Of a stretch of DNA of 64,000 nucleotides, positions 1 to 64,000 are shown piece after piece (the first letter of the stretch is position 1; the number at the start of each line of letters is the position of its first letter). The DNA is taken from the IMG/VR virus record IMGVR_UViG_3300025162_000019, positions 74,826 through 138,825 of that record; one strand, 5' to 3'. The translations under genes were made by a program, and so were the position numbers. The notes under the pieces are model-generated. The model had not been told where the DNA came from and made no database searches. It saw only the letters and a program-made list of their open reading frames with translations. Source of the stretch: a virus (taxonomy: Duplodnaviria; Heunggongvirae; Uroviricota; Caudoviricetes).

Positions 1-8
1 AAAGGTAT

Positions 9-434
9 TTGAGTGAATGGGATAAAGAAGAAAAGTCAATCAGGGATTCTATATCTCCTTTAGTTCCCAACCTTGGTAAAATGGTTATTAAAGAGATTGT
101 TGCAGAAGCCGCATATTGGAGAAAAGCAAACGCAATTCATTCTTGGTTTGTTGAAAATGTTCAGGATGGAAAAGATGAGTGCGTTGAACATTATGTAGGC
201 CGAGAACAATTAAAGGAACTGATTGAAACTTGTAAGATGGTTTTGGCAGACCGTGACAATCCAATATCCAGTAAAGCAGAAAAACTATTACCTACACAAT
301 CTGGTTTTTTCTTTGGCGATACTGAATATGATGAATACTATTTTCAAGATTTGCAGGACACGATTGACCAGTTGGAACCTCTTTTAACAGAAGAATATAA
401 GAACTGGGAGTTTTATTATCGTTCAAGTTGGTAA
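9..434 (+). CDS. hypothetical protein (TTG start in track; reading frame is open to window start, may be 5' partial)
   Basis: 141 aa ORF; frame open upstream to position 1; no recognisable motif. Confidence 0.4.
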   Translation: MSEWDKEEKSIRDSISPLVPNLGKMVIKEIVAEAAYWRKANAIHSWFVENVQDGKDECVEHYVGREQLKELIETCKMVLADRDNPISSKAEKLLPTQSGFFFGDTEYDEYYFQDLQDTIDQLEPLLTEEYKNWEFYYRSSW

Positions 435-527
435 AAAGGGTGGTTCATATCAAGAGTACTCCTAAACTCCAACGATAACAGCCATTATATTAGTTAGTTC
501 CCCCCTTTAACTATATAGACACCCTGT

Positions 528-570
528 AATCCTGACCAATAGGAAGGTCTTTCTACAGGGTGTTTCCTTT
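528..570 (+). terminator. possible hairpin terminator after first ORF
   Basis: inverted repeat ACACCCTGTA ... TACAGGGTGT (10 bp stem) followed by TTCCTTT. Confidence 0.3.
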
Positions 571-599
571 GCGTTAAAAAATACTTTTAAGGATAGATT

Positions 600-1193
600 A
601 TGGCTATGAAAGAAACTGGAAAAGCTGAATATAGAAGAAGAAATGAAGGATTTTATGAAAAGTATTGCAATGGTAAAGGTATTGATATAGGGTGTTTTGA
701 TGAACCACTATTACCCGATTGCGATCTTTGGGACTTACAAATTAATCCATTTCAAGATGCAAAATATATGGATGGTATTGAAGATGAGACATATGATTTT
801 GTTTACTCAAGCCATTGCCTAGAGGATATTGACGACCCTTCCGTAGCATTAAAAAATTGGTATCGGATACTTAAAAGGGGTGGGTATCTTATACTTTTTC
901 TTCCGCATAGAGATTTGTTTGAGCACGTCCATATCCTACCTTCGCCATGTAATTCAGATCATAAACATTATTTTCTTATAGACAAGGATGAACAACCAGA
1001 TACATTAGGCATTATCCCACTTATCTCTAATACATTAACTGACTATGATTTATTATATGTTAAAAAGTGTGAAGACGGCCACAAACATACTTATATAGAA
1101 CGAGATAATGGTTTGTTCAGTATCATTTCTGAGGGTGAATATTCTATTGAACTTGTACTAAAGAAGGGTAATGACGCAATATATTATAATTAA
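600..1193 (+). CDS. class I SAM-dependent methyltransferase
   Basis: motif I GIDIGCF, post-I YDFVYSSHCLEDI, LKRGGYLIL; RBS AAGGA upstream. Confidence 0.6.
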   Translation: MAMKETGKAEYRRRNEGFYEKYCNGKGIDIGCFDEPLLPDCDLWDLQINPFQDAKYMDGIEDETYDFVYSSHCLEDIDDPSVALKNWYRILKRGGYLILFLPHRDLFEHVHILPSPCNSDHKHYFLIDKDEQPDTLGIIPLISNTLTDYDLLYVKKCEDGHKHTYIERDNGLFSIISEGEYSIELVLKKGNDAIYYN

Positions 1194-1201
1194 GTTTTTC
1201 C

Positions 1202-1230
1202 TTGACACAAAACAAACTTTGTGGTAGTAT
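1202..1230 (+). promoter_or_regulatory. sigma-70-type promoter
   Basis: TTGACA-N17-TAGTAT with TG at -14; nearly identical copies at 2753 and 4733. Confidence 0.6.
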
Positions 1231-1261
1231 AAGAGAAAAACCGCAAAGAAAGGTATATACC

Positions 1262-1867
1262 ATGTCTGAAACGACAAAGAAAAAAGGTGGTGTTCAACTT
1301 AATGGGTCTGCATCTACTGATTTATCCAGAGAATTAGACGATAATGCATTCGAGGCATATATAAGAATATGTTTTAAATATGATGGTGAGAATGGTATTT
1401 TAGCAGAAAAAAACTTATCAAAGAAAATTATGACAGAAAATGGTTTAACAAAGCAAATGTCATCCGATGGTGGTATGGTGTGGAAAGATGATATTTTAAG
1501 AATAGTTCTTGAATCTAAGACACAAGGAACAAAAGGTAATGCACATGAAAGGTGGTGTGATAATCATACTATCGCATGTAGATTAAATAACGATGTTATG
1601 TATATTACACTTTGTAGTGGTGAAGGTTATAAAAAGGGTAATGGAAGTTATAGATTTGCACTACGACAAATGGAAAGTGAAGCTAGAATAGAAAAAGGAA
1701 TTAAACTTATTAAGATGAATGAAACTGGGCAATCTTATCGTCATAAAGAATTTAATATTCTTTATGATAAGGGGCAATCTTGGTTTTATAAAGATTATTA
1801 TACTGTTGAAGATATTTATGACATTATGGAACAAGCAATACAAAAATTAATTAATGAGGAGAAATAA
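1262..1867 (+). CDS. hypothetical protein immediately upstream of Dam-like MTase (candidate cognate nuclease or regulator)
   Basis: ATG at 1262 downstream of promoter 1202-1230 and RBS AAAGG; stop abuts start of MTase gene. Confidence 0.4.
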   Translation: MSETTKKKGGVQLNGSASTDLSRELDDNAFEAYIRICFKYDGENGILAEKNLSKKIMTENGLTKQMSSDGGMVWKDDILRIVLESKTQGTKGNAHERWCDNHTIACRLNNDVMYITLCSGEGYKKGNGSYRFALRQMESEARIEKGIKLIKMNETGQSYRHKEFNILYDKGQSWFYKDYYTVEDIYDIMEQAIQKLINEEK

Positions 1868-2746
1868 ATGAAACCACTCTATATGTGGGCTGGTGGTAAG
1901 AATAGAATGATTCCAAAATATAAGGTTCAGCCGGGTATCCCTTTATACGGATATGATACCTATGTTGAACCTTTTTTTGGTGGTGGCGCAGTAGCCATCT
2001 ATGTCTACGAAAATAACCCGACTATTAAAAGATTTGTGATCAATGATATAAGTACTGAACTGATGGGAATATACCATGCTATAAAGAATGATGTAAACAA
2101 CTTCTTAGAATTTATGTATGTTATGGAAAACAAGTATATGCCCCTTGATAAACCTGATAGAAAAAAATTCTATTATAAACTCCGAAGTGAGTATATGAAG
2201 GACTATCAAAAATGGTCTAAAACAGAGGAATCAGCGGCACTTTATTTTTTAATGAAAACTGGATTTAATGGTATTTGGCAAACTATGAAAGAAAGTGATG
2301 GTAGATTTGCCACACCCTCTGGCCTACTGAATCAGAAATCAGTAGTTTTTGATTCAAATAATGTTCTGGAATGGTATAAATTTCTACAAAAAGTTGATAT
2401 ATATAGTGAAGATTGGTTAGAATGTGCATCAGGAGTTGGGGGTAAATCTTTCTTCTTTTGTGACCCACCTTACAGAAACTCCTTTACCTCTTATGGCCAG
2501 ACCTTTACAGATGATGACCAAAAAAGATGTATTGAATTTTGTAAGGAACAGGACAAAAAAGGTAATCTTGTAATGTACTGTAACAGGGACTTTGACGATG
2601 ATTTTTATACCAAAAACAAAGGTGATTTAGATATATCCTATTATGATGTGACATATACTGCTGGACGGAGAAAGCAAGAAAAAATGGCAAACGGTGACAC
2701 AAACTATACTGCCAAACCAGCCAGAGAGATACTTCTATATAATTAA
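1868..2746 (+). CDS. dam: DNA N6-adenine methyltransferase, Dam-like (alpha class)
   Basis: FFGGGAV SAM-binding motif, catalytic DPPY motif, WAGGK N-terminal motif; RBS GAGGAG. Confidence 0.75.
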   Translation: MKPLYMWAGGKNRMIPKYKVQPGIPLYGYDTYVEPFFGGGAVAIYVYENNPTIKRFVINDISTELMGIYHAIKNDVNNFLEFMYVMENKYMPLDKPDRKKFYYKLRSEYMKDYQKWSKTEESAALYFLMKTGFNGIWQTMKESDGRFATPSGLLNQKSVVFDSNNVLEWYKFLQKVDIYSEDWLECASGVGGKSFFFCDPPYRNSFTSYGQTFTDDDQKRCIEFCKEQDKKGNLVMYCNRDFDDDFYTKNKGDLDISYYDVTYTAGRRKQEKMANGDTNYTAKPAREILLYN

Positions 2747-2752
2747 TTTCCC

Positions 2753-2781
2753 TTGACACAAAACAAACTTTGTGGTAGTAT
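2753..2781 (+). promoter_or_regulatory. sigma-70-type promoter
   Basis: TTGACA-N17-TAGTAT, identical to promoter at 1202. Confidence 0.6.
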
Positions 2782-2806
2782 AAGAGAAAAAACAGGAGAA
2801 CAAACA

Positions 2807-2926
2807 ATGACTTTACTTATTGCTTTATTGATTATGAATCACATGGGTATTACTGGTATTGGGTCTTATATGTCTGTTGTATTTCTTTGGATAATTCATA
2901 TTATATTTCATACAACTAAGAAATAG
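2807..2926 (+). CDS. small hydrophobic peptide (39 aa)
   Basis: ATG 7 nt after RBS ACAGGAG; sequence MTLLIALLIMNHMGITGIG... single TM. Confidence 0.25.
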   Translation: MTLLIALLIMNHMGITGIGSYMSVVFLWIIHIIFHTTKK

Positions 2927-2933
2927 GTGATGT

Positions 2934-3050
2934 ATGGAAACAAAAATCTTACTGGAAATGATTATGTTTTCTGCCATTATAGCTGGTATAGGGTTTGGAT
3001 GCTTTGTTACTTACTGGTTAATCAAAACCTTCTTTGGTAGTGATGAATAA
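2934..3050 (+). CDS. small hydrophobic peptide (38 aa)
   Basis: METKILLEMIMFSAIIAGIGFGCFVTYWLIKTFFGSDE; RBS-like AGGTGA upstream. Confidence 0.25.
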   Translation: METKILLEMIMFSAIIAGIGFGCFVTYWLIKTFFGSDE

Positions 3051-3083
3051 CTAACCCCTTGAAATCATTCACAATCTTTTTAC

Positions 3084-3112
3084 TTGACGTAAACTGAACT
3101 TTATGTTATAAT
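3084..3112 (+). promoter_or_regulatory. sigma-70-type promoter
   Basis: TTGACG-N17-TATAAT. Confidence 0.55.
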
Positions 3113-3139
3113 GTTTTTTAGAGAGTGAGGAAAAACGAT

Positions 3140-3931
3140 ATGACTTTAGTGAAAAGAGAAAACCTATATAAGTATCTGGTAATGATTGTTCATCCTGACC
3201 GTAATCCTAATGACCCCTTGGCCACTAAGAAAACACAGGACGTAAACTTCAATAAGAGTAACCCTGATGTACTGATTGCTTTGGCAAAGGCTTGGAATCT
3301 ACCTATTGCTATTGATGGAAATTCACCCTATACCAGTACACCTGACCCGCGGACTGCCTCAACCAGAAACCCCTTTGAAGGTCGGTCTAATACCGGACGT
3401 TCCAACTTTGATAATTTTCGGGATATGTTTAATCAGACCGCACAAAATGGTTCAAACAATACTTTCAGACCTTCTATCATGGACATTATCTATATCCGTT
3501 CTATGGGTGATGCCTATGTTTTAACGGTAGACCCTATCACGACAGGAAAATATGCTGGCGGCATTAAATATAGTATCTATTCTTCTTTGAAGAATCAGTT
3601 CTATTCCTACAAGACTACCAGAGGAACCATTGCTGGTGTAGATAGACGTATTGGAACCTTTGACAGAACCGAATTGAAAAGACTTTCCGATATGTACCTT
3701 GAAAAGTTCGGTTCAAGAGTAAATAAGAATGATGTTCAGCCCTCTGACATTCGGAGTCAATTTGCCAAGGTTGGTTTGTTTCAGAATTTGATGTATAGAC
3801 GGACTAAGAGTGTTAGAATTGTGGGTTGGTCTGGCGTATGGGAAGTAGAAAAAACTACCGAGAAGTGTGTATATATCAACTATTATGGAACCCCTACCAG
3901 AAAGTCTATTGACAAGGTTCGGGCAATATAG
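3140..3931 (+). CDS. J-domain (DnaJ N-terminal-like) protein with long C-terminal extension
   Basis: N-terminus LYKYLVMIVHPDRNPND carries the HPD tripeptide in J-domain context; ATG 3140 preferred over GTG 3125. Confidence 0.5.
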   Translation: MTLVKRENLYKYLVMIVHPDRNPNDPLATKKTQDVNFNKSNPDVLIALAKAWNLPIAIDGNSPYTSTPDPRTASTRNPFEGRSNTGRSNFDNFRDMFNQTAQNGSNNTFRPSIMDIIYIRSMGDAYVLTVDPITTGKYAGGIKYSIYSSLKNQFYSYKTTRGTIAGVDRRIGTFDRTELKRLSDMYLEKFGSRVNKNDVQPSDIRSQFAKVGLFQNLMYRRTKSVRIVGWSGVWEVEKTTEKCVYINYYGTPTRKSIDKVRAI

Positions 3932-3949
3932 TAAATAAAGGGTCTGATG

Positions 3950-3982
3950 GAAAGATAGTCTACCAGACCCTTTAACAGTTTT
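3950..3982 (+). terminator. rho-independent terminator
   Basis: GGGTCTG ... CAGACCC stem followed by TTTAACAGTTTT. Confidence 0.5.
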
Positions 3983-3983
3983 A

Positions 3984-4014
3984 CCGATAACCGACCCTAA
4001 CCTATTGGAATTAC
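3984..4014 (+). repeat. conserved intergenic element CCGATAACCG-N-TAAC-CTATTGGAATTAC
   Basis: one of 7 or more related copies (also 3046-3080, 4963-4995, 5992-6027, 6674-6710, 9657-9690, 10695-10727). Confidence 0.5.
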
Positions 4015-4026
4015 AGGAGTAAATAA

Positions 4027-4140
4027 ATGGATAGTCTATTATGGCGTTTTATAATGGTGGGAACAATACTGTCATTCCTGTATACTGCTTATGTTCTATA
4101 CAACGGTTCTGGCCTAGTGTTCTATAACCCCTTGTTTTAA
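4027..4140 (+). CDS. small membrane peptide (37 aa)
   Basis: RBS CAGGAG 8 nt upstream; MDSLLWRFIMVGTILSFLYTAYVLY... Confidence 0.25.
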   Translation: MDSLLWRFIMVGTILSFLYTAYVLYNGSGLVFYNPLF

Positions 4141-4156
4141 CTCAGAAACTTTTTAC

Positions 4157-4185
4157 TTGACATTTTTCCCTTTCTGGTATACAAT
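4157..4185 (+). promoter_or_regulatory. sigma-70-type promoter
   Basis: TTGACA-N17-TACAAT. Confidence 0.5.
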
Positions 4186-4214
4186 AAATCAAAAACATAA
4201 AGGAGATAACAAAT

Positions 4215-4553
4215 ATGGGTGCTGCAAGCTTCACTAATGAATGGGTAGGTAAAGGTACTCCCCAAGAGGCTTTCCGTGAACTTTGGGAACAGGCTGTTGT
4301 AGAGTATGGCCGTGACCCCTATAATGGAACCATTTCTACGACCTCTCTAGTAAAGGTTCTGGAACTCCCGCCCAGAAAGAACCTTGACAAGTTCATAGAC
4401 GACCTTTGGGCAACAAACAAAATCGGTAAGTGGGAAACCATTTGTATAGAGGTCAAGGGAACTATTCTGAAAAACCTTCTTCTACACAAATATGGTGTAC
4501 AGAGTAGAAAAGGGTATAGAGGGTACATATTTGTTGGTCTGGCAGCTTCTTAA
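4215..4553 (+). CDS. hypothetical protein
   Basis: 112 aa ORF with RBS AAAGGAG. Confidence 0.45.
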   Translation: MGAASFTNEWVGKGTPQEAFRELWEQAVVEYGRDPYNGTISTTSLVKVLELPPRKNLDKFIDDLWATNKIGKWETICIEVKGTILKNLLLHKYGVQSRKGYRGYIFVGLAAS

Positions 4554-4573
4554 TAGAAAGGAGAAGATGAACA

Positions 4574-4729
4574 ATGAAGTTGAGGGGGCAGTTGATTAAG
4601 ACGGAAACTTATATCAATACATATACAGACACTATAACAGACACTTACAGCTCTGGTGATAAGGTACTGTATGAATACAACAAACACGGAAACCTAGTGA
4701 ACAAAGAAGTCAGACCCCGCTACAAATAA
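4574..4729 (+). CDS. small hypothetical protein (51 aa)
   Basis: RBS AAGGAG upstream; Thr/Tyr-rich. Confidence 0.3.
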   Translation: MKLRGQLIKTETYINTYTDTITDTYSSGDKVLYEYNKHGNLVNKEVRPRYK

Positions 4730-4732
4730 GTC

Positions 4733-4761
4733 TTGACAGAAATCTTCTTCTATGGTAGTAT
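4733..4761 (+). promoter_or_regulatory. sigma-70-type promoter
   Basis: TTGACA-N17-TAGTAT. Confidence 0.6.
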
Positions 4762-4787
4762 AAGAGAAAAAACAGGAGAACACGATA

Positions 4788-4955
4788 ATGTGTATATTTC
4801 ATAAGTGGGGAAAGTGGTCAGAGGTCAAAGAAGAAGTATGGGAAAGACGGAAATCTTTAGGTGGTATTGAAACGGACAGATATACCTATGTACGCCGTTG
4901 CCAGGAACGGTATTGTGAGAAGTGTGGTAAACACTCCCAGAGATACCTTGACTAA
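4788..4955 (+). CDS. small Cys-rich protein (55 aa)
   Basis: RBS ACAGGAG; CQERYCEKCGK zinc-ribbon-like. Confidence 0.3.
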   Translation: MCIFHKWGKWSEVKEEVWERRKSLGGIETDRYTYVRRCQERYCEKCGKHSQRYLD

Positions 4956-5016
4956 TAGAAGGGATAACCGACCCTAACTCATTGAAATCATTACCAAAAA
5001 TAATCCAAAATATGTC

Positions 5017-5045
5017 TTGACAAAATTGACTTTAGATGATACAAT
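5017..5045 (+). promoter_or_regulatory. sigma-70-type promoter
   Basis: TTGACA-N17-TACAAT. Confidence 0.55.
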
Positions 5046-5078
5046 AAATTAAAAACAACGAAAAAGGAGATAAAAATC

Positions 5079-5903
5079 ATGACCTCAGCAAATCCGTTTT
5101 TTGACATTCGTAAAGAGTTCGTTCTTACTGAGTCTGGTATCCCTATTGATAACAAGGTAGCCCTGATCAATACCGAGAACAACAAGCCGGTGGGTCTGGT
5201 GTCTAAGGGTTATAAGGTTACGACCAACAGGGAAGTGGCAGACATCTTTGAAGTAGCATTGGCAGAGGCTTTCGGTAGTGTTGAAACCCACAAGGTTGTT
5301 GACCACCTTGACGCCACAGGTAAGAAATGGAAACGCCAAATCATTCTGGGCGGGGATCAGTTTAACTTTGATGTTACGAAACGCGGTGACATCGTGGGTA
5401 TCATGTTGACCGAGTTCAACGGGTATGATGGTAAAACCGCTGTAGGGTACGACATTAGTGGTTATCGTTACGCCTGTACAAATGGTCTGGTGACGGGTAT
5501 CAAGAAGTTGTTCGCTGAGTCTTTCGCCCATGTATCTGATAATGTTACCATGTTAGTTGAGTCCTTCAATAGTAAGTTCGACCTGTTCAATCAGTCTATC
5601 GATGTATGGTCTAAATGGTCTGAACTACCCTATACTCAGAACGACTTTACGGAGTTTTTGAAAAGTCGTGAGTATCTGTCCGAGAAGGCACGGACTGCCA
5701 TTGTTGATCAGTATGTTCCGATTATGAACAAGTACAAAGAGTCCGATGAAACCAAGTGGCACGCTTTTAATGTACTGACAGAGATTGGTACTCACAACAC
5801 AAAAGCCCGGAACGGTTCCAATGTATTCTCCAATGGGTTTAAAACGATGGAAAAAGTGGCCTATGACTTCTATGTTGAGAACCAGTTGTTGATCGCAGCC
5901 TAA
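5079..5903 (+). CDS. hypothetical protein, possibly DUF932-like phage/plasmid protein
   Basis: 274 aa; RBS AAAGGAG; family assignment from memory only. Confidence 0.35.
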   Translation: MTSANPFFDIRKEFVLTESGIPIDNKVALINTENNKPVGLVSKGYKVTTNREVADIFEVALAEAFGSVETHKVVDHLDATGKKWKRQIILGGDQFNFDVTKRGDIVGIMLTEFNGYDGKTAVGYDISGYRYACTNGLVTGIKKLFAESFAHVSDNVTMLVESFNSKFDLFNQSIDVWSKWSELPYTQNDFTEFLKSREYLSEKARTAIVDQYVPIMNKYKESDETKWHAFNVLTEIGTHNTKARNGSNVFSNGFKTMEKVAYDFYVENQLLIAA

Positions 5904-5911
5904 ACCCCTGT

Positions 5912-5968
5912 CCCTGTAGTATTCATTAGACCCCTTTATTGGTGGGTAGTCTAATGAATACTACAGGG
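5912..5968 (+). terminator. long perfect hairpin (20-bp stem), terminator or RNase III-type processing site
   Basis: CCCTGTAGTATTCATTAGAC ... GTCTAATGAATACTACAGGG exact inverted repeat directly after stop of 5079-5903. Confidence 0.45.
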
Positions 5969-6037
5969 ACTTCCCTTATTCAGACCATTCTCCGATAACC
6001 GGTGCTAACCCATTGTTATCATTACATTTCTTTTTGC

Positions 6038-6066
6038 TTGACACAAACATAAATATATGGTAGAAT
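6038..6066 (+). promoter_or_regulatory. sigma-70-type promoter
   Basis: TTGACA-N17-TAGAAT with TG. Confidence 0.55.
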
Positions 6067-6095
6067 GTACTTGAAAGTGAGGGTGAATAAACGCA

Positions 6096-6266
6096 ATGAA
6101 AAATGAAATGACGATTGATGTAATAAACGCCGCATACCGGATTAGAAGGATGATCGTTCAGGGAATGACAAGAAACGATGCTTTCCATGAAGTTGCAAAT
6201 AAAATGGATTTGACAGTCAAAGAAATGGATCAAGTTGACTATTTATTGGATGAGGATTCAAAATGA
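6096..6266 (+). CDS. small hypothetical protein (56 aa)
   Basis: leader GAGGGTGAATAAAC-N-ATG shared with the ORF at 8535. Confidence 0.3.
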   Translation: MKNEMTIDVINAAYRIRRMIVQGMTRNDAFHEVANKMDLTVKEMDQVDYLLDEDSK

Positions 6267-6407
6267 AAATCATGACCATTGTAATAAAAAAAGAGGATTT
6301 ACCGAAGATGAGAATACCCCTACCCACTAAGACGGGCGGGTTCCATACCACTAAAAAGGGTAAGAAGGGTTATAACAGAACCACCTTTAAGAAGGGAGAA
6401 TAAGACA

Positions 6408-6602
6408 ATGAGAGAACCTAACTTCGGTTGGTCATATCCGCCCGGTTGTTCTGGGCCACCGGAAGATGTAGAAGATTATCCTTTGATTGATAACCTTTAT
6501 GAAATCCTTATAGATGAGCACCTTAGCGATCCTGTTATTGATAAGGTTCTTGATCTGGTACGTAAGACCCTTGACGAGTATGAACAGAAACGCTGGAAGT
6601 AG
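6408..6602 (+). CDS. hypothetical protein
   Basis: 64 aa ORF, RBS AAGGGAG. Confidence 0.35.
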   Translation: MREPNFGWSYPPGCSGPPEDVEDYPLIDNLYEILIDEHLSDPVIDKVLDLVRKTLDEYEQKRWK

Positions 6603-6673
6603 GATATGAAGTCCCTGCCAGATGAATCTATATTTAATGAAGAAGCAGCTGACGCACGATGGAATGACATATA

Positions 6674-6710
6674 CCGATAACCGATCATAACCCCTTGAAA
6701 TCATTCACAA
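6674..6710 (+). repeat. conserved intergenic element CCGATAACCG...CCCTTGAAATCATTCAC (best copy)
   Basis: sits between terminator and -35 of promoter 6720. Confidence 0.5.
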
Positions 6711-6719
6711 TCTTTTTAC

Positions 6720-6748
6720 TTGACATAAATCTTTTTTTGTGGTAGTAT
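6720..6748 (+). promoter_or_regulatory. sigma-70-type promoter
   Basis: TTGACA-N17-TAGTAT with TG. Confidence 0.6.
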
Positions 6749-6781
6749 GTTTCATAAACAATAAGAAAGGGCATAAAAATC

Positions 6782-7252
6782 ATGGAATATACGTTACTGA
6801 TGGTTAAAGAAAAGCTGGGTACGGATGTTAAGTGGATTCGCAGAGCCCTTGTAGTCATTACCGAGAAGAACCAGACCACTGCTGAACAGGTTTCGGAAAG
6901 CACTATTTCTGCTAATGGTATTGGTTGGAACGGTGCGGACGCTAAGATTCTTACTTCTTTCGCCAGATCAGTAAAGAAGGGTTGGACGCTAAGCCCGAAA
7001 CAGCTGGCAGTAGCTCAAAGACGCCTTCCGAAGTACGCTAAACAAGTTCTTGCCCTGATTAACGAAAAGGGTGTACCAGAAAAGCCGGTAGTTTTGGATG
7101 AAGTGTTTCAAATAAAGGAAACTATTGACATTTCAAGCCTAAGTGGTGCTAATAATCCGTGGAGGGGTTGTAATGAAAAGCCAGTTGTTAATCTTCACCC
7201 TATTATGACACCTATTATGGATATTAAACCTTTTATTAATGTGAGGAACTAA
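6782..7252 (+). CDS. hypothetical protein
   Basis: 156 aa ORF downstream of promoter 6720. Confidence 0.45.
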   Translation: MEYTLLMVKEKLGTDVKWIRRALVVITEKNQTTAEQVSESTISANGIGWNGADAKILTSFARSVKKGWTLSPKQLAVAQRRLPKYAKQVLALINEKGVPEKPVVLDEVFQIKETIDISSLSGANNPWRGCNEKPVVNLHPIMTPIMDIKPFINVRN

Positions 7253-7255
7253 AAA

Positions 7256-7453
7256 ATGAAAGATAATAAACAAATTGTAGAATATTTATATGCATCTATT
7301 GAACGATGTGATAAATACCTGTCTATGTATAAAGATACTAAAGGCATAGACAGAAATATAAGTGATATTTATAATTTTTGGTTAGGTAATAAAATCGCTT
7401 GTGTGAATACTCTATATTATATGGGTATTGATCTATTAAAGGATATAGGTTAA
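7256..7453 (+). CDS. hypothetical protein
   Basis: 65 aa, tightly packed after previous gene. Confidence 0.35.
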   Translation: MKDNKQIVEYLYASIERCDKYLSMYKDTKGIDRNISDIYNFWLGNKIACVNTLYYMGIDLLKDIG

Positions 7454-7456
7454 GAA

Positions 7457-7666
7457 ATGAAACTGACGCCAGAAATAAAAGACCGCATTGATTCTATGAC
7501 CCATTATGACCTTCTATACCGATGGAGAAATGCACCCATAGGGCAACCGTTATTTGAAGGTGAGTCTGGTGAATATTGGGGTAAGAGGATGAAAGAAAAA
7601 CGCCAAGAAAATCCGGCGCAAGCAGTACAAGATTCAAAAGATATAGGATGGGAGGGGGTAAAATAA
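7457..7666 (+). CDS. hypothetical protein
   Basis: 69 aa. Confidence 0.35.
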   Translation: MKLTPEIKDRIDSMTHYDLLYRWRNAPIGQPLFEGESGEYWGKRMKEKRQENPAQAVQDSKDIGWEGVK

Positions 7667-7667
7667 A

Positions 7668-7898
7668 ATGTTAAAAGAAAAATTTGAAATTAAGACACTA
7701 TGTTGCACAGTTTGTGGTGCAGACTTAGAATATAAATACTTTGATGACATTAAAGAGCTAGTTATAGAACCATGTTCATATTGTATTGAAAAGGCAGAAG
7801 AAGTGGGCTCTAAAACTTCCTATGATGAAGGACATGATTCTGGTTACGAATCTGGTTACGAATCTGGTTACGAATCTGGTTATTCAGAAGATTGTTAA
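7668..7898 (+). CDS. zinc-ribbon protein with SGYE tandem repeats (N-terminal part of an interrupted gene?)
   Basis: CxxC...CxxC then (SGYE)x4; ends at in-frame TAA. Confidence 0.4.
   Translation: MLKEKFEIKTLCCTVCGADLEYKYFDDIKELVIEPCSYCIEKAEEVGSKTSYDEGHDSGYESGYESGYESGYSEDC
7839..7886 (+). repeat. 12-bp tandem repeat TCTGGTTACGAA x4
   Basis: direct reading. Confidence 0.8.
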
Positions 7899-8475
7899 GA
7901 TCATGGTTATGATCGTGGGTATGTAGAAGGAATAGAAGAAGCATTAAAAGAAAAATTTAAAAATGGTATGAAACAAGGCCGGGAAGATGGATATGCAGAA
8001 GGATATGAAGAAGGAACGAGAATGATCTGGACAGATTTACTTACAGACTCCACTTTTCTTGATAAAAAAGTATAGGTAATATAGTTCTTTAGTCTGATAG
8101 GCATGATCCTACGAAATCATTACTATAAAAAATTGCCCAAAAATTTTTTAAAGTCGAGATTTTAAAAGAGAGAAAAGTTATGGAAAGAAAAACAGATAAA
8201 ATAGAAATGATACAAGTGATAGATATGATATAGACCTTACAGATGAAGAAAGAAGGTCTATATTTGTAGAATTAGAAGTGCAAGGAAATGATTCATATCA
8301 ACGAATAAATTTTAACTACACTATAGAAGAAGAAGAAGAAGATTCACCTATAATAAAGACTTTATACAAGAAACTTGAAGAACTAGGTGTAGACATGAGA
8401 GTATGTACTGTTAAAGACATGGTGGTAAAGTAACCTACTCTGTGTAACCCTTTGTTTTTATTAACAATTTTTACT

Positions 8476-8504
8476 CTTGACATACTCCATAAAATGTAGT
8501 ATAG
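8476..8504 (+). promoter_or_regulatory. sigma-70-type promoter
   Basis: TTGACA-N17-TATAGT with TG. Confidence 0.5.
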
Positions 8505-8534
8505 TGTTGTTGAAAGGTGAGGGTGAATAAACAA

Positions 8535-8672
8535 TGTTGAAAATTTTGAATAGAATACTGTTATATACATATGTACGGATATGTGTAGGTAAGGGTCTTA
8601 TGAGAATGATTATGAGAATGACCCATCCTACAAAGGTTGTTGTAGAGCATGGTTGGGTAAGAATACGGTAAT
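8535..8672 (+). CDS. small hypothetical protein (45 aa)
   Basis: same GAGGGTGAATAAAC leader as 6096. Confidence 0.25.
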
Positions 8673-8833
8673 ATTATAGCAGGCCAAAGCTAGGTAAGGT
8701 AGATGAAAAAAGCTCTCCCTGTTCCAAAGTTTTAAATTACGGCAAACAATTTAAGACTAGTGGAGGAAACCGAGAGCTGGAGTCGGGTGGGGAATCCGAC
8801 TAATATTACCCTCTTATACGAAAGGATTATAGC

Positions 8834-8995
8834 ATGGAATTAATACTTTTTTTGATTTTGTTTCTTTGTAGTGGTGCCTTGTTAGCGTTAGTCACCATAG
8901 GTACGGGCTTTACTCTTCTATATGGTACACTTCGTATATTGGGCCATAGAGAGCCCTTAACACCTAAAAAAATATATGATATATTAGTGGGATAG
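8834..8995 (+). CDS. small membrane protein (53 aa)
   Basis: RBS AAAGGA; MELILFLILFLCSGALLALVTIG... Confidence 0.25.
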   Translation: MELILFLILFLCSGALLALVTIGTGFTLLYGTLRILGHREPLTPKKIYDILVG

Positions 8996-9005
8996 GAGAA
9001 TAGTG

Positions 9006-9179
9006 ATGAACGGATATATATGTTTATATAAAGGCAAGCAGTATCCGGTCTTTGCGGACACGACATTAAAGGCACAGACTAAGTTGGCAAAGGAACTTCG
9101 GGTTAAGAAGCAATATGAAATTTCCGTGTACCTAGCTGAAAAGGAAGGTGAACCAGTAACCATTGTAGCGGTAGATTAA
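9006..9179 (+). CDS. small hypothetical protein (57 aa)
   Basis: RBS GGGATAGGAG. Confidence 0.3.
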   Translation: MNGYICLYKGKQYPVFADTTLKAQTKLAKELRVKKQYEISVYLAEKEGEPVTIVAVD

Positions 9180-9180
9180 G

Positions 9181-9414
9181 ATGGGCCAGGCAAAACGAAA
9201 AAAGGAGCCAGGGCTAGTAAGCAAGAGATACCGATTTATGACCTTGCTTAAAATGATTAATCCGACCTATACAGAAGATGAAATAAAAATGTTTGCCAAT
9301 AGACGGTTTAATCCTGATGGTACTTGGAAAAGACGCCACTATATGGGGATCACAAACCTTTGGAAATGGAACCATCCCCCGCATACAAAAAGTTGTGGCA
9401 TTACATGGCCTTAG
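9181..9414 (+). CDS. hypothetical protein
   Basis: 77 aa ORF. Confidence 0.35.
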   Translation: MGQAKRKKEPGLVSKRYRFMTLLKMINPTYTEDEIKMFANRRFNPDGTWKRRHYMGITNLWKWNHPPHTKSCGITWP

Positions 9415-9440
9415 CTAACTACTTTATGAAAAATTAGCGC

Positions 9441-9469
9441 TTGACAAATGGTATAAGATGTGTTATAAT
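9441..9469 (+). promoter_or_regulatory. consensus sigma-70 promoter driving a non-coding transcript
   Basis: TTGACA-N17-TATAAT with TG; no ORF follows. Confidence 0.6.
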
Positions 9470-9478
9470 GTATTTTAA

Positions 9479-9526
9479 GAGTAGGGGAATGGTATAAAAT
9501 CCAAATGAGTGTCCATTCCCCTACTC
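9479..9526 (+). ncRNA. 5' hairpin of putative small RNA (14-bp perfect stem)
   Basis: GAGTAGGGGAATGG-20 nt-CCATTCCCCTACTC right after the predicted transcription start. Confidence 0.35.
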
Positions 9527-9779
9527 GCTTGTGAATGTTCTTTGGTAGAGGTCTGTATAGCTCAATCCTAGAGCCCGCCTATTGTAGGGCGGCGATGTAG
9601 GGAACCATGAAGGTGGGAATCATACTCCGACCAAATCCTACTATAGACCAAAGCCCTGATAACCGGGCGTAAGCCCTTGTAATGATTAAGAATATTGAAC
9701 GGGTTATAGACCGTAGTTCAAGCAGGGTGTAAGACCCACCAGAGTTTAGAACCCCTTCAATAACTTAAAAAAATAATAG

Positions 9780-9808
9780 TTGACAAATGGTACAAGTTGT
9801 GTTATAAT
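9780..9808 (+). promoter_or_regulatory. consensus sigma-70 promoter (near-duplicate of the one at 9441)
   Basis: TTGACAAATGGTA...TGTGTTATAAT. Confidence 0.6.
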
Positions 9809-10732
9809 GGTTTTAATGATGAGGGAGCAAAGACTATTGATGGTAAATATACATCAGCCCGTAGAGGGTTGTTTGAAATAGAGTAAACATAGTAGTTTCC
9901 GATTCATTGAAAAGAGTACTCATTAAGAATACCATATATAGGGTAGCTCCCGGCAAAGGTTAGTGATTAATGACTACTCACAACAATGTTAGGTTCTTTG
10001 AGAAAAATGTAGTATATCATATTGGTCATTGTCGTCTAACATAGGACGCGGTTTACCGTAATAAGGGTCTGGAATCCCTTCGGACTAGTAGCAAATATGA
10101 TATAAAAGAGATTGTAGCCGAAATAAAAGGCAGTCACTTGATTTTACGCAGAATAACGATGCTAAGCATTGGCTGGATCAATAGATACCCCAGTAAGGCC
10201 TTTGCGCCCCAAATGGTTAGGTAGTGAGATTGTACGGAATGTTCTTAGATCAATAAAAGCCTAAAATCACTCATGAGAAGTGTACTGGTCAGGCGACGAT
10301 GGGGAGTTATGACCCTTAGTAGACCTTGTAGGCATCATATAAAACCTACCAATCTCCACTACATTATTAAAAAGAGAAATAGGAATGTCTTTAGAAAGAA
10401 GCAGTAAGGGCCATATGGGCCCCCATCCTCAGTAAGTCTAAAGAGTTCCTAAAACCTAACTTCTCTAATGTCCAAGGTTTGGCCATTTCCACCTAGTAAA
10501 AATGGTCGTGAATATGGGGTGTAATAGATATAGACGGCGGACGAGCCTATGTGGCCGACTCCGTTCCTCTATACAAAAGACCCCAACAAAATACTGGGCC
10601 CGTCAAAGGGCTCAGCTAGATTAACCCATTGGATGAATAACCCCATGACCATTAATGGTTCGGGGCAAACAATCCATCGGGTTTTTCTCTGCGTCCGATA
10701 ACCGAGCGTAAGTACCTGTAATCATTGAGCTT

Positions 10733-10776
10733 CTTTGGTAATGAAATTTGCTTCGTTACCAAAGACCTTTTCCTTT
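10733..10776 (+). terminator. rho-independent terminator
   Basis: CTTTGGTAA-14 nt-TTACCAAAG then ACCTTTTCCTTT. Confidence 0.5.
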
Positions 10777-10901
10777 AGCCATCAGAAAATCTCGTAAAAG
10801 TTTATATCACTTACAAATGTGTAGTGTACAATCATACAATCATATGGTATAATCATACAAATATTATAAATAAGAATAAACAATATCAGGAGTTTACAAG
10901 A

Positions 10902-11057
10902 ATGGCAAAGAAACCAAAAGTAGTAGAACAAAAAGACTCGCCCTTGTGTTATACATTGAAGGACACTATAGACCCCACCTTATTATCTAAACTAACACTT
11001 GAAGTATCATCTCGACCTAAAAAAATAGTACCCAAAAAAGTTAAAGGATTACAATAG
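10902..11057 (+). CDS. small Lys-rich protein (51 aa)
   Basis: RBS CAGGAG then MAKKPKVVEQ... Confidence 0.3.
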   Translation: MAKKPKVVEQKDSPLCYTLKDTIDPTLLSKLTLEVSSRPKKIVPKKVKGLQ

Positions 11058-11475
11058 GTTACGCTCAGTTAATAGTCATCTTATTATACCACATTTTCAG
11101 GATTTTTGTCAAGGATTATTTTCTTCAATCATATCAGGTAGTTACGCTCGGTTAATGATGATACTCATTCCTATTATATCACATACTTACGAAAAAGTCA
11201 AGGATTTTCTTTTTTATTAATCATATCAAGGATTTACGAAAAATAGGAAAAAACAGAGTGTGTTTTGGCGCTAGCCAAGCTAAACCTTCTATCTAAAATC
11301 GAACAGTTGTCTTTTTAACAACAGTTCATTTGTAAGACAGACAAAGGAAACAATAAAAAGTAAAATAAAAAGACAGCTTTTGGCCCCCTAGCGAGATCAA
11401 CTTCATATATCGTCAAAATACTCTAAAATCGTAAGTATCTGATATAATAAGGAAAATCAATAAAAATCTTTCTAC

Positions 11476-11504
11476 TTGACAAATCTTATAAATAATGATA
11501 TACT
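11476..11504 (+). promoter_or_regulatory. sigma-70-type promoter
   Basis: TTGACA-N17-TATACT. Confidence 0.5.
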
Positions 11505-11514
11505 TATAATAATC

Positions 11515-11613
11515 AAGTGGAGGGAAAGGGTCAAAAGCTACAGCGTAAAATGGGGGCTAAGTGGAGGGAAAGGGTCAAAAGCTACAGCGTAAAATGGGGG
11601 CTAAGTGGAGGGA
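11515..11613 (+). repeat. 44-bp direct repeat x2.25 covering an RBS/start region
   Basis: AAGTGGAGGGAAAGGGTCAAAAGCTACAGCGTAAAATGGGGGCT twice, then a partial third copy. Confidence 0.8.
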
Positions 11614-11941
11614 TACCGAAAAGGAAGTAGTTGATTTAATAGAACAAATAAACAGATATATAAAGATTAAAAAGTATCTTAAAACTGGTTGGCAATGGAT
11701 AGCCACAGATAAGGTAGGTAATAAACAGACATTCCACAATCTAAGTAAGTTCTGTGAAAACAATAACTTACAAATGACTAATCTTATAAGAACACAAGAA
11801 GGTATGGAGAGAAAATGGCATAAGGGATATAGAGTGTCAAAGAGAGTATTAGAACAGGATAGTATTGATAAAATGGTTAAAATGTTAGAGAATATGGAAA
11901 AGAGATTTAATGAAATAGGCTTAAACTACAAGGAGTTATAA
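11594..11941 (+). CDS. hypothetical protein
   Basis: ATG inside second repeat copy; 115 aa. Confidence 0.4.
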   Translation: MGAKWRDTEKEVVDLIEQINRYIKIKKYLKTGWQWIATDKVGNKQTFHNLSKFCENNNLQMTNLIRTQEGMERKWHKGYRVSKRVLEQDSIDKMVKMLENMEKRFNEIGLNYKEL

Positions 11942-11942
11942 T

Positions 11943-12134
11943 ATGACAAAGACGATAGAAGAGATGATAAAAGAGAAGATAGATAAGGCTGTAGATAGTA
12001 AGATAGAAAAAATGATTGAAAAGATAGTGGATAGGATGATAAAAGAGAAGATAGCTAAGTTAATAAATGATGATAAAAATACATTGACTAAAAAGGATGA
12101 AGATGATATAATGAAAATGTTGGATGAAATATAA
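11943..12134 (+). CDS. small coiled-coil protein with KEKI repeats
   Basis: 63 aa. Confidence 0.35.
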   Translation: MTKTIEEMIKEKIDKAVDSKIEKMIEKIVDRMIKEKIAKLINDDKNTLTKKDEDDIMKMLDEI

Positions 12135-12338
12135 AGTGATAATGTGCGAGTTATCACCTATACAACGAGAGTGATAAGTCGGTATATATCACCCTATTCA
12201 TGGGGGTTCACAAGGTATATACCTCTGGGCGCTTACAAGTGTTAAATACATGCATAGAAAATCCCTGCCATCCCCCATGAATAAAGGATAGCAGAGGTCA
12301 TATTAATAATAATCTAAAATCTATACTCTGGCATCCTG

Positions 12339-12617
12339 TTATTCATAAGGGATTGCTAGAGTTATCTGTATTAAACACGATTCATCCAGTTCTCGTAAGT
12401 CTTGTTTAGTGTCAGGCCCCATAGGTTTAATATATAACCAACGCACAGGAACATCACCTTTAGAATATACATTATAATACTGACATACTACAAAAGGCCC
12501 TTGGCCATGTTCTTTAATAAAGGCAATCAGGTCTTTATCTTTTACAATCTTTTTTAGAACTTGTACATCCCACGCAAGTATATCACCTGGCTTGTAACTA
12601 TCTGTTTTAATTAGCAT
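12339..12617 (-). CDS. hypothetical protein
   Basis: 92 aa; last gene of minus-strand operon; 4-nt overlap with upstream gene. Confidence 0.45.
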   Translation of the reverse strand: MLIKTDSYKPGDILAWDVQVLKKIVKDKDLIAFIKEHGQGPFVVCQYYNVYSKGDVPVRWLYIKPMGPDTKQDLRELDESCLIQITLAIPYE

Positions 12618-12894
12618 ATCTTTCTTCTTCCGCCTTTTCTATTTGTTTTCTTAATAGTTCTATTGCTTCAACTCGACTTACTGGTTTACCTGTCCATTCA
12701 GCACTATATTCATCTATTAATTGCCTGTGATCTCTTTCCTTTTTCTCTTTCTCTTGTAGACCTAACTTAATGATTTCATTCATTATTTCCTCTGCAACCA
12801 TTTCGTAAGTTGCATCAGTATTTTTTGTAAGTATCTCATAATCATAATCTTTTAGTTTTTGTGCAATTATTGAAATTAGTTGCTCTTTTTTCAT
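12607..12894 (-). CDS. hypothetical protein
   Basis: 95 aa. Confidence 0.45.
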   Translation of the reverse strand: MKKEQLISIIAQKLKDYDYEILTKNTDATYEMVAEEIMNEIIKLGLQEKEKKERDHRQLIDEYSAEWTGKPVSRVEAIELLRKQIEKAEEERYAN

Positions 12895-13072
12895 GTCTTT
12901 ACCCCATATTTTATATTATAACACTATTTTACCACATTTTATTTTTTAAATCAAGTGAAAACATAATTTATTTTTGGCCTTGATAAATCTGCGAGCGTTG
13001 GCTATGTGGTTTGTGTCGGGTGGTGGAGATTTACTCTGCAATCCTGGTTCTGGTGTGGGAAGATATAATTCC

Positions 13073-13240
13073 ACATTCATTTTCACATTCATTTTCACAT
13101 TCATTTTCACATTCATTTTCACATTCATTTTCACATTCATTTTCACATTCATTTTCACATTCATTTTCACATTCATTTTCACATTCATTTTCACATTCAT
13201 TTTCACATTCATTTTCACATTCATTTTCACATTCATTTTC
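13073..13240. repeat. 12-bp tandem repeat ACATTCATTTTC x14
   Basis: perfect copies; generates artefactual repeat ORFs in three frames. Confidence 0.9.
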
Positions 13241-13261
13241 ACTTATTTTTGCGTCTGCATC

Positions 13262-13486
13262 CTATATTCTATCTATGTGTGAGCACCAACCAGGATCATA
13301 TGATCCTGTGCTTACATAGTAATGATAACATGGTCTTTTCACGTTCCAGTCACAGTTATGTGCATTACATGGGCGTTTTATTATCCAATCTTTAAATATA
13401 TTACTGTGAACATCTTGTAGGCTAAAACCATATTCAGCGTTTTGTATGTTTGTAAGTTTTTCTAAAAAGTTTGTATCGTCTATCAT
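13262..13486 (-). CDS. Cys-rich small protein, family member (truncated type)
   Basis: RPCNAHNCDW...RPCYHYY...GWCSHIDR motif shared with paralogues. Confidence 0.45.
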   Translation of the reverse strand: MIDDTNFLEKLTNIQNAEYGFSLQDVHSNIFKDWIIKRPCNAHNCDWNVKRPCYHYYVSTGSYDPGWCSHIDRI

Positions 13487-13776
13487 AATGGTTTCTCAAA
13501 TTCCTCTAAGATGTTTATTATACATATATTTTTAGGCTTAAATCTTTCTTTAAATCCGCACCAGCCCTTTGTACTATTAACAGAAAGTCTTATATAATGT
13601 TGAAAACATGGTCTACCATTTGCAAATGAGCAATAAGATTTTTCAGGATTTCCACATTCAGATTTTATAAACCATTCATCATACTCACCTTCATTATTTG
13701 TAAATGTATACCCTTCTTTTATCATCTGTTCTAAAGTTTTATAGTTGTCACCCATTTGTTCTTGTTGGCTTATCAT
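13483..13776 (-). CDS. Cys-rich small protein family member
   Basis: GY.F...W.IK.EC...C.FANGRPC...GWCGFKERFKKP; start overlaps upstream stop (ATGA). Confidence 0.5.
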   Translation of the reverse strand: MISQQEQMGDNYKTLEQMIKEGYTFTNNEGEYDEWFIKSECGNPEKSYCSFANGRPCFQHYIRLSVNSTKGWCGFKERFKPKNICIINILEEFEKPL

Positions 13777-14051
13777 ATTATGCTAAATTCCTTTAAAATA
13801 GAATATACATTTATTTCTGGTTTCTTAAATCTATCACTTATTCCACAATAACATGCTGGTTCGCGTTTTCCATCGACTAATATTTTCCAACCCATGCAAT
13901 CTGTTTGGTGATGCTGAAGAAAACATCGTGCACTACATGGGCTTTCTATATCTATAGACCAGTTATCTTTATCACAATAAGTATATCCGGCATTAATATA
14001 TTGCGTTAATAATTTAAAGTTATCTTCATATTGCTTTTGAATCATATGCAA
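13773..14051 (-). CDS. Cys-rich small protein family member
   Basis: diverged paralogue (CSARC...C.GW...CYCGISDRFKKPE). Confidence 0.45.
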   Translation of the reverse strand: MHMIQKQYEDNFKLLTQYINAGYTYCDKDNWSIDIESPCSARCFLQHHQTDCMGWKILVDGKREPACYCGISDRFKKPEINVYSILKEFSII

Positions 14052-14082
14052 ATTCTTCTATAACTATATATTTTTTATTTTT

Positions 14083-14307
14083 TTACACTTTTCCATATTC
14101 ATACCTTTTAACTTCAGTCCATTTAGCTTTAACTGGTGGATGTAACAAAGTATATATAGCATCTTCTGCTTCTTTTAGAGTTTCAAAAATATATACATCA
14201 CCTGATAGTTTTTCATAATTTCGCCAGTCCTCAAAAGTTATTGAATTATCGGAATACTTATATTGTATCATATATTTTCCTTCTTTTTCTAATATTCTAT
14301 ATGTCAT
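14083..14307 (-). CDS. hypothetical protein, paralogue of 15573-15803
   Basis: shared pattern RILE..KY.IQ...W....LKEA.DA....KWT.V. Confidence 0.45.
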   Translation of the reverse strand: MTYRILEKEGKYMIQYKYSDNSITFEDWRNYEKLSGDVYIFETLKEAEDAIYTLLHPPVKAKWTEVKRYEYGKV

Positions 14308-14482
14308 TATGGTTTCTAAATGCCTCCAATAGTCTTATTACAAATTGATTTTTATATTCATCTGTGCCTGTTATAACTACCTGTATTTCTATAACTTTTA
14401 CTAGTTCATGTGTTGTATTCCATCCATTGCCTATTAGTTTATCATTAATCTCACATTTTAGTTCTTTTATTGTATTACTCAT
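14297..14482 (-). CDS. hypothetical protein
   Basis: 61 aa, coupled. Confidence 0.4.
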   Translation of the reverse strand: MSNTIKELKCEINDKLIGNGWNTTHELVKVIEIQVVITGTDEYKNQFVIRLLEAFRNHNDI

Positions 14483-14772
14483 AGCTTATTAAACTCTCCT
14501 TGTATATCTAAGTCTATTTTAGATTCAGGCTTTTTGAATCTGTCTACATATGCACACCAGCCCATATCTCTTTGTACATCATTTATACAGTTATAGTAAC
14601 ATGGTCTGATTCTATTCCAACTACATTCTCTGCCTTTTAAATCACATGAGGCTTTTATAGTCCATTCATCTATTTTATAATCATCACAATAATCATCAAG
14701 TCTAAATTCATATCCTTCATTGTGTAGTTTTAGAAGTTTTATGTAGTTTGCGTCTTTTATTATTTCATTCAT
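14479..14772 (-). CDS. Cys-rich small protein family member
   Basis: ...CDLKGRECSWNRIRPCYYNC...GWCAYVDRFKKPE. Confidence 0.5.
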   Translation of the reverse strand: MNEIIKDANYIKLLKLHNEGYEFRLDDYCDDYKIDEWTIKASCDLKGRECSWNRIRPCYYNCINDVQRDMGWCAYVDRFKKPESKIDLDIQGEFNKL

Positions 14773-15062
14773 AGTTCTACATTAAACTCCTTTAGTATAT
14801 TAAAGTCTACATATCCTTTTGGCCTTATAAATCTGTCTTTAAATCCGCACCAACCTTTTACATCATCTGTAGGTACAAATATGTAATATTTATAGCATGA
14901 TCTGCCGTTTGCGAAGGCACATATAGATCCATCATCATTATCACACTCATATTTTATAGACCATGATTCTAATATATCTTTATCAGCTGTATTATATTTG
15001 AATCCATTAGCCATCATTTGCTTTAATATGTCTAAGTTTTTTATTTGCTCTGGGCTTTTCAT
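14769..15062 (-). CDS. Cys-rich small protein family member
   Basis: close paralogue of 13483-13776 (CAFANGRSC...GWCGFKDRF). Confidence 0.5.
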   Translation of the reverse strand: MKSPEQIKNLDILKQMMANGFKYNTADKDILESWSIKYECDNDDGSICAFANGRSCYKYYIFVPTDDVKGWCGFKDRFIRPKGYVDFNILKEFNVEL

Positions 15063-15304
15063 ATTGTTCTAAACAGTTCCCTTTCTATATTTGAAAATCT
15101 TATACAATCGTTAGGCTTGAATCTGTCTGTGAATGAGCACTTGCGATCATCTGTAAATATTTTAGACATAATCTTATAGTGATAACATTGATCATTGCTT
15201 GAGCAATAGCATATTGATTGTCTATCTGTCACATACCATGTCGAATCATCATTAAATGTATAGCCATCTTTCATCATTTGTTGTAACTTTTCTATGTATG
15301 TCAT
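15059..15304 (-). CDS. Cys-rich small protein family member
   Basis: GYTF...CYCSSNDQCYHY...CSFTDRFKPNDC. Confidence 0.45.
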   Translation of the reverse strand: MTYIEKLQQMMKDGYTFNDDSTWYVTDRQSICYCSSNDQCYHYKIMSKIFTDDRKCSFTDRFKPNDCIRFSNIERELFRTI

Positions 15305-15306
15305 TT

Positions 15307-15573
15307 CTATAATGTAAACAGTTCCTTATCCAATACTAATGTCTTTATACATTTAGGTTCTTTGAATGAACTGTGATATGAACATTGTGCTTCACCCCTA
15401 GATTCTGGAATGATTGAGTGTCTATAACATTGTGATTCATTACAATGACTAGTTAAACAATATTTTATTGTTGCTTCTTCATCAATATGCCATGAATCAT
15501 CACCCATAAACGTATAGCCATCTTTTTTACGTCCATCTAAAATTCTTCTATTAAAATCTTCAGATGTTACCAT
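15307..15573 (-). CDS. Cys-rich small protein family member
   Basis: GYTF...CLTSHCNESQCYRH...CSYHSSFKEPKC. Confidence 0.45.
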   Translation of the reverse strand: MVTSEDFNRRILDGRKKDGYTFMGDDSWHIDEEATIKYCLTSHCNESQCYRHSIIPESRGEAQCSYHSSFKEPKCIKTLVLDKELFTL

Positions 15574-15803
15574 TATCTTTCCTCAACAACTGTCCATTTG
15601 ATGGGTTTATTTCTTTTTATTATCAAGTCTAGTGCGTCTTGTGCTTCTTTAAGATATGCATAATATGTTATATAATATGTTATATAATATGTCGGCTCAC
15701 CATACATTGCTTTATATGCACCTTCATCAGTCCAGAAAAATAACAAAAATCTTCTTTGTATTTTATATCGGTTATCATATTCTAATATACGCCATTTCTT
15801 CAT
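15573..15803 (-). CDS. hypothetical protein, paralogue of 14083-14307
   Basis: contains YYITYYITYY from 12-bp microrepeat. Confidence 0.45.
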   Translation of the reverse strand: MKKWRILEYDNRYKIQRRFLLFFWTDEGAYKAMYGEPTYYITYYITYYAYLKEAQDALDLIIKRNKPIKWTVVEER

Positions 15804-15878
15804 ATTAAAAATAGTCCTTTCTTATTTTATTAGATATGATTATAACAGAAATGTAGATAAAAGTCAAGAAGAATATTT

Positions 15879-16259
15879 TTAGTTTAAGATGGTGAATTGA
15901 TCTAGTATGTCGATATGAAATGATTCAGCTTTTATAACATTTTCATTATATTCATCTAAGAACATAGTACATTCTGAAATAAATATATCAGCTTGTTCTT
16001 CAGTATCAAAGTTTAGAATGTTTAGTTTGTGTATGTCTAGTTCTATTACATATCTATTATCAGGTCTGTAAAATCTATGGTCATCTGGCATCACAACATC
16101 ACATGGTTGAAAAGTTATAGTATTATCTTTGTAGGCCCAACTCCAACTATGTTCTAAGTATGTTAGGTGTGGGTCAACATCTGTAACTCTAACTTCTACT
16201 TGCCACATTTTAAACATGTCCAGATATTCTTTAATGAACTCTATTTGTAATGGTATCAT
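15879..16259 (-). CDS. hypothetical protein
   Basis: 126 aa. Confidence 0.45.
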   Translation of the reverse strand: MIPLQIEFIKEYLDMFKMWQVEVRVTDVDPHLTYLEHSWSWAYKDNTITFQPCDVVMPDDHRFYRPDNRYVIELDIHKLNILNFDTEEQADIFISECTMFLDEYNENVIKAESFHIDILDQFTILN

Positions 16260-16891
16260 ATATCATCCTTTGTGAATTCATCTAAGATATATAGCATTTT
16301 CTCAAGTTCATTAGTTTCTTTAAGTTTACCTAATATACTTTCAAAATCAAAGTTAGACCATTTATGATGTTCGATTCTTTCACTTTCTGGAAAGTATCTA
16401 GGTGCAAAAAAGCTTGGTATAATATATGGCTCGTTACTTGGATAGTTATTAGTAGGTAAATATTGTCTTTGCCAGTTTGATATAGGCATTTGGTATTGCA
16501 TTGCACTTGATGGTGTAGTATAAGTTGCTGCTGCTGTTGATGTAGTTGCATAACTACTCCAGTTATATCCTGATGGTATTGTAGTTGATGTATAATTTAA
16601 TGTGCTCATATTTCTTTCATAATGTAATGCAAGTTCATTTAACCGTTCTTGTAGTATAGTAGAATTATCTCTAGTCATATTATGCGATAGTGCAACAAAT
16701 TTATATGTCAGTTTTTTTGTTAGTTCAAGCATTATTTCATTAGTTAAAGATTTTGTTATATAATATCTGTGCAATATACCTTCATACATTTCAGTAAGGT
16801 CATATTCATCATGGCATTTAAGCTTTAACATAGAACTAAATTCATTTATAAATCCAAGTTCATATACTGATAAGTTAGACATTTTTAGCAT
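16256..16891 (-). CDS. hypothetical protein with S/T/Y-rich linker
   Basis: 211 aa. Confidence 0.45.
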   Translation of the reverse strand: MLKMSNLSVYELGFINEFSSMLKLKCHDEYDLTEMYEGILHRYYITKSLTNEIMLELTKKLTYKFVALSHNMTRDNSTILQERLNELALHYERNMSTLNYTSTTIPSGYNWSSYATTSTAAATYTTPSSAMQYQMPISNWQRQYLPTNNYPSNEPYIIPSFFAPRYFPESERIEHHKWSNFDFESILGKLKETNELEKMLYILDEFTKDDI

Positions 16892-17082
16892 TTATAAGTA
16901 TTTATTTCCCCGTTAATCTCTGCAATGTCACGCTCTAAATCTCTCTGAACAAATCTATAAGTTACATTAGATATATCTGTAGTTGGTTTAGTTGAGTTAG
17001 CTAAAAAGTTAGATATGTTTGTATGTTCAGCAGTTGTATGTTCTAACATTTCATATAACACTTCAAGTTTAATACATTTCAT
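16885..17082 (-). CDS. hypothetical protein (first gene of minus-strand operon)
   Basis: RBS TAGGAGATAAG; promoter upstream. Confidence 0.4.
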   Translation of the reverse strand: MKCIKLEVLYEMLEHTTAEHTNISNFLANSTKPTTDISNVTYRFVQRDLERDIAEINGEINTYKC

Positions 17083-17111
17083 TTACTTATCTCCTATACT
17101 TTTTATTTCAT

Positions 17112-17150
17112 TATAACACACACATTTCAAAATGTAAACATAAACACATA
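17112..17150 (-). promoter_or_regulatory. promoter of minus-strand operon (approximate coordinates)
   Basis: minus strand reads TTTACA-N16/17-TGTGTTATAAT then RBS and ATG of 16885-17082. Confidence 0.45.
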
Positions 17151-17355
17151 GAAGGATTTTATATATGTTAGGGGTGAAAGATAAGTCAATCAAACCATAG
17201 TCTAAAGTTCTGTGTCTGTAAGGTAAAATAGTAGTCATTTTATCATATAGAATAAGAGAAATACAACAGTTTTTATTAGAAATGTATAGAATCAAAATAT
17301 ACAATTCATATGAAATAGTATAAATAATAATATATAATTTTAAGGAGTATATTAG

Positions 17356-18762
17356 ATGTCACGATTGGATAACTATTTGATTGAAAAGATTTCTAAAATA
17401 GAGTATAATGATATTCTGAATGATAAGTCTGTTGTAATAGGAGCGGAATTTGAGTTCTATCAGACTAGTCATAAAGATATGATTGGTTCTGGCAATAATG
17501 ATGAAGATTGGGCTGATTTCTATTATTTTACAGAGCAAATGACAAAGTATGAAGCTGATATGGAAGATTATGAAGAAGCTGAAATGGCGTATGGAAATTA
17601 TCAAAGTGAATATGATGATTGGGTAGAAGCAGGTAAAACATATGAAGAGCCAGAAGAACCAGATGCGCCGAATAAGCCAGAGCCACCCGAAATACCAGAA
17701 TATGTATTAAATGTTGAGAATACAAGAGAAATAAATAATATGATAGCGAGAGGTTATATACCTGATCCTACTTATTATACAAATATGGAAAATGATAACC
17801 AAGAAGTAATAAACAGAATTGAATCTGAAGTAGGTGATTTGATAAGTGATACTGATAACTGGGAGTTTAAAGGCGATTCATCATTAGAAACAGAAGGTAT
17901 ATCAAGTCTTGGTATAGAGATTGCTACATCACCAATGACATTAGCTGAGTTTCTTGATGTAGTACCTAAAGTATTTGATTATATAGATTATACTGATGAT
18001 ACTTGTGGATTTCATGTGTCTATTAGTTTTGAAGGCATGAACTTAAAGGATGATTTTGATTCATTTAAGATAGCCTTATTCATGGAAGAAGAATATGTAT
18101 ATAAGTATTTTAAGTCCAGAAAGGGCAATCAGTATGCTAAATCAGCATTTAGTGATGTTATTAAAAAGGGAAACTTCAAGCCTGATATACTAAAAAATCT
18201 TATAGATAAGAAGAAGGCTAACAGATCAATAACAAGTAGTCACTACATGGGTATAAACATAGAAAATATAAGTGAATATGACACAGACAGTAGAGTAGAG
18301 TTTAGATACTTAGGCAATAAGGACTATCATAAGAAATGGCCTGAGATTAAGAATATCATTGTAAGATATGTATACTTTATGAAGTTAGCTTGTGATCCTA
18401 ACTATAAAAAGAAAGAATACTTAACAAAGATACAGAGAATGATAAACAAGATAGAGTTTGTAAGATTAGGCTCATTTATGGATGGTATTAAATCAATAAT
18501 AGATGGCGGTAAATTTATAGATTGGAAGATAGATCAAATCAATAGTATGCTTGAAGGAGAGGGTGTAGCAAAAGATTTAGCTGAGAAGTATTTTAGTGAT
18601 TTTGAATATGATACACTTCAAGATTATAATAGTGAAATGCTAAACGCATATCTTACAAAGGCGTATAGAAAAATGCAACAAGATTATAAAATGATTGGTT
18701 CATCAATTAAACTAACAAGTCGTGAAAAAACTTTAATAGATGCATATGTACTAGGAGTGTAA
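17356..18762 (+). CDS. putative amidoligase (Amidoligase_2 / GCS2-like family)
   Basis: N-terminal VVIGAEFEFYQT (Gx-E-F-E motif typical of glutamine-synthetase-like amidoligases); acidic insert; paralogue follows. Confidence 0.45.
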   Translation: MSRLDNYLIEKISKIEYNDILNDKSVVIGAEFEFYQTSHKDMIGSGNNDEDWADFYYFTEQMTKYEADMEDYEEAEMAYGNYQSEYDDWVEAGKTYEEPEEPDAPNKPEPPEIPEYVLNVENTREINNMIARGYIPDPTYYTNMENDNQEVINRIESEVGDLISDTDNWEFKGDSSLETEGISSLGIEIATSPMTLAEFLDVVPKVFDYIDYTDDTCGFHVSISFEGMNLKDDFDSFKIALFMEEEYVYKYFKSRKGNQYAKSAFSDVIKKGNFKPDILKNLIDKKKANRSITSSHYMGINIENISEYDTDSRVEFRYLGNKDYHKKWPEIKNIIVRYVYFMKLACDPNYKKKEYLTKIQRMINKIEFVRLGSFMDGIKSIIDGGKFIDWKIDQINSMLEGEGVAKDLAEKYFSDFEYDTLQDYNSEMLNAYLTKAYRKMQQDYKMIGSSIKLTSREKTLIDAYVLGV

Positions 18763-18766
18763 GATA

Positions 18767-20041
18767 ATGATACTATTAGAAAAGATAAGTAAGCAAGAGT
18801 TTGATGACGCACTTAAAAATCCAAGAATACGCATCGGAACGGAGTTTGAATTCATGGTGCCGTCATTTATAGAAGCAAATGATGAAAAAATCAAATCAAC
18901 TGAGAGTAGACAAGAACTTGAAGGTGAACTATCACAATATGATGAGGACTTAAATGTATGGGCTGAAGCTGGAGAAGTAGGGCCACCGCCAAAAATACCG
19001 CAAATGATTAAAGACCTTGATCCAACCCTGCAAGATGGTGATGAAATAGATGCTGAAGATTTTGAAGAGTTCTTTGCAGGTGCTAAACAAGACAAGGATG
19101 CATTATTTAAATCTCTAGTTAAAAACAATCTTAAAATGGATGAGTTCATGCCATCCAGCCAGTATTGGGTTACAACAAACGAAAAGGGTAAGAAGGCAGA
19201 TAAATGGGTGGTAAAGCCTGATGGTAGCCTTGGTATAGGTGGAGTTGAAGTTGTTACACCAGTAATGCCATTGGCTGATTTCATGGATATAGTACCTAAG
19301 TTCTTTAGTCACATTGATAAGTATGGTGATACAAATGATTATTGTGGATTTCATATTGGCCTAAGTATAGATGGTATTGGTGATTTGTCTAAAGTGTTGG
19401 ATGTTATCAAGTTAGCCCTATTTACTGATGAGGGATATATCTATAAGGCATTTAAGGAAAGAGAATATAATAAGTATGCCAAGTCTGTACATTCAGCAAT
19501 CAAATCAGGTGAAATAGTTGGTGGTGCATTAGAGCAGGTAATAGACATTGGTAAAGTGCAGAAAGAATACTCAAATGATCACATGATGGCCATTAATATA
19601 GAGCACTTAACAAACTATGGTAAGAATAAGAATAAATATATAGAGTTCAGATACTTAGGAGCAGGTAAGTATCATCAGAAATGGCCAGAGATAAGACGAA
19701 TACTTGCAATGTATTCATACGCCTTGAGTATGGCTTGTGACCCTGAGTATAGAAAGAAAGAATACTTGTTGAGATTGAATAGAGTTATAAACAAAGTTGA
19801 GTTATTTACAAATCTATATAACTATGTTATAATGAACAATGATGTAGGAAGGTCAGAGAAGGAAATTGCTGATTTATTACGAATAGATATAAATAAAGAT
19901 GAGTACTTAAAAAAGGCTAAGACACTAGCCAAATTTGTGAATCTATCTCCTATGGACATTGCTGATATGTTAGAGAATAATGCCAATATGAATAAACAAA
20001 CAGGTGAAGAGATAATGAATCTATACAAGGAGATAAGATAA
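18767..20041 (+). CDS. putative amidoligase, paralogue of 17356-18762
   Basis: IRIGTEFEFMVP; conserved CGFH, EFRYLG, KKWPEI, MACDPEY, KKEYL blocks shared with upstream gene. Confidence 0.45.
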   Translation: MILLEKISKQEFDDALKNPRIRIGTEFEFMVPSFIEANDEKIKSTESRQELEGELSQYDEDLNVWAEAGEVGPPPKIPQMIKDLDPTLQDGDEIDAEDFEEFFAGAKQDKDALFKSLVKNNLKMDEFMPSSQYWVTTNEKGKKADKWVVKPDGSLGIGGVEVVTPVMPLADFMDIVPKFFSHIDKYGDTNDYCGFHIGLSIDGIGDLSKVLDVIKLALFTDEGYIYKAFKEREYNKYAKSVHSAIKSGEIVGGALEQVIDIGKVQKEYSNDHMMAINIEHLTNYGKNKNKYIEFRYLGAGKYHQKWPEIRRILAMYSYALSMACDPEYRKKEYLLRLNRVINKVELFTNLYNYVIMNNDVGRSEKEIADLLRIDINKDEYLKKAKTLAKFVNLSPMDIADMLENNANMNKQTGEEIMNLYKEIR

Positions 20042-20235
20042 TGTCAAGACTAAATAAATATATAAATGAAGAAAAGGAAAAAATATCTAAAGATGTTTCT
20101 GATGATGATAAGAAGATTGTTATAAAGATACAGAATGAAGTAGAGAATGAGAATGAAGATGAGAAATCTGGTTCAGGTGATACTGGATCATTAGAAAAGA
20201 AGATAGACAAAATACTAAAAATATTGGAGAAATAA
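20041..20235 (+). CDS. small acidic/Lys-rich protein (64 aa), candidate peptide substrate of the amidoligases
   Basis: start overlaps stop of amidoligase (ATAATG); low complexity E/D/K. Confidence 0.35.
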   Translation: MSRLNKYINEEKEKISKDVSDDDKKIVIKIQNEVENENEDEKSGSGDTGSLEKKIDKILKILEK

Positions 20236-20382
20236 GATTATGCCATTATGTGCTAGATGTAGAGATTTCTATTAAAACATAGGAAAGAAATAACATCTGA
20301 TGATATAGAGAAGATGTTAGCTAAACAACAACACGGTAAGTTTCTAGCAGCAATATGGAAACTAGCAAAACTATAGGAGTAT

Positions 20383-21264
20383 ATGATAGAACTTAAATAT
20401 AGTTTAAATGATATTAAGGAATATGTTGAAAGTTTTAGATATAAACTTTTATCTACTGAATATATCGGTATTATGTCAAAATTAAAATTAAAATGCCCTG
20501 AAGGCCACATATTTGAAACAAGATATAATAATTTTAAAAACATTAATAGTAGATGCCCTGAATGTAAGGGTAATAGAAAACATACATTAGAAAAAGTTAA
20601 AGAACATATTGAAAGTTTTGATTATAAACTATTATCAACAGAATATAGAAATGCCGATACAAAACTTGAATTAAAATGTCCTTCTGGCCATATTTTTGAT
20701 ATAAAGTATCGTAGCTTTCAACAAGGGCAAAGATGTATGGAATGCTCAGGTAAAAGAAAACATACATTAGATGAAGTTAAAGAATATATTGGGGTGTATG
20801 ATTATAAAGTTTTATCTACTGAATATATTAATTCATATACAAAATTAAAGTTGCAATGCCCTGAAGGTCATATATTTAATATGATGTATCGTAATTTTCA
20901 ACAAGGAGTTAGATGTCCTGAATGTTGTAATAAAAAAGGATGGTCTAAACCAGAAAAGGAAATAGCAAAATATGTTAAAACAATATATTCCGACAAAGTT
21001 ATAGAAAATGATAGAACACAAATTAAAAACTATTGGACAAGTGCAGGTTTAGAATTAGATATATGGCTACCTGAAGTAAAAAAAGCAATAGAGTTTAATG
21101 GTTCTTATTGGCATTCAAATAACAAAACAAAATGGTATGATGAAATGAAGAAAAGGCAGTGTATGAAAAATGAAATTGATTTATTAGTTATAAATGAACA
21201 AGATTGGTATGATGATAAAATGTGCCAACTAAATAAAATAAATGTTTTTATAGGAGAAATGTAA
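20383..21264 (+). CDS. homing-endonuclease-like protein: 3 zinc-ribbon-like repeats + Vsr/DUF559-like nuclease domain
   Basis: 3x (YKLLSTEY...KCPEGH...RCPEC); C-terminus KPEKEIAKYVK...ENDRTQ...LELDIWLPE..AIEFNGSYWH. Confidence 0.6.
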   Translation: MIELKYSLNDIKEYVESFRYKLLSTEYIGIMSKLKLKCPEGHIFETRYNNFKNINSRCPECKGNRKHTLEKVKEHIESFDYKLLSTEYRNADTKLELKCPSGHIFDIKYRSFQQGQRCMECSGKRKHTLDEVKEYIGVYDYKVLSTEYINSYTKLKLQCPEGHIFNMMYRNFQQGVRCPECCNKKGWSKPEKEIAKYVKTIYSDKVIENDRTQIKNYWTSAGLELDIWLPEVKKAIEFNGSYWHSNNKTKWYDEMKKRQCMKNEIDLLVINEQDWYDDKMCQLNKINVFIGEM

Positions 21265-21265
21265 A

Positions 21266-21523
21266 ATGAGTAGATGCGTGAAATGCCATGAACTAATGCC
21301 ACCAGAATTAACTATGGAAATAGAAAATGATAAAAAAATGTGTATTTTTTGTAAGAGAGATACCAATGAGATTATAAATAATGGCATAAAGATTACAAGG
21401 ACAGAAACGATTAAAGAATATAAAATGTTTTTAGATGAATTAAGAGGGCGTGCTGATTTACTGCGTGACTATGAATCAGGTAAGATAGACTTAAAGAACA
21501 TATCAAGGATCATAAAACCATAA
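21266..21523 (+). CDS. hypothetical Cys-containing small protein
   Basis: 85 aa; CVKCHE...CIFCK. Confidence 0.4.
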   Translation: MSRCVKCHELMPPELTMEIENDKKMCIFCKRDTNEIINNGIKITRTETIKEYKMFLDELRGRADLLRDYESGKIDLKNISRIIKP

Positions 21524-21535
21524 AGGAGAAGAATA

Positions 21536-21688
21536 ATGATAGCTAACGAAGATAACATTAAAATGATTGAGTTTTTACAAGCCGGTATATGTGATCTTGT
21601 GGAAACTAGTAAAGACCTAACTGATAAGATAGCACGATTACAAAATATCCTACTTGACCTTATAAAATATAACTTGACAAATAGGTAA
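21536..21688 (+). CDS. small hypothetical protein (50 aa)
   Basis: RBS AAAGGAGAAG. Confidence 0.3.
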   Translation: MIANEDNIKMIEFLQAGICDLVETSKDLTDKIARLQNILLDLIKYNLTNR

Positions 21689-21702
21689 AAATGTAGTATC
21701 AT
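21674..21702 (+). promoter_or_regulatory. sigma-70-type promoter
   Basis: TTGACA-N17-TATCAT with TG. Confidence 0.5.
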
Positions 21703-21729
21703 TAAAATAAAAAGGAGTGTATTTATATT

Positions 21730-21915
21730 ATGATGATATGTGTTGATGATTTTGAGATTATTCGTTTAAAGGTTATAAGTCTTAGACATGAGCTAGAAAC
21801 ACTGGAAGAAAGATTAAATGAGTTGAAGATGGAGCATTTAGAATCATATAATGATCTGATTGATGATGATAATATATATGATATTGCAGTCGAGGATTGG
21901 GAAGGAAGGTATTAA
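21730..21915 (+). CDS. hypothetical protein
   Basis: 61 aa; RBS AAAGGAG. Confidence 0.35.
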   Translation: MMICVDDFEIIRLKVISLRHELETLEERLNELKMEHLESYNDLIDDDNIYDIAVEDWEGRY

Positions 21916-21918
21916 GCA

Positions 21919-22431
21919 ATGGAAAATGTTATTTTATTAAATGGTGACTTTACAATTTTGGGTTTCATAGGTTGGAAGAAAGCCATTAAGTTGATTGTAA
22001 AGAAGAGAGTTGAAGTCATTAGTTATTCTGAGCGTATTATTCATAATTTTGAAAATACTATTAGAATGGCGATTCCTGCGGTTTTGCGATTACTTAAAGT
22101 AGTTCGTAAGCTATTTGGTGTTAGAGTGCCATTAAGCAAAAGAAATGTTCTGATACGCGATGGCCATAAGTGTGCATACTGCGGTAAGGTAAATAAGAAA
22201 GGTATGACCATTGATCATGTATTGCCAAAATCAAAGGGTGGCAAAACATCATTTGATAACTTGGTAACTGCTTGTGTGCATTGTAACAACAAGAAGGACA
22301 ACAAAACTTGCAAAGAAGCAGGAATATATCCAAAATTTAAGCCTTTCACACCAACTATAAATCAATTCCTACAAATTCAATTAGAAGGTAATGGAATAGT
22401 TAAAACATTAAAAAATTTAGGTATTTTATAA
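21919..22431 (+). CDS. HNH endonuclease
   Basis: HKCAYCG...DHVLPKSKGG...DNLVTACVHCNNKK. Confidence 0.65.
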   Translation: MENVILLNGDFTILGFIGWKKAIKLIVKKRVEVISYSERIIHNFENTIRMAIPAVLRLLKVVRKLFGVRVPLSKRNVLIRDGHKCAYCGKVNKKGMTIDHVLPKSKGGKTSFDNLVTACVHCNNKKDNKTCKEAGIYPKFKPFTPTINQFLQIQLEGNGIVKTLKNLGIL

Positions 22432-22433
22432 TA

Positions 22434-22949
22434 ATGCCTAAAAGGCTAGATTATATAGATGCTAAAGAATATATTGAGAATTTTAGTTATAAATTATTAT
22501 CTACTGAATATATTAATGCTCTTTCTAAATTAAAATTACAATGCCCTGAAGGCCATACATTTAAAATGCATTATAGTCACTTTAAAAGAGGTATACGATG
22601 CCCTGAATGTGCATCAGCATTAAAATGGTCTAAGCCAGAAAAGGAAATAGCTGAATATATTAAAAAACATTATATAGGTGAAGTAATTGAAAATGATAGA
22701 ACACAAATAACAAACCATAAAACTGGTAAGAACCTTGAACTTGATGTATGGCTACCAGAGTTGTCTAAAGCCATTGAATATAACGGACTTCATTGGCATA
22801 ATAATGATAAAGTAAAGTGTCGTGATAATATAAAAAGAAAGCAATGTGTTGAAAAGAAAATAGAGTTACTTATAATAGAAGATAAAGATTGGTATGATGA
22901 TAAAGTATGTTGTCTAAATAAAATAAATGAACTAATAGGTATTTTATAG
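22434..22949 (+). CDS. homing-endonuclease-like protein (1 zinc-ribbon repeat + Vsr/DUF559-like domain)
   Basis: QCPEGH...RCPEC; LELDVWLPE..AIEYNGLHWH. Confidence 0.55.
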   Translation: MPKRLDYIDAKEYIENFSYKLLSTEYINALSKLKLQCPEGHTFKMHYSHFKRGIRCPECASALKWSKPEKEIAEYIKKHYIGEVIENDRTQITNHKTGKNLELDVWLPELSKAIEYNGLHWHNNDKVKCRDNIKRKQCVEKKIELLIIEDKDWYDDKVCCLNKINELIGIL

Positions 22950-23363
22950 ATGAAAAAGATAAGCAGCATAACTGACAAGTTTTTTACATGGATTGCCGAT
23001 AACTTAGGTACAGATATTGTTATAGTTTTATTTACACTAATAGCTATTGTACCACTATTTTATCAAACACCTAGAAATATTCTTGAATGGCAACAGTGGA
23101 CTTCACAAACTGCTATACAATTAATAGCATTAGCTATTCTAGCCAAAGTATCTAAAATAGAAGGTGGTAAACAGAGTAAACTAATACAAGAAACACATGA
23201 TATAACTATGAATGAAATTGGTGTAATGAAAGAAACACATGATACCGAATTAAAAGAAATAGTTATGCTAAAGGATATGCATAAAACTTTAATAGAAGAA
23301 ATGAAATTGTTAAAAGATGAACATAAAGTTATGAATAAGATTTTGAAGGCTGTTTGTAAATAA
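22950..23363 (+). CDS. membrane protein with coiled-coil C-terminus
   Basis: TM segment IVIVLFTLIAIVPLF. Confidence 0.4.
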   Translation: MKKISSITDKFFTWIADNLGTDIVIVLFTLIAIVPLFYQTPRNILEWQQWTSQTAIQLIALAILAKVSKIEGGKQSKLIQETHDITMNEIGVMKETHDTELKEIVMLKDMHKTLIEEMKLLKDEHKVMNKILKAVCK

Positions 23364-23390
23364 AATATAATAAAAATATAGAAAAATAAG

Positions 23391-23425
23391 AGGATAGTTA
23401 TTAATTTAACTATCCTTTTTGTTTA
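23391..23425 (+). terminator. rho-independent terminator
   Basis: AGGATAGTT-9 nt-AACTATCCT then TTTTTGTTT. Confidence 0.55.
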
Positions 23426-23456
23426 CAAGTAACTGGTTATGTGGTATAAATATAGG

Positions 23457-24332
23457 ATGAGTAAAAAATATACAATAGAAGAAATAAAACTATACATTGA
23501 AAGTTTTGGATATACATTATTATCTACTGAATATAATAAAGCACTTTCTAAATTAGACCTTCAATGTCCTGAAGGTCATTTATTTAAAATGAGATATAAT
23601 AATTTTAAGAATCAAAGTCAACGATGCTCTATTTGTTTTGGTACACCTAAGAAAACAATAGAAGAAGTTAGAAATTATATTGAAAGTTTTAATTATAACC
23701 TTCTTTCTACTGTGTATATAAATAATAAAGAAAAATTAGTATTGCAATGCCCTGAAGGTCATATAATAAAAATACGATTGGATAGTTTTAGTCATGGAAC
23801 TAGATGTTCAATATGTTCTGGTAATGATAAAAATTCTATTGAAAAAATTAAAAAGCATATAGAAAGTTTTGATTATAAACTATTATCAACAGAGTATATA
23901 AATAATAAATCAAAAATAAAATTACAATGTAGTAAAAATCATACATATCAAGCTTCTTATCATAGATTTCAACAAGGTGATAGATGCCCTTTATGTGCAA
24001 ATAGTGAAGGTAAATCAAAACCCGAAAAAGAAATTGTTGAACATATTAAAATAAATTACTATAAAGATATAATAGAAAATGATAGAACACAAGTTAAAAA
24101 CTTTTGGTCTAATCGTAATTTGGAGCTGGATATATTTTTACCTGATATATCTAAAGCAATAGAATTTAATGGTATATATTGGCATAAAAATAATAATGTA
24201 AAATGGAAAGATGAAATGAAAAGAAAACAATGTATTCAAAAAGGTATTGAGTTATTAGTTATACAAGAGCAAGATTGGTATAATGATAAGTTATGTTGTT
24301 TAAATAAAATAAATGAGTTAATAGGTGCTTAA
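23457..24332 (+). CDS. homing-endonuclease-like protein (3 repeats + Vsr/DUF559-like domain)
   Basis: ATG 23457 downstream of TTTACA-N17-TATAAA promoter; same architecture. Confidence 0.6.
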   Translation: MSKKYTIEEIKLYIESFGYTLLSTEYNKALSKLDLQCPEGHLFKMRYNNFKNQSQRCSICFGTPKKTIEEVRNYIESFNYNLLSTVYINNKEKLVLQCPEGHIIKIRLDSFSHGTRCSICSGNDKNSIEKIKKHIESFDYKLLSTEYINNKSKIKLQCSKNHTYQASYHRFQQGDRCPLCANSEGKSKPEKEIVEHIKINYYKDIIENDRTQVKNFWSNRNLELDIFLPDISKAIEFNGIYWHKNNNVKWKDEMKRKQCIQKGIELLVIQEQDWYNDKLCCLNKINELIGA

Positions 24333-25465
24333 TGAATGAATTACAAGTTGTTGAAAGAGGTATTTTTAATTTATTTTCGTTTTTAGGTGATAATAGTGGA
24401 TGCGGACATATAAGAGTTATATTTCCTTACTTATATATACCACATTTGAGAGCTGAAGGATATAAGTTTGGTGCACAGTACTCTAGTTATTTTATTGATG
24501 ATCTTAATTTTTACAAACAATTCACACTAGTACAGTTTCAAAGGTCAGCAACAAAAGATCAGTTGAACATGATTAAGCATTTCAAAAATCAGGTTCAGAA
24601 GTTTCATAAAATTGCTATAGTTTATGAAATAGATGATTTACTTACGGAAATTCCAGAATGGAATTTTGCTTGTGCCTATTACAAAGAAAATCTTAAACAC
24701 ATTGAAGAAATGATGCAGATAGTTGATGGCATAACAGTATCAACAGAATATCTTAAAAATATATATACAAAATATAATTCAAAGATTGCCGTTGTTCCTA
24801 ATCGTTTATGTAAGATGCTATGGGGTGAGATTGAGCCAGCACATGAACGAAGAGAGCCTAATAAGAAAATTCGTATTGGGTATCACGGTTCCGGTAATCA
24901 TTTCTGTGATAGTAGGAGTAAAGAGTATAAAGATGGTATTCGCGGTGGTGATTTCAATGATAAACTATTAAACTATATAAGAAAAACAGTCGATGATGTG
25001 CAGTGGGTATTTTCTGGTGCTATACCACCTGAGTTAAATGATGTTAGAGATAAGATAGAGTATCATAACTGGGTAAATGTTTTAGAGTTTCCAAGTAAGG
25101 TTAAGTCACATAAACTTGATATATGCTTAGCACCATTAATAGATAACATATTCAATAGGAGCAAAAGCAATATAAAGTTATTAGAATCAGTAGCACTAGG
25201 TATACCAATAGTTTGTTCTGATCTTGAGTCATATAAGGAATCGTATCTTAAAACAAATGACGATGATGAGTTTATAGGATATATTGAGAAATTGGTTGCT
25301 GATCAGGATTTTAGAAGGTTGACATTTGAGAAAAACTATGATACAATAGGTTTACAAGATAAGTTATGGTGGGAAGGTAGAGACAGAAATTATAGTAATG
25401 TCTATAAGTATGTTGATTCTTATCTATCATTATTTGGCAAGAGGTTAAAAGATGGCATTTATTGA
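24332..25465 (+). CDS. putative GT-B fold glycosyltransferase
   Basis: 377 aa; C-terminal LESVALGIPIVCSD resembles GT-B donor-binding region; weak. Confidence 0.3.
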   Translation: MNELQVVERGIFNLFSFLGDNSGCGHIRVIFPYLYIPHLRAEGYKFGAQYSSYFIDDLNFYKQFTLVQFQRSATKDQLNMIKHFKNQVQKFHKIAIVYEIDDLLTEIPEWNFACAYYKENLKHIEEMMQIVDGITVSTEYLKNIYTKYNSKIAVVPNRLCKMLWGEIEPAHERREPNKKIRIGYHGSGNHFCDSRSKEYKDGIRGGDFNDKLLNYIRKTVDDVQWVFSGAIPPELNDVRDKIEYHNWVNVLEFPSKVKSHKLDICLAPLIDNIFNRSKSNIKLLESVALGIPIVCSDLESYKESYLKTNDDDEFIGYIEKLVADQDFRRLTFEKNYDTIGLQDKLWWEGRDRNYSNVYKYVDSYLSLFGKRLKDGIY

Positions 25466-25670
25466 AATAGTAAAAGGTAAAAAGTATATAGGAAGATTTA
25501 AGGCCTCTAGCATACTAACACAGTTTAGTGTTGTTGGTATATCAAAGACAAAGAAATATGTTCAACTAAGAGGTATAAATAATTCTGGTGATTCTTATTT
25601 TAAGTGGGAAGATGTGGACAATTTAACTATATTAGATGAAATTGATGAATGTGAGGAAATGGATGATTAG
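25452..25670 (+). CDS. hypothetical protein
   Basis: 72 aa. Confidence 0.35.
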   Translation: MAFIEIVKGKKYIGRFKASSILTQFSVVGISKTKKYVQLRGINNSGDSYFKWEDVDNLTILDEIDECEEMDD

Positions 25671-26268
25671 TATAGAAGATATATACGTTAAGTTTAGAAA
25701 GGCGCAGAGTGTTTATAGTAATAGACCATATAAGATACCAAAAGATATATCAGCATTCCTTGAGAAGAGATTGACCGAAGTAAATCTGAAGAATATGCAG
25801 AAACTAGCAGATGCATTGAATACAAACTATAGAAATGTAGATGTTGATAGGTATTTAGAATATGGTTTTGAATTGTTTGGTAAGAATTTTTCATATATAA
25901 AATTCCTTGATCCTAGATTGATAAACTTTTACATTATGAAGGATAAGAACTTTAAGAGAGATATGGAGTTGACCATCGCTAACATAGATAAATCTATTGC
26001 ATTTGTAAAAGATTTTATGTCAGTAGGTGCAGCATCTATTTACCTGAGATATGGACAGTTGAGGGATGGCTATGATAGCATTGCTATTCATCATTTCATT
26101 AAAGGTAAGATTGATAGATATTTTCTAACATGGCTTATCTTTAAGAACTATCTGGTACTTTTAGATGGCGATAGAGAACTTATACCATTAATAACTGAGC
26201 AGTATCGAAACTACATTTTTGAACTGAAAAAGATGGGCCTACTTGATGATATAGACAGGAGAACATAA
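25663..26268 (+). CDS. hypothetical protein
   Basis: ATG 25663 after RBS GAGGAAA. Confidence 0.4.
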   Translation: MISIEDIYVKFRKAQSVYSNRPYKIPKDISAFLEKRLTEVNLKNMQKLADALNTNYRNVDVDRYLEYGFELFGKNFSYIKFLDPRLINFYIMKDKNFKRDMELTIANIDKSIAFVKDFMSVGAASIYLRYGQLRDGYDSIAIHHFIKGKIDRYFLTWLIFKNYLVLLDGDRELIPLITEQYRNYIFELKKMGLLDDIDRRT

Positions 26269-26624
26269 TGATATATACATCGCATTATAGATCGCCTAAA
26301 CTTAGAAAGGATATGAATCTGATTGCTATATCATATCTTCAACCACCTGACATCATGGCTAAGTTTGATATTGGTATATATAAACCTTTATGCCCAACTA
26401 AAAAACTAGTTATGGACTATAAACATGGATTACTTACTGTACCTGAATATACAACATTATACTATGAACAAGTATTAGAAAAGTTAGACCCTTATATTGT
26501 ATGCCTAGCATTAAATGGCAATGCTGTATTGTTGTGTTGGGAAAAACCTTTTGAGTTTTGTCATAGACATCTTGTGGCTGAGTGGTTAAATAATAATCTG
26601 AATTGTGGAGTGAGAGAACTATGA
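26268..26624 (+). CDS. hypothetical protein
   Basis: 118 aa. Confidence 0.4.
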   Translation: MIYTSHYRSPKLRKDMNLIAISYLQPPDIMAKFDIGIYKPLCPTKKLVMDYKHGLLTVPEYTTLYYEQVLEKLDPYIVCLALNGNAVLLCWEKPFEFCHRHLVAEWLNNNLNCGVREL

Positions 26625-26762
26625 AATATAATAGGCGAAATGACAAATTGTGGAAAAACCCTGAATTGGCTAAACAAATCCTTTATGGACTTGAAACAGA
26701 GGAAGAAAAGAAAAAGCGTAAGAAGAAGTATGAAGAAGAAAACTTGAATGAGGTAAAAAACG

Positions 26763-27026
26763 ATGGTTGAATGGTATATGAAGAAACCTGTTAAAATACA
26801 AGCAATACAATATGATGGTGAAAACTACCACGAATGTTCATTATTTTGTGATAAATTTATTTCCCTTGATTATGATACAAAAGAAATAAGGATTAAAACA
26901 TTGGAAGGTGAGCATATTTGTAGTTTAGGTGATTTTATCATTAAGGGTATAAAGGATGAATTTTATCCCTGTAAACCAGATATATTTCACTTGACTTATT
27001 CATTAGTTAGTGATATAATAGAATAA
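26763..27026 (+). CDS. hypothetical protein
   Basis: 87 aa. Confidence 0.35.
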   Translation: MVEWYMKKPVKIQAIQYDGENYHECSLFCDKFISLDYDTKEIRIKTLEGEHICSLGDFIIKGIKDEFYPCKPDIFHLTYSLVSDIIE

Positions 27027-27046
27027 AAATAGAAAGGATGATATAA

Positions 27047-27919
27047 ATGATTGCATTATATTGCCATAATGATATGGACGGCAAATGCTCTGGTGCTATT
27101 GCATATAGAGAACTTAGTAAGCAATACGGTATAAATGAAATACTAATGTATGTTGTTGATTATGGAGATAAATTACCTACATTTAAGGCTGAAGATAGCT
27201 TAAAGGCTGTATACATAATGGATTTTAGTTTTGAACCTGAATATATGGATTATCTGATTTCATTAGTAGGTAGAGATAATGTTATATGGATTGATCATCA
27301 TATTTCAGCTATTAAAAAGTTAAATGATTATAGAGATTTGAATGGACTTAGAAGTATTATTATGTCTGGTTGTATGTTGACATTTAGATATTTTTATCCA
27401 GATAAGTTTGCTCCTATGGTTATAGAGCTGGTTGAAGATTTTGATCTGTACATTTATAGATACGGTGATTTAACTAAAGGGTTTCAAGAATGGTCTAACT
27501 ATAATGATACTGAGCCAACTAATATTATTTGGGATCGGTTGCTTACATCTAACTTTGACCAACTAGAAGAACTATCACAAGAAGGTCTAAGATTTAGAGA
27601 AATTAGATTATGGAAGTTAGAGAAGGACATTGAAAGATTAGCATATATTGATGAGATTGATGGCCATAAGTGTTTGAAGATGAACCTTACACAACTGGAT
27701 AGTATTTCAGATGCAGGTGATTTTGTTATAAATATATTAGGGTATGATTTATTTTGGGCATATTCTGATTTTGTAATCAATGGTAAGTTACGAAGGACAA
27801 ATCAGTTACGAAGTCATGTAATTGATGTATCTAAACTTGCAGATAAATTTGGCGGGGGTGGGCACGCTCGTGCAGCAGGGTTTCTGTCTGATATAGGAGA
27901 AAGGAAAGGTGAATGTTGA
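27047..27919 (+). CDS. DHH-DHHA1 family phosphoesterase (NrnA-like)
   Basis: HNDMDGKCSGAI (motif I/II), IDHHIS (DHH), GGGHARAAGF (DHHA1). Confidence 0.6.
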   Translation: MIALYCHNDMDGKCSGAIAYRELSKQYGINEILMYVVDYGDKLPTFKAEDSLKAVYIMDFSFEPEYMDYLISLVGRDNVIWIDHHISAIKKLNDYRDLNGLRSIIMSGCMLTFRYFYPDKFAPMVIELVEDFDLYIYRYGDLTKGFQEWSNYNDTEPTNIIWDRLLTSNFDQLEELSQEGLRFREIRLWKLEKDIERLAYIDEIDGHKCLKMNLTQLDSISDAGDFVINILGYDLFWAYSDFVINGKLRRTNQLRSHVIDVSKLADKFGGGGHARAAGFLSDIGERKGEC

Positions 27920-28487
27920 GGATAAAATAGACAAAATATTAGTTGAAGCATCACTATCAAGGATATGGCAGCACATTGAGAAAGGCAATTCTTTAGGTGT
28001 TATTACTGCTTTTCGGTCGAATGATCCAGACAATCTTAAAAAAAATAAAAAACTACAATCTGAAATAAATGTAGCTGGATTTGGGTATTTTCCAATGAAT
28101 GGTGTATACATAGAAGATTTTGGTAGTGATGAGCCAAAAAAGGTTGAAGAGAGTTCATTCTTTGTTATTAGTACACATCCAGAAAAATTAAGAGATTTTC
28201 TTATTAAAATGGGTAAGAAATATGAACAGGACAGCGTATTGTTTATGGATAATTCGGTAGAAGATAAAGTTGCTGTTCTGATAGGTACAAAAGCTGATGC
28301 ATGGCCTGGTTTGGGTGTTGTTCATACATTAGGCAAATGGCATCCTAATAAGATAAGAGATTTTTATTCCAAGTTAAAGGGAAGTAAATCATTTGTATTT
28401 GAAGATATAGATATAAATATGGATTTACCTACTGGTTTAATGGCTAGATCAGTAAAAAATAAAATTGATTCTCAAGGTTTACAATAG
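27909..28487 (+). CDS. hypothetical protein
   Basis: 192 aa. Confidence 0.4.
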   Translation: MNVEDKIDKILVEASLSRIWQHIEKGNSLGVITAFRSNDPDNLKKNKKLQSEINVAGFGYFPMNGVYIEDFGSDEPKKVEESSFFVISTHPEKLRDFLIKMGKKYEQDSVLFMDNSVEDKVAVLIGTKADAWPGLGVVHTLGKWHPNKIRDFYSKLKGSKSFVFEDIDINMDLPTGLMARSVKNKIDSQGLQ

Positions 28488-28511
28488 ATATAGAGTGTAG
28501 TATAATAAAGT

Positions 28512-29399
28512 ATGAAAAAATTAAATTATATTGATGTTAAAAATAATATAGAAAATTTTGGATATAAGTTATTATCTGAAAAATATATAAATGCTTTGAC
28601 TAAACTAGAAATGCAATGTCCTGAAGGTCACGATTTTGAGATAAAATATAATAATTTTCAACAAGGTCAAAGATGCTCTATTTGTTTTGGTACGCCTAAG
28701 AAAATATTAAATGAAATTAAAGAGTATATAGAAAGTTTTAATTATAAATTACTTTCTACTGAATATAAAGATAATAGAACTAAACTAGAATTACAATGTT
28801 CTGAAGGCCATATATTTAAAATGGCATATGGTAGTTTTAAAAATCAAAATTATAGATGCCCGGAATGTGCTGGTAATAGAAAATTTATAATAGAAGATAT
28901 TAAAGAATATATTGAAAGTTTTGACTATAAACTTTTATCAACTGAATATGTAAATATATTTTCCAAGTTAAAAATACAATGTTTAAAAGGTCATATATAC
29001 GCTGTAACGTATAATAATTTTAAGAATCATAATAGAAGATGCCCAGAATGTTCAAATAGTAAAATGTTTTCTAAACCAGAAAAGGAAATTGCTGAATATG
29101 TTAAAGAGAATTATACTGGTGATGTTGTAGAAAATGACAGAACACAAATAGTAAATTATTGGACAGGTGTTGGATTAGAACTTGATGTTTGGATGCCAGA
29201 AGCAAGAAAAGCAATAGAATTTAATGGTTCTTATTGGCATAATAATGAAAATGCTAAATGGCATGATGAAATAAAAAAGAAACAATGCATACAAAAGAAA
29301 ATAGATTTATTAGTTATACAAGAGCAGGATTGGTATAATGATAAGGTATGTTGTTTAAATAAAATAAATAATTTAGTTTACAATACGGTTGGAATATAG
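28512..29399 (+). CDS. homing-endonuclease-like protein (3 repeats + Vsr/DUF559-like domain)
   Basis: own TTTACA-N17-TATAAT promoter at 28478; conserved ENDRTQ...LELDVWMPE...AIEFNGSYWH. Confidence 0.6.
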   Translation: MKKLNYIDVKNNIENFGYKLLSEKYINALTKLEMQCPEGHDFEIKYNNFQQGQRCSICFGTPKKILNEIKEYIESFNYKLLSTEYKDNRTKLELQCSEGHIFKMAYGSFKNQNYRCPECAGNRKFIIEDIKEYIESFDYKLLSTEYVNIFSKLKIQCLKGHIYAVTYNNFKNHNRRCPECSNSKMFSKPEKEIAEYVKENYTGDVVENDRTQIVNYWTGVGLELDVWMPEARKAIEFNGSYWHNNENAKWHDEIKKKQCIQKKIDLLVIQEQDWYNDKVCCLNKINNLVYNTVGI

Positions 29400-29449
29400 T
29401 ATAATAAATTAAAAGATAAAAAATAAAATTATGTAGAAGGAGATTAAAT

Positions 29450-30367
29450 ATGTGCGCTTCAAAATGGGTAGACAAGAATTTATTTGAGAATTTTGCAACA
29501 GAAAAGGAACAAGAAAAAGATAGGAGTGCTAATAAGCGATCAGATGTCGTGTGGCAAACTCCTGAAGCCGGAACTGAAGATAAACCCAAAATCTACGAAG
29601 GTCGTTTCCTACCAGATTTGAGAGGTAAATTCACTAAATCATATTTCTATCATATGTTTCAGATGGGAGATAAGTGGCAGTTTGTCCTTTGTCCCAAGAC
29701 ATATGATTTTGATAACTTCTGCCCTTTCTGTTCATTGGTAAATAAACTATACATGGGTAGTAAAGCTGACAAAGACATTGCTCCCAAATATAAAAGAAAG
29801 GCAAGGAATGTATCTAATTGGTTTGTTGTTGATGATCCGAGAGATGCTGCAATTCAAGATGAAACAAAGAAATCTACTGGTAAAGTAAAGTTGTATGAAT
29901 ACCCTGATAAGGTAGATGCTAAACTTAAAACTGAAATCCTTGATAAGAAAGAAGGATTGAGAGAGGCTATCTTTGATCCGTCCTCAGAAGGTCATAACTT
30001 TATTTTGAGAATAAAGCAGACAAAGAAAGATGCAAAAGGCAAGGCATATCCAGATTATGCAGAATCAGCATTTTCTCGTAAGTCCTCAGCATTAGGTACT
30101 GATGCTGAAATTAAGAAAATTATGGAAAGCCGTTTTTCCATTGAGGATTACATTAAGACTCTTGAAATCAAACAGGAAGATATGATTAGGATTTTGAAGT
30201 CTGAAATGTTATGGGAACTGGTCAATGATGATGCTAACAAGTATTGGTCGGTAGATAGAGAAAAAGTGCCTGAATCAGTTGAAGAATCTGATGTACCTGA
30301 TTTTAATGATGACATTGGTGAAGAAGAAACTGATGCTGATATTATGGCAAAGTTAGAAACAATATAA
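29450..30367 (+). CDS. T4 gp32-like single-stranded DNA-binding protein
   Basis: RFLPD motif; zinc ligands H-x12-C-x9-C-x2-C (HMFQ...CPKT...CPFC) with T4 gp32-like spacing; acidic C-terminal tail. Confidence 0.7.
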   Translation: MCASKWVDKNLFENFATEKEQEKDRSANKRSDVVWQTPEAGTEDKPKIYEGRFLPDLRGKFTKSYFYHMFQMGDKWQFVLCPKTYDFDNFCPFCSLVNKLYMGSKADKDIAPKYKRKARNVSNWFVVDDPRDAAIQDETKKSTGKVKLYEYPDKVDAKLKTEILDKKEGLREAIFDPSSEGHNFILRIKQTKKDAKGKAYPDYAESAFSRKSSALGTDAEIKKIMESRFSIEDYIKTLEIKQEDMIRILKSEMLWELVNDDANKYWSVDREKVPESVEESDVPDFNDDIGEEETDADIMAKLETI

Positions 30368-30394
30368 AAAAAGTAGAAAAGGAGAAAGAAAGTA

Positions 30395-31328
30395 ATGGCA
30401 AGTGGTAAAGTAAAGTGGTTTAATGACAGTAAGGGTTAATAAAGAATAAGATAAATAATCAAAGCATGAAATGGCAAAATAAATATAATATTGATATTGA
30501 AGAAGTACATACTAAAAACATGGAAGGATATAGTTTAACAGACTTATCTTCCATGTTTAATGTACCTAAAACAACATTGAATAGATATTTAAAGAAAGCA
30601 GGATATAGAATACTAATGAATAGGAAGATTTTACCATATTCATATTATATCACAGTAACTGAAAAGGAAATTGATTACAATTATAAGAGAAATAATACTG
30701 GACGGTGGAAAAGAAATTTGATATTTCATTACGGCCATAAATGTATTATTTGTGAATATGATAAAATTGTTGAAGCACATCATATTAAACCTCTTTCAGA
30801 TGGTGGTAAAACAAGTGTTGAAAATGGTATTTTATTATGCCCGAATTGTCATGCAGAAGTTCATGCTGGATTATTAAACTTAACCGAGGCCCTTATAAAA
30901 TTGGGTGAATTGCTGGAACATTCTTTAGAGAACAATCAGCAGCCAAGTCATGAAAGTAGGTATATACCGAGAGTCATGGAAGGTTCAACGACTAATTCCC
31001 GAGCGAAAGCAGTAATGGAAACAAGAGCGCCCAAATCTCGTAGTAATAGAATAGGAAAAGATATGTATATTTTAAATAATCCTTCCTTACGAGATATGAT
31101 ATAGTCTGATCTGCATATAAAAAATAAGTTGCAGAGTTATGGGATAAAGAGCCCATAAGATAACAAATGTTCGGCTTCATTGAGAAGGCAGATGGTGGTG
31201 ATGTGTTTGTTCATTTCAGTTCAATTCAAGGTGATGGATTCAAGTCACTTCAAGAAGGTGCGAGTGTAAGTTTTGATATTGAACAGGGTGCTAAAGGCCC
31301 ATCAGCAGTTAATGTAAGAACTATCTAA
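30395..31328 (+). CDS. cold-shock protein (CspA-like) gene split by an intron: exon 1 30395-30436, exon 2 31170-31328
   Basis: exon 1 [14 protein letters not shown] + exon 2 [52 protein letters not shown] gives an intact 66-aa Csp; RBS AAAGGAG. Confidence 0.55.
30437..31169 (+). mobile_element. group I (IA-like) intron carrying an HNH homing endonuclease ORF
   Basis: exon 1 ends in T, intron ends in G; R-like element GGTTCAACGACTAA (about 30975) and S-like element GATATGATATAGTC (about 31093) can form P7; HNH ORF inside. Confidence 0.5.
30466..31104 (+). CDS. intron-encoded HNH homing endonuclease with N-terminal HTH-like region
   Basis: CIICEY...[13 protein letters not shown]...[10 protein letters not shown]. 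Confidence 0.65.
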   Translation: MKWQNKYNIDIEEVHTKNMEGYSLTDLSSMFNVPKTTLNRYLKKAGYRILMNRKILPYSYYITVTEKEIDYNYKRNNTGRWKRNLIFHYGHKCIICEYDKIVEAHHIKPLSDGGKTSVENGILLCPNCHAEVHAGLLNLTEALIKLGELLEHSLENNQQPSHESRYIPRVMEGSTTNSRAKAVMETRAPKSRSNRIGKDMYILNNPSLRDMI

Positions 31329-31343
31329 GAAAGGAAGAAAGAT

Positions 31344-31562
31344 ATGAAAAAGATTTTTGAAAGATTCCGTAACTGGTTAAACAAGTATATTAATCTTAAA
31401 TTCATAACTATTACAGCTAAAATTATTATCGTTGGTTTATTATTGAGTACGGGATATTCATTACTAAACACCGATAGTAATTTAGGTGTAGGAGTAGGAA
31501 TAAGTATATTGGTTTTGGTATTGGCATGGATCGTTGCTAAAATATCTAACATCGTATTTTAA
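31344..31562 (+). CDS. small membrane protein
   Basis: two predicted TM segments. Confidence 0.35.
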   Translation: MKKIFERFRNWLNKYINLKFITITAKIIIVGLLLSTGYSLLNTDSNLGVGVGISILVLVLAWIVAKISNIVF

Positions 31563-31577
31563 GAAAAGGAGAATAAA

Positions 31578-32441
31578 ATGTTTAAGAAACTGTTAGGTGG
31601 TATTGTTGGTGGTTTGTTACTTTTTAGTTTAGTTGGCTGTGGTTGTCAAAAAATTGAGCCAGGTCATGTTGGTATTCAAGTTAATAATCTTGGTTCAGAT
31701 CGTGGTGTTCAAAGTTATACAATGAAAACAGGTCTTGTATTTTATATGCCTATTATGTCTACTATTTTTGAATACCCAACATATATGCAAACTGCTAGTT
31801 GGACACACGACAAAAATGAAGGTAGTGAAAATAATGAAGAAATTACTTTCAATACTAAAGAAGGGTTGGTTGTAAGTGGTGATGTTTCTTTGGGTTATCA
31901 ACTTATTGCATCAAAGGTTCCTAATTTTTATGTAACATTCAGGTCTGATGATCTTAATGGTTTTACACATGGATTTTTGAGAAATATTGCAAGAGATGCC
32001 TTCAATGAAGTTGGTGCTAAATATTCTGTAGAAGATGTATATGGTGCCAAAAAAGAAGATTTCCTAAAAGAAGTAAAGGCATATGTAAATAGTCAAGTAG
32101 TTAAATTCGGTGTACAAATTGAACAGTTTGGTTTCATTGGGGCATTGAGGATTCCTGCTGGTGTAAAAGGTGCATTAGATGCTAAGATTCAGGCAACACA
32201 GGATGCTATCAGAGCAGAGAATCAGGTAAGACAGGCAAAAGCTGAAGCTGAAAAGAGAATTGCTGAAGCTGTAGGTATTTCAAAGGCAAATGAATTGATT
32301 ACAACTTCCATTACAGATAAGTTAATTGAATGGAGAAGGTTGGAAGTTACTCAGCAAGCTGTCGCAAAATGGAATGGTGCAAGACCAATGGTTGAAGGTA
32401 ATGGTTCTGGTCTATTATTAAATATTAATCCTAACAAGTAA
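31578..32441 (+). CDS. SPFH/band-7 (prohibitin-like) domain lipoprotein
   Basis: signal peptide + lipobox LVGCGC; SPFH-like core; coiled-coil AKAEAEKRIAEA. Confidence 0.55.
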   Translation: MFKKLLGGIVGGLLLFSLVGCGCQKIEPGHVGIQVNNLGSDRGVQSYTMKTGLVFYMPIMSTIFEYPTYMQTASWTHDKNEGSENNEEITFNTKEGLVVSGDVSLGYQLIASKVPNFYVTFRSDDLNGFTHGFLRNIARDAFNEVGAKYSVEDVYGAKKEDFLKEVKAYVNSQVVKFGVQIEQFGFIGALRIPAGVKGALDAKIQATQDAIRAENQVRQAKAEAEKRIAEAVGISKANELITTSITDKLIEWRRLEVTQQAVAKWNGARPMVEGNGSGLLLNINPNK

Positions 32442-32469
32442 TTTAACGAAATATTATAGACAGACTAAA

Positions 32470-32496
32470 GGGATACAAATCGTGTCCCTTTTTTCT
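32470..32496 (+). terminator. rho-independent terminator
   Basis: GGGATAC-AAATC-GTGTCCC then TTTTTTC. Confidence 0.6.
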
Positions 32497-32681
32497 TGCG
32501 CCTTATAGTGACAAAATGTTAAACTCATTGAATGGGTCATTAAATCTACATTACACAAATGAACTTTATTTGATGTAAATATATTATAGTTCCTTATTAT
32601 ATATGATAAAACTTTTATTTTTGATTTTTAGTCTTTTGGTATGATAATCGTATATACAATGGTAAGAGATTAAAAAACTAA

Positions 32682-32975
32682 ATGAGTGGAGGATTTACAA
32701 TGAAAAAGACATTAGGAACAATCGTAACAGGTTTAGCAATCGTAGGTATGACAGCTGGGGCGGCAATAGCAGGTTCAGTACTAACAGATAATTCGGTATT
32801 TCCGTATTTTCAGTTTGGTTGTTTAGTGCTAGGTGGATTGATTATAACAAGTTTAAAGGCAAAGTATTCAAAGATTTATATGGGTGAAGCAATTGGTAGT
32901 TTCGCAATGTATGCAGTATTAGTTGCATTGTTTACTAACCCTGTCATTGATGCAGTTAAAACTCTTTTGAGTTAG
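32682..32975 (+). CDS. membrane protein
   Basis: RBS GGAGG; 3 TM. Confidence 0.4.
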   Translation: MSGGFTMKKTLGTIVTGLAIVGMTAGAAIAGSVLTDNSVFPYFQFGCLVLGGLIITSLKAKYSKIYMGEAIGSFAMYAVLVALFTNPVIDAVKTLLS

Positions 32976-32984
32976 GAGGTTGTT

Positions 32985-33194
32985 ATGTTAAACTATACTA
33001 AACTATTGTCTATGTGTGAATGGAGTGCATGGGGATTTACCATACCAGTATCTAGTATATTATTCGCATATACAGGATATAAAATAGATACATTTTTTAG
33101 TATAGAACCAACTTTTATGTTAGGATTTCTTTTTCTTGCAATATGTTTATGTTTAGGTAAATTGTTTAAAAATGTACAATTACAAATAAAATAA
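32985..33194 (+). CDS. small membrane protein
   Basis: 2 TM. Confidence 0.35.
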   Translation: MLNYTKLLSMCEWSAWGFTIPVSSILFAYTGYKIDTFFSIEPTFMLGFLFLAICLCLGKLFKNVQLQIK

Positions 33195-33216
33195 ATGACT
33201 TCATATAATCTGTAAG

Positions 33217-33258
33217 ATACCCTATAAAGTGTATTATACCTTTATAGGGTATTTTCCT
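33217..33258 (+). terminator. hairpin terminator
   Basis: ATACCCTATAAAG-10 nt-CTTTATAGGGTAT then TTTCC. Confidence 0.45.
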
Positions 33259-33321
33259 GCTTAAAATATAAATGATATAAATATAATGTATGAGTATTAA
33301 ATATATTTTAAGAGGTGCGAT

Positions 33322-33588
33322 ATGAGATTAGAACAATATATAAAAGAGGCTGAAGGTAAAGAGGAACTTAAAAAATGGGGTCAGACTTTCGGCAAGCATC
33401 ATGGTGTTGGCCCTACAGAGCATGGCTTTTTTGATATATGTGTAGAACATATGAAGGGAAAAATTGATAACCCTGAAGCCTTTTGTGCGAGGGTAAAAGA
33501 TTCTGCTTACGGGAGTACGATGTGGAGGGGCAAAGATAAATCCAAAAAGGAAATAGAAAAAGATGTAAAGGAGCATCCCTTAAAATAA
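33322..33588 (+). CDS. hypothetical protein
   Basis: 88 aa. Confidence 0.4.
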   Translation: MRLEQYIKEAEGKEELKKWGQTFGKHHGVGPTEHGFFDICVEHMKGKIDNPEAFCARVKDSAYGSTMWRGKDKSKKEIEKDVKEHPLK

Positions 33589-33590
33589 TA

Positions 33591-34469
33591 ATGAATAAAA
33601 AATATACTATAGAAAATATTAAAAAAATAATGTTAGATTTTAGTTATGAACTATTATCTAATGAATATAAAAATAATACATCAAAACTTAAAATAAAATG
33701 TGATAACAACCATATTTTTATTACTGATATGAAGCATTTTAAAAGAGGTCATAAATGCCCTGAATGTTCTAAAAATAAAAAACACACTATTGAAAATATT
33801 AAAGAATATATAGAAAGTCTTAACTATAAACTTTTATCATCAGAATACATTAATACTCTTACAAAATTAACATTACAATGCCCTGAAGGCCATATTTATT
33901 TATCCACATATAGTAATTTTCAACAAGGAAAAAGATGTCCTGTTTGTTTTGGAACACCTAAGAAAACATTAGAAAATGTTAGTAAATATATTGAAATGTT
34001 TGGATATAAAGTTCTATCAACTGAATATATAACTAATAATACAAAATTAAAATTATCATGCCCCAATAATCATACTTTTAAGATGAGTTATAGTAGTTTT
34101 CATACAGGACAAAGATGCCCATTATGCTCTTATATAAATAGTGGTTCAATACCTGAAAAGGAAATAGCTGAGTATACTAAAGCAATATATTCTGGTGAAG
34201 TTATAGAAAATGATAGAACACAAGTTAAAAACTATTTTACAAACTATCCATTGGAACTAGACATATATATACCAAAATCATCTAAAGCAATTGAATTTAA
34301 CGGAAAATATTGGCATAATAATGACTATATAAAGTGGAAAGATGAAATGAAACGAAAACAATGTATGAAAAGAGGAATTGATTTATTAGTGATAGATGAA
34401 AAGGAATGGTGTAAAAATAAGGATCAGATTTTTAAAAATATTAAGATATTTTTAAAGGAGATTAGATAA
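33591..34469 (+). CDS. homing-endonuclease-like protein (3 repeats + Vsr/DUF559-like domain)
   Basis: same architecture; most diverged C-terminus (LELDIYIPKSSKAIEFNGKYWH). Confidence 0.6.
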   Translation: MNKKYTIENIKKIMLDFSYELLSNEYKNNTSKLKIKCDNNHIFITDMKHFKRGHKCPECSKNKKHTIENIKEYIESLNYKLLSSEYINTLTKLTLQCPEGHIYLSTYSNFQQGKRCPVCFGTPKKTLENVSKYIEMFGYKVLSTEYITNNTKLKLSCPNNHTFKMSYSSFHTGQRCPLCSYINSGSIPEKEIAEYTKAIYSGEVIENDRTQVKNYFTNYPLELDIYIPKSSKAIEFNGKYWHNNDYIKWKDEMKRKQCMKRGIDLLVIDEKEWCKNKDQIFKNIKIFLKEIR

Positions 34470-34625
34470 ATGAAACTTAAAGACTACTTAGAAGCATCCA
34501 AAGCCGTGGATGAGAATGCTAAGAAATATATCTTTTCATGTAAGGCTTGTGAGTATGTTAAAAAATGTAAGTTCAAAGTAATGACAGATACAATACCAGA
34601 AGATTGTCCAATGAAAAGAGGATAA

Positions 34626-35597
34626 ATGAGATTAGATAACTTTGTAAATGAAAGAGCACCTGTTACTGATAGCATATTTGATGAAGAAATCAAAAATAAT
34701 GATGAAGCATTAAAGATGCGCTTTGAAATGATTATACTGAAACTAAGAAGAGAGTGTTCTGAAATCATAAGAGAATATAAAAAAAATAAGGCATATTTAT
34801 ATAGAGGTTACAACTCAAATCAGTTATATCTTACTAAAACACCAAGAATTGATAGGCGACCAATGGATATGCCTAAAGAGGTACATGATTTATTTGATAA
34901 TGCATTTAAAAAAGAATTTGGTTGGAAGGTTAGAAGCGAAGGTGCATTTGTAACTACACAGCATCGTAAAGCTAATGGATATGGCGATGTTTATTTATTT
35001 TTTCCTGTGAATAGTTATAAGTATGTTTATAGTCCAACTGTTCATGATTTATTTGTAGATTATATGCAAAATGGCATACTTAGAATGACAAATGACGATT
35101 ATAGAAATGGGAAAATCGGTGAAGAATACTATGATAAATACAGGGAACATTATAATAAAAATGGTTACTGGACTACAAAAAATATAGAATTTAATACAAA
35201 GTTTTTTGAAGATTTTCATGGTAGTGGCGCAGACTTTAAGGCTATAGTAGATCATATGAAAGAGTTATATGGTAAGAAGATTGTATATAATATAGTAAAC
35301 CAGATACTTTTCATGACTTATATAGATGGCGATAGTAAAAAGAAAATAAATTTTGATTGGACACCTAATGTTAAAGAAGATGATTATTTCAATATGAGGG
35401 TAGAGGAAATAGATAAGCAAATTGATGGCGAAATAGATAAATATATGAATGGATATAAAGATTATGGCTTATTTAATAACATACATAGTTTAGATAATCA
35501 AGAGATAAGCTTTAAGTGTGATAAGTTTTATATAGTTAGATTAGAAGAAATCATAGAACAATATAAAGATTTGGATAATTTTATCAAGGAACTATAG
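34626..35597 (+). CDS. hypothetical protein; weak R-S-E ADP-ribosyltransferase-like pattern
   Basis: YLYRGY then FVTTQ then acidic EE later; speculative. Confidence 0.3.
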   Translation: MRLDNFVNERAPVTDSIFDEEIKNNDEALKMRFEMIILKLRRECSEIIREYKKNKAYLYRGYNSNQLYLTKTPRIDRRPMDMPKEVHDLFDNAFKKEFGWKVRSEGAFVTTQHRKANGYGDVYLFFPVNSYKYVYSPTVHDLFVDYMQNGILRMTNDDYRNGKIGEEYYDKYREHYNKNGYWTTKNIEFNTKFFEDFHGSGADFKAIVDHMKELYGKKIVYNIVNQILFMTYIDGDSKKKINFDWTPNVKEDDYFNMRVEEIDKQIDGEIDKYMNGYKDYGLFNNIHSLDNQEISFKCDKFYIVRLEEIIEQYKDLDNFIKEL

Positions 35598-35599
35598 AC

Positions 35600-35628
35600 T
35601 TGACAAATCAGTATGTTTGTGGTATAAT
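35600..35628 (+). promoter_or_regulatory. consensus sigma-70 promoter
   Basis: TTGACA-N17-TATAAT with TG. Confidence 0.6.
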
Positions 35629-35651
35629 AACATATTAAAGGAGTAGTGATT

Positions 35652-35888
35652 ATGAAAATTGAAGAAAAAATAGATAGGTATTTAAAGATGCTTGATGAAG
35701 AAGTAGGTGACGATCCTAGTGATAAAGAAATAGAAGCTATACAAAAACAAATAGAAATTTTAACTAAAAGTAAAGAAAATATAGATGATCCTAAACGAAA
35801 AGCTGATGTGAATAAAAAAATAGCTAATTTGAAATATAAAATAGCAGATATAAAAGATAGAAAAGTCGAAGATAAAGAAGAAAAATAG
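35652..35888 (+). CDS. small coiled-coil protein
   Basis: RBS AAAGGAG. Confidence 0.35.
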   Translation: MKIEEKIDRYLKMLDEEVGDDPSDKEIEAIQKQIEILTKSKENIDDPKRKADVNKKIANLKYKIADIKDRKVEDKEEK

Positions 35889-35901
35889 AGAGGATGCATC
35901 A

Positions 35902-36054
35902 ATGACAAAACTACAAGAGTATTTAATTGAAATGCCTAGCATTGGTAGTAAATCTTCAGGTGACGGATTGCAAAAAGAAGATAAAAGTAAGCTAGATAAA
36001 GTTGGAAAACAAATTGCAAAAGAATTAGAAGTAATGTTCAAAAAAAGAAATTAA
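35902..36054 (+). CDS. small protein, paralogue of 36137-36373
   Basis: shared LTEMPSVGSKSS...LDKVG motif. Confidence 0.3.
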   Translation: MTKLQEYLIEMPSIGSKSSGDGLQKEDKSKLDKVGKQIAKELEVMFKKRN

Positions 36055-36136
36055 TAAGATAGAAGATGATATAGAAGATACAAAATATCATTATTTATTT
36101 TCCGCCACTATAAAACAGGCAGATATAAGTTATAAA

Positions 36137-36373
36137 ATGATAGAAGATAAAATTAATGAATATCTAACTGAAATGCCTAGTGTTGGTAGTAAATCTAGTG
36201 CATCAATAAAAAAAGAAACTAGAGATGCATTAGATAAAGTTGGAATGTTAAAAGGTAAAGAGTTAGAAAAAACTATTAAAAAAGAAATCTCTAAAATAGA
36301 TGGGTATACTGAAAGACAAAAATATAGTTATTTATTTTCGGTAATCTTTGATAATACTTCGCAATGGCTATAA
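36137..36373 (+). CDS. small protein, paralogue of 35902-36054
   Basis: 78 aa. Confidence 0.35.
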   Translation: MIEDKINEYLTEMPSVGSKSSASIKKETRDALDKVGMLKGKELEKTIKKEISKIDGYTERQKYSYLFSVIFDNTSQWL

Positions 36374-36558
36374 TAGATGAATATAACTTTTATATAACAG
36401 AATACCCTGATATAGCTGAACTAGTAAATGAATTAGAAGATGCTTTAAAGTCTAATATAATAGAAACAGAAACTTCAGCTGTATTATATAGTGAATATAA
36501 AAAACTAAAAGAGATTGTTATAAAAATAAAAGAACTAGAGGAACTAATTTGTTTATGA
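36364..36558 (+). CDS. hypothetical protein
   Basis: 64 aa. Confidence 0.35.
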   Translation: MAIIDEYNFYITEYPDIAELVNELEDALKSNIIETETSAVLYSEYKKLKEIVIKIKELEELICL

Positions 36559-37367
36559 AAAGGTTATACATACAACACAGAACTACATTTGAATCAGAAC
36601 ATAAAATTATACACCCATATCCATTTAGAGAACTGAAAATAAAATTGGATATAAACTCACCTTCTCAACAGTATATGTATCGTTCATATTTATTAGATGA
36701 GCCATATGAAAAAGAAACTATAGATATTTTAACAAAGTATTTAACTAAAGAAGATATATTCATTGATATTGGTGCCCATATAGGTTATTTTACTATTCTA
36801 GGTGCATATTTAGCTGATAAAGTATATTCATTTGAACCTGATACGGATAATTATACACATCTTATAGAAAATTGTGTATTAAATAAATTGCCAAATGTTA
36901 AAATTAATCAGTCAGTTGTAAGTGATCGCAATGGAAAGGCAACTTTTTATACAAATATAGATAATGATGGTGGCCATGCTTTATGGAATCCAGGCTTACA
37001 TGAATTTAATTATCTATGTAGAGAAAAGCAACTGGTAAAAACTATTACACAAGGAACATTAGATACATTTATATCTTTTCTAAATATAGTTAAGAATAAA
37101 GTTAAAGTTATAAAGATGGATACTGAAGGTGCTGAAGTTTTAATATTGAGAGGTATGAAAGATATACTACAAAGTGAGTATCTAAAATTAGTTGTATGTG
37201 AATATAATTTATTTGGTATGCACAGACTAAGAACAGATGGCGATGAAATGTTTAATATAATGACATTTAATGGATTTAAACCGTATGATGAAAATATGAA
37301 ACTTATAACACCAGAAAATAGTAAAGATAGAGAAAGAACAGAGAATATATTTTTTATAAGGGGATAA
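36549..37367 (+). CDS. FkbM-family SAM-dependent methyltransferase
   Basis: DIGAHIGYFT...VYSFEP...NQSVVSDRNGKATFY. Confidence 0.55.
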   Translation: MFMKRLYIQHRTTFESEHKIIHPYPFRELKIKLDINSPSQQYMYRSYLLDEPYEKETIDILTKYLTKEDIFIDIGAHIGYFTILGAYLADKVYSFEPDTDNYTHLIENCVLNKLPNVKINQSVVSDRNGKATFYTNIDNDGGHALWNPGLHEFNYLCREKQLVKTITQGTLDTFISFLNIVKNKVKVIKMDTEGAEVLILRGMKDILQSEYLKLVVCEYNLFGMHRLRTDGDEMFNIMTFNGFKPYDENMKLITPENSKDRERTENIFFIRG

Positions 37368-37376
37368 AGATAGGGT

Positions 37377-38432
37377 GTGGATAAAATAAAAGTGTTATTT
37401 ATTTGTAAAAAAAGAGTGTCTAACTATGGTGTTAGTTATGGGCTTCTTAATTCTGCAACATTTGTTACTGAAATGCTAAATCATAAAGGAATAGATGCCA
37501 AAATAGTCGTGGTTGATGATAATAATGATATAGACAGAGAGGTTTATCAATATAAACCAACTCATGTAATAGTTGAGGCATTATGGGTTATACCAGAAAA
37601 ATTTGAAATCTTAAAAGCATTACATCCTAATGTTAAATGGATTGTTAGAATACATAGTAAGACAGCATTTTTAGCAGGAGAATCTATTGCGATTGATTGG
37701 ATAAAAAAATACCTTGATTATAATGTAGAAGTTTCTTTTAATAATGAAGGAACTTGCAAAACATTTAATCATTTATTTAAAAGAAACTTTGTATATTTAC
37801 CTAATGTTTATCCTATTTGTGATGAAAATGAGTATAAAAACTATCCAAGTTCTGATTATATACATATTGGCTGTTTTGGAGCATTGAGACTTCTAAAGAA
37901 TCAATTACAACAAGCTCAAGCAGCTATTCTATTTGCTAGAAGAATTAAGAAAACACTTATTTTTCATATAAATGCAAGTGATATAGAGGATGCACAAAGC
38001 TCCATATTAAAAAATATTGAAGCGTTATTCTTGCATACTGGTAATATTTTAATTAAACATAAGTGGATGAAGCATGATGAGTTTGTAACTTTAATAAGAC
38101 AAATGGATATAGGTCTTCAGGTTAGTTTATCAGAATCTTTTAACATTGTTTCAGCAGACTTTATTTCTAATAGTATACCGATTGTAGTTTCAGAAAATAT
38201 AGATTGGCTTCCTAAACAATTTCAAGCTGAACTAAATGTTGAGTCAATTGTAGAAAGGCTAGAATATGTATGGAATTGGCGATATAATCCTTCGTTAATC
38301 AAATTTGCAGAAAGATGCTTAAATAGGTATTCAGAAAAATCAAGTAATGTATGGATTGAATATTTTTATAATGATATTAAACTAAGTTGGTGGCAAAAAT
38401 TAATAAAAATAATAAAAAACTTATTTAGATAG
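37377..38432 (+). CDS. putative GT-B fold glycosyltransferase
   Basis: Rossmann-like N-terminal KVLFICKK...; overall GT-B-like layout; weak. Confidence 0.3.
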   Translation: MDKIKVLFICKKRVSNYGVSYGLLNSATFVTEMLNHKGIDAKIVVVDDNNDIDREVYQYKPTHVIVEALWVIPEKFEILKALHPNVKWIVRIHSKTAFLAGESIAIDWIKKYLDYNVEVSFNNEGTCKTFNHLFKRNFVYLPNVYPICDENEYKNYPSSDYIHIGCFGALRLLKNQLQQAQAAILFARRIKKTLIFHINASDIEDAQSSILKNIEALFLHTGNILIKHKWMKHDEFVTLIRQMDIGLQVSLSESFNIVSADFISNSIPIVVSENIDWLPKQFQAELNVESIVERLEYVWNWRYNPSLIKFAERCLNRYSEKSSNVWIEYFYNDIKLSWWQKLIKIIKNLFR

Positions 38433-38449
38433 AAAGGAAATAATTTGTT

Positions 38450-38728
38450 ATGAGAGATTGTCCAAAATGCCAAGGTAGAGGGTGGTATCAATTCAATGGT
38501 GATGATCCAATGCTACTTACTTTATGCGAAATATGTCATCATGTAGGAAAATATAACGATTTTATGTATGGAATATGCGGTAAATGTCATGGACAAGGTG
38601 AAATGGTTACTATAAATCAAAAAGGTATGAGGCAACAACAGAAATTAGTTAAATGTGGTAGTTGTAATGGTAAAGGACTAATTGAACTTCCTAAAAAATT
38701 GGAGACTAATGAAAATATCTTATGGTAA
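38450..38728 (+). CDS. DnaJ-type cysteine-rich zinc finger protein
   Basis: CPKCQGRG, CGKCHGQG, CGSCNGKG repeats (CxxCxGxG). Confidence 0.5.
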   Translation: MRDCPKCQGRGWYQFNGDDPMLLTLCEICHHVGKYNDFMYGICGKCHGQGEMVTINQKGMRQQQKLVKCGSCNGKGLIELPKKLETNENILW

Positions 38729-39237
38729 ATGGAAAAAGTAAAGGTTCATCCTTTGAGAGAGATACCTGCAAGTTTTTGACAAAATATTTTACAGGGAACG
38801 ATAAGCCTTACGTCTTTTGGCGCAGTCCGTCAAGTGGTGCAATAGGAATAAGTAGTCCAAATGCTTCAGGTGATATAATAGCATTAGATGAAAAATATAT
38901 GTGGTTCACAGACAAGTTTAATTTAGAGTTGAAAACTGGATATGCTGATGCTGATTTCCATAAACATTTCAAAGATAACAAGAATAACACAATAGAAGAT
39001 TTTTGGATACAATGTCAGAAGGATGCCAAATTAAAGAATAAGTATGGTATTCTTATCTTTAGAAAGAAAGGGTATCAAACCATCATAGGTATACAAGAAG
39101 ATATATTTTTACAGTTAAAAACTTTTCCAACTAAATATATGTTAGTGAGTTTCTTGGAAATGCCTAAAATTGTATTTTTTGATTTTAATAAGTTTTTTGA
39201 AATTGTTAAACCTGAGCATTTACAAGCAATAAAATAA
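38722..39237 (+). CDS. Hjc-like Holliday junction resolvase (PD-(D/E)xK)
   Basis: KGSSFERD...SGDIIALDE...NLELKTG matches Hjc catalytic layout. Confidence 0.5.
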   Translation: MVNGKSKGSSFERDTCKFLTKYFTGNDKPYVFWRSPSSGAIGISSPNASGDIIALDEKYMWFTDKFNLELKTGYADADFHKHFKDNKNNTIEDFWIQCQKDAKLKNKYGILIFRKKGYQTIIGIQEDIFLQLKTFPTKYMLVSFLEMPKIVFFDFNKFFEIVKPEHLQAIK

Positions 39238-39252
39238 TGGAATGAGAATTAG

Positions 39253-39480
39253 ATGTCTAAAAAATTAGAATGTAATGATGTTTGGCTACCAGAACTAAAT
39301 AAAGCAATTGAGTTTAACGGCAGATATTGGCATAATAATGACATTTCAAGGTGGTACGATGAAATGAAGGGAAGGCAATGTATTAAAAAAGGTATTGACT
39401 TATTAGTTATACAAGAACAAGATTGGTATAATGATAAACCACACTGCCTTAACAAAATAAATAAACTTATAGGTGCATAA
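39253..39480 (+). pseudogene. homing-endonuclease-like gene fragment (C-terminal nuclease half only)
   Basis: VWLPELNKAIEFNGRYWHNND...LLVIQEQDWYNDK without zinc-ribbon repeats or ENDRTQ segment. Confidence 0.5.
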
Positions 39481-39917
39481 TGACTATAAATGAAAAGATT
39501 GATAAACTTATAGAAAAGTATTTAGGGTTATATCATTCTGGTGTTGAGGTTTTTACAAATCCTACTATATTAGATATAAAAGAAATGAAAAAATGGTCTG
39601 AAATTAGATTTCTTATTAATGTAGATACAGATACTTGTTATGTATGGGACTCTCAAAGAGCTATACACCAAGAAATATTTAACAGTTTATTAAGTAAGCA
39701 TGAGTTTACAGGTGATAGGGCTAATAGTTTTGCAGAGGTATATAATAGACCTGATATTATAGCAGGTTATGCTAAGTTAGAAGGTAATAAAATGGCTGTT
39801 AGATTTGCTTATGGTAATGATGTTGATCCTGATAGTGTAAAGTCTGATGTTAAAAAGTTATTTAAAAATCCTAATGAACTGTTTGCAAATGCAGCAACAC
39901 CTGATGAATATAGGTAA
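39480..39917 (+). CDS. hypothetical protein
   Basis: 145 aa. Confidence 0.4.
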   Translation: MTINEKIDKLIEKYLGLYHSGVEVFTNPTILDIKEMKKWSEIRFLINVDTDTCYVWDSQRAIHQEIFNSLLSKHEFTGDRANSFAEVYNRPDIIAGYAKLEGNKMAVRFAYGNDVDPDSVKSDVKKLFKNPNELFANAATPDEYR

Positions 39918-40010
39918 AGGAGGATATTATGAAAAAACTGAAAAAGTTATGGGAGAAGTTTGTAACAAAAATAAAAGCATTGATAGGAAAAATCAAAGGA
40001 GTGTAATATA

Positions 40011-40325
40011 ATGGGTGAGTTTACGAATGGTGAGAGTCCAACAACCGAGTTGGAACTACAAAGGATTGATGTAGGTAATGATGTACCAGATGGTTTTGAA
40101 ACTGATGTTGAAGGGTTGAAAGCAAACGGGCAGAAGGATGGCACACCTATTTTTGATGTGCCTAAAGATCAGTTCTATAATAACATGAAGGCTGATAGAA
40201 AAAGATTGAGGTTTGATAGTGATGCACCAGTTTCTCAATATCTAAGAGGAACTAAATATAGAAAACCATTTTATATTAGTACAACAGATAGTGATGGACA
40301 AAAATTCTTGCGTAAAGTAAAATAA
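40011..40325 (+). CDS. hypothetical protein
   Basis: 104 aa; RBS AAAGGAG. Confidence 0.4.
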   Translation: MGEFTNGESPTTELELQRIDVGNDVPDGFETDVEGLKANGQKDGTPIFDVPKDQFYNNMKADRKRLRFDSDAPVSQYLRGTKYRKPFYISTTDSDGQKFLRKVK

Positions 40326-40327
40326 AA

Positions 40328-41206
40328 ATGATTGGTAAAAAATTAAATTATATAGAAGTTAAACAATATATTGAAAGTTTTGATTATAAACTTTTATCAA
40401 CAAATTATATAAATGCTTTAACAAAATTAGAATTACAATGTCCGAAAGATCATATATATTTTGGTGTATATGGTAATTTTCAACAAGGTATTAGATGCCC
40501 GGAATGCTCAGGTCTAAAAAGGAAAACTTTAAGAGGCGTAAAAGAATATATTGAAAGTTTTGGGTATGAATTATTATCCACTGAATATAAAAATAGTAAA
40601 GAAAAATTAGAATTACAATGTCCTAAAAAACATATATTTAAAATGAGTTATGTTTGTTTTCAAAGAGGGCAAAGATGCCCCGAATGCGATAAATCTAAAA
40701 AACTTACATTAAATAAAGTTAAACAATATATAGAAAATTTTGAATATAAACTTTTATCAACAGAGTATGTAAATAGTAAAACTAAATTAGAACTACAATG
40801 CCCTGAAAGTCATATTTATAATGTAATATACAATTCATTTCAGCAAGGTCAAAGATGCCCTAGTTGTGCTTCAGTTAAAGGATGGTCTAAACCTGAAAAG
40901 GAAATTGCTGAATATATTAAACAAAACTATATTGGTGAAGTTATGGAAAATGATAGAACACAAGTAAAGAACTATTGGTCGGGTAAAAATTTAGAATTAG
41001 ACATATTTTTACCTGAATTAAATAAAGCTGTTGAATATAATGGTGAGTACTGGCATAATAATGATAAATCAAGATGGTATGATGAAATGAAAAAGAAGCA
41101 ATGTAAACAAAAAAATATAAATTTATTGGTTATACAAGAACAAGATTGGTATGATAATAAACCATACTGTCTTAACAAAATAAATAACTTCATTGTAAAT
41201 TTATGA
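40328..41206 (+). CDS. homing-endonuclease-like protein (3 repeats + Vsr/DUF559-like domain)
   Basis: same architecture. Confidence 0.6.
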   Translation: MIGKKLNYIEVKQYIESFDYKLLSTNYINALTKLELQCPKDHIYFGVYGNFQQGIRCPECSGLKRKTLRGVKEYIESFGYELLSTEYKNSKEKLELQCPKKHIFKMSYVCFQRGQRCPECDKSKKLTLNKVKQYIENFEYKLLSTEYVNSKTKLELQCPESHIYNVIYNSFQQGQRCPSCASVKGWSKPEKEIAEYIKQNYIGEVMENDRTQVKNYWSGKNLELDIFLPELNKAVEYNGEYWHNNDKSRWYDEMKKKQCKQKNINLLVIQEQDWYDNKPYCLNKINNFIVNL

Positions 41207-41261
41207 GATTGACTTTTCATCATGGTTGTGGTATAATAAATTAAAAAGTAAGAAAAGGAAT

Positions 41262-42143
41262 ATGCAAAAATTATCATATAATGAAATTAGAAAATATATA
41301 GAAAGTTTTAATTATAAATGGCTATCTGGTGAATATAAAGATAATAAATCCAAATTAAATATTCAATGCCCAGAAGAGCATATTTACAAGGCATCATATA
41401 ATAGTTTTCATAGAGGACGCAGATGCCCTAAATGTTTTGGAACTCATAAAAAATCTAATGAAGAAGTCAAAAGTTATATAGAAAGTTTCAACTATAAACT
41501 TCTATCTACTGAATACAAAAATAGTAAAGAAAAATTAGAACTACAATGCCCAAAAGGTCATATTTATTTTGCAAGTTATGATGATTTTCAACAAGAACAT
41601 AGATGCCCTGAATGTGCAAATAAAATGAAGGGAGATAGTCAACGATTAGAAATTAATAATGTGAAAGAATATATAGAGGGTTTTGGATATAAACTTTTAT
41701 CAACAGAATATAAAAATGTTTTATCTAATTTGAGATTGGAATGTTTAAATGGTCATAAATTTTTAATGAGATATAATAGTTTTCAACAGGGACAACGATG
41801 CCCTAAATGTTCGTATATTGACAAAAGTTCAAAACCTGAAAAAGAAATTGCTAAATATGTTAAAACTATTTATTCTGGTAAAATGATTGAAAACGACAGG
41901 ACACAAGTAAAAAACTATTGGTCTAGTCGTAATTTAGAACTTGATATATTTTTACCTGAATTATCTAAAGCAATTGAATTTAATGGTATATATTGGCATT
42001 CAAATGATAAAACGATGTGGTGTGATGAAATGAAGAAAAAACAATGCATACAAAAGGGTATTGATTTATTTGTAATAGATGAAAAACATTGGCGTGATGA
42101 TAAGGTATGTTGTTTAAGTAATATAACGAAATTTATAATGTAG
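41262..42143 (+). CDS. homing-endonuclease-like protein (3 repeats + Vsr/DUF559-like domain)
   Basis: ATG 41262 after TTGACT-N17-TATAAT promoter (41209-41237). Confidence 0.6.
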   Translation: MQKLSYNEIRKYIESFNYKWLSGEYKDNKSKLNIQCPEEHIYKASYNSFHRGRRCPKCFGTHKKSNEEVKSYIESFNYKLLSTEYKNSKEKLELQCPKGHIYFASYDDFQQEHRCPECANKMKGDSQRLEINNVKEYIEGFGYKLLSTEYKNVLSNLRLECLNGHKFLMRYNSFQQGQRCPKCSYIDKSSKPEKEIAKYVKTIYSGKMIENDRTQVKNYWSSRNLELDIFLPELSKAIEFNGIYWHSNDKTMWCDEMKKKQCIQKGIDLFVIDEKHWRDDKVCCLSNITKFIM

Positions 42144-42159
42144 AAAGGAAATGTGTGTA

Positions 42160-43029
42160 ATGACAAAATGCAATCTATTTGATATGAACAATCTGGCGGT
42201 TCGCTGTTTCTTTAGCAAGGACATAGAGGCAGATTCTCCCCACCCAAATATCCAACTATGGAAGTATTTCGTAATAGATTCAGTATACAACTCACTATTT
42301 AAGGATAAAACTACTGAAATTGTGCTTGCTGTTGATGATAGAAGGTCATGGAGAAAGAATGTATTTCCAAGATATAAAGAAGGGAGAAAGGGTAAAAGAG
42401 AAGTAAGTAAAGTAGATTGGAATATTTTTTATACAGAATATGATAGTCTATTAGAAGAGATTAGAAATAACCTACCATTCAAAGTGATCCATGTAACTGA
42501 AGCAGAAGCCGATGATATTATTGGTGTTATTGCTCTATATGGAACAAAAGATAAGTATACTGTTGTGAGTAATGATGAAGATTACTTACAACTTTCATCT
42601 AGCAAAGTAAAAATCTATAATCCAATGAAAATGACATATGTTGAATGCCAAGACACTGAGAAATTTATCATAGAAAAGAGCCTATTGGGCCAAAAGAAAG
42701 ATGATATATTTAATATTAAAACTCCTGTTGATTGGCCTATAGACAAGAGAAAGCCAGGCTTTGGTGATGCAGCACTAGCTAAAGTTATGGAATACGGTTG
42801 GGAAAAGTGGTTAAAAGATAACAAACTTGAAGATAGATATGAACTGAATAGAACTCTTATTGATTTTAAGAGAATACCAGTATATCTAAGAACAGGTATC
42901 TTAAATTGTTATGATAGTTATGTTTTACCTGATCCCAGTAATTGTTATGGATTTTTCAAGTCTAATAATTTTAGAGGATACCTTGAAAATTTTCATAATG
43001 TAGAAAATAATCTTTTAAAAATGTATTAG
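42160..43029 (+). CDS. rnh: RNase H / 5'-3' flap exonuclease (T4 rnh-like)
   Basis: N-terminal NLFDMNNLAVR, EAEADDIIGV, C-terminal YVLPDPSNCYGFF resemble T4 RNase H blocks. Confidence 0.65.
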   Translation: MTKCNLFDMNNLAVRCFFSKDIEADSPHPNIQLWKYFVIDSVYNSLFKDKTTEIVLAVDDRRSWRKNVFPRYKEGRKGKREVSKVDWNIFYTEYDSLLEEIRNNLPFKVIHVTEAEADDIIGVIALYGTKDKYTVVSNDEDYLQLSSSKVKIYNPMKMTYVECQDTEKFIIEKSLLGQKKDDIFNIKTPVDWPIDKRKPGFGDAALAKVMEYGWEKWLKDNKLEDRYELNRTLIDFKRIPVYLRTGILNCYDSYVLPDPSNCYGFFKSNNFRGYLENFHNVENNLLKMY

Positions 43030-43037
43030 GAGGATAT

Positions 43038-43241
43038 ATGCGTACATTTTTTGTTGTAAATGCAATGAACAAGGAGGCATTTGAAAAGGCATTTCAAGCA
43101 CCTTACGGATTCTCATCATCCACACCATTTACTAGCTATGATCAGGCTGTAGAATATTGTTCTTGCAAGCCTAAGCAATTCATTGTAGTAAAGGTAGAAA
43201 GTGGCGAAGAAGAAGTAGTTTACGAAAATAAGGAAGGATAA
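43038..43241 (+). CDS. hypothetical protein
   Basis: 67 aa; RBS GGAGG. Confidence 0.4.
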   Translation: MRTFFVVNAMNKEAFEKAFQAPYGFSSSTPFTSYDQAVEYCSCKPKQFIVVKVESGEEEVVYENKEG

Positions 43242-43268
43242 GACTAAAATTTATTTTTGGGTCAAAAG

Positions 43269-43307
43269 TGGCTGTGATCAAAAATCACAGCCATTTCTGT
43301 CTTTATT
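43269..43307 (+). terminator. rho-independent terminator
   Basis: TGGCTGTGAT-CAAAA-ATCACAGCCA then TTTCTGTCTTTATT. Confidence 0.6.
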
Positions 43308-43339
43308 GATCAAAATAGATTTTAATAAAAATAAAAAAT

Positions 43340-43846
43340 ATGATAAATAAACTTACCAATAAGCTACCTCTCGCAGGATATGAAATTAGTTTTAATGATG
43401 ATCCTACGATGAAAACAACGTGCTTGGTTTTATTTGCATCAGGCTGTGTTAGACATTGTAATGGATGCCAAAATCCAGAACTGCAAATTATGGATGAAAC
43501 AAAAATCATATCCATAAATCAAGTTAAAAAAATAATAAAAAGTAAACAAGTACTAATAGATAGCGTTGCCTTTAGTGGCGGAGATTTTATACCGTTATAT
43601 AGTGAGCAATTAAAAGAATTAATTTGTTTCTGTAAAAATAATACATTGAAAACCATTATATATACTGGTGAAACATACGATAAAATAAACGAATGGTTTA
43701 GAGAAAATTCTGATATTATTGTATCAGAGCCTTATGATAGTGACATGAAACAAGGTGGATTTCCAGCCTCTACAAATCAAAGAGTGTATATAAATGGAAA
43801 AGAAGTAGATGTGAAGAAATTACAGATTAATAATATGGGAGTATAG
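43340..43846 (+). CDS. nrdG: anaerobic ribonucleotide reductase activating protein (radical SAM)
   Basis: CVRHCNGC (CxxxCxxC) near N-terminus; adjacent to nrdD. Confidence 0.65.
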   Translation: MINKLTNKLPLAGYEISFNDDPTMKTTCLVLFASGCVRHCNGCQNPELQIMDETKIISINQVKKIIKSKQVLIDSVAFSGGDFIPLYSEQLKELICFCKNNTLKTIIYTGETYDKINEWFRENSDIIVSEPYDSDMKQGGFPASTNQRVYINGKEVDVKKLQINNMGV

Positions 43847-44542
43847 ATGCCTGCAAAATTAATTTATACAAATATTAAAAACTATATTGAAGATTTTAAT
43901 TATAAACTTTTATCAACTGAATATGTAAATAATAAAGAAATATTAAAATTAAAATGCCCTCAGAACCATTTATTTAATATGTCTTTTCATACTTTTAAAG
44001 ATAATGGAAATAGATGCTTTGAATGTAGTGGGAAAAAAAGAAATATATTAAATGTGGTTAAAAACTATATTGAAGATTTTAATTATAAACTTTTATCTAC
44101 CAGTTATATAAAAGCTTTAGATAAATTGAAATTACAATGCCCTAAAGGCCATATATTTGAAATGCGATATAATGATTTTCAACAAGGCCATAGATGTCCA
44201 GAGTGTTCATTGGTATTAGGATGGTCTAAAGCTGAAAAGGAAATTGTTGAATATGTTAAAAGTATATATTCTGGTAATATAATAGAAAATGATAGAACGG
44301 TATGTAAAAACTATTGGTCTGGAAAAAATCTCGAACTTGATATATATTTACCAGAAATACAAAAAGCTATTGAATACAATGGGCGACATTGGCATTCATT
44401 TGAACAAAAACAATGGTATGATGAAATGAAGAAAAAGCAATGTATTAAAAAAGGTATTAATTTATTAGTCATACAAGAGCAAGATTGGTTAGATAATAAG
44501 ATGTATCAATTAAATAAAATAAATAAACTAGTAGGAGTATAG
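43847..44542 (+). CDS. homing-endonuclease-like protein (2 repeats + Vsr/DUF559-like domain) between nrdG and nrdD
   Basis: same family. Confidence 0.6.
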   Translation: MPAKLIYTNIKNYIEDFNYKLLSTEYVNNKEILKLKCPQNHLFNMSFHTFKDNGNRCFECSGKKRNILNVVKNYIEDFNYKLLSTSYIKALDKLKLQCPKGHIFEMRYNDFQQGHRCPECSLVLGWSKAEKEIVEYVKSIYSGNIIENDRTVCKNYWSGKNLELDIYLPEIQKAIEYNGRHWHSFEQKQWYDEMKKKQCIKKGINLLVIQEQDWLDNKMYQLNKINKLVGV

Positions 44543-44547
44543 AACAA

Positions 44548-46482
44548 ATGTTAAATCTTTCAATGGATTATGACGAAGGGTTTTCAAACCTATATAACAA
44601 GTGGAACAGTAGTGAAAGAGGAAAAAAGTTTCTTGAGTTTATTGGTATATCAAGGGATAAGTTAGATATAGTATCAATGAGTAAGTTGTATTTCAGTAAG
44701 AGTGAAGAAGATAGGACAATAGATGTAAATGCTAATGTTGGAAGGATAACAAGTCCTAACAATTATCAAGCAGAAGTATTCAAGGGTGTAACAAAGTTAA
44801 ATGGTCTTTTTCTTTTGTGGCAACATATGTCAAAAAAGAGAGGGGAAGAAACAGCTAGCAGAGTAGTATCAGGTATTATATCAGGCGATTATTATTTCCA
44901 TGATTTAACATCTTCAGGTGTTTTAGTTCCCTATTGTTTTGCTTGGGCATCTAACAATGTTTTAAGTGAAGGTCGTAAGTATGGACAGTTACAATCTAAG
45001 TCACCGAAGAGAAGTGATTCATTCATTGCCGTCTGTATTGAATCTATTTTTGATATGGCACAAGAACAAATGGGGGCATTAGCTATACCAGATTTTATTG
45101 TTAATCTAGCATATTTTTATAAGAAAGAAGGTATTGATCCAGAATCAGAAGAAGGTAAGTATAAGATAGAGAACGATTTCCAAAGAATAATCCATTCATT
45201 AAATCAACAGTATAGAACAAGTAATCAATCAGCATTTACAAACTTTTCATTATTTGATAGAGAAATCTTTAGAACAACATTTGCTGATTATTCATATCCA
45301 GATGGTACAAGTTGTCTAGACCTAACAGAATATATACAATCAGTTCAAAAGGTTTATATTGAGTTTGTTGCTAAGAAAGACCCATCAACAAAACTGCCAT
45401 ATAGATTTCCCGTTAATACACTAAACATCTATACAACAGAAGATCGTGAAATAGTTGATCAAAAGTTCTTTGACGTTGTGTGTAAGAATAATACAGAAGG
45501 ACTATTTAATATATTCATTAGTAGAGGAAAAGCTAAGTTAGCATCCTGCTGCAGATTATTAAGTGATCCTATTAAGTTGAGAGAGTTTGCGAGATTTGAT
45601 TCGTTCGCTAATGCAGGTCTATCACTTGGTAGTGCTAGAGTAGTAACGGTTAATTTTGCTAGAATAGGTAAGTTAGCTAAGAATGATAAAGATAAATATT
45701 TCTTTCTGTTAAGTGAAAGATTAAATGATGTTAGAATGTTACTGAAATGTCAGAGGCATTTACTTAAACAGAAGATTGATGAAGGATTTCTAAAGTTCTT
45801 TAAGATGGATTGGATGAATATGAAGATGTTCTTTTCAACATTCGGCATGACAGGACTCAATGAAAGTATGTTGTTCATGGGTATTGACATAAAGACAGAT
45901 GAAGGTATTGAGTTTGCTAAGGAACTATTCTTCTTCATTGAAAAGAAACTTGATGAGTTCAGTAGAGAAGATAGTATTGCTTACAACCTTGAGCAAGTTC
46001 CAGCAGAAGGTGCGGCATCCATGTTGGCAAGAATGGATAAGTTGTATTTCAATGATGAAGATTATCCTTATGAGATATATGCAAATCAGTTTATACCTCT
46101 ATGGGAGAAGTCAGACATTGTTGAACGAGCTACATTAGATGGCAAGTTAGGTAGTTATATGAGTGGTGGTAGTATTTGTCACTTGAATATTGGTACTAAA
46201 GTAACTGAGAAACAAATGGGTAAGCTAATCAATCTAGCAATCAAGTCAGGTCTTGAGCATTTTGCGTTGAATCCTAACTATTTGAAATGTGAAAATGATT
46301 GTATAACTATTGGAAGTAATAATGTCGAAACTTGTCCTAAATGTGGTGGTGATATTGTTGAAGCCTATAGTCGTGTCGTTGGCTACTTTACACCTGTAAC
46401 ACAATGGGATAAAACCAGAAGGGCAAAGGATTATGCTAATAGAACATTTAATGATATTGATATAATAGAAGGTTTGTGTTAA
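44548..46482 (+). CDS. nrdD: anaerobic ribonucleoside-triphosphate reductase (class III)
   Basis: 644 aa; C-terminal zinc ribbon CPKCGG; glycyl-radical motif SRVVGY; CCRL segment. Confidence 0.8.
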   Translation: MLNLSMDYDEGFSNLYNKWNSSERGKKFLEFIGISRDKLDIVSMSKLYFSKSEEDRTIDVNANVGRITSPNNYQAEVFKGVTKLNGLFLLWQHMSKKRGEETASRVVSGIISGDYYFHDLTSSGVLVPYCFAWASNNVLSEGRKYGQLQSKSPKRSDSFIAVCIESIFDMAQEQMGALAIPDFIVNLAYFYKKEGIDPESEEGKYKIENDFQRIIHSLNQQYRTSNQSAFTNFSLFDREIFRTTFADYSYPDGTSCLDLTEYIQSVQKVYIEFVAKKDPSTKLPYRFPVNTLNIYTTEDREIVDQKFFDVVCKNNTEGLFNIFISRGKAKLASCCRLLSDPIKLREFARFDSFANAGLSLGSARVVTVNFARIGKLAKNDKDKYFFLLSERLNDVRMLLKCQRHLLKQKIDEGFLKFFKMDWMNMKMFFSTFGMTGLNESMLFMGIDIKTDEGIEFAKELFFFIEKKLDEFSREDSIAYNLEQVPAEGAASMLARMDKLYFNDEDYPYEIYANQFIPLWEKSDIVERATLDGKLGSYMSGGSICHLNIGTKVTEKQMGKLINLAIKSGLEHFALNPNYLKCENDCITIGSNNVETCPKCGGDIVEAYSRVVGYFTPVTQWDKTRRAKDYANRTFNDIDIIEGLC

Positions 46483-46484
46483 AA

Positions 46485-46615
46485 AAATTAGTATTAAAAG
46501 AAGTTAAACAATATATAGAAAAATTTGATTGTGAATTAATTTTAAATGAGAGTGTTTATAAACAATTACGAAAAATACATACTTTCATTGAAAACATTTA
46601 ACTTGATCTTTTACT
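46485..46615 (+). pseudogene. remnant of homing-endonuclease-like gene N-terminal repeat
   Basis: translates as KLVLKEVKQYIEKFDCELILNESVY..., cf. LNEIKEYIESFNYKLLSTEY of intact copies; no start codon, no nuclease domain. Confidence 0.35.
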
Positions 46616-46630
46616 AAAAATGTAGTATAA
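46602..46630 (+). promoter_or_regulatory. sigma-70-type promoter
   Basis: TTGATC-N17-TATAAT with TG. Confidence 0.5.
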
Positions 46631-46647
46631 TGTACAAATAGGAGAAT

Positions 46648-46944
46648 ATGTGTATGTATCAAAAACAACTATCGGGAACTGAAATCGCAAAGGAATTAGG
46701 CATAACAAGACAAGCTGTTTCAAATACATTAAAAAGGGCAATGAAAAAAGTATACATAGGTGTTCAAGATTTTGAAGAAACCTGGACGCCTTTCCAAGTT
46801 GCCTCAGCAATGATTGAGGCATTTGGTATCTCATCACAAGAGGAAGTGAACAAATTTTTTAGATTATTTCCTCCTGAAATTAAGGAGCTTATAGAATTAG
46901 ATGCCGAACACCGAAAAGGAAAAAAAGATAAGGATTTGTATTAA
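46648..46944 (+). CDS. HTH DNA-binding protein (sigma-70 region 4-like)
   Basis: LSGTEIAKELGITRQAVSNTLKRAMKKV. Confidence 0.45.
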   Translation: MCMYQKQLSGTEIAKELGITRQAVSNTLKRAMKKVYIGVQDFEETWTPFQVASAMIEAFGISSQEEVNKFFRLFPPEIKELIELDAEHRKGKKDKDLY

Positions 46945-47093
46945 TTGTTTTAACTGTAAACAAAAGGATAAGTTTCTCTATTGTAAAGAAGAATACTTTA
47001 ATCCAACTATTTATAAGATAGCACAGTTATACACACCACAAGACCATGATTGTATAGACTACATATCTATGGACGATTAGAAAGGATTTAAAA

Positions 47094-48146
47094 ATGTTAA
47101 GTTTAGATGTTGTGAATGATTTTATGTATGAGCACTTCTCTAAGGTGACTACATCAAAGAATGGGTCACATTTTCATGCTCGCTGCATACTTTGTGGCGA
47201 TTCCAAAACCAATCCAAACAAGAAGAGATTTCACCTAGAATATAATTCTGGGCAATCTGTATATCATTGTTTCAATTGTAATGCTTCTGGCTCATTTCTT
47301 GAACTATATTCTATACTTAAAAATATTTCAATCAATGAAGCAAAGAAAGAACTATATCAATATAATCCAGAAAATTTAATTCAAATCTTATCAACAAGAA
47401 AAAAAGAAAAATTTATAAAAGAAATTGAGCATGAAGTATTTAACTATATCTTAGATGATTGTGTTGGCTTAGATTATAATAATGGTGGCTATATTCAAAT
47501 GCAGTATAAAAGCAAGTTAAAACAATTTAAAAATGATAGAAAAATTCCTGATAATTTTAAGCTTTTTATTGCTTATAGAGGCGAATATCAAGGTAGGGTT
47601 CTTCTTCCAATTTATGATGGTAATGATATTGTTTATTTTCAAGGTAGACTGCTTGAGAATGATGATGATAGTGTAAAGTATAAAAATCCTACTTTACAAA
47701 AAGAAAGTATCATTCTAAATAAAGGTAAGTTTGATAGAAATAAATATATTGTGATTACTGAAGGTATCATTGATGCTCTTCAAATTGGAGATCAAGGGAC
47801 AAGTTGTTTAGGTGCGACAATTAGTAATGAATTTATTGAGGAACTATTAACTTTTACTGATATGGGTGTCATTATTGCACTTGACAATGATGAACGAGGT
47901 AAAAAGGAAATGGTTAAGTTTATAAAGACTAATAAATACGCCTCCAATGTGAGATATTTTTTATTTCCTAATAAATATAACTGTAAAGATTTTGGGGAGC
48001 TTGTAAATAAATATTCTGTAGATTCTCTATATGAGATGATTATTGAAAATTCACTTTCAAACTTTGAAGCTCTCATGAAATTGAAAATGGAGGATAGTGA
48101 TAATGAAATTAACACAAAAAGGAACGGATTATATAGAAATAAATGA
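47094..48146 (+). CDS. DNA primase (T4 gp61-like, zinc-binding + TOPRIM)
   Basis: CILCGDS...CFNC zinc motif; TOPRIM ITEGIIDAL...ALDNDERG. Confidence 0.65.
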   Translation: MLSLDVVNDFMYEHFSKVTTSKNGSHFHARCILCGDSKTNPNKKRFHLEYNSGQSVYHCFNCNASGSFLELYSILKNISINEAKKELYQYNPENLIQILSTRKKEKFIKEIEHEVFNYILDDCVGLDYNNGGYIQMQYKSKLKQFKNDRKIPDNFKLFIAYRGEYQGRVLLPIYDGNDIVYFQGRLLENDDDSVKYKNPTLQKESIILNKGKFDRNKYIVITEGIIDALQIGDQGTSCLGATISNEFIEELLTFTDMGVIIALDNDERGKKEMVKFIKTNKYASNVRYFLFPNKYNCKDFGELVNKYSVDSLYEMIIENSLSNFEALMKLKMEDSDNEINTKRNGLYRNK

Positions 48147-48555
48147 AGAATCATTAGATGATGATATAATATTAAAAATACCTAAAATACATTTAATTAA
48201 GTTAAACTTTAGAGAACCCACCAAAGAAAAAATAGAAGATGCCATACAGTTATTTTATAATACCAATAGATTTGTAATAGCTAATAACACGAAAATATAT
48301 AACGATACATTTAAGAATACGATTAAAAAATATTATGTTGAAAACCAACCAGACCAGAAATTGGTATCATTCTTTCGCAAAAATAATAAGGTTCTTTTAA
48401 ACTTCAGTAATGTAAATGAAATTGAATTTAAATTTTTAATTTATTCACTTCTTGATGTATTAAAAAATGTTGAAGTGGTTCAAATGCCTAAAAAAGTATA
48501 TCTGCAAAATATCCAATACTTTGAAAATTGGAATGGGAATGTGATAATAAATTAA
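48097..48555 (+). CDS. hypothetical protein
   Basis: 152 aa; overlaps primase 3' end. Confidence 0.4.
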   Translation: MIMKLTQKGTDYIEINEESLDDDIILKIPKIHLIKLNFREPTKEKIEDAIQLFYNTNRFVIANNTKIYNDTFKNTIKKYYVENQPDQKLVSFFRKNNKVLLNFSNVNEIEFKFLIYSLLDVLKNVEVVQMPKKVYLQNIQYFENWNGNVIIN

Positions 48556-49392
48556 ATGAAAATTCTTGCATTAGGCCCATATATGGGAAATTGGGAAAAT
48601 GAAATTTGTAATTTTTATCCATACGCTAAATGGTTATGTGAAATTGTAAAATATGATGATGTTTTTATAGCTACACATTCTAACAGAGTATTTTTATATG
48701 ATTGGATTAAAAAGAATAATCACTTAAATGTTTTTGAGAATCTAAGTCGTGACGAATTTTCACAGGTTGGTGCGACGCATAAGAATATATCACAGGAAGA
48801 TTATACACTTATTTATAAGAAGTTTAAAAATGATGTATCAAGGTATTCAGTAAGTGGCAAGAAAAATATAGAGGTGTATAACATTCAATATACACCTCAA
48901 AATGTATTTTATCCATATCATAATAAGATATATGCTAAAATACAAATTGATTATGAAGAAAATAAAGAAAATATTGTTTATATACCAGACATTAAAGAAG
49001 ATAAGAAAATTATAAACGAAATATATAATCAATTAATAAAGAAGTATAAAAATGTTGTTGTAGTAGGTGATATGAAAACGCATTTAAGCGACCATAATAT
49101 TATATTAAAACATAGTGATTATTTTCAAAATGGCTATAAGTATATATTAAAAGAAATGATGAATGCTAAGGCTGTAATATGCCCATTGGGCCATTGGTCT
49201 TTATTATGTAATATTCAAAAGATACCAGTATTTTCTTGGGGTATTCCTTCTGGCTTATATGGTGGATCAATGTATAACTTAGAGAATAGAAACTGTAAAA
49301 ACTATAGATATGATATAAGTATGACGCCAGAAAAATTAGTTAGAATGTTTGATTTTTTCTTGGAAAATATAAAAATTAGGAAGGAGAAGTAA
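48556..49392 (+). CDS. hypothetical protein, possibly GT9-like glycosyltransferase
   Basis: C-terminal AKAVICPLGHWSLLCNIQKIPVFSWG resembles heptosyltransferase motif; weak. Confidence 0.3.
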   Translation: MKILALGPYMGNWENEICNFYPYAKWLCEIVKYDDVFIATHSNRVFLYDWIKKNNHLNVFENLSRDEFSQVGATHKNISQEDYTLIYKKFKNDVSRYSVSGKKNIEVYNIQYTPQNVFYPYHNKIYAKIQIDYEENKENIVYIPDIKEDKKIINEIYNQLIKKYKNVVVVGDMKTHLSDHNIILKHSDYFQNGYKYILKEMMNAKAVICPLGHWSLLCNIQKIPVFSWGIPSGLYGGSMYNLENRNCKNYRYDISMTPEKLVRMFDFFLENIKIRKEK

Positions 49393-49393
49393 G

Positions 49394-49654
49394 ATGCCTT
49401 TATTTGATTACGAATGCCCAAAATGTGGTAATAAGTGTGAACTGTTTATTAATTTAAGTGAAATAAATGATGTTGTTCTATGTGCTGAATGTGATGTTGA
49501 AATGACACAAAAATTTCCTGATACGATGTCGTTTGAACTTAAATATAATCCTAAGAAAGATAAAGTTGGTTGGTCTTACGATGGTTATAGTACAACACAA
49601 AGATATAGAGAAACTGATAAAATGGCAAAACATAATATATTTCCTATGAGTTAA
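49394..49654 (+). CDS. FmdB-family zinc-ribbon protein
   Basis: YECPKCG...CAEC. Confidence 0.5.
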   Translation: MPLFDYECPKCGNKCELFINLSEINDVVLCAECDVEMTQKFPDTMSFELKYNPKKDKVGWSYDGYSTTQRYRETDKMAKHNIFPMS

Positions 49655-49664
49655 AGAGGTAACA

Positions 49665-50636
49665 ATGAAAAAAATATTTGAAAGTGCCACATTTTCAACT
49701 GGAATGGAAGGTGCTATAACTTTAGCTTGGAATGGTGAAGATTTAGGTAAGTATGAAAAGCAGAAAGAACTTGCCATAAAAACTGTAGAATACTTAAAAG
49801 ATAAGGGCTTAAAGGGGAAAGCTGAACATTTAACTAGTTATTACCCAACAACAGATTATTGGAAAGATATATTGAAAGGCTCTAAAACATCATCATCAAA
49901 AACAGATATAAAAATAGGAGATGCTAGAATTTCATTAAAAGTCGGCTCAGCTCAACTTATGTCTGGTGGTAAACAAGAATCAAACGCAACATTATATGCT
50001 GTAGCAAGTAAATTAAAACACAAAGAAGCTGTAGATAAAATATCAAATATTATCAATAATTTTGTTAAAGGTATAGCTGAAGATACAATAGGAAAAGCTA
50101 GAAAATATGATGACCTAATTAAAAAAGGTGATGACATACATAAACAGTTAAACGAAGCATTGACAAATTTATTTAATAGTGATAATAGTTTTAAGATTGC
50201 TTTTTTAAAAGAATCTGTAAGTGGTCAAATAAAATTTGGTGAAGATAATATTGCTTGTGCTAATTATATATTATCACTTAAAGATAAACAACCATATTTA
50301 AAGTATATTAATGATTCAACTATAAAAAGTATAGCTAGTCGTGTTAGAATAAATACATCCTATAAAACTGATAGTATGAGAGGAAAAAATATAGGTAAAT
50401 ATAGTTATAGATCAGTTTTAGGAATTTTAGTGGATAAAATTACTGAAGAACTTGAACATACAGACCTTAACACATTAAATGAAAGTATGTTAAGTGATTT
50501 CTGGCAGAAGATAAAAGACTTTGTTAGTGACCTAATGGGTAAAATAAAAGAATACCTTTCAACAAGTATAGAAAATGTTTTTAGTTTTTTAGAAATAGAG
50601 CCTGTTGTTGAAATGGAGGGAGAGATTGAACTATGA
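49665..50636 (+). CDS. hypothetical protein
   Basis: 323 aa. Confidence 0.4.
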   Translation: MKKIFESATFSTGMEGAITLAWNGEDLGKYEKQKELAIKTVEYLKDKGLKGKAEHLTSYYPTTDYWKDILKGSKTSSSKTDIKIGDARISLKVGSAQLMSGGKQESNATLYAVASKLKHKEAVDKISNIINNFVKGIAEDTIGKARKYDDLIKKGDDIHKQLNEALTNLFNSDNSFKIAFLKESVSGQIKFGEDNIACANYILSLKDKQPYLKYINDSTIKSIASRVRINTSYKTDSMRGKNIGKYSYRSVLGILVDKITEELEHTDLNTLNESMLSDFWQKIKDFVSDLMGKIKEYLSTSIENVFSFLEIEPVVEMEGEIEL

Positions 50637-51277
50637 GTATAAATGTTTTAGTACCGATGGACAATGAAAAAATTATAGCAAAAATAGAAAGTCAGTTAGA
50701 AACGGATGATACTTTAACAGTATTTAATTTACCTGCATATCCTGCTAGAATTATAGATTCCCTTTTCTCAAAAACAAAAAATGATAGAATATTATTTATT
50801 AGCCCATTTACTTTTGTTATTGCTGATAATTTTATAGAAATGTTTAGAAAAAATGATTTACCTTTTAATATGTATTTAAGAACATGGGGTGAAGAAATAA
50901 ATGATTTTGTAAAAGGATCAAAAGGAGATTTCAAATTTAGTGATTCCATATGCTTTTATAAAAATAAATATCTGAGAAATTTAACCGATTATTCTAATAC
51001 TTTATGTTTTGATGATATAATGAAATTATTTATCAAAACATCACATCTAAATATTTATGTACCTGATACAAGAATAGAAACTTGTAAGGTGATTGAAAAA
51101 CTTGAAGAGCTTGATGCGATTGATGAAACTAAAGAAATAGTACCTGAAGTGGTAGTTGATGAACCTGTACTTAAAAAATCTACGGCTAAAGCTAAAAAGG
51201 CATCTGTTAAAACAACTGAAAAGAAAACTGAAGAAGTTAATGTAAAGGAGTGCAATTCTAATAGCTGGATGGACTAA
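50633..51277 (+). CDS. hypothetical protein with Lys-rich tail
   Basis: 214 aa. Confidence 0.4.
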   Translation: MSINVLVPMDNEKIIAKIESQLETDDTLTVFNLPAYPARIIDSLFSKTKNDRILFISPFTFVIADNFIEMFRKNDLPFNMYLRTWGEEINDFVKGSKGDFKFSDSICFYKNKYLRNLTDYSNTLCFDDIMKLFIKTSHLNIYVPDTRIETCKVIEKLEELDAIDETKEIVPEVVVDEPVLKKSTAKAKKASVKTTEKKTEEVNVKECNSNSWMD

Positions 51278-52005
51278 TGAAAATTGTTATTTTTTCTTGT
51301 GGTTATAACTGTTCTAAATATGTTAAAAATCATTTAGATTCTGTAAAAAATCAGACATTTAAAGATTATGTACACATTCTCGTAGATGATTGCTCTGTTG
51401 ATGGGACATTGGATATAATTTGTCAAAATAGAGACAATAATATGTTTATTCATCGTACAGGTAAAAATCAAAAATGGATTCAAAATGCAATAAATTTTCT
51501 TTCAGTATCAGATGATGATATTGTTATTATATTAGACATGGATGATTGGCTTGCTGATATTCATGTCTTTGAAGATATTATAAAAGCATATGAAGAAACA
51601 AATTGCTGGATGACATACAGTAAATTCTATTATACATCCAAAAAATCAACATCAGATTGGATACCACCATATTCAGAACAAACGCTAAAAGATTCATCAT
51701 TTAGAAAAAGTATATGGTCATTCACGCATCTCAGAACCTTTAAAGGATTTCTCTGGAATAAACTCAACAAAGAAGATTTAAAAGATAAAAATGGTAAATA
51801 TTTCAAGTATGCTTATGACCAAGCTATATTCTTTCCTATGCTTGAAATGTCATCACCAGATAAAATCCAAAGAATAGATAAAGTTCAGTATATATACAAT
51901 GATAACAATCCTTTACAAGTAGAAAAGTTGAATCGTAAAGAGCAAGAAGAAATAGCAAAATGTGTAAGATCAAAAAAACCATATCAAAGGCTTATAAATG
52001 GATAG
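51277..52005 (+). CDS. GT2-family (GT-A) glycosyltransferase
   Basis: IVIFSCGYNC..VKNQTF..VHILVDDCSVDGT; DxD-like DMDD. Confidence 0.6.
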   Translation: MKIVIFSCGYNCSKYVKNHLDSVKNQTFKDYVHILVDDCSVDGTLDIICQNRDNNMFIHRTGKNQKWIQNAINFLSVSDDDIVIILDMDDWLADIHVFEDIIKAYEETNCWMTYSKFYYTSKKSTSDWIPPYSEQTLKDSSFRKSIWSFTHLRTFKGFLWNKLNKEDLKDKNGKYFKYAYDQAIFFPMLEMSSPDKIQRIDKVQYIYNDNNPLQVEKLNRKEQEEIAKCVRSKKPYQRLING

Positions 52006-53494
52006 AAGAATATTAATAATAAGTAATCTTTATAACTGTGAAAAGTATGTAGAAAAGCATATAAAAAGTATATTAAAACAATCATATAGTAACTGGAATC
52101 TAATTTTAATAAATGATGGCTGTACTGATAATACTGATAGAGCTGTAAGAAACTATATGCCAAAACTTCCTAAAATAGAATATGTTGTTAATGAATCTCA
52201 AAAGGGAATGGCATTAAATGTCTATAAAAATGTACTTAAATATACATCTGATGAAAATACTGATGATATAATTTATATAATGAATGGTGCTGATTGGCTA
52301 CCGCATGAGAATGTTTTCAAGCAACTAAATGAACTATATGAAAAGGGTTGTTTAGCAACTTGTGGCGGATCAATGCTAAGCAATAAAAAAAGATATTTCT
52401 ATAACTATTTCTATGACGATATTATTAATAAAATGTATAGAAAAGATGGAGAATTTTATAGTCCTGTAACATTTAACGCAATGTTATTTTATAAATTAAA
52501 AACTTATGACTTATTTAAAAATGATTATTCATCAATAGGTTGTTACAAAGAAGCTATTGAATATTCCATAATTGATATGGTGCCTAAGGAATCAATATCA
52601 TTTATTAAAAATGAACCAATATATGTTTTTAATGTTGAATATAATAAAAGAGAAAAATGCGATAAAGTTGCAAGAGAATATTATAAATCTCTATCATTTA
52701 ATGAAATAAATGTAGAACATGATAATATAGATGAAGAAGAAATACCTGAAGGTGATAATGTGCATTTTATAGTATTCGCATCAGGGTATAATTGTGAAAA
52801 ATGGATTAATAAACATATTGATAGTATATTGAGCCAGACATATAAAAATTTTACATATATTATTGTTGATGATCAAACAACAGATGGTACATATAAGAAG
52901 ATTTGCGAATATAAAGATGAAAGAATAAAAGTATATAGACCACTAGTAAATCAAAAATGGTGTAAAAATGCGTGGGATTATTTAAGGCCAAATATAGTAA
53001 ATGATGAAGATGTTGTTGTCGTTGTCGATTTAGATGACTGGCTTTCGCATGATACGGTACTAGAAAAATTAAATAAAATATACAAAAAAGAACATTGTTG
53101 GGTAACTTATGGTAGCCATACAAGAGTTAGTACTGAAAGAGCTAGAACTAATCCTGTATCACAAATAATTTTAGATAACAAATTATACAGAAACACAGAT
53201 TGGGAATACTCACATTTAAAAACATTTAAGGCATTTTTATATTTAAATATAGAAGAAAAAGATTTTAAATCATCTGATGGTGAATGGTTATTACACACAT
53301 ATGATAAAGCATTAATGTTTCCTATACTTGAAATGTCACCAGCGGATAAGATAAAGCATATAAAAGAGATATTGTATGTTTATAATAATGAAAATCCGCT
53401 AAATGTAGGTAAAGTAAACAGAAAAGATGGTAAAAAAACATATGGTGTATGGTTAAGAGAGCAGCCAGTATATCCAGAACTAGTGAGGGAATAA
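51998..53494 (+). CDS. tandem double GT2-family glycosyltransferase
   Basis: two copies of the GT-A N-terminal signature (ILIISNLYNCEKY...ILINDGCTDNTD and HFIVFASGYNCEKW...IIVDDQTTDGT). Confidence 0.6.
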   Translation: MDRRILIISNLYNCEKYVEKHIKSILKQSYSNWNLILINDGCTDNTDRAVRNYMPKLPKIEYVVNESQKGMALNVYKNVLKYTSDENTDDIIYIMNGADWLPHENVFKQLNELYEKGCLATCGGSMLSNKKRYFYNYFYDDIINKMYRKDGEFYSPVTFNAMLFYKLKTYDLFKNDYSSIGCYKEAIEYSIIDMVPKESISFIKNEPIYVFNVEYNKREKCDKVAREYYKSLSFNEINVEHDNIDEEEIPEGDNVHFIVFASGYNCEKWINKHIDSILSQTYKNFTYIIVDDQTTDGTYKKICEYKDERIKVYRPLVNQKWCKNAWDYLRPNIVNDEDVVVVVDLDDWLSHDTVLEKLNKIYKKEHCWVTYGSHTRVSTERARTNPVSQIILDNKLYRNTDWEYSHLKTFKAFLYLNIEEKDFKSSDGEWLLHTYDKALMFPILEMSPADKIKHIKEILYVYNNENPLNVGKVNRKDGKKTYGVWLREQPVYPELVRE

Positions 53495-54432
53495 TGAATA
53501 TACTTGTTGATGGTGGCGAAGGTCATGTTTTAACTCAAAGAATAACGCCATATTTAAATAAAATTGGGCATTCTATTGTTAAATATCCCTCTAACTATGA
53601 TATACATTTAGCTTTCGTTAGATTTTCATACAATTCTAATGTGCCTAGAATAGTTAGGATTGATGGTATATATTACGATACAGATATAAATTATAATAAT
53701 AGAAATTCTGGTATAAGTATGTCGCATTCATCAGCAAAAGGTATTATTTATCAAAGTGACTTTTCAAGAATGATGTGCGAAAGATATTTGAGCCCTCGTA
53801 AAAAAGATACTATATATTCTATAATTCATAATGGTATTGATCCAATGTGGTGCGGGGAATCAGTAGAACATAAAGCATTTAATATAGTTGTATCTGCAAA
53901 ATGGAGGCGTCATAAAAGATTATTAGAAACAATTAATATATTTTTAAAATTTAATAAAATCATACCAAATTCTAATCTTCTTATATTGGGTAAATTACAT
54001 GACAATAAAGAAATTAAACATTCCAACATAAAATACTTTGGTCATTTAGATTATATTCAAATGAAAGATGTATTCAAATATTCTGATGTATCTATGCACT
54101 TATCTAAAAAAGATTCATGCCCAAATACCGTTGTTGAAACAATTGGCGCTGGAATACCAACAATAACAACAAATTCATGTGGCGGTGCAGTTGAAATGTG
54201 TAAACTAACTGAAGGTTGTATTATTGTAGATGGCGATGGTTCATATTTAGATACTGATCCATGTAGACCATATAGTGATGAATATAATAAACTATCAAAG
54301 GAGGTAGAAGATAATTTAATTGAGGCATTATTAAAAATAGAAAAGGATAAACGACGAGTTATAGTACCAGAACAATTAACAGCTGAATACACAGCAAATA
54401 AATATGTCGAGCTTATAAAAAGTTGTATGTAA
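53494..54432 (+). CDS. GT-B glycosyltransferase (GT4-like)
   Basis: ETIGAGIPTITTNSCGGAVE donor-binding motif region; start overlaps upstream stop (TAATG). Confidence 0.5.
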   Translation: MNILVDGGEGHVLTQRITPYLNKIGHSIVKYPSNYDIHLAFVRFSYNSNVPRIVRIDGIYYDTDINYNNRNSGISMSHSSAKGIIYQSDFSRMMCERYLSPRKKDTIYSIIHNGIDPMWCGESVEHKAFNIVVSAKWRRHKRLLETINIFLKFNKIIPNSNLLILGKLHDNKEIKHSNIKYFGHLDYIQMKDVFKYSDVSMHLSKKDSCPNTVVETIGAGIPTITTNSCGGAVEMCKLTEGCIIVDGDGSYLDTDPCRPYSDEYNKLSKEVEDNLIEALLKIEKDKRRVIVPEQLTAEYTANKYVELIKSCM

Positions 54433-54440
54433 AAAACATA

Positions 54441-54469
54441 TTGACAATTAACCTCAGATATGTTAGAAT
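54441..54469 (+). promoter_or_regulatory. sigma-70-type promoter
   Basis: TTGACA-N17-TAGAAT with TG. Confidence 0.55.
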
Positions 54470-54491
54470 AATACATTAAAGGAGGTACTTA

Positions 54492-54998
54492 TTGATCTAC
54501 TTCGCATCAGATTACCATTTCAATCACTCGCAAATTATAGATTATTGTAAAAGACCATTTAAAGATGTAGAAGAAATGAACAATACAATAATAGAAAATC
54601 ATAATAGAATCGTTAAAGATGATGATATAGTAGTCTTTTTAGGAGATTTTTGTTTTAAAGATGGTATTGAATACCTAAGTAAAATGAAAGGTCATTTTCA
54701 ACTAATAAAAGGAAATCACGATAGAAGAAATGGTTTACCTTGTTTGTTTAAAAAAGCAATATTCACACAGTACAATTATAAAATAATGGTAGCACATGAT
54801 CCAGACACAGTATTTCCTGGCTTTGATTTATATTTTGTAGGCCATGTTCACGACCATTGGAAGTTTAAAAGAGTTATAAGAGATAAAAAGAAAATGGATA
54901 TGATAAATGTATCAGTAGATGTATGGGATTTTAAGCCAGTATCTATTGATCAACTTGTTAATTTTTATAGAGAATGTAAAACGAATGGGAGAAAATAA
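54492..54998 (+). CDS. metallophosphoesterase (calcineurin-like)
   Basis: DYHFNH, LGDF, GNHD, GHVHDH motifs; TTG start after AAAGGAGG. Confidence 0.6.
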   Translation: MIYFASDYHFNHSQIIDYCKRPFKDVEEMNNTIIENHNRIVKDDDIVVFLGDFCFKDGIEYLSKMKGHFQLIKGNHDRRNGLPCLFKKAIFTQYNYKIMVAHDPDTVFPGFDLYFVGHVHDHWKFKRVIRDKKKMDMINVSVDVWDFKPVSIDQLVNFYRECKTNGRK

Positions 54999-54999
54999 T

Positions 55000-55374
55000 A
55001 TGATAGAAGAAATTGTTGATGATGTAGAAATTGTTTTGGGCACTGTAATTGATTTAAAAGGATTTTCTTTGGGATTTATAAAGAACATTCAAGAGGCATT
55101 AAAAGTCAATTCATCCTTTCAGGATTTCCAAGACGATTTTGATAAGGGAATGTATACGGATGAAATGGAAGCATACCTTAATGACAATACTAGTGAGTTT
55201 AAAGTATGTTATGATGATATAAATGAATCGTTTATATTTTACATTCCCATGAACTCAGAAGATATTGAAGATAAAACTATCAGAGAACTAAAAGAAAAAT
55301 TGATTGGTGATATGGAAATATTTACTTTATTTATATCATATGATGATGTAGATATTTTTGCACTAGAGGATTAA
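55000..55374 (+). CDS. acidic hypothetical protein
   Basis: RBS GGGAGAAAA. Confidence 0.4.
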   Translation: MIEEIVDDVEIVLGTVIDLKGFSLGFIKNIQEALKVNSSFQDFQDDFDKGMYTDEMEAYLNDNTSEFKVCYDDINESFIFYIPMNSEDIEDKTIRELKEKLIGDMEIFTLFISYDDVDIFALED

Positions 55375-55375
55375 C

Positions 55376-56341
55376 ATGGATAGATTTATATGGAAAAATG
55401 GTGAGATTCTACCTGAATATGAAGCAACAGTGAGTATATATGATTCTGCAATGATGCTTGGCGATACAATTTTTACTATGCTCAGAACATTCAATAAAGA
55501 ATTATACCTCATTGATGAACACCTTGAAAGATTATTTGATAACTTAAAATACGTTAGAATGTCTATACCATATGATAAATATGAAATAAAAAATGCACTA
55601 TATGATGTAATGGATGCCAATAAGTTCAATGATGATGATGAACACAGACTGATGATAAACTGCACGCGGGGTTTATTATCACTATATCAAGATGTTGAAC
55701 ACTCTAAAGGCCCTAATGTTATAATTGCCGATTTTCCCTTAAAATGGACGGTAGCAGGAATGGGAAAGCTATTCGATGAAGGTATCAATATGATAACCCC
55801 AAATCAAAGGTCTATCCCTTCTCGTTTGCTTGATGCTAAAGTAAAATGTAGATCAAGATTACATTACCTAATGGCTAATATTGAAGTATCACAATATGCA
55901 GGTGAAAATAACTGGGCATTATTGTTAGACGAAGATGGATTTGTAGCAGAAGGAACCGGTGATAACTTCTTTATTGTTAAAGATAAGATTATATATACAC
56001 CTGAACCTCGTAATATACTTAGAGGTATTACAAGAAAAAGAATAATGAAAATGGCTCATGTAGTCGAAAAAAATATTGATATATATGATGTAATGACTGC
56101 TGATGAAGCGTTTATTTCAGGTACGCCTTTTGTTGTTCTACCAGTAGTATCATTAAATGGTGTTAAAATAGGAACAGGTAAAACAAAAGACTATACAGAG
56201 TTTTGGTATTTATTATCAAAATGGTGCTGCGAATATGGTGTTAATATTAAAGAGCAAATACAAGAATGGGATAAAAAATATGTAGAACTACAATCAAGAA
56301 AAGGTGCTTCACCATATAAATTTAAGGAGAATAAAATATGA
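55376..56341 (+). CDS. class IV (fold type IV) PLP-dependent aminotransferase/lyase
   Basis: FIWKNGEIL...SIYDSAMMLGDTIFTMLRT N-terminal signature; 321 aa. Confidence 0.55.
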   Translation: MDRFIWKNGEILPEYEATVSIYDSAMMLGDTIFTMLRTFNKELYLIDEHLERLFDNLKYVRMSIPYDKYEIKNALYDVMDANKFNDDDEHRLMINCTRGLLSLYQDVEHSKGPNVIIADFPLKWTVAGMGKLFDEGINMITPNQRSIPSRLLDAKVKCRSRLHYLMANIEVSQYAGENNWALLLDEDGFVAEGTGDNFFIVKDKIIYTPEPRNILRGITRKRIMKMAHVVEKNIDIYDVMTADEAFISGTPFVVLPVVSLNGVKIGTGKTKDYTEFWYLLSKWCCEYGVNIKEQIQEWDKKYVELQSRKGASPYKFKENKI

Positions 56342-56997
56342 AAAATATCTCAGTTGTAATACCCGCAAGAGGCGGAAGTGTAGGAATACCAAATAAGAAT
56401 ATGATGCTGATAAATAATAGACCATTATTAACATATACTATAGAAAAAGCATTAAATCTAAATGCTGACAATATTTATGTAAGTACAAATGATGAAGATA
56501 TAAAAAACTATGTCAATAATAATTATAGAAATATTATTATTGATGATAGACCAGATGAACTAGCAACAAGTGCATCGACAATGGAAGAACTTATATCGTA
56601 TATGTTAGGAAAATATAACATGGATATATTAATTCTATTACAACCCACATCACCGCAAATTGATGCCGAATATATACATAAAGGTGTTCTTGATGTTTTA
56701 AGAGGTTATGATTCAGCACTTAGTATCTATAGAACGGATGAAAATGATGTTTTAATGTGGGATTTGGATACAAAAATACCTTTAAACTATGATCTAAAAA
56801 ATCGTGGAAATAGACAGGAAAGAAAAGATAAATATGCTGTTGAAACTGGTGGCTTTTATATTACTACTAAAGAACAATTTATAACAAGTAATTGTAGAAT
56901 AGGTGGTAATATTTCATTCATTGAAATCCCATTTTGGCAATCGTTTGAGATAGATGAAATGATAGATGCTCTAATGATAGCAAAACTAATGAGGTAA
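56338..56997 (+). CDS. acylneuraminate cytidylyltransferase-like (NeuA/CMP-nonulosonate synthetase family)
   Basis: VVIPARGGSVGIPNKN. Confidence 0.6.
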   Translation: MKNISVVIPARGGSVGIPNKNMMLINNRPLLTYTIEKALNLNADNIYVSTNDEDIKNYVNNNYRNIIIDDRPDELATSASTMEELISYMLGKYNMDILILLQPTSPQIDAEYIHKGVLDVLRGYDSALSIYRTDENDVLMWDLDTKIPLNYDLKNRGNRQERKDKYAVETGGFYITTKEQFITSNCRIGGNISFIEIPFWQSFEIDEMIDALMIAKLMR

Positions 56998-57000
56998 AAT

Positions 57001-57798
57001 ATGCTAAATGGTCTTGGATATACGAATGTAGAATTAAGCTCAGTATGTAATAAAAGTTGCTGGATGTGTGGAAGGCGTAAAAGAGATAAAGAACAACGTG
57101 GCGATGAATATGGATTTATGGAATATGAAACTGCTATAAAAATTGCAAATGAAATACCAGCTGGAACCATGATTCAGTTGCATAATAATGGTGAAGGTCT
57201 TATGCATCCAGAATTTGGTAAGATGTTAAAATTATTTAAACATTGTATAACTAATATTGTATCTAATGGAAAACTTATACTTAAAAAAGCCGATGAAATA
57301 ATTGATCATCTTGATATACTTACAATTTCTATCATACAAGGTGATGATGGTGAAGAACAAATAGATCAATATACTATATTAAAAAAGTTTTTACTATTAA
57401 AAGGTGATAAAAAACCTAATGTTATTTTAAGATTTCTTGGTGATTGTGATGAGAGAACTTATAATGATTTTAACTTACTTCATGTAAATAGAGTTTTACA
57501 TATACCTGATGGAAGTAGAAATTATACTAAAACACCTACCATACCAGAACATGGAGTCTGCACAGACCTCTTAAATCATCTTGCTATTGATCGTCACGGT
57601 GATGTGAGTTGCTGTGTTAGATTTGATCCTAATAGAATGCTTGTATTAGGCAATATAATGTATTCTTCTTTAGATGAATTATGGAATTGCGAAAAAAGAT
57701 TAAGTATGATTAAAAAACACATAGAGGGCAAACGATCAGAAGTGCCGTATTGCGGTAATCAATGCGAGTTCTGGGGCATTGCAACTTCGGGAAAATAA
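57001..57798 (+). CDS. radical SAM enzyme with C-terminal Cys-rich (SPASM/twitch-like) region
   Basis: CNKSCWMC; C-terminal CCVRF...CGNQCEF. Confidence 0.55.
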   Translation: MLNGLGYTNVELSSVCNKSCWMCGRRKRDKEQRGDEYGFMEYETAIKIANEIPAGTMIQLHNNGEGLMHPEFGKMLKLFKHCITNIVSNGKLILKKADEIIDHLDILTISIIQGDDGEEQIDQYTILKKFLLLKGDKKPNVILRFLGDCDERTYNDFNLLHVNRVLHIPDGSRNYTKTPTIPEHGVCTDLLNHLAIDRHGDVSCCVRFDPNRMLVLGNIMYSSLDELWNCEKRLSMIKKHIEGKRSEVPYCGNQCEFWGIATSGK

Positions 57799-58551
57799 AT
57801 GCATTATAAAATGGCAGATTTTGTAAAATTAAAACAAACTGATACAGTATTTTTAATTGGAAGTGGATCATCACTAAATGAAATAACAGAGGATCAATGG
57901 TCTATAATAAATAGTTATGATAATATGGGTGTAAATAATATATTTTATCACCCATTTTTTATACCTAAATCACTTCATTTAGAACTTAAAAAATATGATT
58001 GGGGTATTGCAAAAGAAAGACTTGAAGAAAAATGGGAATTGGGTTGGAAAAATGTAAATTATATTTTCCCAATCGAAAGATATGCATATATATCAGGTGC
58101 TATAGGGCATGAAAAAAAGGCTAAAATTTTTACTTATAGATATGAAAGAAGAGGATTTCATCCTAAAAAACATCCAGATACAAAAATAGATGCAAATTTT
58201 AATCCCGATAAAATTTTATATAAATCATATGATACTAGTGTTTCAACTATTATACAAATGTTATATTTAATGGGGTATAAAAATATAATACTTTGGGGTT
58301 TAGATATGAGAGATAGTAAATATTTTTGGACTGATATGGAACCTGAAGTTAGAGGATTAGTTCATGATTTATGGAACAAACAAAGAGAAGGAAAAGATAA
58401 AAATACACCACATAATGCATCTCATTTACAAGATTATATAACAGATTTTAATGATAAATTTATGAAGCCAAAAAGAAGAGAGATTTTTGTTGGTCATAAA
58501 TCAACATTATTATATCCAAAACTACAATATATTGATATAGATAAATTATAA
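57799..58551 (+). CDS. GT42 (CstII sialyltransferase)-like glycosyltransferase
   Basis: VFLIGSGSSL...; IILWGLDMRDSKYFWTD resembles CstII GNGPSL / SGIDFY blocks. Confidence 0.4.
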   Translation: MHYKMADFVKLKQTDTVFLIGSGSSLNEITEDQWSIINSYDNMGVNNIFYHPFFIPKSLHLELKKYDWGIAKERLEEKWELGWKNVNYIFPIERYAYISGAIGHEKKAKIFTYRYERRGFHPKKHPDTKIDANFNPDKILYKSYDTSVSTIIQMLYLMGYKNIILWGLDMRDSKYFWTDMEPEVRGLVHDLWNKQREGKDKNTPHNASHLQDYITDFNDKFMKPKRREIFVGHKSTLLYPKLQYIDIDKL

Positions 58552-59285
58552 TGCATAATATTACAGAACTTCTTAACTATAAAAAAAGTAATATAGCTGT
58601 AATTTTAGGCAGTGGATCGTCAATAAATGACATAACAGAACAAGAATGGGAAAAATTAAAAACCTTTGATCTTTGGGCATTAAATAACTGGGTTTACCAT
58701 CCTTCAGTAATACCCAATTTTTATCATATAGAAGTTAAACATTATGATGCAGAAATTGTTAAAAGAAGATTGGAAGAAAAATGGGATAAGTATAAAGATG
58801 TTATATATTTAGTGCCTTCTATAAGACAAGATGTAGTAGATGTTATAGGGCATGAAAATGAAGCTAAAATATTTTATTATGAATATATTAAAAGAAATAT
58901 ATATAAAAATAAAATAAATGCTAATTATAATATAAAAATAAAAGGTATTTTTGTAAGATCATATAATACATCATTATCATTATTAATAGATATGTTATAT
59001 AAATTAAAATATAGATATATTATTTTAGCAGGCGTAGATTTATTGGATTCAAGATATTTTTGGACTAATGGCGATCCTAATATATATGGTGAAGTACATC
59101 AACAATGGAATAAAGAAATTAGTGGAGGTAAAATTGATGCCCCTCATAAAACTCACCATATTTCAAATTTCATAATTGATTTTAATAATCAGCATATGAA
59201 ATCTAAAAAAAGAGAAATATTTTTAATAACTAAAAAATCAAAACTTTATCCAGATTTAAATTGTATTAAAATAGAGAATATATGA
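58551..59285 (+). CDS. GT42-like glycosyltransferase, paralogue of 57799-58551
   Basis: AVILGSGSSI...ILAGVDLLDSRYFWTN. Confidence 0.4.
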   Translation: MHNITELLNYKKSNIAVILGSGSSINDITEQEWEKLKTFDLWALNNWVYHPSVIPNFYHIEVKHYDAEIVKRRLEEKWDKYKDVIYLVPSIRQDVVDVIGHENEAKIFYYEYIKRNIYKNKINANYNIKIKGIFVRSYNTSLSLLIDMLYKLKYRYIILAGVDLLDSRYFWTNGDPNIYGEVHQQWNKEISGGKIDAPHKTHHISNFIIDFNNQHMKSKKREIFLITKKSKLYPDLNCIKIENI

Positions 59286-60022
59286 TAGAAAAAAATATAA
59301 CTATATGCCCCTTATGCCATAGTAAAAGTAATAGAGTAGTGTATAATATAAATTTCACAACATTACAATGTAATGATTGTCAATTATATTTTCATAAAAA
59401 TTATTATACAAAAGAAGAATTATTTAGGTTTTATTCTACAAATTATGGTGTTAGTAGAGGAAAAAGAGCAAATATAAAAAATCCTGAAAGAATTTTATTT
59501 AATGAAAGTAAATATGAATTTTTAAAGGAGAGAAATTGTAGATTAAGATTTATGCCTGTTATAGATTCATTTACAGAAAAAAGGAATATACTAGAAATCG
59601 GTGCTGATGCAGGTGGCGCTACAAGATATATGATAAAAAGGGGTCATAATGTAGAAGCTGTAGAATTATTTAAAGATTATGCTGATAAGCTTACAAAAGA
59701 AGGCATTAAAGTTTATAATGATCTATTTGAAAATATTAATTTTAATAAAAAATATGATTTAATTGTTGCATTAGAAGTGATTGAACACTTTTCAGACCCG
59801 TTAAAATGTATAAATAAAATATATAATTTATTAAATACGGATGGTTATTTTATATTTGAAACACCTGTAGCAAAAGATGGTTTAGTTGATTCTGCATCAT
59901 ATAGTATAAGACCTTCGCATTATTGTGTATTTAATTCAACTTCTCTAAGTATATTATTAAAAGATTTTAAAAATTTACCAAAATTTAATGAAGGCAATGA
60001 GGTATATAAAATTAAAAAATGA
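59282..60022 (+). CDS. SAM-dependent methyltransferase with N-terminal zinc ribbon
   Basis: CPLCHS...CNDC; EIGADAGGAT; LIVALEVIEH. Confidence 0.5.
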   Translation: MIEKNITICPLCHSKSNRVVYNINFTTLQCNDCQLYFHKNYYTKEELFRFYSTNYGVSRGKRANIKNPERILFNESKYEFLKERNCRLRFMPVIDSFTEKRNILEIGADAGGATRYMIKRGHNVEAVELFKDYADKLTKEGIKVYNDLFENINFNKKYDLIVALEVIEHFSDPLKCINKIYNLLNTDGYFIFETPVAKDGLVDSASYSIRPSHYCVFNSTSLSILLKDFKNLPKFNEGNEVYKIKK

Positions 60023-60327
60023 GTAGATATGAAGATAAAACGATAGAAAAATTATTAGAAGAACTTGAAATTGAAGGTGAATTTTTAGATAAAGAGTTAG
60101 CAAATATAACAGGAAAAGATAAAATATCACCGGCGGGTGTAGTAAGATCAGTAACAGATGAAGAAAGAAATACGAAAAAAAGATGGATATGCTCAATTTT
60201 AAGAGATATTTATAATCATTCAGATAATGATGATGTAAAAAAATATACAATAGAAGCAGCAATTCAAGCTAAAAAAATGACAAGAAAATTAGCAGAATAT
60301 AAAGCAAAGGAATTAAAAAATGAATAA
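60019..60327 (+). CDS. hypothetical protein
   Basis: 102 aa. Confidence 0.4.
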   Translation: MSRYEDKTIEKLLEELEIEGEFLDKELANITGKDKISPAGVVRSVTDEERNTKKRWICSILRDIYNHSDNDDVKKYTIEAAIQAKKMTRKLAEYKAKELKNE

Positions 60328-60892
60328 TATATGTATGTATGGTAGTTATACTGATTATATACCATTGCTGAAAGAATATAAAGGTGGTTCTTTTTTAGAT
60401 GTAGGTGGTAATAATGGTAAAGCAGAAGCATATGCAGAAGGATTTAAATATTTTGTTTTAGAACTTTCGCAACCAAAGCATCCACATGAAAATACGATTA
60501 TAGGGGATATATGTAATTGCCAAGAAATTAAAGATGATTCCTATGATGTAGTATATTCCAATGATGTATTTGAGCATCTTTTAGAACCTTGGTCAGCGGC
60601 TGAGCACATTATTAGAATATGTAAACCTGGCGGACTAATCATAACAAGTACTGTTTTTTCTTGGAGATTTCATCCTGTTCCTGTAGATACATTTAGATAT
60701 ACGCATCAAGGACTTGAATATCTTTTTACAAGAACTGGTAAGGTACAAAGTTTAATAAGTAAATATGATATAAGAAAGAGAAGGAAAGATTCAAGAGGTA
60801 AAGGTGAATTTGATTTGCCTCCTATTGATGAATTAGGTGGCTGGCGAGAAAATTGGAAAGTACTATATGTTTGTAAGAAAAATAAACAATAG
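60320..60892 (+). CDS. SAM-dependent methyltransferase
   Basis: FLDVGGNNG; YDVVYSNDVFEHL; KPGGLII. Confidence 0.5.
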   Translation: MNNICMYGSYTDYIPLLKEYKGGSFLDVGGNNGKAEAYAEGFKYFVLELSQPKHPHENTIIGDICNCQEIKDDSYDVVYSNDVFEHLLEPWSAAEHIIRICKPGGLIITSTVFSWRFHPVPVDTFRYTHQGLEYLFTRTGKVQSLISKYDIRKRRKDSRGKGEFDLPPIDELGGWRENWKVLYVCKKNKQ

Positions 60893-60901
60893 GAGTAATA
60901 T

Positions 60902-61753
60902 ATGAATAATGTGTTATTAGTTGGCGAAATTGGCTTGAATGGAAATGGGGATTTAGAAATAACCAAAAAACTAATTAATATCTGTCATGCGTTCGGCGTT
61001 GACTATGTTAAATTTCAAAAAAGAACATTAGATAAATGTTATACACAAGAAGAACTTAATAAACCAAGAGAAAGTCCGTGGGGTACAACAACAAGAGAGC
61101 AAAAACAAGGTTTAGAATATAGTAAGGAAGAGTATAATGAAATAGATAAATATTGTAAAATGGTTGGTATAAAATGGTTTGCATCCGTTTGGGATATAGA
61201 ATCTGTAAATTTTATTGAAAGTTATGATGTTCCATTTATAAAGATACCATCAGCATTGATCTCACACATTGAACTACTGAACTCCGTCAAAAGGTCAGGA
61301 ATACCTGTTATCATATCAACTGGTATGAGTGAGTGGGAAGAAATTAAAACAGCTATTTCCATTTTAGGTGATAATCTTAAATATGTTCTACACACAACTT
61401 CAAGTTATCCTACCCCTGTTGATGAAATGAATTTAAATAAGATAACAACATTAAAAGATTCAGCTCCTATTAGTGGTAGCTATAAGATAGGATTTTCAAA
61501 TCATCACCAAGGAACATTCTTTTGCACAGTTGCAGCAGTTTTGGGTGCTGAGATGATAGAATTTCATGTAACTTTAGATAGGGCAATGTATGGGTCTGAT
61601 CAGGCGGCCAGTATTGAGCCAAATGGTATAAGACTTATTGTAGATCACATAAGAGATTTAGATGTTGCAATGGGTGATGGATATTGGAAAAGGAAAATAG
61701 AACCATCAGAAATACCAGTAATAAAAAAATTAAAAAGAAATCTTGACTTTTAA
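60902..61753 (+). CDS. NeuB-family nonulosonic acid (sialic/pseudaminic/legionaminic) synthase, TIM-barrel domain only
   Basis: LLVGEIGLNGNGDL...DYVKFQK...; IGFSNHHQG...EFHVTLD...GSDQAASIEP; lacks C-terminal AFP-like domain. Confidence 0.6.
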   Translation: MNNVLLVGEIGLNGNGDLEITKKLINICHAFGVDYVKFQKRTLDKCYTQEELNKPRESPWGTTTREQKQGLEYSKEEYNEIDKYCKMVGIKWFASVWDIESVNFIESYDVPFIKIPSALISHIELLNSVKRSGIPVIISTGMSEWEEIKTAISILGDNLKYVLHTTSSYPTPVDEMNLNKITTLKDSAPISGSYKIGFSNHHQGTFFCTVAAVLGAEMIEFHVTLDRAMYGSDQAASIEPNGIRLIVDHIRDLDVAMGDGYWKRKIEPSEIPVIKKLKRNLDF

Positions 61754-61772
61754 ATAAAAATAGAGTATACTG
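61744..61772 (+). promoter_or_regulatory. promoter for downstream homing-endonuclease-like gene
   Basis: TTGACT-N17-TATACT. Confidence 0.4.
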
Positions 61773-61789
61773 AGGTTAAATAATAAAGA

Positions 61790-62701
61790 ATGTTAAATAA
61801 AAAATATAATTTAAATACAGTTAGAGAGTATATAGAAAGTTTTAGTTATAAACTTTTATCAACTGAATATAAAGATAACAAATCTAAATTATTATTACAA
61901 TGTCCTAAAAATCATATAATAAAATTATCACTTCATAATTTTAAAGAAAATAGATGTTCTATATGTTCAAATAAAAAACCTGATTTATATGAAATTAGTA
62001 ACTATGTTGAAAGTTTCAATTATAAAGTTATATCTACAGAATATACAAATAAAAAAAATAAATTAAAAATACAATGTTCTGAAGGGCATATTTATGAAAG
62101 TAGTTATAACAGTTTTAAAAATGGTATTAGATGCCACTTATGTAAAGATAAAAAACTAAAAAAGGAAAAATTACACACTAATATTTTATATAATAAAAAG
62201 AAAACTTTAAAAGAAGTTAAAGAATATATTGAAAGTTTTGGTTATAATCTTTTATTTACAGAATATATAAATGCTAGGTCTAAATTAAAGTTAAAATGCC
62301 CTTCTGAGCATATATATAATGTAAAATGGCCAGATTTTAAAAACAATCATAGATGTCCTGAATGTGCATCGGTTAAGGGATGGTCTAAGCCAGAAAAAGA
62401 AATAGCTGAATATGTTAAAACAATATATTTAAATAATATTATAGAAAATGATAGAACACAAATAAAGAACTATTGGACAAATAAAAATTTAGAACTGGAT
62501 ATTTGGCTACCAGAAATAAGAAAAGCAATAGAGTTTAATGGTTCTTATTGGCATAATAATGATAAGTCAAGATGGTATGATGAAATAAAAAAGAAACAAT
62601 GCATACAAAAAGGTATTGATTTATTAGTTATAAATGAACAAGATTGGTATGATGATAAAAAACTTCAATTGAATAATATTGGAGGATTTATCAATGTTTG
62701 A
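61790..62701 (+). CDS. homing-endonuclease-like protein (3 repeats + Vsr/DUF559-like domain)
   Basis: same family; inserted after neuB-like gene. Confidence 0.6.
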   Translation: MLNKKYNLNTVREYIESFSYKLLSTEYKDNKSKLLLQCPKNHIIKLSLHNFKENRCSICSNKKPDLYEISNYVESFNYKVISTEYTNKKNKLKIQCSEGHIYESSYNSFKNGIRCHLCKDKKLKKEKLHTNILYNKKKTLKEVKEYIESFGYNLLFTEYINARSKLKLKCPSEHIYNVKWPDFKNNHRCPECASVKGWSKPEKEIAEYVKTIYLNNIIENDRTQIKNYWTNKNLELDIWLPEIRKAIEFNGSYWHNNDKSRWYDEIKKKQCIQKGIDLLVINEQDWYDDKKLQLNNIGGFINV

Positions 62702-62924
62702 TGATATTATTATAGACAAAAAGAAAGTATATAAAGAAAGATTAAATGAAAAAATACAAAATATTTTAGATAGTTTTAAATTGGAGCCTGATGATTCTAA
62801 AACTAGAAGTATTTTATATAATACACTACAACTTTTTTTAGAAGAGGAAAAAAAGAACAAACGAATACAAAATTATTTATTAAAAATAACTGAAAAAAAT
62901 ATAAAAATTGAGGTTAATGTCTAA
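62694..62924 (+). CDS. hypothetical protein
   Basis: RBS GGAGG; ATG 62694. Confidence 0.4.
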   Translation: MFDDIIIDKKKVYKERLNEKIQNILDSFKLEPDDSKTRSILYNTLQLFLEEEKKNKRIQNYLLKITEKNIKIEVNV

Positions 62925-63160
62925 TGTATGATGATCTGATAATGACTAAAAGACCTCTTGTTGGCGAAGAATACAATAGAGTATCAAAGGAATTACACCA
63001 AGGATGCTATGAATTATTGATAGAGCATTTAGGCGAAGATAAAAAGATTATACAAAATTTATTAGAAGGGTATATCAATTCAATATTAGAAGATTATGAT
63101 ACAAAATTTATTATTGAATTTGATATAGAAAAGTATAAAATAAACATAATTTTTAAGTAG
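62924..63160 (+). CDS. hypothetical protein
   Basis: 78 aa. Confidence 0.4.
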   Translation: MYDDLIMTKRPLVGEEYNRVSKELHQGCYELLIEHLGEDKKIIQNLLEGYINSILEDYDTKFIIEFDIEKYKINIIFK

Positions 63161-63174
63161 AAAGGAGAGGTAAA

Positions 63175-63360
63175 ATGTTTGAAGATATTTTTGGGGATTT
63201 TGACAGACAAGTAGAAAGAATAACTAACATTGATGATGGCGCTGGGCAGGTTCAAGCAGTTGATGATGTTTGGAAAACTGATGTTTGGTCTACTGCTGAT
63301 GAAGTTAATCCAGATTATGTTTGGGGTAGAGTTAATCCAGATTATGTCTGGCGAAGTTGA
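63175..63360 (+). CDS. small hypothetical protein with VNPDYVW x2
   Basis: RBS AAAGGAGAGG. Confidence 0.35.
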   Translation: MFEDIFGDFDRQVERITNIDDGAGQVQAVDDVWKTDVWSTADEVNPDYVWGRVNPDYVWRS

Positions 63361-64000
63361 TCTAAAATAGGTTCAATAAAATCACGATGTATCAGCTTTT
63401 TAGTTGAATAAAATTCTTCATTACTACCAGCTGATATATCGTTTTTTGTGCTCATTGCAATAAAAGAAGTACTAAAGCATAAACCGCCAATATAACCATG
63501 CTTATACAGTTTCAAAACCATTGCCCAGTCCGACATTCGATGTATAGTTTCATCAGTTACAAATCCACCAACTTCTTCTACTATTTTAGAATCATACATA
63601 CTGTTGGATGATATATAATTACCTTTTAATAGTTTCTTTATATCATATTCCATTGGAGGAAATTTTATATTTACATGGCCAGAATATTCAAATGGGCAAT
63701 ACGAAAATGCTAGATGTGATTTTTTGATTACAGAATGGAGTTTATCAAGCATATTTCTACCCAAAATTATATCCCTATCAATGATCTGAATATAGTTGGG
63801 TAGAAAATTGAATTGTTTTTTAAATTGATCTAAACCTGCTTGAACATTGGTTGCGTGTTTACCTGAACCTTCATATGAAATCCAAGTGAAATCTATATCG
63901 TTCTTCTTTATAGATGTTTTGGTTTCACTACTAATCTTATGCCCTGTAAGTAAAGGCGTAAGCACCAGAAGTTCTTTTGATTTACTTTCCTTTAAAACAT
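63342..64000 (-). CDS. GT2-family glycosyltransferase (N-terminus beyond window end)
   Basis: reading frame open to position 64000; DWAMVLKLYKHGY GT-A C-terminal motif; convergent with plus-strand cluster. Confidence 0.5.
   Translation of the reverse strand, partial: VLKESKSKELLVLTPLLTGHKISSETKTSIKKNDIDFTWISYEGSGKHATNVQAGLDQFKKQFNFLPNYIQIIDRDIILGRNMLDKLHSVIKKSHLAFSYCPFEYSGHVNIKFPPMEYDIKKLLKGNYISSNSMYDSKIVEEVGGFVTDETIHRMSDWAMVLKLYKHGYIGGLCFSTSFIAMSTKNDISAGSNEEFYSTKKLIHRDFIEPILDQLRQT

Follow-up and report, generated by a model that had tools for sequence, protein, structure and literature searches.

Introduction

The endonuclease ORFs of the phage T4 group I introns are housed in peripheral loops and overlap the ribozyme core little or not at all. 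These introns interrupt the nucleotide-metabolism genes td, nrdB and nrdD (sunY) and are associated with I-TevI, I-TevII and I-TevIII; they display an extra helix between P7 and the 3' strand of P3 (IA-type), an in-frame stop early past the 5' splice site, an intron-borne endonuclease gene and an interplay of splicing with translation (PMC3984707, in part). Phage group I introns with homing (nicking) endonucleases of the HNH family have been described in nrdE of the Staphylococcus phage Twort and in the DNA polymerase genes of three Bacillus phages, SPO1 and SP82 (I-HmuI and I-HmuII) and Bastille (I-BasI), in each case at highly conserved target codons (PMC3984707). In collaborative homing, a free-standing endonuclease gene lies beside an ORF-less intron, as with psbA and F-CphI of S-PM2 and in T3/T7-like DNA polymerase genes (PMC3984707, PMC6083498). 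ORFs that occupy the P1 loop or extend into the core are documented in fungal mitochondrial group I introns (PMC3984707 Fig. 2b; PMC4964425, PMC7902536), which are organellar and mainly encode LAGLIDADG or GIY-YIG proteins; the main text of PMC3984707 gives no phage example of an overlap between ORF and core.

Here we analysed a cold-shock protein gene (csp) that is split by a putative group I intron within a 64,000-nt stretch of phage DNA, hereafter the window. The locus resembles the T4 introns in its extra helix, its early stop, its intron-borne endonuclease gene and, by prediction, its coupling of splicing to translation. By contrast, its host gene is csp, its ORF extends from the P1 loop across the ribozyme as far as P7, P2 is lacking, and the enzyme is a McrA-like HNH protein rather than a GIY-YIG protein. 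The introns of SPO1/SP82, Bastille and Twort are likewise phage introns with HNH-family enzymes at conserved codons, but they differ in host gene, domain order (here an N-terminal HTH, then HNH) and ORF placement, and no sequence relationship to them was detectable (tblastn, phage collection, E 1e-8). Unlike in collaborative homing, the endonuclease gene of the window lies inside the intron; with the fungal introns it shares its placement in the P1 loop and its extension into the core, here for an HNH ORF in a phage. From the sequence comparisons set out below, we consider it about 90% probable that the insert is a mobile group I intron in a phage csp gene, whose exons are ligated to encode a 66-aa Csp and whose HNH enzyme drives homing.

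Results

The split csp gene

A sequence-only reading of this DNA had proposed that two separate coding pieces (Table 1) join into a 66-aa CspA-like protein. This was borne out by the Pfam cold-shock domain (CSD, PF00313), which matched the joined product with 102.6 bits over profile positions 2-65 of 66. The predicted spliced product is a full-length CSD that includes both KGFGFI (RNP1) and VFVHF (RNP2), and it shares 74-85% identity at 95-100% coverage with the best 120 uninterrupted Csp proteins, the majority of which are likewise 66 aa long and the closest of which are cellular. The insertion point falls between the codons of Gly14 and Phe15 (KG/FGF), within the nucleic-acid-binding motif K-G-F-G-F-I, and an in-frame TAA (30437-30439) directly follows exon 1. 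In the family comparison, differences per codon position amounted to 0.219/0.270/0.391 in exon 1 and 0.299/0.290/0.624 in exon 2, a coding signature in both; this third-position-biased substitution indicates that csp is under selection.

Table 1 Features of the split csp locus in window coordinates; RNA helices and splice boundaries are predicted
Feature	Position	Strand	Basis
Shine-Dalgarno AAGGAG of csp	30380..30385	+	Read from sequence; 9 nt 5' of start codon
csp exon 1, 14 codons	30395..30436	+	Reading frame, CSD profile, P1 covariation
Group I intron, 733 nt	30437..31169	+	Rfam RF00028, 60.8 bits; boundaries from P1/P10 covariation
HNH homing-endonuclease ORF, 212 aa	30466..31104	+	Pfam HNH; invariant residues; stop UAG 31102-31104 inside P7
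Internal guide sequence	30884..30896	+	Compensatory changes tracking exons; sole G-initiated complement of AAGGGU in intron
P3 5' strand	30901-30907	+	Rfam alignment; covariation
P4	30911-30916/30936-30941	+	Rfam alignment; pair counts
P5	30921-30924/30929-30932	+	Rfam alignment; pair counts
P6	30942-30944/30982-30984	+	Rfam alignment
P6a	30948-30952/30975-30979	+	Rfam alignment; pair counts
P6b	30959-30961/30966-30968	+	Rfam alignment
P7 5' strand, within R element	30988, 30990-30994	+	Covariation
P7.1 hairpin	30996-30999/31017-31020	+	Covariation; invariant GC-GAAA-GC tip at 31003-31010
P3 3' strand	31028-31034	+	Covariation
P8 hairpin, distal part variable	31035-31042/31088-31095	+	Six compensatory pairs
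P7 3' strand, within S element GAUAUAGUC	31102-31107	+	Covariation
P9	31111-31115/31130-31134	+	100% paired
P9.1	31137-31143/31152-31158	+	100% paired, 7/7 pairs compensatory
3' tail GAUAACAAAUG, closing with terminal G	to 31169	+	Family comparison
csp exon 2, 52 codons and stop (FGFIEK...VRTI)	31170..31328	+	Reading frame, CSD profile, P10 pairing

Splice sites and ribozyme core

The Rfam group I model (RF00028) matched positions 30827-31128 (60.8 bits, E 5.7e-13, model positions 1-253), a margin of only some 11 bits over the gathering threshold of 50 bits. Homologous csp introns at eight other loci scored 51-75 bits, each exceeding the threshold by itself; because of these matches and the covariation that backs the structure, the observation lies far beyond chance. 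With this covariance match, an intact HNH domain and a full-length CSD in the predicted spliced product, the proposal that csp is interrupted by a group I intron carrying an HNH homing-endonuclease ORF was supported in every part examined.

The intron opens with the in-frame UAA, closes with G31169 and is preceded by U30436, and in 16/16 homologous introns the preceding base is U and the terminal base G. P1 is formed by the guide GCCCUUAU (30889-30896), which lies 452 nt downstream of the intron start, and by GUAAGGGU at the 3' end of exon 1; the exon contributes its last 8 nt (30429-30436) as the 5' strand of this helix, and U30436 at the 5' splice site is the U of the U.G wobble. Across the family, the U.G pair is present in 15/15 sequences, and three compensatory pairs follow exon changes, as in L063 (exon AAAGGU, guide GCCUUU) and L062 (exon AAGGCU, guide GGUCUU). 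P10 is formed by CCGAG (30884-30888), immediately 5' of the P1 guide, and UUCGG (31170-31174) at the start of exon 2; in the 15 sequences its pairing reaches 90.7%, and two compensatory pairs track exon differences. Covariation of P1 and P10 with the exons fixes both splice sites, and the 733-nt insert, read earlier as spliced after a U and ending in G, has the boundaries first assigned to it. A nearer guide was sought, but GCCCUU at 30889 proved to be the intron's only G-initiated complement of AAGGGU. The P1/P2 placement given by Rfam (30827-30880) was rejected, as it is mismatched and does not involve the exon, whereas the guide at 30884-30896 pairs and co-varies with both exons.

The core was examined in a structural alignment of 15 sequences, built from mini-introns (A3) in which an artificial GAAA linker replaces the P1 loop, with slid alignments and 500 shuffles as controls. 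In the resulting 80-pair structure, 92.9% of cells were paired, compared with 35-41% in the slid controls; compensatory changes were found in 46 of the 80 pairs, and none of the 500 shuffles matched the observed values. The core from P3 to P9.1 is intact, including the P3/P7 pseudoknot. Pairing in the 15 sequences reached 93% in P3 (4 compensatory pairs), 100% in P4, 98% in P5 (4 compensatory pairs), 97% in P6a (5 compensatory pairs) and 85% in P8. P7 consists of GACUA/UAGUC and one A-U/G-C covarying pair across a bulge; its complete pairing and this single covarying switch confirmed the suggestion that the R-like GGTTCAACGACTAA (~30982-30995) and S-like GATATGATATAGTC (31094-31107) elements form P7. 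The P7.1 hairpin, which contains five covarying pairs, stands between the P7 5' and P3 3' strands, and with this extra helix the intron is IA-like; P2 is absent. The minimum-free-energy fold recovered P4, P5, P6, P6a and P6b, and the fold-energy z-score of the core was modest (-1.45).

The HNH gene and its overlap with the ribozyme

The HNH ORF, already recognized in the sequence-only reading, scored 42.6 bits against Pfam HNH (PF01844; cut-off 21.4). Its product comprises an HTH-like N-domain (~aa 1-50), an HNH/zinc domain (~aa 70-145) and a tail (aa 142-212), and its best relative of solved structure is McrA (6ghc, E 1.1e-6). The ORF starts 26 nt past the UAA of the intron (5-53 nt across the family), and no Shine-Dalgarno sequence is evident upstream of its start. 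Codons 1-141 lie in the P1 loop, which measures 446 nt, and the remaining 71 extend from the guide through P3, P4-P6, P7, P7.1 and P8; the ORF thus overlaps the ribozyme by 216 nt, or about a third of the gene, reaching from the guide into P7. As mapped here, the ORF is not kept apart from the core in a peripheral loop but passes from the P1 loop through the guide and the core to its stop in P7.

The two parts of the gene differ in their substitution patterns. Differences per codon position were 0.359/0.261/0.532 in the N-terminal 141 codons, a coding signature that points to clear purifying selection, and 0.297/0.303/0.304 in the tail, where no such signature is seen and AlphaFold2 predicts disorder (pLDDT 36-43). 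The tail frame terminates at the P7 UAG in 11/15 introns, the other two frames containing 3-11 stops. Length differences in two loops of the family are all multiples of 3 (L5: 4, 10 and 19 nt; L6b: 2, 5, 8, 11, 20 and 23 nt). These comparisons indicate that the HNH frame stays open through the ribozyme core across the family, and the overlap from guide to P7, with the stop fixed in the S element family-wide, appears unusually extensive.

A family of csp introns

On other metagenomic phage contigs, csp is interrupted at the identical KG/FGF codon boundary by fifteen homologous introns, and this split is present in every examined locus with a close HNH homologue. Their gene neighbourhoods vary: gp32/Band_7 in the window, PrkA/DUF444/SpoVR in L011, CCA-adding enzyme/RNA ligase in L013 and DNA polymerase A/DNMK in L016, so that at least four distinct contexts have the intron at this csp site. 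An identical HNH protein was found on 24 contigs, the largest of 189 kb. By these comparisons, the element is not a one-off and belongs to a csp-specific intron family in several unrelated phage contexts. Gene callers report just a 53-54-aa CSD fragment and a "McrA-like" ORF at such loci, and members of the family are therefore wrongly annotated in metagenomes.

Two relatives, L017 and L066, carry a free-standing 169-aa HNH homologue that lacks the tail and adjoins the csp start; this matches exactly the collaborative-homing layout. In L017, the HNH stop and the csp start overlap as ATGA. A 98-aa ORF that precedes the HNH gene there was considered as csp exon 1 and rejected; the true exon 1, MSNERLTGKVVW, begins at the HNH stop codon.

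The phage and its relatives

The host is an uncultured, AT-rich phage. A T4-like affiliation was not supported: gp32, NrdD and primase have matches, but the phage is far from all cultured phages, its NrdD being at most 31% identical to phage NrdDs. Megablast against cultured phages gave no match, nor did tblastn of the HNH protein against the phage collection records at E 1e-8, and the sole similarity found for the element is a 101-nt core stretch in Flavobacterium phages that falls below the Rfam threshold. Among species-representative bacterial and archaeal genomes, the search turned up distant HNH motifs only. A terminator scan found none, and a sigma-70 promoter scan returned 14 sites against 11.3 expected.

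Discussion

We interpret the insert as a real, mobile group I intron that is very probably active. In the proposed mechanism, guanosine would attack after U30436, and exon ligation after G31169 would create AAG GGU/UUC GGC and the 66-aa Csp. The predicted ligated junction joins GACAGUAAGGGU to UUCGGCUUCAUU, and the 30-mer spanning it would read TTTAATGACAGTAAGGGT followed by TTCGGCTTCATT. On unspliced RNA, ribosomes loaded at the csp Shine-Dalgarno would halt at the UAA right past the splice site, and translation of the HNH gene may depend on reinitiation. The HNH tail is read from the ribozyme core; translation of the endonuclease and folding of the ribozyme would therefore exclude each other on any single transcript. 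In a co-infecting phage whose csp has no intron, the endonuclease would be expected to nick or cleave the gene in or close to the insertion site, and repair would then copy the intron in, resulting in homing. Closure of P1 over a translated 446-nt loop is kinetically demanding, which counts against this explanation.

An improbable alternative is that the intron splices while the HNH gene has ceased to encode a functional homing endonuclease and is either decaying or kept for a different role, for example in splicing, with the element inherited vertically and immobile. Its catalytic and zinc residues (C93, C96, H105, N120, C125, H129 and H133) are invariant in 45-47 homologues at 40-66% identity, which argues against decay together with the purifying selection on codons 1-141, although the missing Shine-Dalgarno, the disordered and codon-unbiased C-terminal third and the frameshifted tails of L059 and L063 would fit it. 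The distribution of the family cuts both ways. No intron-less csp allele in a syntenic phage was found via gp32 relatives, Band_7 relatives or an exact junction scan of IMG/VR, and the presence/absence polymorphism that is the classical sign of homing was thus not seen; however, occupation of one csp site in unrelated neighbourhoods is the expectation of horizontal spread by homing.

Much less probable is a dead insertion, either a degenerate intron or a plain HNH landing, that leaves csp a pseudogene and its CSD pieces as remnants. This would suit the lone CSD fragment annotated by gene callers, but SD-like motifs precede exon 1 in 14/14 homologues examined, its start codon and frame are retained in 14 homologues, and both exons show third-position bias; moreover, compensatory changes in step with the exons preserve P1 and P10, and the core helices are all intact in an RNA that exceeds the Rfam threshold. 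That exon 2 is expressed alone, as a 53-aa truncated CSD from the AUG in the last intron bases (31167-31169) and with no splicing, is scarcely credible: the last three intron bases are an in-frame AUG, UUG or GUG in 12/16 family members, but four others end in CAG, AAG or AGG, no Shine-Dalgarno precedes the AUG (gataacaaATG), strand beta-1 and the K-G of KGFGFI would be missing from the product, and selection on exon 1 would be left unexplained.

Within the reading of a mobile, splicing intron, the layout might in addition constitute a built-in switch, an idea that we put forward tentatively and hold to be unlikely. Read-through by reinitiating ribosomes would yield the endonuclease with the ribozyme unfolded, folding would yield splicing and Csp, and the csp Shine-Dalgarno would feed ribosomes to the UAA shortly before the endonuclease start. 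Because Csp proteins melt RNA structure, Csp could act back on the long-range P1 helix as well as on the splicing of its own mRNA. If this were true, phage Csp output would depend on temperature and translation state, and the 71-codon tail would represent true dual coding, in which the RNA sets the sequence and selection acts only for an open frame.

The element type is well known and leaves our understanding of how group I introns work unchanged. We found no earlier report of an intron in csp in the literature, in agreement with the earlier view of csp as an unusual host, and csp would join the short list of phage genes hosting group I introns. The locus also offers an unusually extensive and conserved instance in which a protein-coding frame is superimposed on a ribozyme core.

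The relatives may form a natural series for the association of endonucleases with introns, from a free-standing gene with an ORF-less intron, through a gene inside the intron, to two endonuclease genes per intron, the last being observed in some relatives. In some relatives, a second csp intron is also present 17 nt upstream of the first; with two insertion sites this close together, the RNP1-coding stretch of csp is a hot spot.

A group I intron splits the cold-shock gene

A 733-nt insert, which includes a 212-aa open reading frame (ORF), separates the two pieces of the phage cold-shock protein gene (csp), and the joined exons encode a 66-aa protein that matches the Pfam cold-shock domain (CSD) at 102.6 bits over profile positions 2-65 of 66. 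The spliced Csp shows 74-85% identity at 95-100% coverage to its best 120 database matches, all of which are uninterrupted Csp proteins, mostly of 66 aa. The ORF carries a Pfam HNH domain (42.6 bits; cut-off 21.4), and the Rfam group I intron model provides the sole Rfam match in the 64-kb window, at 60.8 bits (gathering score 50; E 5.7e-13). The sequence-only reading had proposed a precise 66-aa join of the two csp pieces around an HNH-bearing 733-nt insert and had suggested the Rfam search as a check; inspection of the sequence and both Pfam scores confirmed the former, and the latter returned a match above the gathering score.

Features of the window discussed in this section
Feature	Position	Remark
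csp Shine-Dalgarno	30380-30385	AAGGAG; read from the sequence
csp exon 1	30395-30436	ATG at 30395; 14 codons, directly into TAA at 30437
HNH ORF	30466-31104	212 aa
Group I intron (Rfam match)	30827-31128	
Internal guide sequence	30884-30896	CCGAG followed by GCCCUUAU, then AAAA, then P3
csp exon 2	31170-31328	stop at 31326-31328; continues the same protein as exon 1
Paralogous genes, about 292 aa	28512-29399, 20383-21264, 23439-24332, 33591-34469, 40328-41206	
More distant copies of these paralogues	1868-2746, 27047-27919, 42151-43029	

In 14/14 intron-containing csp genes, exon 1 has a Shine-Dalgarno sequence, and its ATG lies 13-17 codons 5' of the splice site. Among these genes, pairwise differences at codon positions 1/2/3 were 0.219/0.270/0.391 for exon 1 and 0.299/0.290/0.624 for exon 2; third positions are the most variable in both, indicating that both are selected as coding sequence, which makes sense only if the mRNA brings the two pieces together. 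The insertion site falls within K-G-F-G-F-I, the most conserved motif of the CSD, and a conserved motif of this kind is the usual type of homing-endonuclease target (PMC3984707). In 12 of 16 introns, the last three bases (window 31167-31169) are AUG, UUG or GUG in frame with exon 2, leading gene callers to annotate a 53-54-aa CSD fragment; the triplet may reflect chance, a constraint on the RNA close to the terminal G, or a genuine start codon.

Guide sequence and covarying structure

The guide sequence was recognised by alignment of the 3' 330 nt of the introns. P1 forms between its GCCCUUAU portion and the last bases of exon 1, GUAAGGGU, with a U.G wobble at the splice site, and P10 between its CCGAG portion and the first bases of exon 2, UUCGG; within the intron, AAGGGU has no G-initiated complement other than GCCCUU at 30889. 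Wherever exon sequences differ among the relatives' loci, the guide changes in step, in both P1 and P10. Exon 1 AAAGGU in L063 is matched by GCCUUU and AAGGCU in L062 by GGUCUU, exon 2 UUUGG in L054 and L016 is matched by CCAAA or CCAAU, and UACGG or UAUGG in L059, L060, L064 and L065 by guides with a UA end. All 16 csp introns are preceded by U and end in G, and the homologous introns of eight other loci each pass the Rfam threshold unaided (51-75 bits).

A hand-written structure comprising P1, P10, P3, P4, P5, P6, P6a, P6b, P7, P7.1, P7.1a, P8, P8a, P9 and P9.1 was scored on an alignment of 15 mini-introns, each containing the last 10 nt of exon 1, the first 6 nt of the intron, a GAAA linker, and the guide through exon 2 +8; the artificial linker replaces the P1 loop, and the counts cover the structure outside it. 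Standard pairs filled 92.9% of cells (n = 15) versus 35-41% with partners slid 1-3 columns; pairing controls are limited for related sequences, yet the slid control preserves relatedness and collapses. Changes on both sides were found in 46 of 80 pairs versus a shuffle mean of 30.0, with 0/500 shuffles matching the observed pairing values; the structure was derived in part from the same 15 sequences, which biases the percentage paired toward it but not the many double changes. Compensatory pairs (the 15 sequences are related, so counts of compensatory cells exceed the number of independent events) numbered 3 in P1, 2 in P10, 4 in P3, 4 in P5, 5 in P6a, 1 in P7, 5 in P7.1, 6 in P8, 2 in P9 and 7 in P9.1, and the one in P7 switches between A-U and G-C across the usual bulge. 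Folding 30884-31177 as a single sequence recovered P4, P5, P6, P6a, P6b, P8, P9, P9.1 and P10; the z-score of this fold was modest, at -1.45. The intron at this site lacks P2 and has one covarying hairpin between P7 and P3'. An extra hairpin in that place is a mark of subgroup IA.

A 101-nt stretch of Flavobacterium phage FPSV-F12 (MK764441.1 31504-31604; L084 2501-2601) is 74% identical to the guide-to-P7 core of the window intron, and the similarity recurs in 21 related FpV/FPSV records. It lies between "hypothetical protein" genes and is overlapped by a small minus-strand hypothetical CDS, several related records having no feature there. The stretch scored below the Rfam threshold and may be an unannotated or degenerate intron.

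The endonuclease frame overlies the ribozyme

As the guide sequence is 452 nt into the intron, the P1 loop contains codons 1-141 of the HNH ORF. Codons 142-212 coincide with the guide sequence, P3, P4-P6, P7, P7.1 and P8, and the ORF closes with a UAG that belongs to the S element GAUAUAGUC, which is the 3' strand of P7. Of 15 family members, 11 have an ORF that terminates at this P7 UAG; the overlap with the ribozyme is 171-243 nt in these (216 nt in the window), and the other two frames contain 3-11 stops within it. Loop lengths change in multiples of three in 15/15 sequences, both in L5 (4, 10 or 19 nt) and in L6b (2, 5, 8, 11, 20 or 23 nt), and in 11/15 the distal P8 segment also preserves the frame. 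The open tail frame is not mere ascertainment, because the loci were found through HNH-motif patterns rather than through the tail.

The enzyme is a McrA-like HNH protein (best solved match 6ghc, E 1.1e-6), with all catalytic and zinc residues invariant among homologues. AlphaFold2, given a 45-sequence alignment, modelled an HTH-like N-domain at pLDDT 81-95, the HNH domain at 72-89, and tail residues about 150-190 at 36-43. Differences by codon position were 0.359/0.261/0.532 in the part of the ORF preceding the guide and 0.297/0.303/0.304 in the tail, whose evolution is not protein-like. We infer that the tail sequence is dictated by the RNA, with selection on its staying translatable. One possible benefit is a loosely constrained basic extension aiding DNA binding; another is that ribosome passage holds the ribozyme unfolded. 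ORFs overlapping core sequences are known from some group I introns (PMC3984707, Fig. 2b), and ORFs in the P1 loop have been described for fungal mitochondria, making the present layout an extreme example of a known thing and no new principle.

Proposed splicing, translation and homing

The anatomy alone is observed here; projected onto the established group I mechanism, it predicts that guanosine would attack just 3' of U30436, and that the released exon 1, held by P1, would attack after G31169, a site positioned by P10. The UAA directly 3' of the 5' splice site would halt ribosomes on unspliced RNA; a stop codon at this place is common in phage and bacterial introns (PMC3984707). The start codon of the endonuclease gene, ATG, follows 26 nt past the UAA with no evident Shine-Dalgarno sequence; among family members the ORF begins 8-56 nt inside the intron, or 5-53 nt past the UAA where one is present. 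It is plausible, if speculative, that the endonuclease is translated by reinitiation of ribosomes loaded at the csp Shine-Dalgarno sequence. Translation of the ORF must unfold the ribozyme, so endonuclease production and splicing are expected to be mutually exclusive on any one transcript. The HNH enzyme would be expected to nick or cut intron-less csp, with repair copying the intron in.

Distribution and variants among relatives

A large protein collection contained 47 homologues of the HNH protein, the majority full-length, and an identical protein on 24 metagenomic contigs (the longest 189 kb), evidently one and the same phage. DNA around the more distant homologues was searched by tblastn with the spliced Csp at all fetched loci, and csp was split at one place, KG/FGF or KG/YGF, in every locus with a close HNH homologue. 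The neighbours of csp vary from locus to locus: the window has gp32 and a Band_7 protein, L011 has PrkA/DUF444/SpoVR, L013 has a CCA-adding enzyme and an RNA ligase, and L016 has DNA polymerase A and a nucleotide kinase. Neither the Band_7 relatives nor an exact junction scan of IMG/VR yielded an intron-less sister genome.

Two loci, L064 (116-396; 78.7 bits) and L065 (1-116), carry an additional group I intron in csp, which ends 17 nt upstream of the common site, within the Phe codon of W-F, leaving a 17-nt micro-exon (UUAAUAAUAAAAAGGGU) between the two introns. L017 and L066 contain the upstream-site intron only; it is ORF-less, with a nearby guide sequence and P2 present (82.7 and 69.4 bits, respectively), and a separate 169-aa tail-less HNH homologue (L017 2501-3303; L066 about 2142-2945) abuts the csp start, the overlap in L017 being ATGA. 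This layout of a free-standing HNH gene with an ORF-less intron resembles the "collaborative homing" arrangement described for two other phages (PMC3984707). The KG/YGF intron of L018 (1697-2961; 1265 nt) bears two endonuclease genes, first an HNH ORF of 183 codons (stop to stop) and then a 209-aa LAGLIDADG ORF, which is inserted between P7 and P3', the usual place of P7.1, and ends at the P7 UAG.

Novelty and further observations

Full-text searches turned up no account of a cold-shock gene carrying an intron, and "phage", "csp" and "cold" are absent from the main text of a paper from 2025 on a group I intron database. A search of about 50,700 deposited phage records detected no relatives of the HNH protein at E 1e-8, and one of species-representative bacterial and archaeal genomes detected nothing beyond the bare motif. 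We rate the group I mechanism as ordinary and known, csp as a new host gene, and the ORF-ribozyme overlap as unusually extensive. The "T4-like" label was not established: with an NrdD at most 31% identical to those of cultured phages and a GC content of about 29%, the phage is far from cultured phages.

The 113-kb contig L011 combines the csp intron with a PrkA/DUF444/SpoVR-like gene set (24-6633). A LAGLIDADG_3 domain, which may be an intein, breaks the 855-aa SpoVR-like ORF, and directly upstream of csp there is a second HNH gene. The intron-containing csp lies inside tRNA gene clusters in L059 (tRNAs at 594-664, 2274-2347, 3444-3517 and 3598-3669) and L055 (2254-2336, 3600-3683 and 4765-4838). 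L004, L005 and L006 (7206-7575) are viral contigs with a full-length tmRNA gene (Rfam RF00023, 124.9 bits) about 1.3 kb downstream of a gp32 relative (44% identity). Every few kb, the window also carries at least five paralogous genes of about 292 aa with 46-61% mutual identity, each combining repeated zinc-ribbon (CapR/DUF4379-like) modules with a C-terminal nuclease-like domain; their best PHROG is phrog_559, "HNH endonuclease" (E 2.4e-57), and together they resemble a swarm of homing-endonuclease genes of the free-standing type.

Follow-up and report, generated by a model that had tools for sequence, protein, structure and literature searches.

A probable glycosylation island native to a large T4-like phage, with a predicted pathway for a modified sialic-acid-like sugar

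In the window, a 64,000-nt stretch of viral DNA, lies a conserved block of genes whose most likely role is to make a modified sialic-acid-like sugar and to transfer it. We think it probable that positions 51277-61753, together with the convergent gene at 63342-64007, make up an operon-like glycosylation island that is native to its phage, a large T4-like one of oxygen-poor freshwater; the phage contigs came from lake metagenomes. A sialic-acid-like biosynthesis and transfer pathway had been proposed in an earlier note, and profile and fold searches supported it. Enzyme families were assigned by these searches and the chemistry was inferred from them; enzyme activity, sugar and glycoconjugate are all computational predictions.

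Core enzymes and the predicted pathway

The biosynthetic genes were as follows.
55376..56341, plus strand: fold-type IV (class IV) PLP aminotransferase (PF01063)
56338..56997, plus strand: NeuA-type CMP-ulosonic-acid synthetase, a cytidylyltransferase (PF02348)
57001..57798, plus strand: BtrN-like radical-SAM enzyme, 265 aa, with one SPASM/twitch-type auxiliary cluster (PF13186)
59282..60022, plus strand: class I SAM methyltransferase MT1 (PF13489, 64.9 bits)
60320..60892, plus strand: class I SAM methyltransferase MT2 (PF13489, 46.3 bits; PF08241, 38.3 bits)
60902..61753, plus strand: SAF-less NeuB-family synthase, predicted to join PEP and an aldose into a 3-deoxy-2-ulosonic acid (PF03102)

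The synthase matched Pfam NeuB above the gathering score (221.5 bits, E 1.5e-65) and contained the motifs quoted for it earlier, GEIGLNGNGDL at residue 8, SNHHQG at residue 199 and GSDQAASIEP at residue 231. Its best PDB match was 6ncs, a NeuB of 290 aa, and it had more than 8000 homologues; short NeuB was found on at least 235 IMG/VR viral contigs. The match to TIGR03569 (210.6 bits, under the cut-off of 399.65) spanned model positions 2-271 of 329, and because it stops there the synthase is predicted to lack the SAF domain. In the proposed synthetase, IPARGGSVGIPNKN begins at residue 8 as the earlier note had read it, and CTP_transf_3 matched above the gathering score with 62 bits. PDB matches were to PpNeuA (9t4z, 1.5e-22) and mouse CMP-Neu5Ac synthetase (1qwj, 1.5e-14), and more weakly to KdsB (at least 4e-6), while the top NCBIfam model, PseF, stayed under its cut-off (62 vs 206). 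Thus the search for unrelated families returned the NeuB family for one enzyme and NeuA-type matches ahead of KdsB for the other, and the pathway was not refuted. A point against our preferred explanation is that both scores fall far short of the NCBIfam equivalog cut-offs (210 vs 400 and 62 vs 206) and therefore specify neither the substrate nor how many carbons the product has.

The radical-SAM assignment also held, with SPASM above the gathering score (33 bits), Radical_SAM below threshold (19 bits) and PDB matches to the BtrN entries 4m7s and 4m7t only, which covered the N- and C-terminal regions. Cysteines C16/C20/C23 and C187/C205/C251/C255 were invariant, and these seven are consistent with a single radical-SAM cluster and a single auxiliary one. 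GTDB genomes held 106 relatives of the enzyme. Two points count against our preferred explanation: the BtrN similarity is weak (each E 5.9e-7), and the top NCBIfam matches were peptide or cofactor maturases. The class IV PLP enzyme was confirmed by Aminotran_4 above the gathering score (145.7 bits); its top PDB matches were archaeal BCATs (3e-45), and (R)-amine transaminases matched too (about 1e-25). Copies 50-58% identical stood beside NeuB, CMP-synthetase or radical-SAM genes in 11 viral and 19 cellular loci, and the window protein was 55% identical to the cellular cassette copies. Judged by sequence, the aminotransferase is a member of a dedicated, cassette-specific subfamily that travels with the BtrN-like enzyme, which bears out and sharpens the earlier suggestion of non-standard chemistry, made because the aminotransferase is of class IV.

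In the predicted pathway, the synthase would join PEP to a host-supplied aldose to give a 3-deoxy-2-ulosonic sugar, which the cytidylyltransferase would convert to a CMP-sugar. The radical-SAM enzyme would pair with the aminotransferase, most likely oxidising a sugar hydroxyl to a ketone without the use of oxygen and then transaminating it to install an amino group. Against this, such an aminotransferase and radical-SAM pair can also deoxygenate, as in DesI/DesII. The two methyltransferases, both confirmed by Methyltransf_23/11 matches above the gathering score, would then add methyl groups.

Transferases and the likely acceptor

Transfer of the sugar and assembly of the glycan were assigned to the following genes.
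51277..52005, plus strand: GT2 with one GT-A domain, 242 aa (PF00535, 60.9 bits, E 1.9e-16)
51998..53494, plus strand: double GT2 with two GT-A domains, 498 aa (PF00535 in two stretches, 114 bits)
53494..54432, plus strand: GT4-type GT-B, 312 aa by the gene call (PF00534, 39 bits; PF13692)
57799..58551, plus strand: X1, of Maf/GT42/GT29-like fold and predicted to act as a sialyl-type CMP-ulosonic-acid transferase
58551..59285, plus strand: X2, paralogue of X1 (42% identical, E 2e-67)
63342..64000, minus strand: Y221, GT-A (GT2-like), convergent with the island and cut at the window end; the full gene encodes 221 aa

X1 and X2 had been read as GT42-like paralogues. The paralogy and the sialyltransferase-type fold stood, but GT42 membership was rejected, as the pair belongs to no curated family and is structurally nearest to Maf, the flagellin O-nonulosonic-acid transferase that was the top match of X1; X2 matched PF01973 with E 0.031. 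Relatives of X1/X2 were fused to GT2 or TPR domains, and homologues occurred in 12 viral loci. Four GT2 domains in three genes and one GT4 were counted, as claimed before; Glycos_transf_2 for 51277 and 51998 and Glycos_transf_1 for the GT4 gene scored above the gathering threshold. The product of 51277 is a paralogue of that of 51998 (36% identity), and the latter matched Glyco_tranf_2_2 over residues 267-362 and EpsE/TuaG-like NCBIfam models in two stretches. For the GT4 gene the longest ORF begins at 53449 and the gene call at 53494, and homologues 50-51% identical were present in four syntenic viral loci (L007, L008, L015, L016). X1/X2 would transfer the CMP-sugar, and the GT2 and GT4 domains would build the remainder of the oligosaccharide.

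A free small molecule was also considered, in which the core would make a CMP-activated keto-acid metabolite, whether aminoglycoside-like or of another kind and perhaps with 8 or 10 carbons, that serves as an antibiotic, signal or defence inhibitor, with the nearby glycosyltransferases unrelated. BtrN, the closest solved relative of the radical-SAM enzyme, belongs to an aminoglycoside pathway, the NeuB and cytidylyltransferase scores lie under all equivalog thresholds, and cellular cassettes also hold B12-dependent radical-SAM, VOC, SDR and GmhA-like SIS genes, which typify natural-product tailoring. However, CMP activation is a hallmark of donor sugars meant for transfer, X1/X2 lie directly 3' of the radical-SAM gene (spacing 0 and -1 nt) and co-occur with the core in the 12 viral loci, and five glycosyltransferase domains are translationally coupled within the block, so we give this reading little credence.

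All island proteins are predicted to be soluble: the only TM-like hydrophobic window among them was a borderline one in the aminotransferase (maximum KD 1.62 vs the 1.6 cut-off). The island has no gene for a lipid carrier, flippase, polymerase or ligase. We therefore infer cytoplasmic glycan assembly on a soluble acceptor, which is most likely a protein of the phage virion or another phage or host protein; a host glycan intermediate is a less likely substrate for extension. Host surface glycans would still be compatible with a lack of TM segments, because peripheral soluble GT2/GT4 enzymes often act on membrane-bound lipid-linked acceptors.

Remodelling of the host surface during infection would place the CMP-sugar on a glycan of the envelope (that of LPS/LOS, capsule, S-layer or flagellin), through the host lipid carrier and export machinery, and block superinfection, mask receptors or delay recognition. 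GT2 enzymes of the EpsE/TuaG/PglI/WcaA type and GT4 enzymes usually use undecaprenyl-linked acceptors, and GT42 enzymes use lipo-oligosaccharide. Early/middle-type replication genes surround the island, as expected of a host-takeover function; the neighbours are replication and recombination genes with no structural genes, which counts against our preferred explanation. Large T4-like cyanophages also carry "cell wall/LPS" islands with KdsA/KdsB and 13 glycosyltransferases (PMC12801897). Against this, the island has no initiating phosphoglycosyltransferase or oligosaccharyltransferase, and a lytic T4-like phage has little time to profit from a surface change. X1/X2-type transferases were essentially limited to viral contigs and cellular cassettes employ other transferases, which suggests a phage-specific acceptor. 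We regard surface remodelling as unlikely, though it deserves consideration.

Hypermodification of phage DNA, by an ulosonic-acid-capped glycan on hydroxymethylated or hydroxylated pyrimidines, would extend T4-type DNA glycosylation and block restriction and CRISPR. The island lies between the primase and the UvsX/gp46/gp47 block, where the T4 DNA glucosyltransferase genes also map, all of its enzymes are predicted to be soluble, and a weak dNK-like gene sits inside the module of a 142-kb relative (L088). Phage glycosyltransferases are described that place diverse, multi-sugar glycans on DNA (bioRxiv 10.1101/2023.12.21.572611; PMC13326640), but CMP-sugars and nonulosonic acids were unmentioned in the DNA-glycan literature searched. 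The window and 10 kb on each side of it yielded no dCMP/dUMP hydroxymethylase, dCTPase, 5mYOX/TET or other base-modifying enzyme, a Dam-type methyltransferase being the sole DNA-modifying gene seen. Sialyltransferase-fold enzymes are not known to act on DNA, and the cassette is common in cellular genomes, where it would be useless for phage DNA. We consider this reading improbable and prefer a protein acceptor.

Island borders and residence in the phage

The remaining genes of the region, and two outlying ones, were the following.
24332..25465, plus strand: probable GT-B glycosyltransferase, outlying (phrog_7162, E 4.6e-35)
36549..37367, plus strand: FkbM-family methyltransferase, outlying, a possible glycan modifier (PF05050, 56.5 bits)
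48556..51277, plus strand: four co-oriented ORFs, 48556-49392, 49394-49654 (zinc ribbon), 49665-50636 and 50633-51277
54492..54998, plus strand: calcineurin-like phosphoesterase (phrog_547, E 7e-33; Pfam Metallophos below threshold)
55000..55374, plus strand: small acidic ORF (124 aa as called), also a predicted gene on contig L002
60019..60327, plus strand: 102-aa ORF with a weak homologue in L007/L008
61790..62701, plus strand: homing-endonuclease-like gene with CapR (39 bits), treble-clef zinc finger and REase domains

A glycan stretch of about 15 kb had been described, and it stands from 51277 onward. The first 2.7 kb (48556-51277) and the GT9-like call found no support, because searches of Pfam, PHROG and PDB returned nothing for 48556, 49665 and 50633, nor for 55000 and 60019, even at E = 10; 49394-49654 matched Zn_ribbon_8. 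These four ORFs are translationally coupled to the GT2 genes (gaps -4 to +10 nt) and had no homologues among 160 related loci, and they are probably outside the pathway. The phosphoesterase kept its family and lost its pathway role: none of the related loci had a homologue close to NeuB or to the radical-SAM gene, and it is probably a generic phage gene. It is preceded by the only sizeable gap of the island (59 nt), which contains the best sigma-70-like match, overall not significant. The gene at 61790-62701, one of ten paralogues in the window and broken in a contig variant (L001), is a mobile passenger inserted 3' of NeuB with no part in the pathway. Upstream, the FkbM call was upheld (TIGR01444, 88 bits, over the cut-off); among the GT-B-like ORFs, 24332 gave a weak GT-B signal (Glyco_trans_1_4 below threshold with 24 bits), and 37377 bears only a slight resemblance to glycosyltransferases (phrog_2170, 2e-7). 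The T4-like replication setting was borne out by gp32, RNase H, NrdG/NrdD and a gp61-like primase in the window, followed past its end by UvsX, a gp46-like SMC_N protein and a gp47-like metallophosphoesterase.

By its sequence context, the island is to be read as native to the phage and no recent host insertion, because its GC (0.24-0.30) matches that of the flanks (0.27-0.31), its genes are tightly packed (gaps -8 to +10 nt besides the 59-nt one), and L088 preserves island synteny and neighbours at about 55% protein identity. That synteny implies long residence under purifying selection; in L088 the island has the matching position, adjoining a minus-strand GT-A/TROVE/RecA block. Variants were present on many viral contigs, and in a 219-kb relative NeuB is accompanied by genes for DegT, SDR and methyltransferase, with a T4-type portal adjacent. 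A captured host island or assembly chimera with no phage-specific role would accord with the cellular homologues of the core proteins (46-57% identical) and with contig L086, where phage is joined to Bacteroidota-like DNA of GC 0.43 just past the island, which means that chimeras occur among these assemblies. But GC and GC skew are uniform from island through flanks, megablast matched no known phage, and the island is identical on many independent contigs (NeuB on 17; Y221 on 23-39, from several samples), so that such an origin is extremely improbable and the pathway was again not refuted.

A recurrent cassette and comparison with known systems

NeuB, CMP-synthetase, radical-SAM enzyme and aminotransferase form a recurrent cassette, which is new here. 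Of 82 mostly viral loci surveyed around short NeuB, 47 held the CMP-synthetase, 20 the radical-SAM enzyme, 12 X1/X2 and 11 the class IV aminotransferase. The cellular survey was seeded with the radical-SAM enzyme alone (80 GTDB loci, neighbours within 10 kb), and NeuB was found in 73/80 and the CMP-synthetase in 60/80. An aminotransferase was present in 51 of these 80 loci (class IV 19, class III 30, DegT 12), and classes III and IV co-occurred in just one, a pattern resembling non-orthologous displacement, by which one enzyme takes over from another as the needed transaminase. A tblastn search with MT1 found similar methyltransferases at 10 viral and 22 cellular loci; the ORF cluster matching MT1 covered 49/80 cellular loci, and its representative matched 28/80 (E 1e-8, at least 50% coverage).

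Our literature search found no link between radical SAM and nonulosonic acids, and the radical-SAM and aminotransferase route to a sialic-acid-like sugar is most likely undescribed; it is also widespread among anaerobic microbes. The Neu, Pse and Leg routes have precursor-forming enzymes, whereas the phage island is without them (no NeuC, PseB/C/H/G or LegB/C/H/G in the window), a further point against our preferred explanation. Amino sugars are usually made through a 4,6-dehydratase/DegT pair, which the proposed phage route would bypass.

Phage setting of the glycan island

Profile searches of the window identified a gp32-like protein at 29450, a T4-type RNase H at 42151, NrdG and NrdD of anaerobic ribonucleotide reductase at 43340 and 44548, and a gp61-like primase at 47094, which was only ~25% identical to T4-like primases. 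Identical proteins were found on dozens of contigs, the longest of 197 kb, and from the sample names we take these contigs to come from oxygen-stratified lake metagenomes. Past the window end, two such contigs (L086 1-10833 and L087) carried a TROVE/Ro60 homologue with a vWA domain, UvsX and a gp46-like SMC protein, followed by a phage metallopeptidase, a generic NDP-sugar 4,6-dehydratase/epimerase and, last, a gp47-like phosphoesterase. These replication genes inside and beyond the window agree with the T4-like setting described in the earlier note and show that the window comes from a large T4-like phage. The dehydratase/epimerase, ~12 kb outside the window, might provide a precursor for the glycan pathway.

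Further along L086 (10848-20666), phage DNA of GC 0.30 is joined to DNA of GC 0.43 that carries SprB-like, GH2, ABC-transporter, YceI and M14 peptidase genes. Given this GC jump, the join is most likely an assembly chimera and not a junction with host DNA, and we rejected the contig as a clue to the host.

Recent insertion of the glycan gene block (~48556-64000) from host DNA had been named in the earlier note as one of the findings that would undo its reading. The GC content and GC skew were continuous across the island and both flanks, and the island genes overlapped or abutted (spacing -8 to +10 nt) except at one 59-nt gap, with 55376-61753 forming a compact, intron-free unit of ~6.4 kb. 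A 142 kb relative (L088), whose proteins were ~50-60% identical to those of the window, had the same layout of aminotransferase, GT2, GT4, radical-SAM, X and NeuB genes and a convergent GT-A gene, and then TROVE and RecA. In a 219 kb relative, NeuB (60% identity) and DegT, SDR and methyltransferase genes adjoined a T4-type portal. A recent host origin therefore does not fit the composition, the packing or the synteny of the relatives.

When 50,697 phage records were searched by megablast, the island had no DNA match. By tblastn, the matches to NeuB were confined to two uncultured viruses and a single bacterial contig, the cytidylyltransferase matched only that same bacterial contig, and X1 had no match. 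These searches yielded no cultured model phage.

NeuB-type synthase and CMP-sugar synthetase

Profile searches placed 60902 with the NeuB synthases and 56338 with the NeuA-type enzymes and not in unrelated families, so both calls of the earlier note stood. The 283-aa product of 60902 matched the NeuB domain (PF03102) with 221.5 bits (cut-off 22.1), its residues 24-260 covering model positions 1-239 of 241. Eight residues, including positions of the KFQK, SxH and ExH motifs (K37, Q39, K40, N200, H201, E220, H222 and D233), were invariant in 20 short NeuBs and align with 6ncs. We take them to be the catalytic and metal-binding positions, having mapped them to N. meningitidis NeuB numbering in part with the study cited below for the SAF domain.

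The enzyme is short: TIGR03569 was matched over positions 2-271 of 329 only, no SAF (antifreeze-like) domain was matched in Pfam or NCBIfam, and the scores did not reach the equivalog cut-offs of NeuB_NnaB (210.6 against 399.65) or PseI (149.1 against 340.25). This family of ~275-aa proteins gave >8000 matches at E <= 1e-10, with relatives on at least 235 IMG/VR viral contigs. The literature records NeuBs of this SAF-less kind only among uncharacterised 'environmental' sequences, and in N. meningitidis NeuB the SAF domain is the source of a substrate-binding Arg that contacts ManNAc (PMC8208679). Loss of this domain suggests that the substrate may be other than an N-acetyl-hexosamine. The corresponding module of L088 includes a mannose-6-phosphate-isomerase-like cupin protein.

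The product of 56338 matched CTP_transf_3 (PF02348) with 62.1 bits (cut-off 22.6), which is below the PseF equivalog cut-off (62 against 205.7). Its PDB matches were NeuA types (1.5e-22 and 1.5e-14) and KdsB (4e-6 or weaker), and by this sequence comparison the cytidylyltransferase resembles CMP-sialate synthetases of the NeuA type more than it resembles KdsB. Among the window ORFs scanned there was no precursor enzyme for Neu5Ac, Pse or Leg (NeuC; PseB/LegB, DegT-type PseC/LegC, PseH/LegH and PseG/LegG).

Radical-SAM enzyme, aminotransferase and a recurrent cassette

The radical-SAM call for 57001 was borne out by matches to the SPASM domain (33 bits, cut-off 21.5) and, below threshold, to radical SAM (19 bits). 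The cysteines C16/C20/C23 (CX3CX2C) and C187/C205/C251/C255 were invariant in 13 sequences, which fits a radical-SAM cluster and one auxiliary 4Fe-4S cluster, and the sole solved (PDB) relative was BtrN. Likewise, 55376 proved to be a class IV PLP enzyme, matching Aminotran_4 (PF01063) with 145.7 bits (cut-off 28.5) and reaching no BCAT, DAAT or PabC equivalog cut-off. Its product was 55% identical to copies in cellular cassettes, far above the value expected of a generic BCAT; the enzyme is therefore specific to the pathway and does not stem from a stray gene of amino-acid metabolism.

Linkage was counted as genes within 10 kb in 82 mostly viral loci seeded by short NeuB. For reciprocal linkage the radical-SAM alignment alone was the seed, which recovered 106 relatives in GTDB genomes, and 80 GTDB loci were counted.

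Table. Linkage of island gene families (around short NeuB; around the radical-SAM enzyme)
Short NeuB: seed in 82 loci; 73/80
CMP-synthetase: 47/82; 60/80
Radical-SAM enzyme: 20/82; seed in 80 loci
X1/X2: 12/82; 1/80
Class IV aminotransferase: 11/82; 19/80
GT4: 7/82; 1/80
Minus-strand GT-A gene (63342-64000): 7/82; 0/80

Where a cellular locus had the class IV aminotransferase, its gene usually lay directly upstream of the radical-SAM gene. Clustering of neighbouring ORFs revealed a class III aminotransferase in 30 further cellular loci, the two classes occurring together in one locus only. Altogether 51 of the 80 had an aminotransferase of some kind. The carriers were mostly anaerobes and included Omnitrophota, Lentisphaerota, Scalindua and other Planctomycetota, Desulfobacter curvatus DSM 3379, a Desulfovibrio isolate, Saccharibacteria, Woesearchaeota, Dehalococcoidia and Elusimicrobiota.

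The cellular cassettes (L090-L169) often add a B12-binding radical-SAM enzyme (34/80), a VOC/glyoxalase-fold protein (36/80), an SDR (cluster in 20 loci; its representative matches 17) and a GmhA-like SIS protein (cluster in 19 loci; representative 18). These additions hint at C-methylated, possibly heptose-derived (>9-carbon) ulosonic acids.

Predicted sialyltransferase-fold enzymes X1 and X2

The paralogues X1 (57799-58551) and X2 (58551-59285) were assigned by structure prediction alone, which gave the modified GT-A (Rossmann-like) fold of the GT42/GT29/Maf transferases of CMP-nonulosonic acids. Sequence searches of Pfam, NCBIfam, PHROG and PDB returned nothing usable: there was no CST-I (GT42) match, the only Pfam match at E <= 10 was to Maf/MptE-like PF01973 (15.7 and 14.5 bits, cut-off 34.6; E 0.014-0.031), and PDB sequences gave none. 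Thus, of the earlier description as GT42/CstII-like, the predicted fold type held and GT42 membership by sequence did not.

The X proteins form a separate, largely viral family of ~1255 clusters at 50% identity. One pattern scan of GTDB genomes found no cellular homologue, and a single pattern may limit sensitivity. A single 'cellular' locus, L090, had an X homologue. Its contig of 179 kb, which binning assigned to the Asgard archaeon 'Ca. Borrarchaeum weybense', has the phage-type order X2, GT4, GT2, CMP-synthetase, radical-SAM and NeuB (5990-11616), and may thus be phage DNA placed in the wrong bin.

Remaining genes of the island

All sequence motifs quoted in the earlier note were found, and most of its other calls were recovered. 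For GT2 (PF00535), GT-A domains that carry a DxD motif scored above the gathering threshold, with one domain in 51277 (60.9 bits) and two in 51998 (114 bits); GT4 was found at 53494 (39 bits), and the SAM methyltransferases 59282 and 60320 were class I (64.9 and 46.3 bits). All profile and PDB searches came back empty for 48556, 49665, 50633, 55000 and 60019. A glycan function for 48556-51277, and with it the full 15 kb extent of the island, found no backing, and the GT9-like call for 48556-49392 was unsupported rather than disproved, with no Pfam, PHROG or PDB match even at E = 10.

The phosphoesterase 54492, previously counted with the pathway, belongs to a generic phage family and was never beside the cassette in related loci, and for these reasons we rejected it as a Neu/Kdn-9-P phosphatase. 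A scan for sigma-70-like promoters and terminators gave 144 sites against 137 expected, not above shuffled sequence and uninformative in this AT-rich DNA. The region's best sigma-70-like match (54441-54469, plus strand; 11/12 positions and an extended -10 TG) lies in the island's only 59-nt gap, upstream of the phosphoesterase gene.

Proposed pathway and acceptor

In the proposed route NeuB would join PEP to an aldose from the host, and the product would be converted to a CMP-sugar by the NeuA-like enzyme. The radical-SAM/aminotransferase pair is predicted to oxidise a secondary alcohol of the sugar to a ketone and then transaminate it to introduce an amino group, for which genetic coupling to aminotransferases gives indirect support. 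Oxidation followed by transamination is the logic of KdnB/KdnA in Kdo8N synthesis and of BtrN with its aminotransferase, on which this step is modelled. The main alternative is that the pair carries out a DesI/DesII-like deoxygenation. The two methyltransferases would tailor the sugar, and X1 and X2 would probably place it at the end of a glycan that the GT2 and GT4 enzymes assemble, rather than acting directly on protein.

A Kyte-Doolittle scan of the ORFs of 48556-64000 found no TM-like segment, the sole borderline case being one window of the aminotransferase, and no Pfam match in that interval belonged to the initiating phosphoglycosyltransferase, flippase/ABC exporter, polymerase or ligase families. 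This lack of lipid-carrier machinery, together with an X family nearly confined to viral contigs, tilts the balance towards a phage-specific, soluble acceptor, most plausibly protein. Remodelling of the host surface is a serious rival, since Kdo and 'LPS' gene sets occur in large T4-like cyanophages (PMC12801897). Glycosylation of DNA is a further possible target, but the DNA-glycan literature that we found involves no CMP-sugar, and the 84 kb covered here (window and 10 kb on each side) of a roughly 197 kb genome contained no hydroxymethylase or dioxygenase, and no T4-type (gp42-like) synthesis of hydroxymethyl- or hydroxy-pyrimidines together with DNA glycosyltransferases.

Other features of the window

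Ten homing-endonuclease-like paralogues (50-62% aa identity, two partial; phrog_559), with CapR, treble-clef zinc-finger and MTES_1575 REase domains, span 42 kb, an unusually dense expansion of one mobile-gene family. They are located at:
20383-21264
22434-22949
23439-24332
28512-29399
33591-34469
39253-39480
40328-41206
41226-42143
43847-44542
61790-62701, within the glycan island, inserted after NeuB and broken in one contig variant

Further features were:
600-1193, further SAM methyltransferase
1868-2746, Dam-type DNA adenine methyltransferase
13262-15573, minus strand, tandem small paralogous ORFs of ~75-100 aa
17356-18762 and 18767-20041, plus strand, two adjacent paralogues (34% identity) with weak amidoligase-like matches to phrog_33777 and phrog_7469
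26268-26624, plus strand, DUF488-N3a gene
27909-28487, plus strand, S-adenosylmethionine lyase family gene (45.7 bits)
30827-31128, plus strand, group I intron (Rfam 60.8 bits, E 5.7e-13, full-length model)

Immediately downstream of the gp32-like gene, the intron shares sequence with the 3' end of an ORF for an HNH endonuclease (30466-31104). Window positions 1-12000, which also encode a DUF932 protein, have a GC content of 0.34-0.41 against 0.24-0.33 elsewhere in the window, and 12-16 kb is the sole minus-strand block of the window, where GC skew goes negative. The SAM lyase deserves mention beside three SAM-dependent island enzymes and NrdG in the same phage.

Discussion

Glycan islands of big phages and bacterial nonulosonic-acid pathways are already known. 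The new element is a phage with a complete set for synthesis, activation and transfer of a sialic-acid-like sugar, together with a radical-SAM/aminotransferase tailoring module. Within the incomplete coverage of the literature searched, we found no reports of phage-encoded NeuB/NeuA pathways and no full-text papers linking radical SAM with nonulosonic acids, and work on nonulosonic acid and phage consisted only of receptor papers and prophage tailoring enzymes.

We tentatively propose, as a possibility that we would not yet bet on, an undescribed nonulosonic branch in which the product of a SAF-less NeuB is tailored without oxygen by an aminotransferase of class IV or III and a radical-SAM enzyme like BtrN. 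It would be widespread in anaerobic Bacteria, Archaea and their viruses, with the island as a compact, portable version, and large T4-like phages with a phage-specific sialyltransferase-fold family would attach a novel sialic-acid-like sugar, bearing amino and methyl substituents, as a cap to virion proteins (or DNA) of their own. Sialic-acid-like sugars govern recognition at cell and virus surfaces. If the proposal is true, phages encode the whole route and do not borrow host glycans, which means a self-made cap for a bacterial virus; the radical-SAM/aminotransferase pairing would be a new oxygen-independent tailoring of nonulosonic acids, and the pathway would be a source of new enzymes for the production of rare CMP-sugars and of a new transferase family.

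Like the bacterial Neu5Ac, pseudaminic and legionaminic pathways, the island has a NeuB-family synthase and a NeuA-type cytidylyltransferase beside transferases and methyltransferases. Unlike them, its NeuB is without SAF, scores fall far under the NeuB, PseI and PseF cut-offs, precursor enzymes are absent, and BtrN-like radical-SAM and class IV aminotransferase enzymes replace the dehydratase/DegT chemistry. X1 and X2 share with Maf (PF01973) and GT42 CstI/CstII the N-terminal G-S-G-S-S-L/I-N and central hhhGhD motifs and an adjoining CMP-sugar pathway, but they are 250-aa bare catalytic domains without Maf's extra domains and form a separate family. The 57001 enzyme resembles BtrN (butirosin 2-deoxy-scyllo-inosamine dehydrogenase) in length (265 aa against 269-270 aa in PDB chains), in its cysteine pattern (CX3CX2C and four more) and in its coupling to an aminotransferase. 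It differs in that the similarity is just E 6e-7, the partner is of fold-type IV or class III and not DegT-type, and the predicted substrate is an ulosonic acid or its precursor and not an inosamine.

Among phages, a close parallel is with large T4-like cyanophages such as S-SCSM2R, which encodes KdsA, KdsB, 13 glycosyltransferases, a radical-SAM enzyme and an AHBA_syn aminotransferase (PMC12801897). These phages share with the island many glycosyltransferases, an ulosonic synthase and CMP-synthetase pair, sugar-nucleotide modifiers and a radical-SAM/aminotransferase pair, but their pair is the 8-carbon Kdo pair KdsA/KdsB, from another synthase family, and not NeuB/NeuA; sialyltransferase-fold enzymes are not reported for them, and they have no DNA similarity to the island. 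Mycobacteriophages decorate capsids and tail tubes by phage-encoded glycosyltransferases (Freeman et al. 2023, cited in PMC12619734), a precedent for modification of virion proteins; they encode transferases only and no sugar pathway, whereas the island phage encodes synthesis, activation and transfer. [quoted passage not shown]
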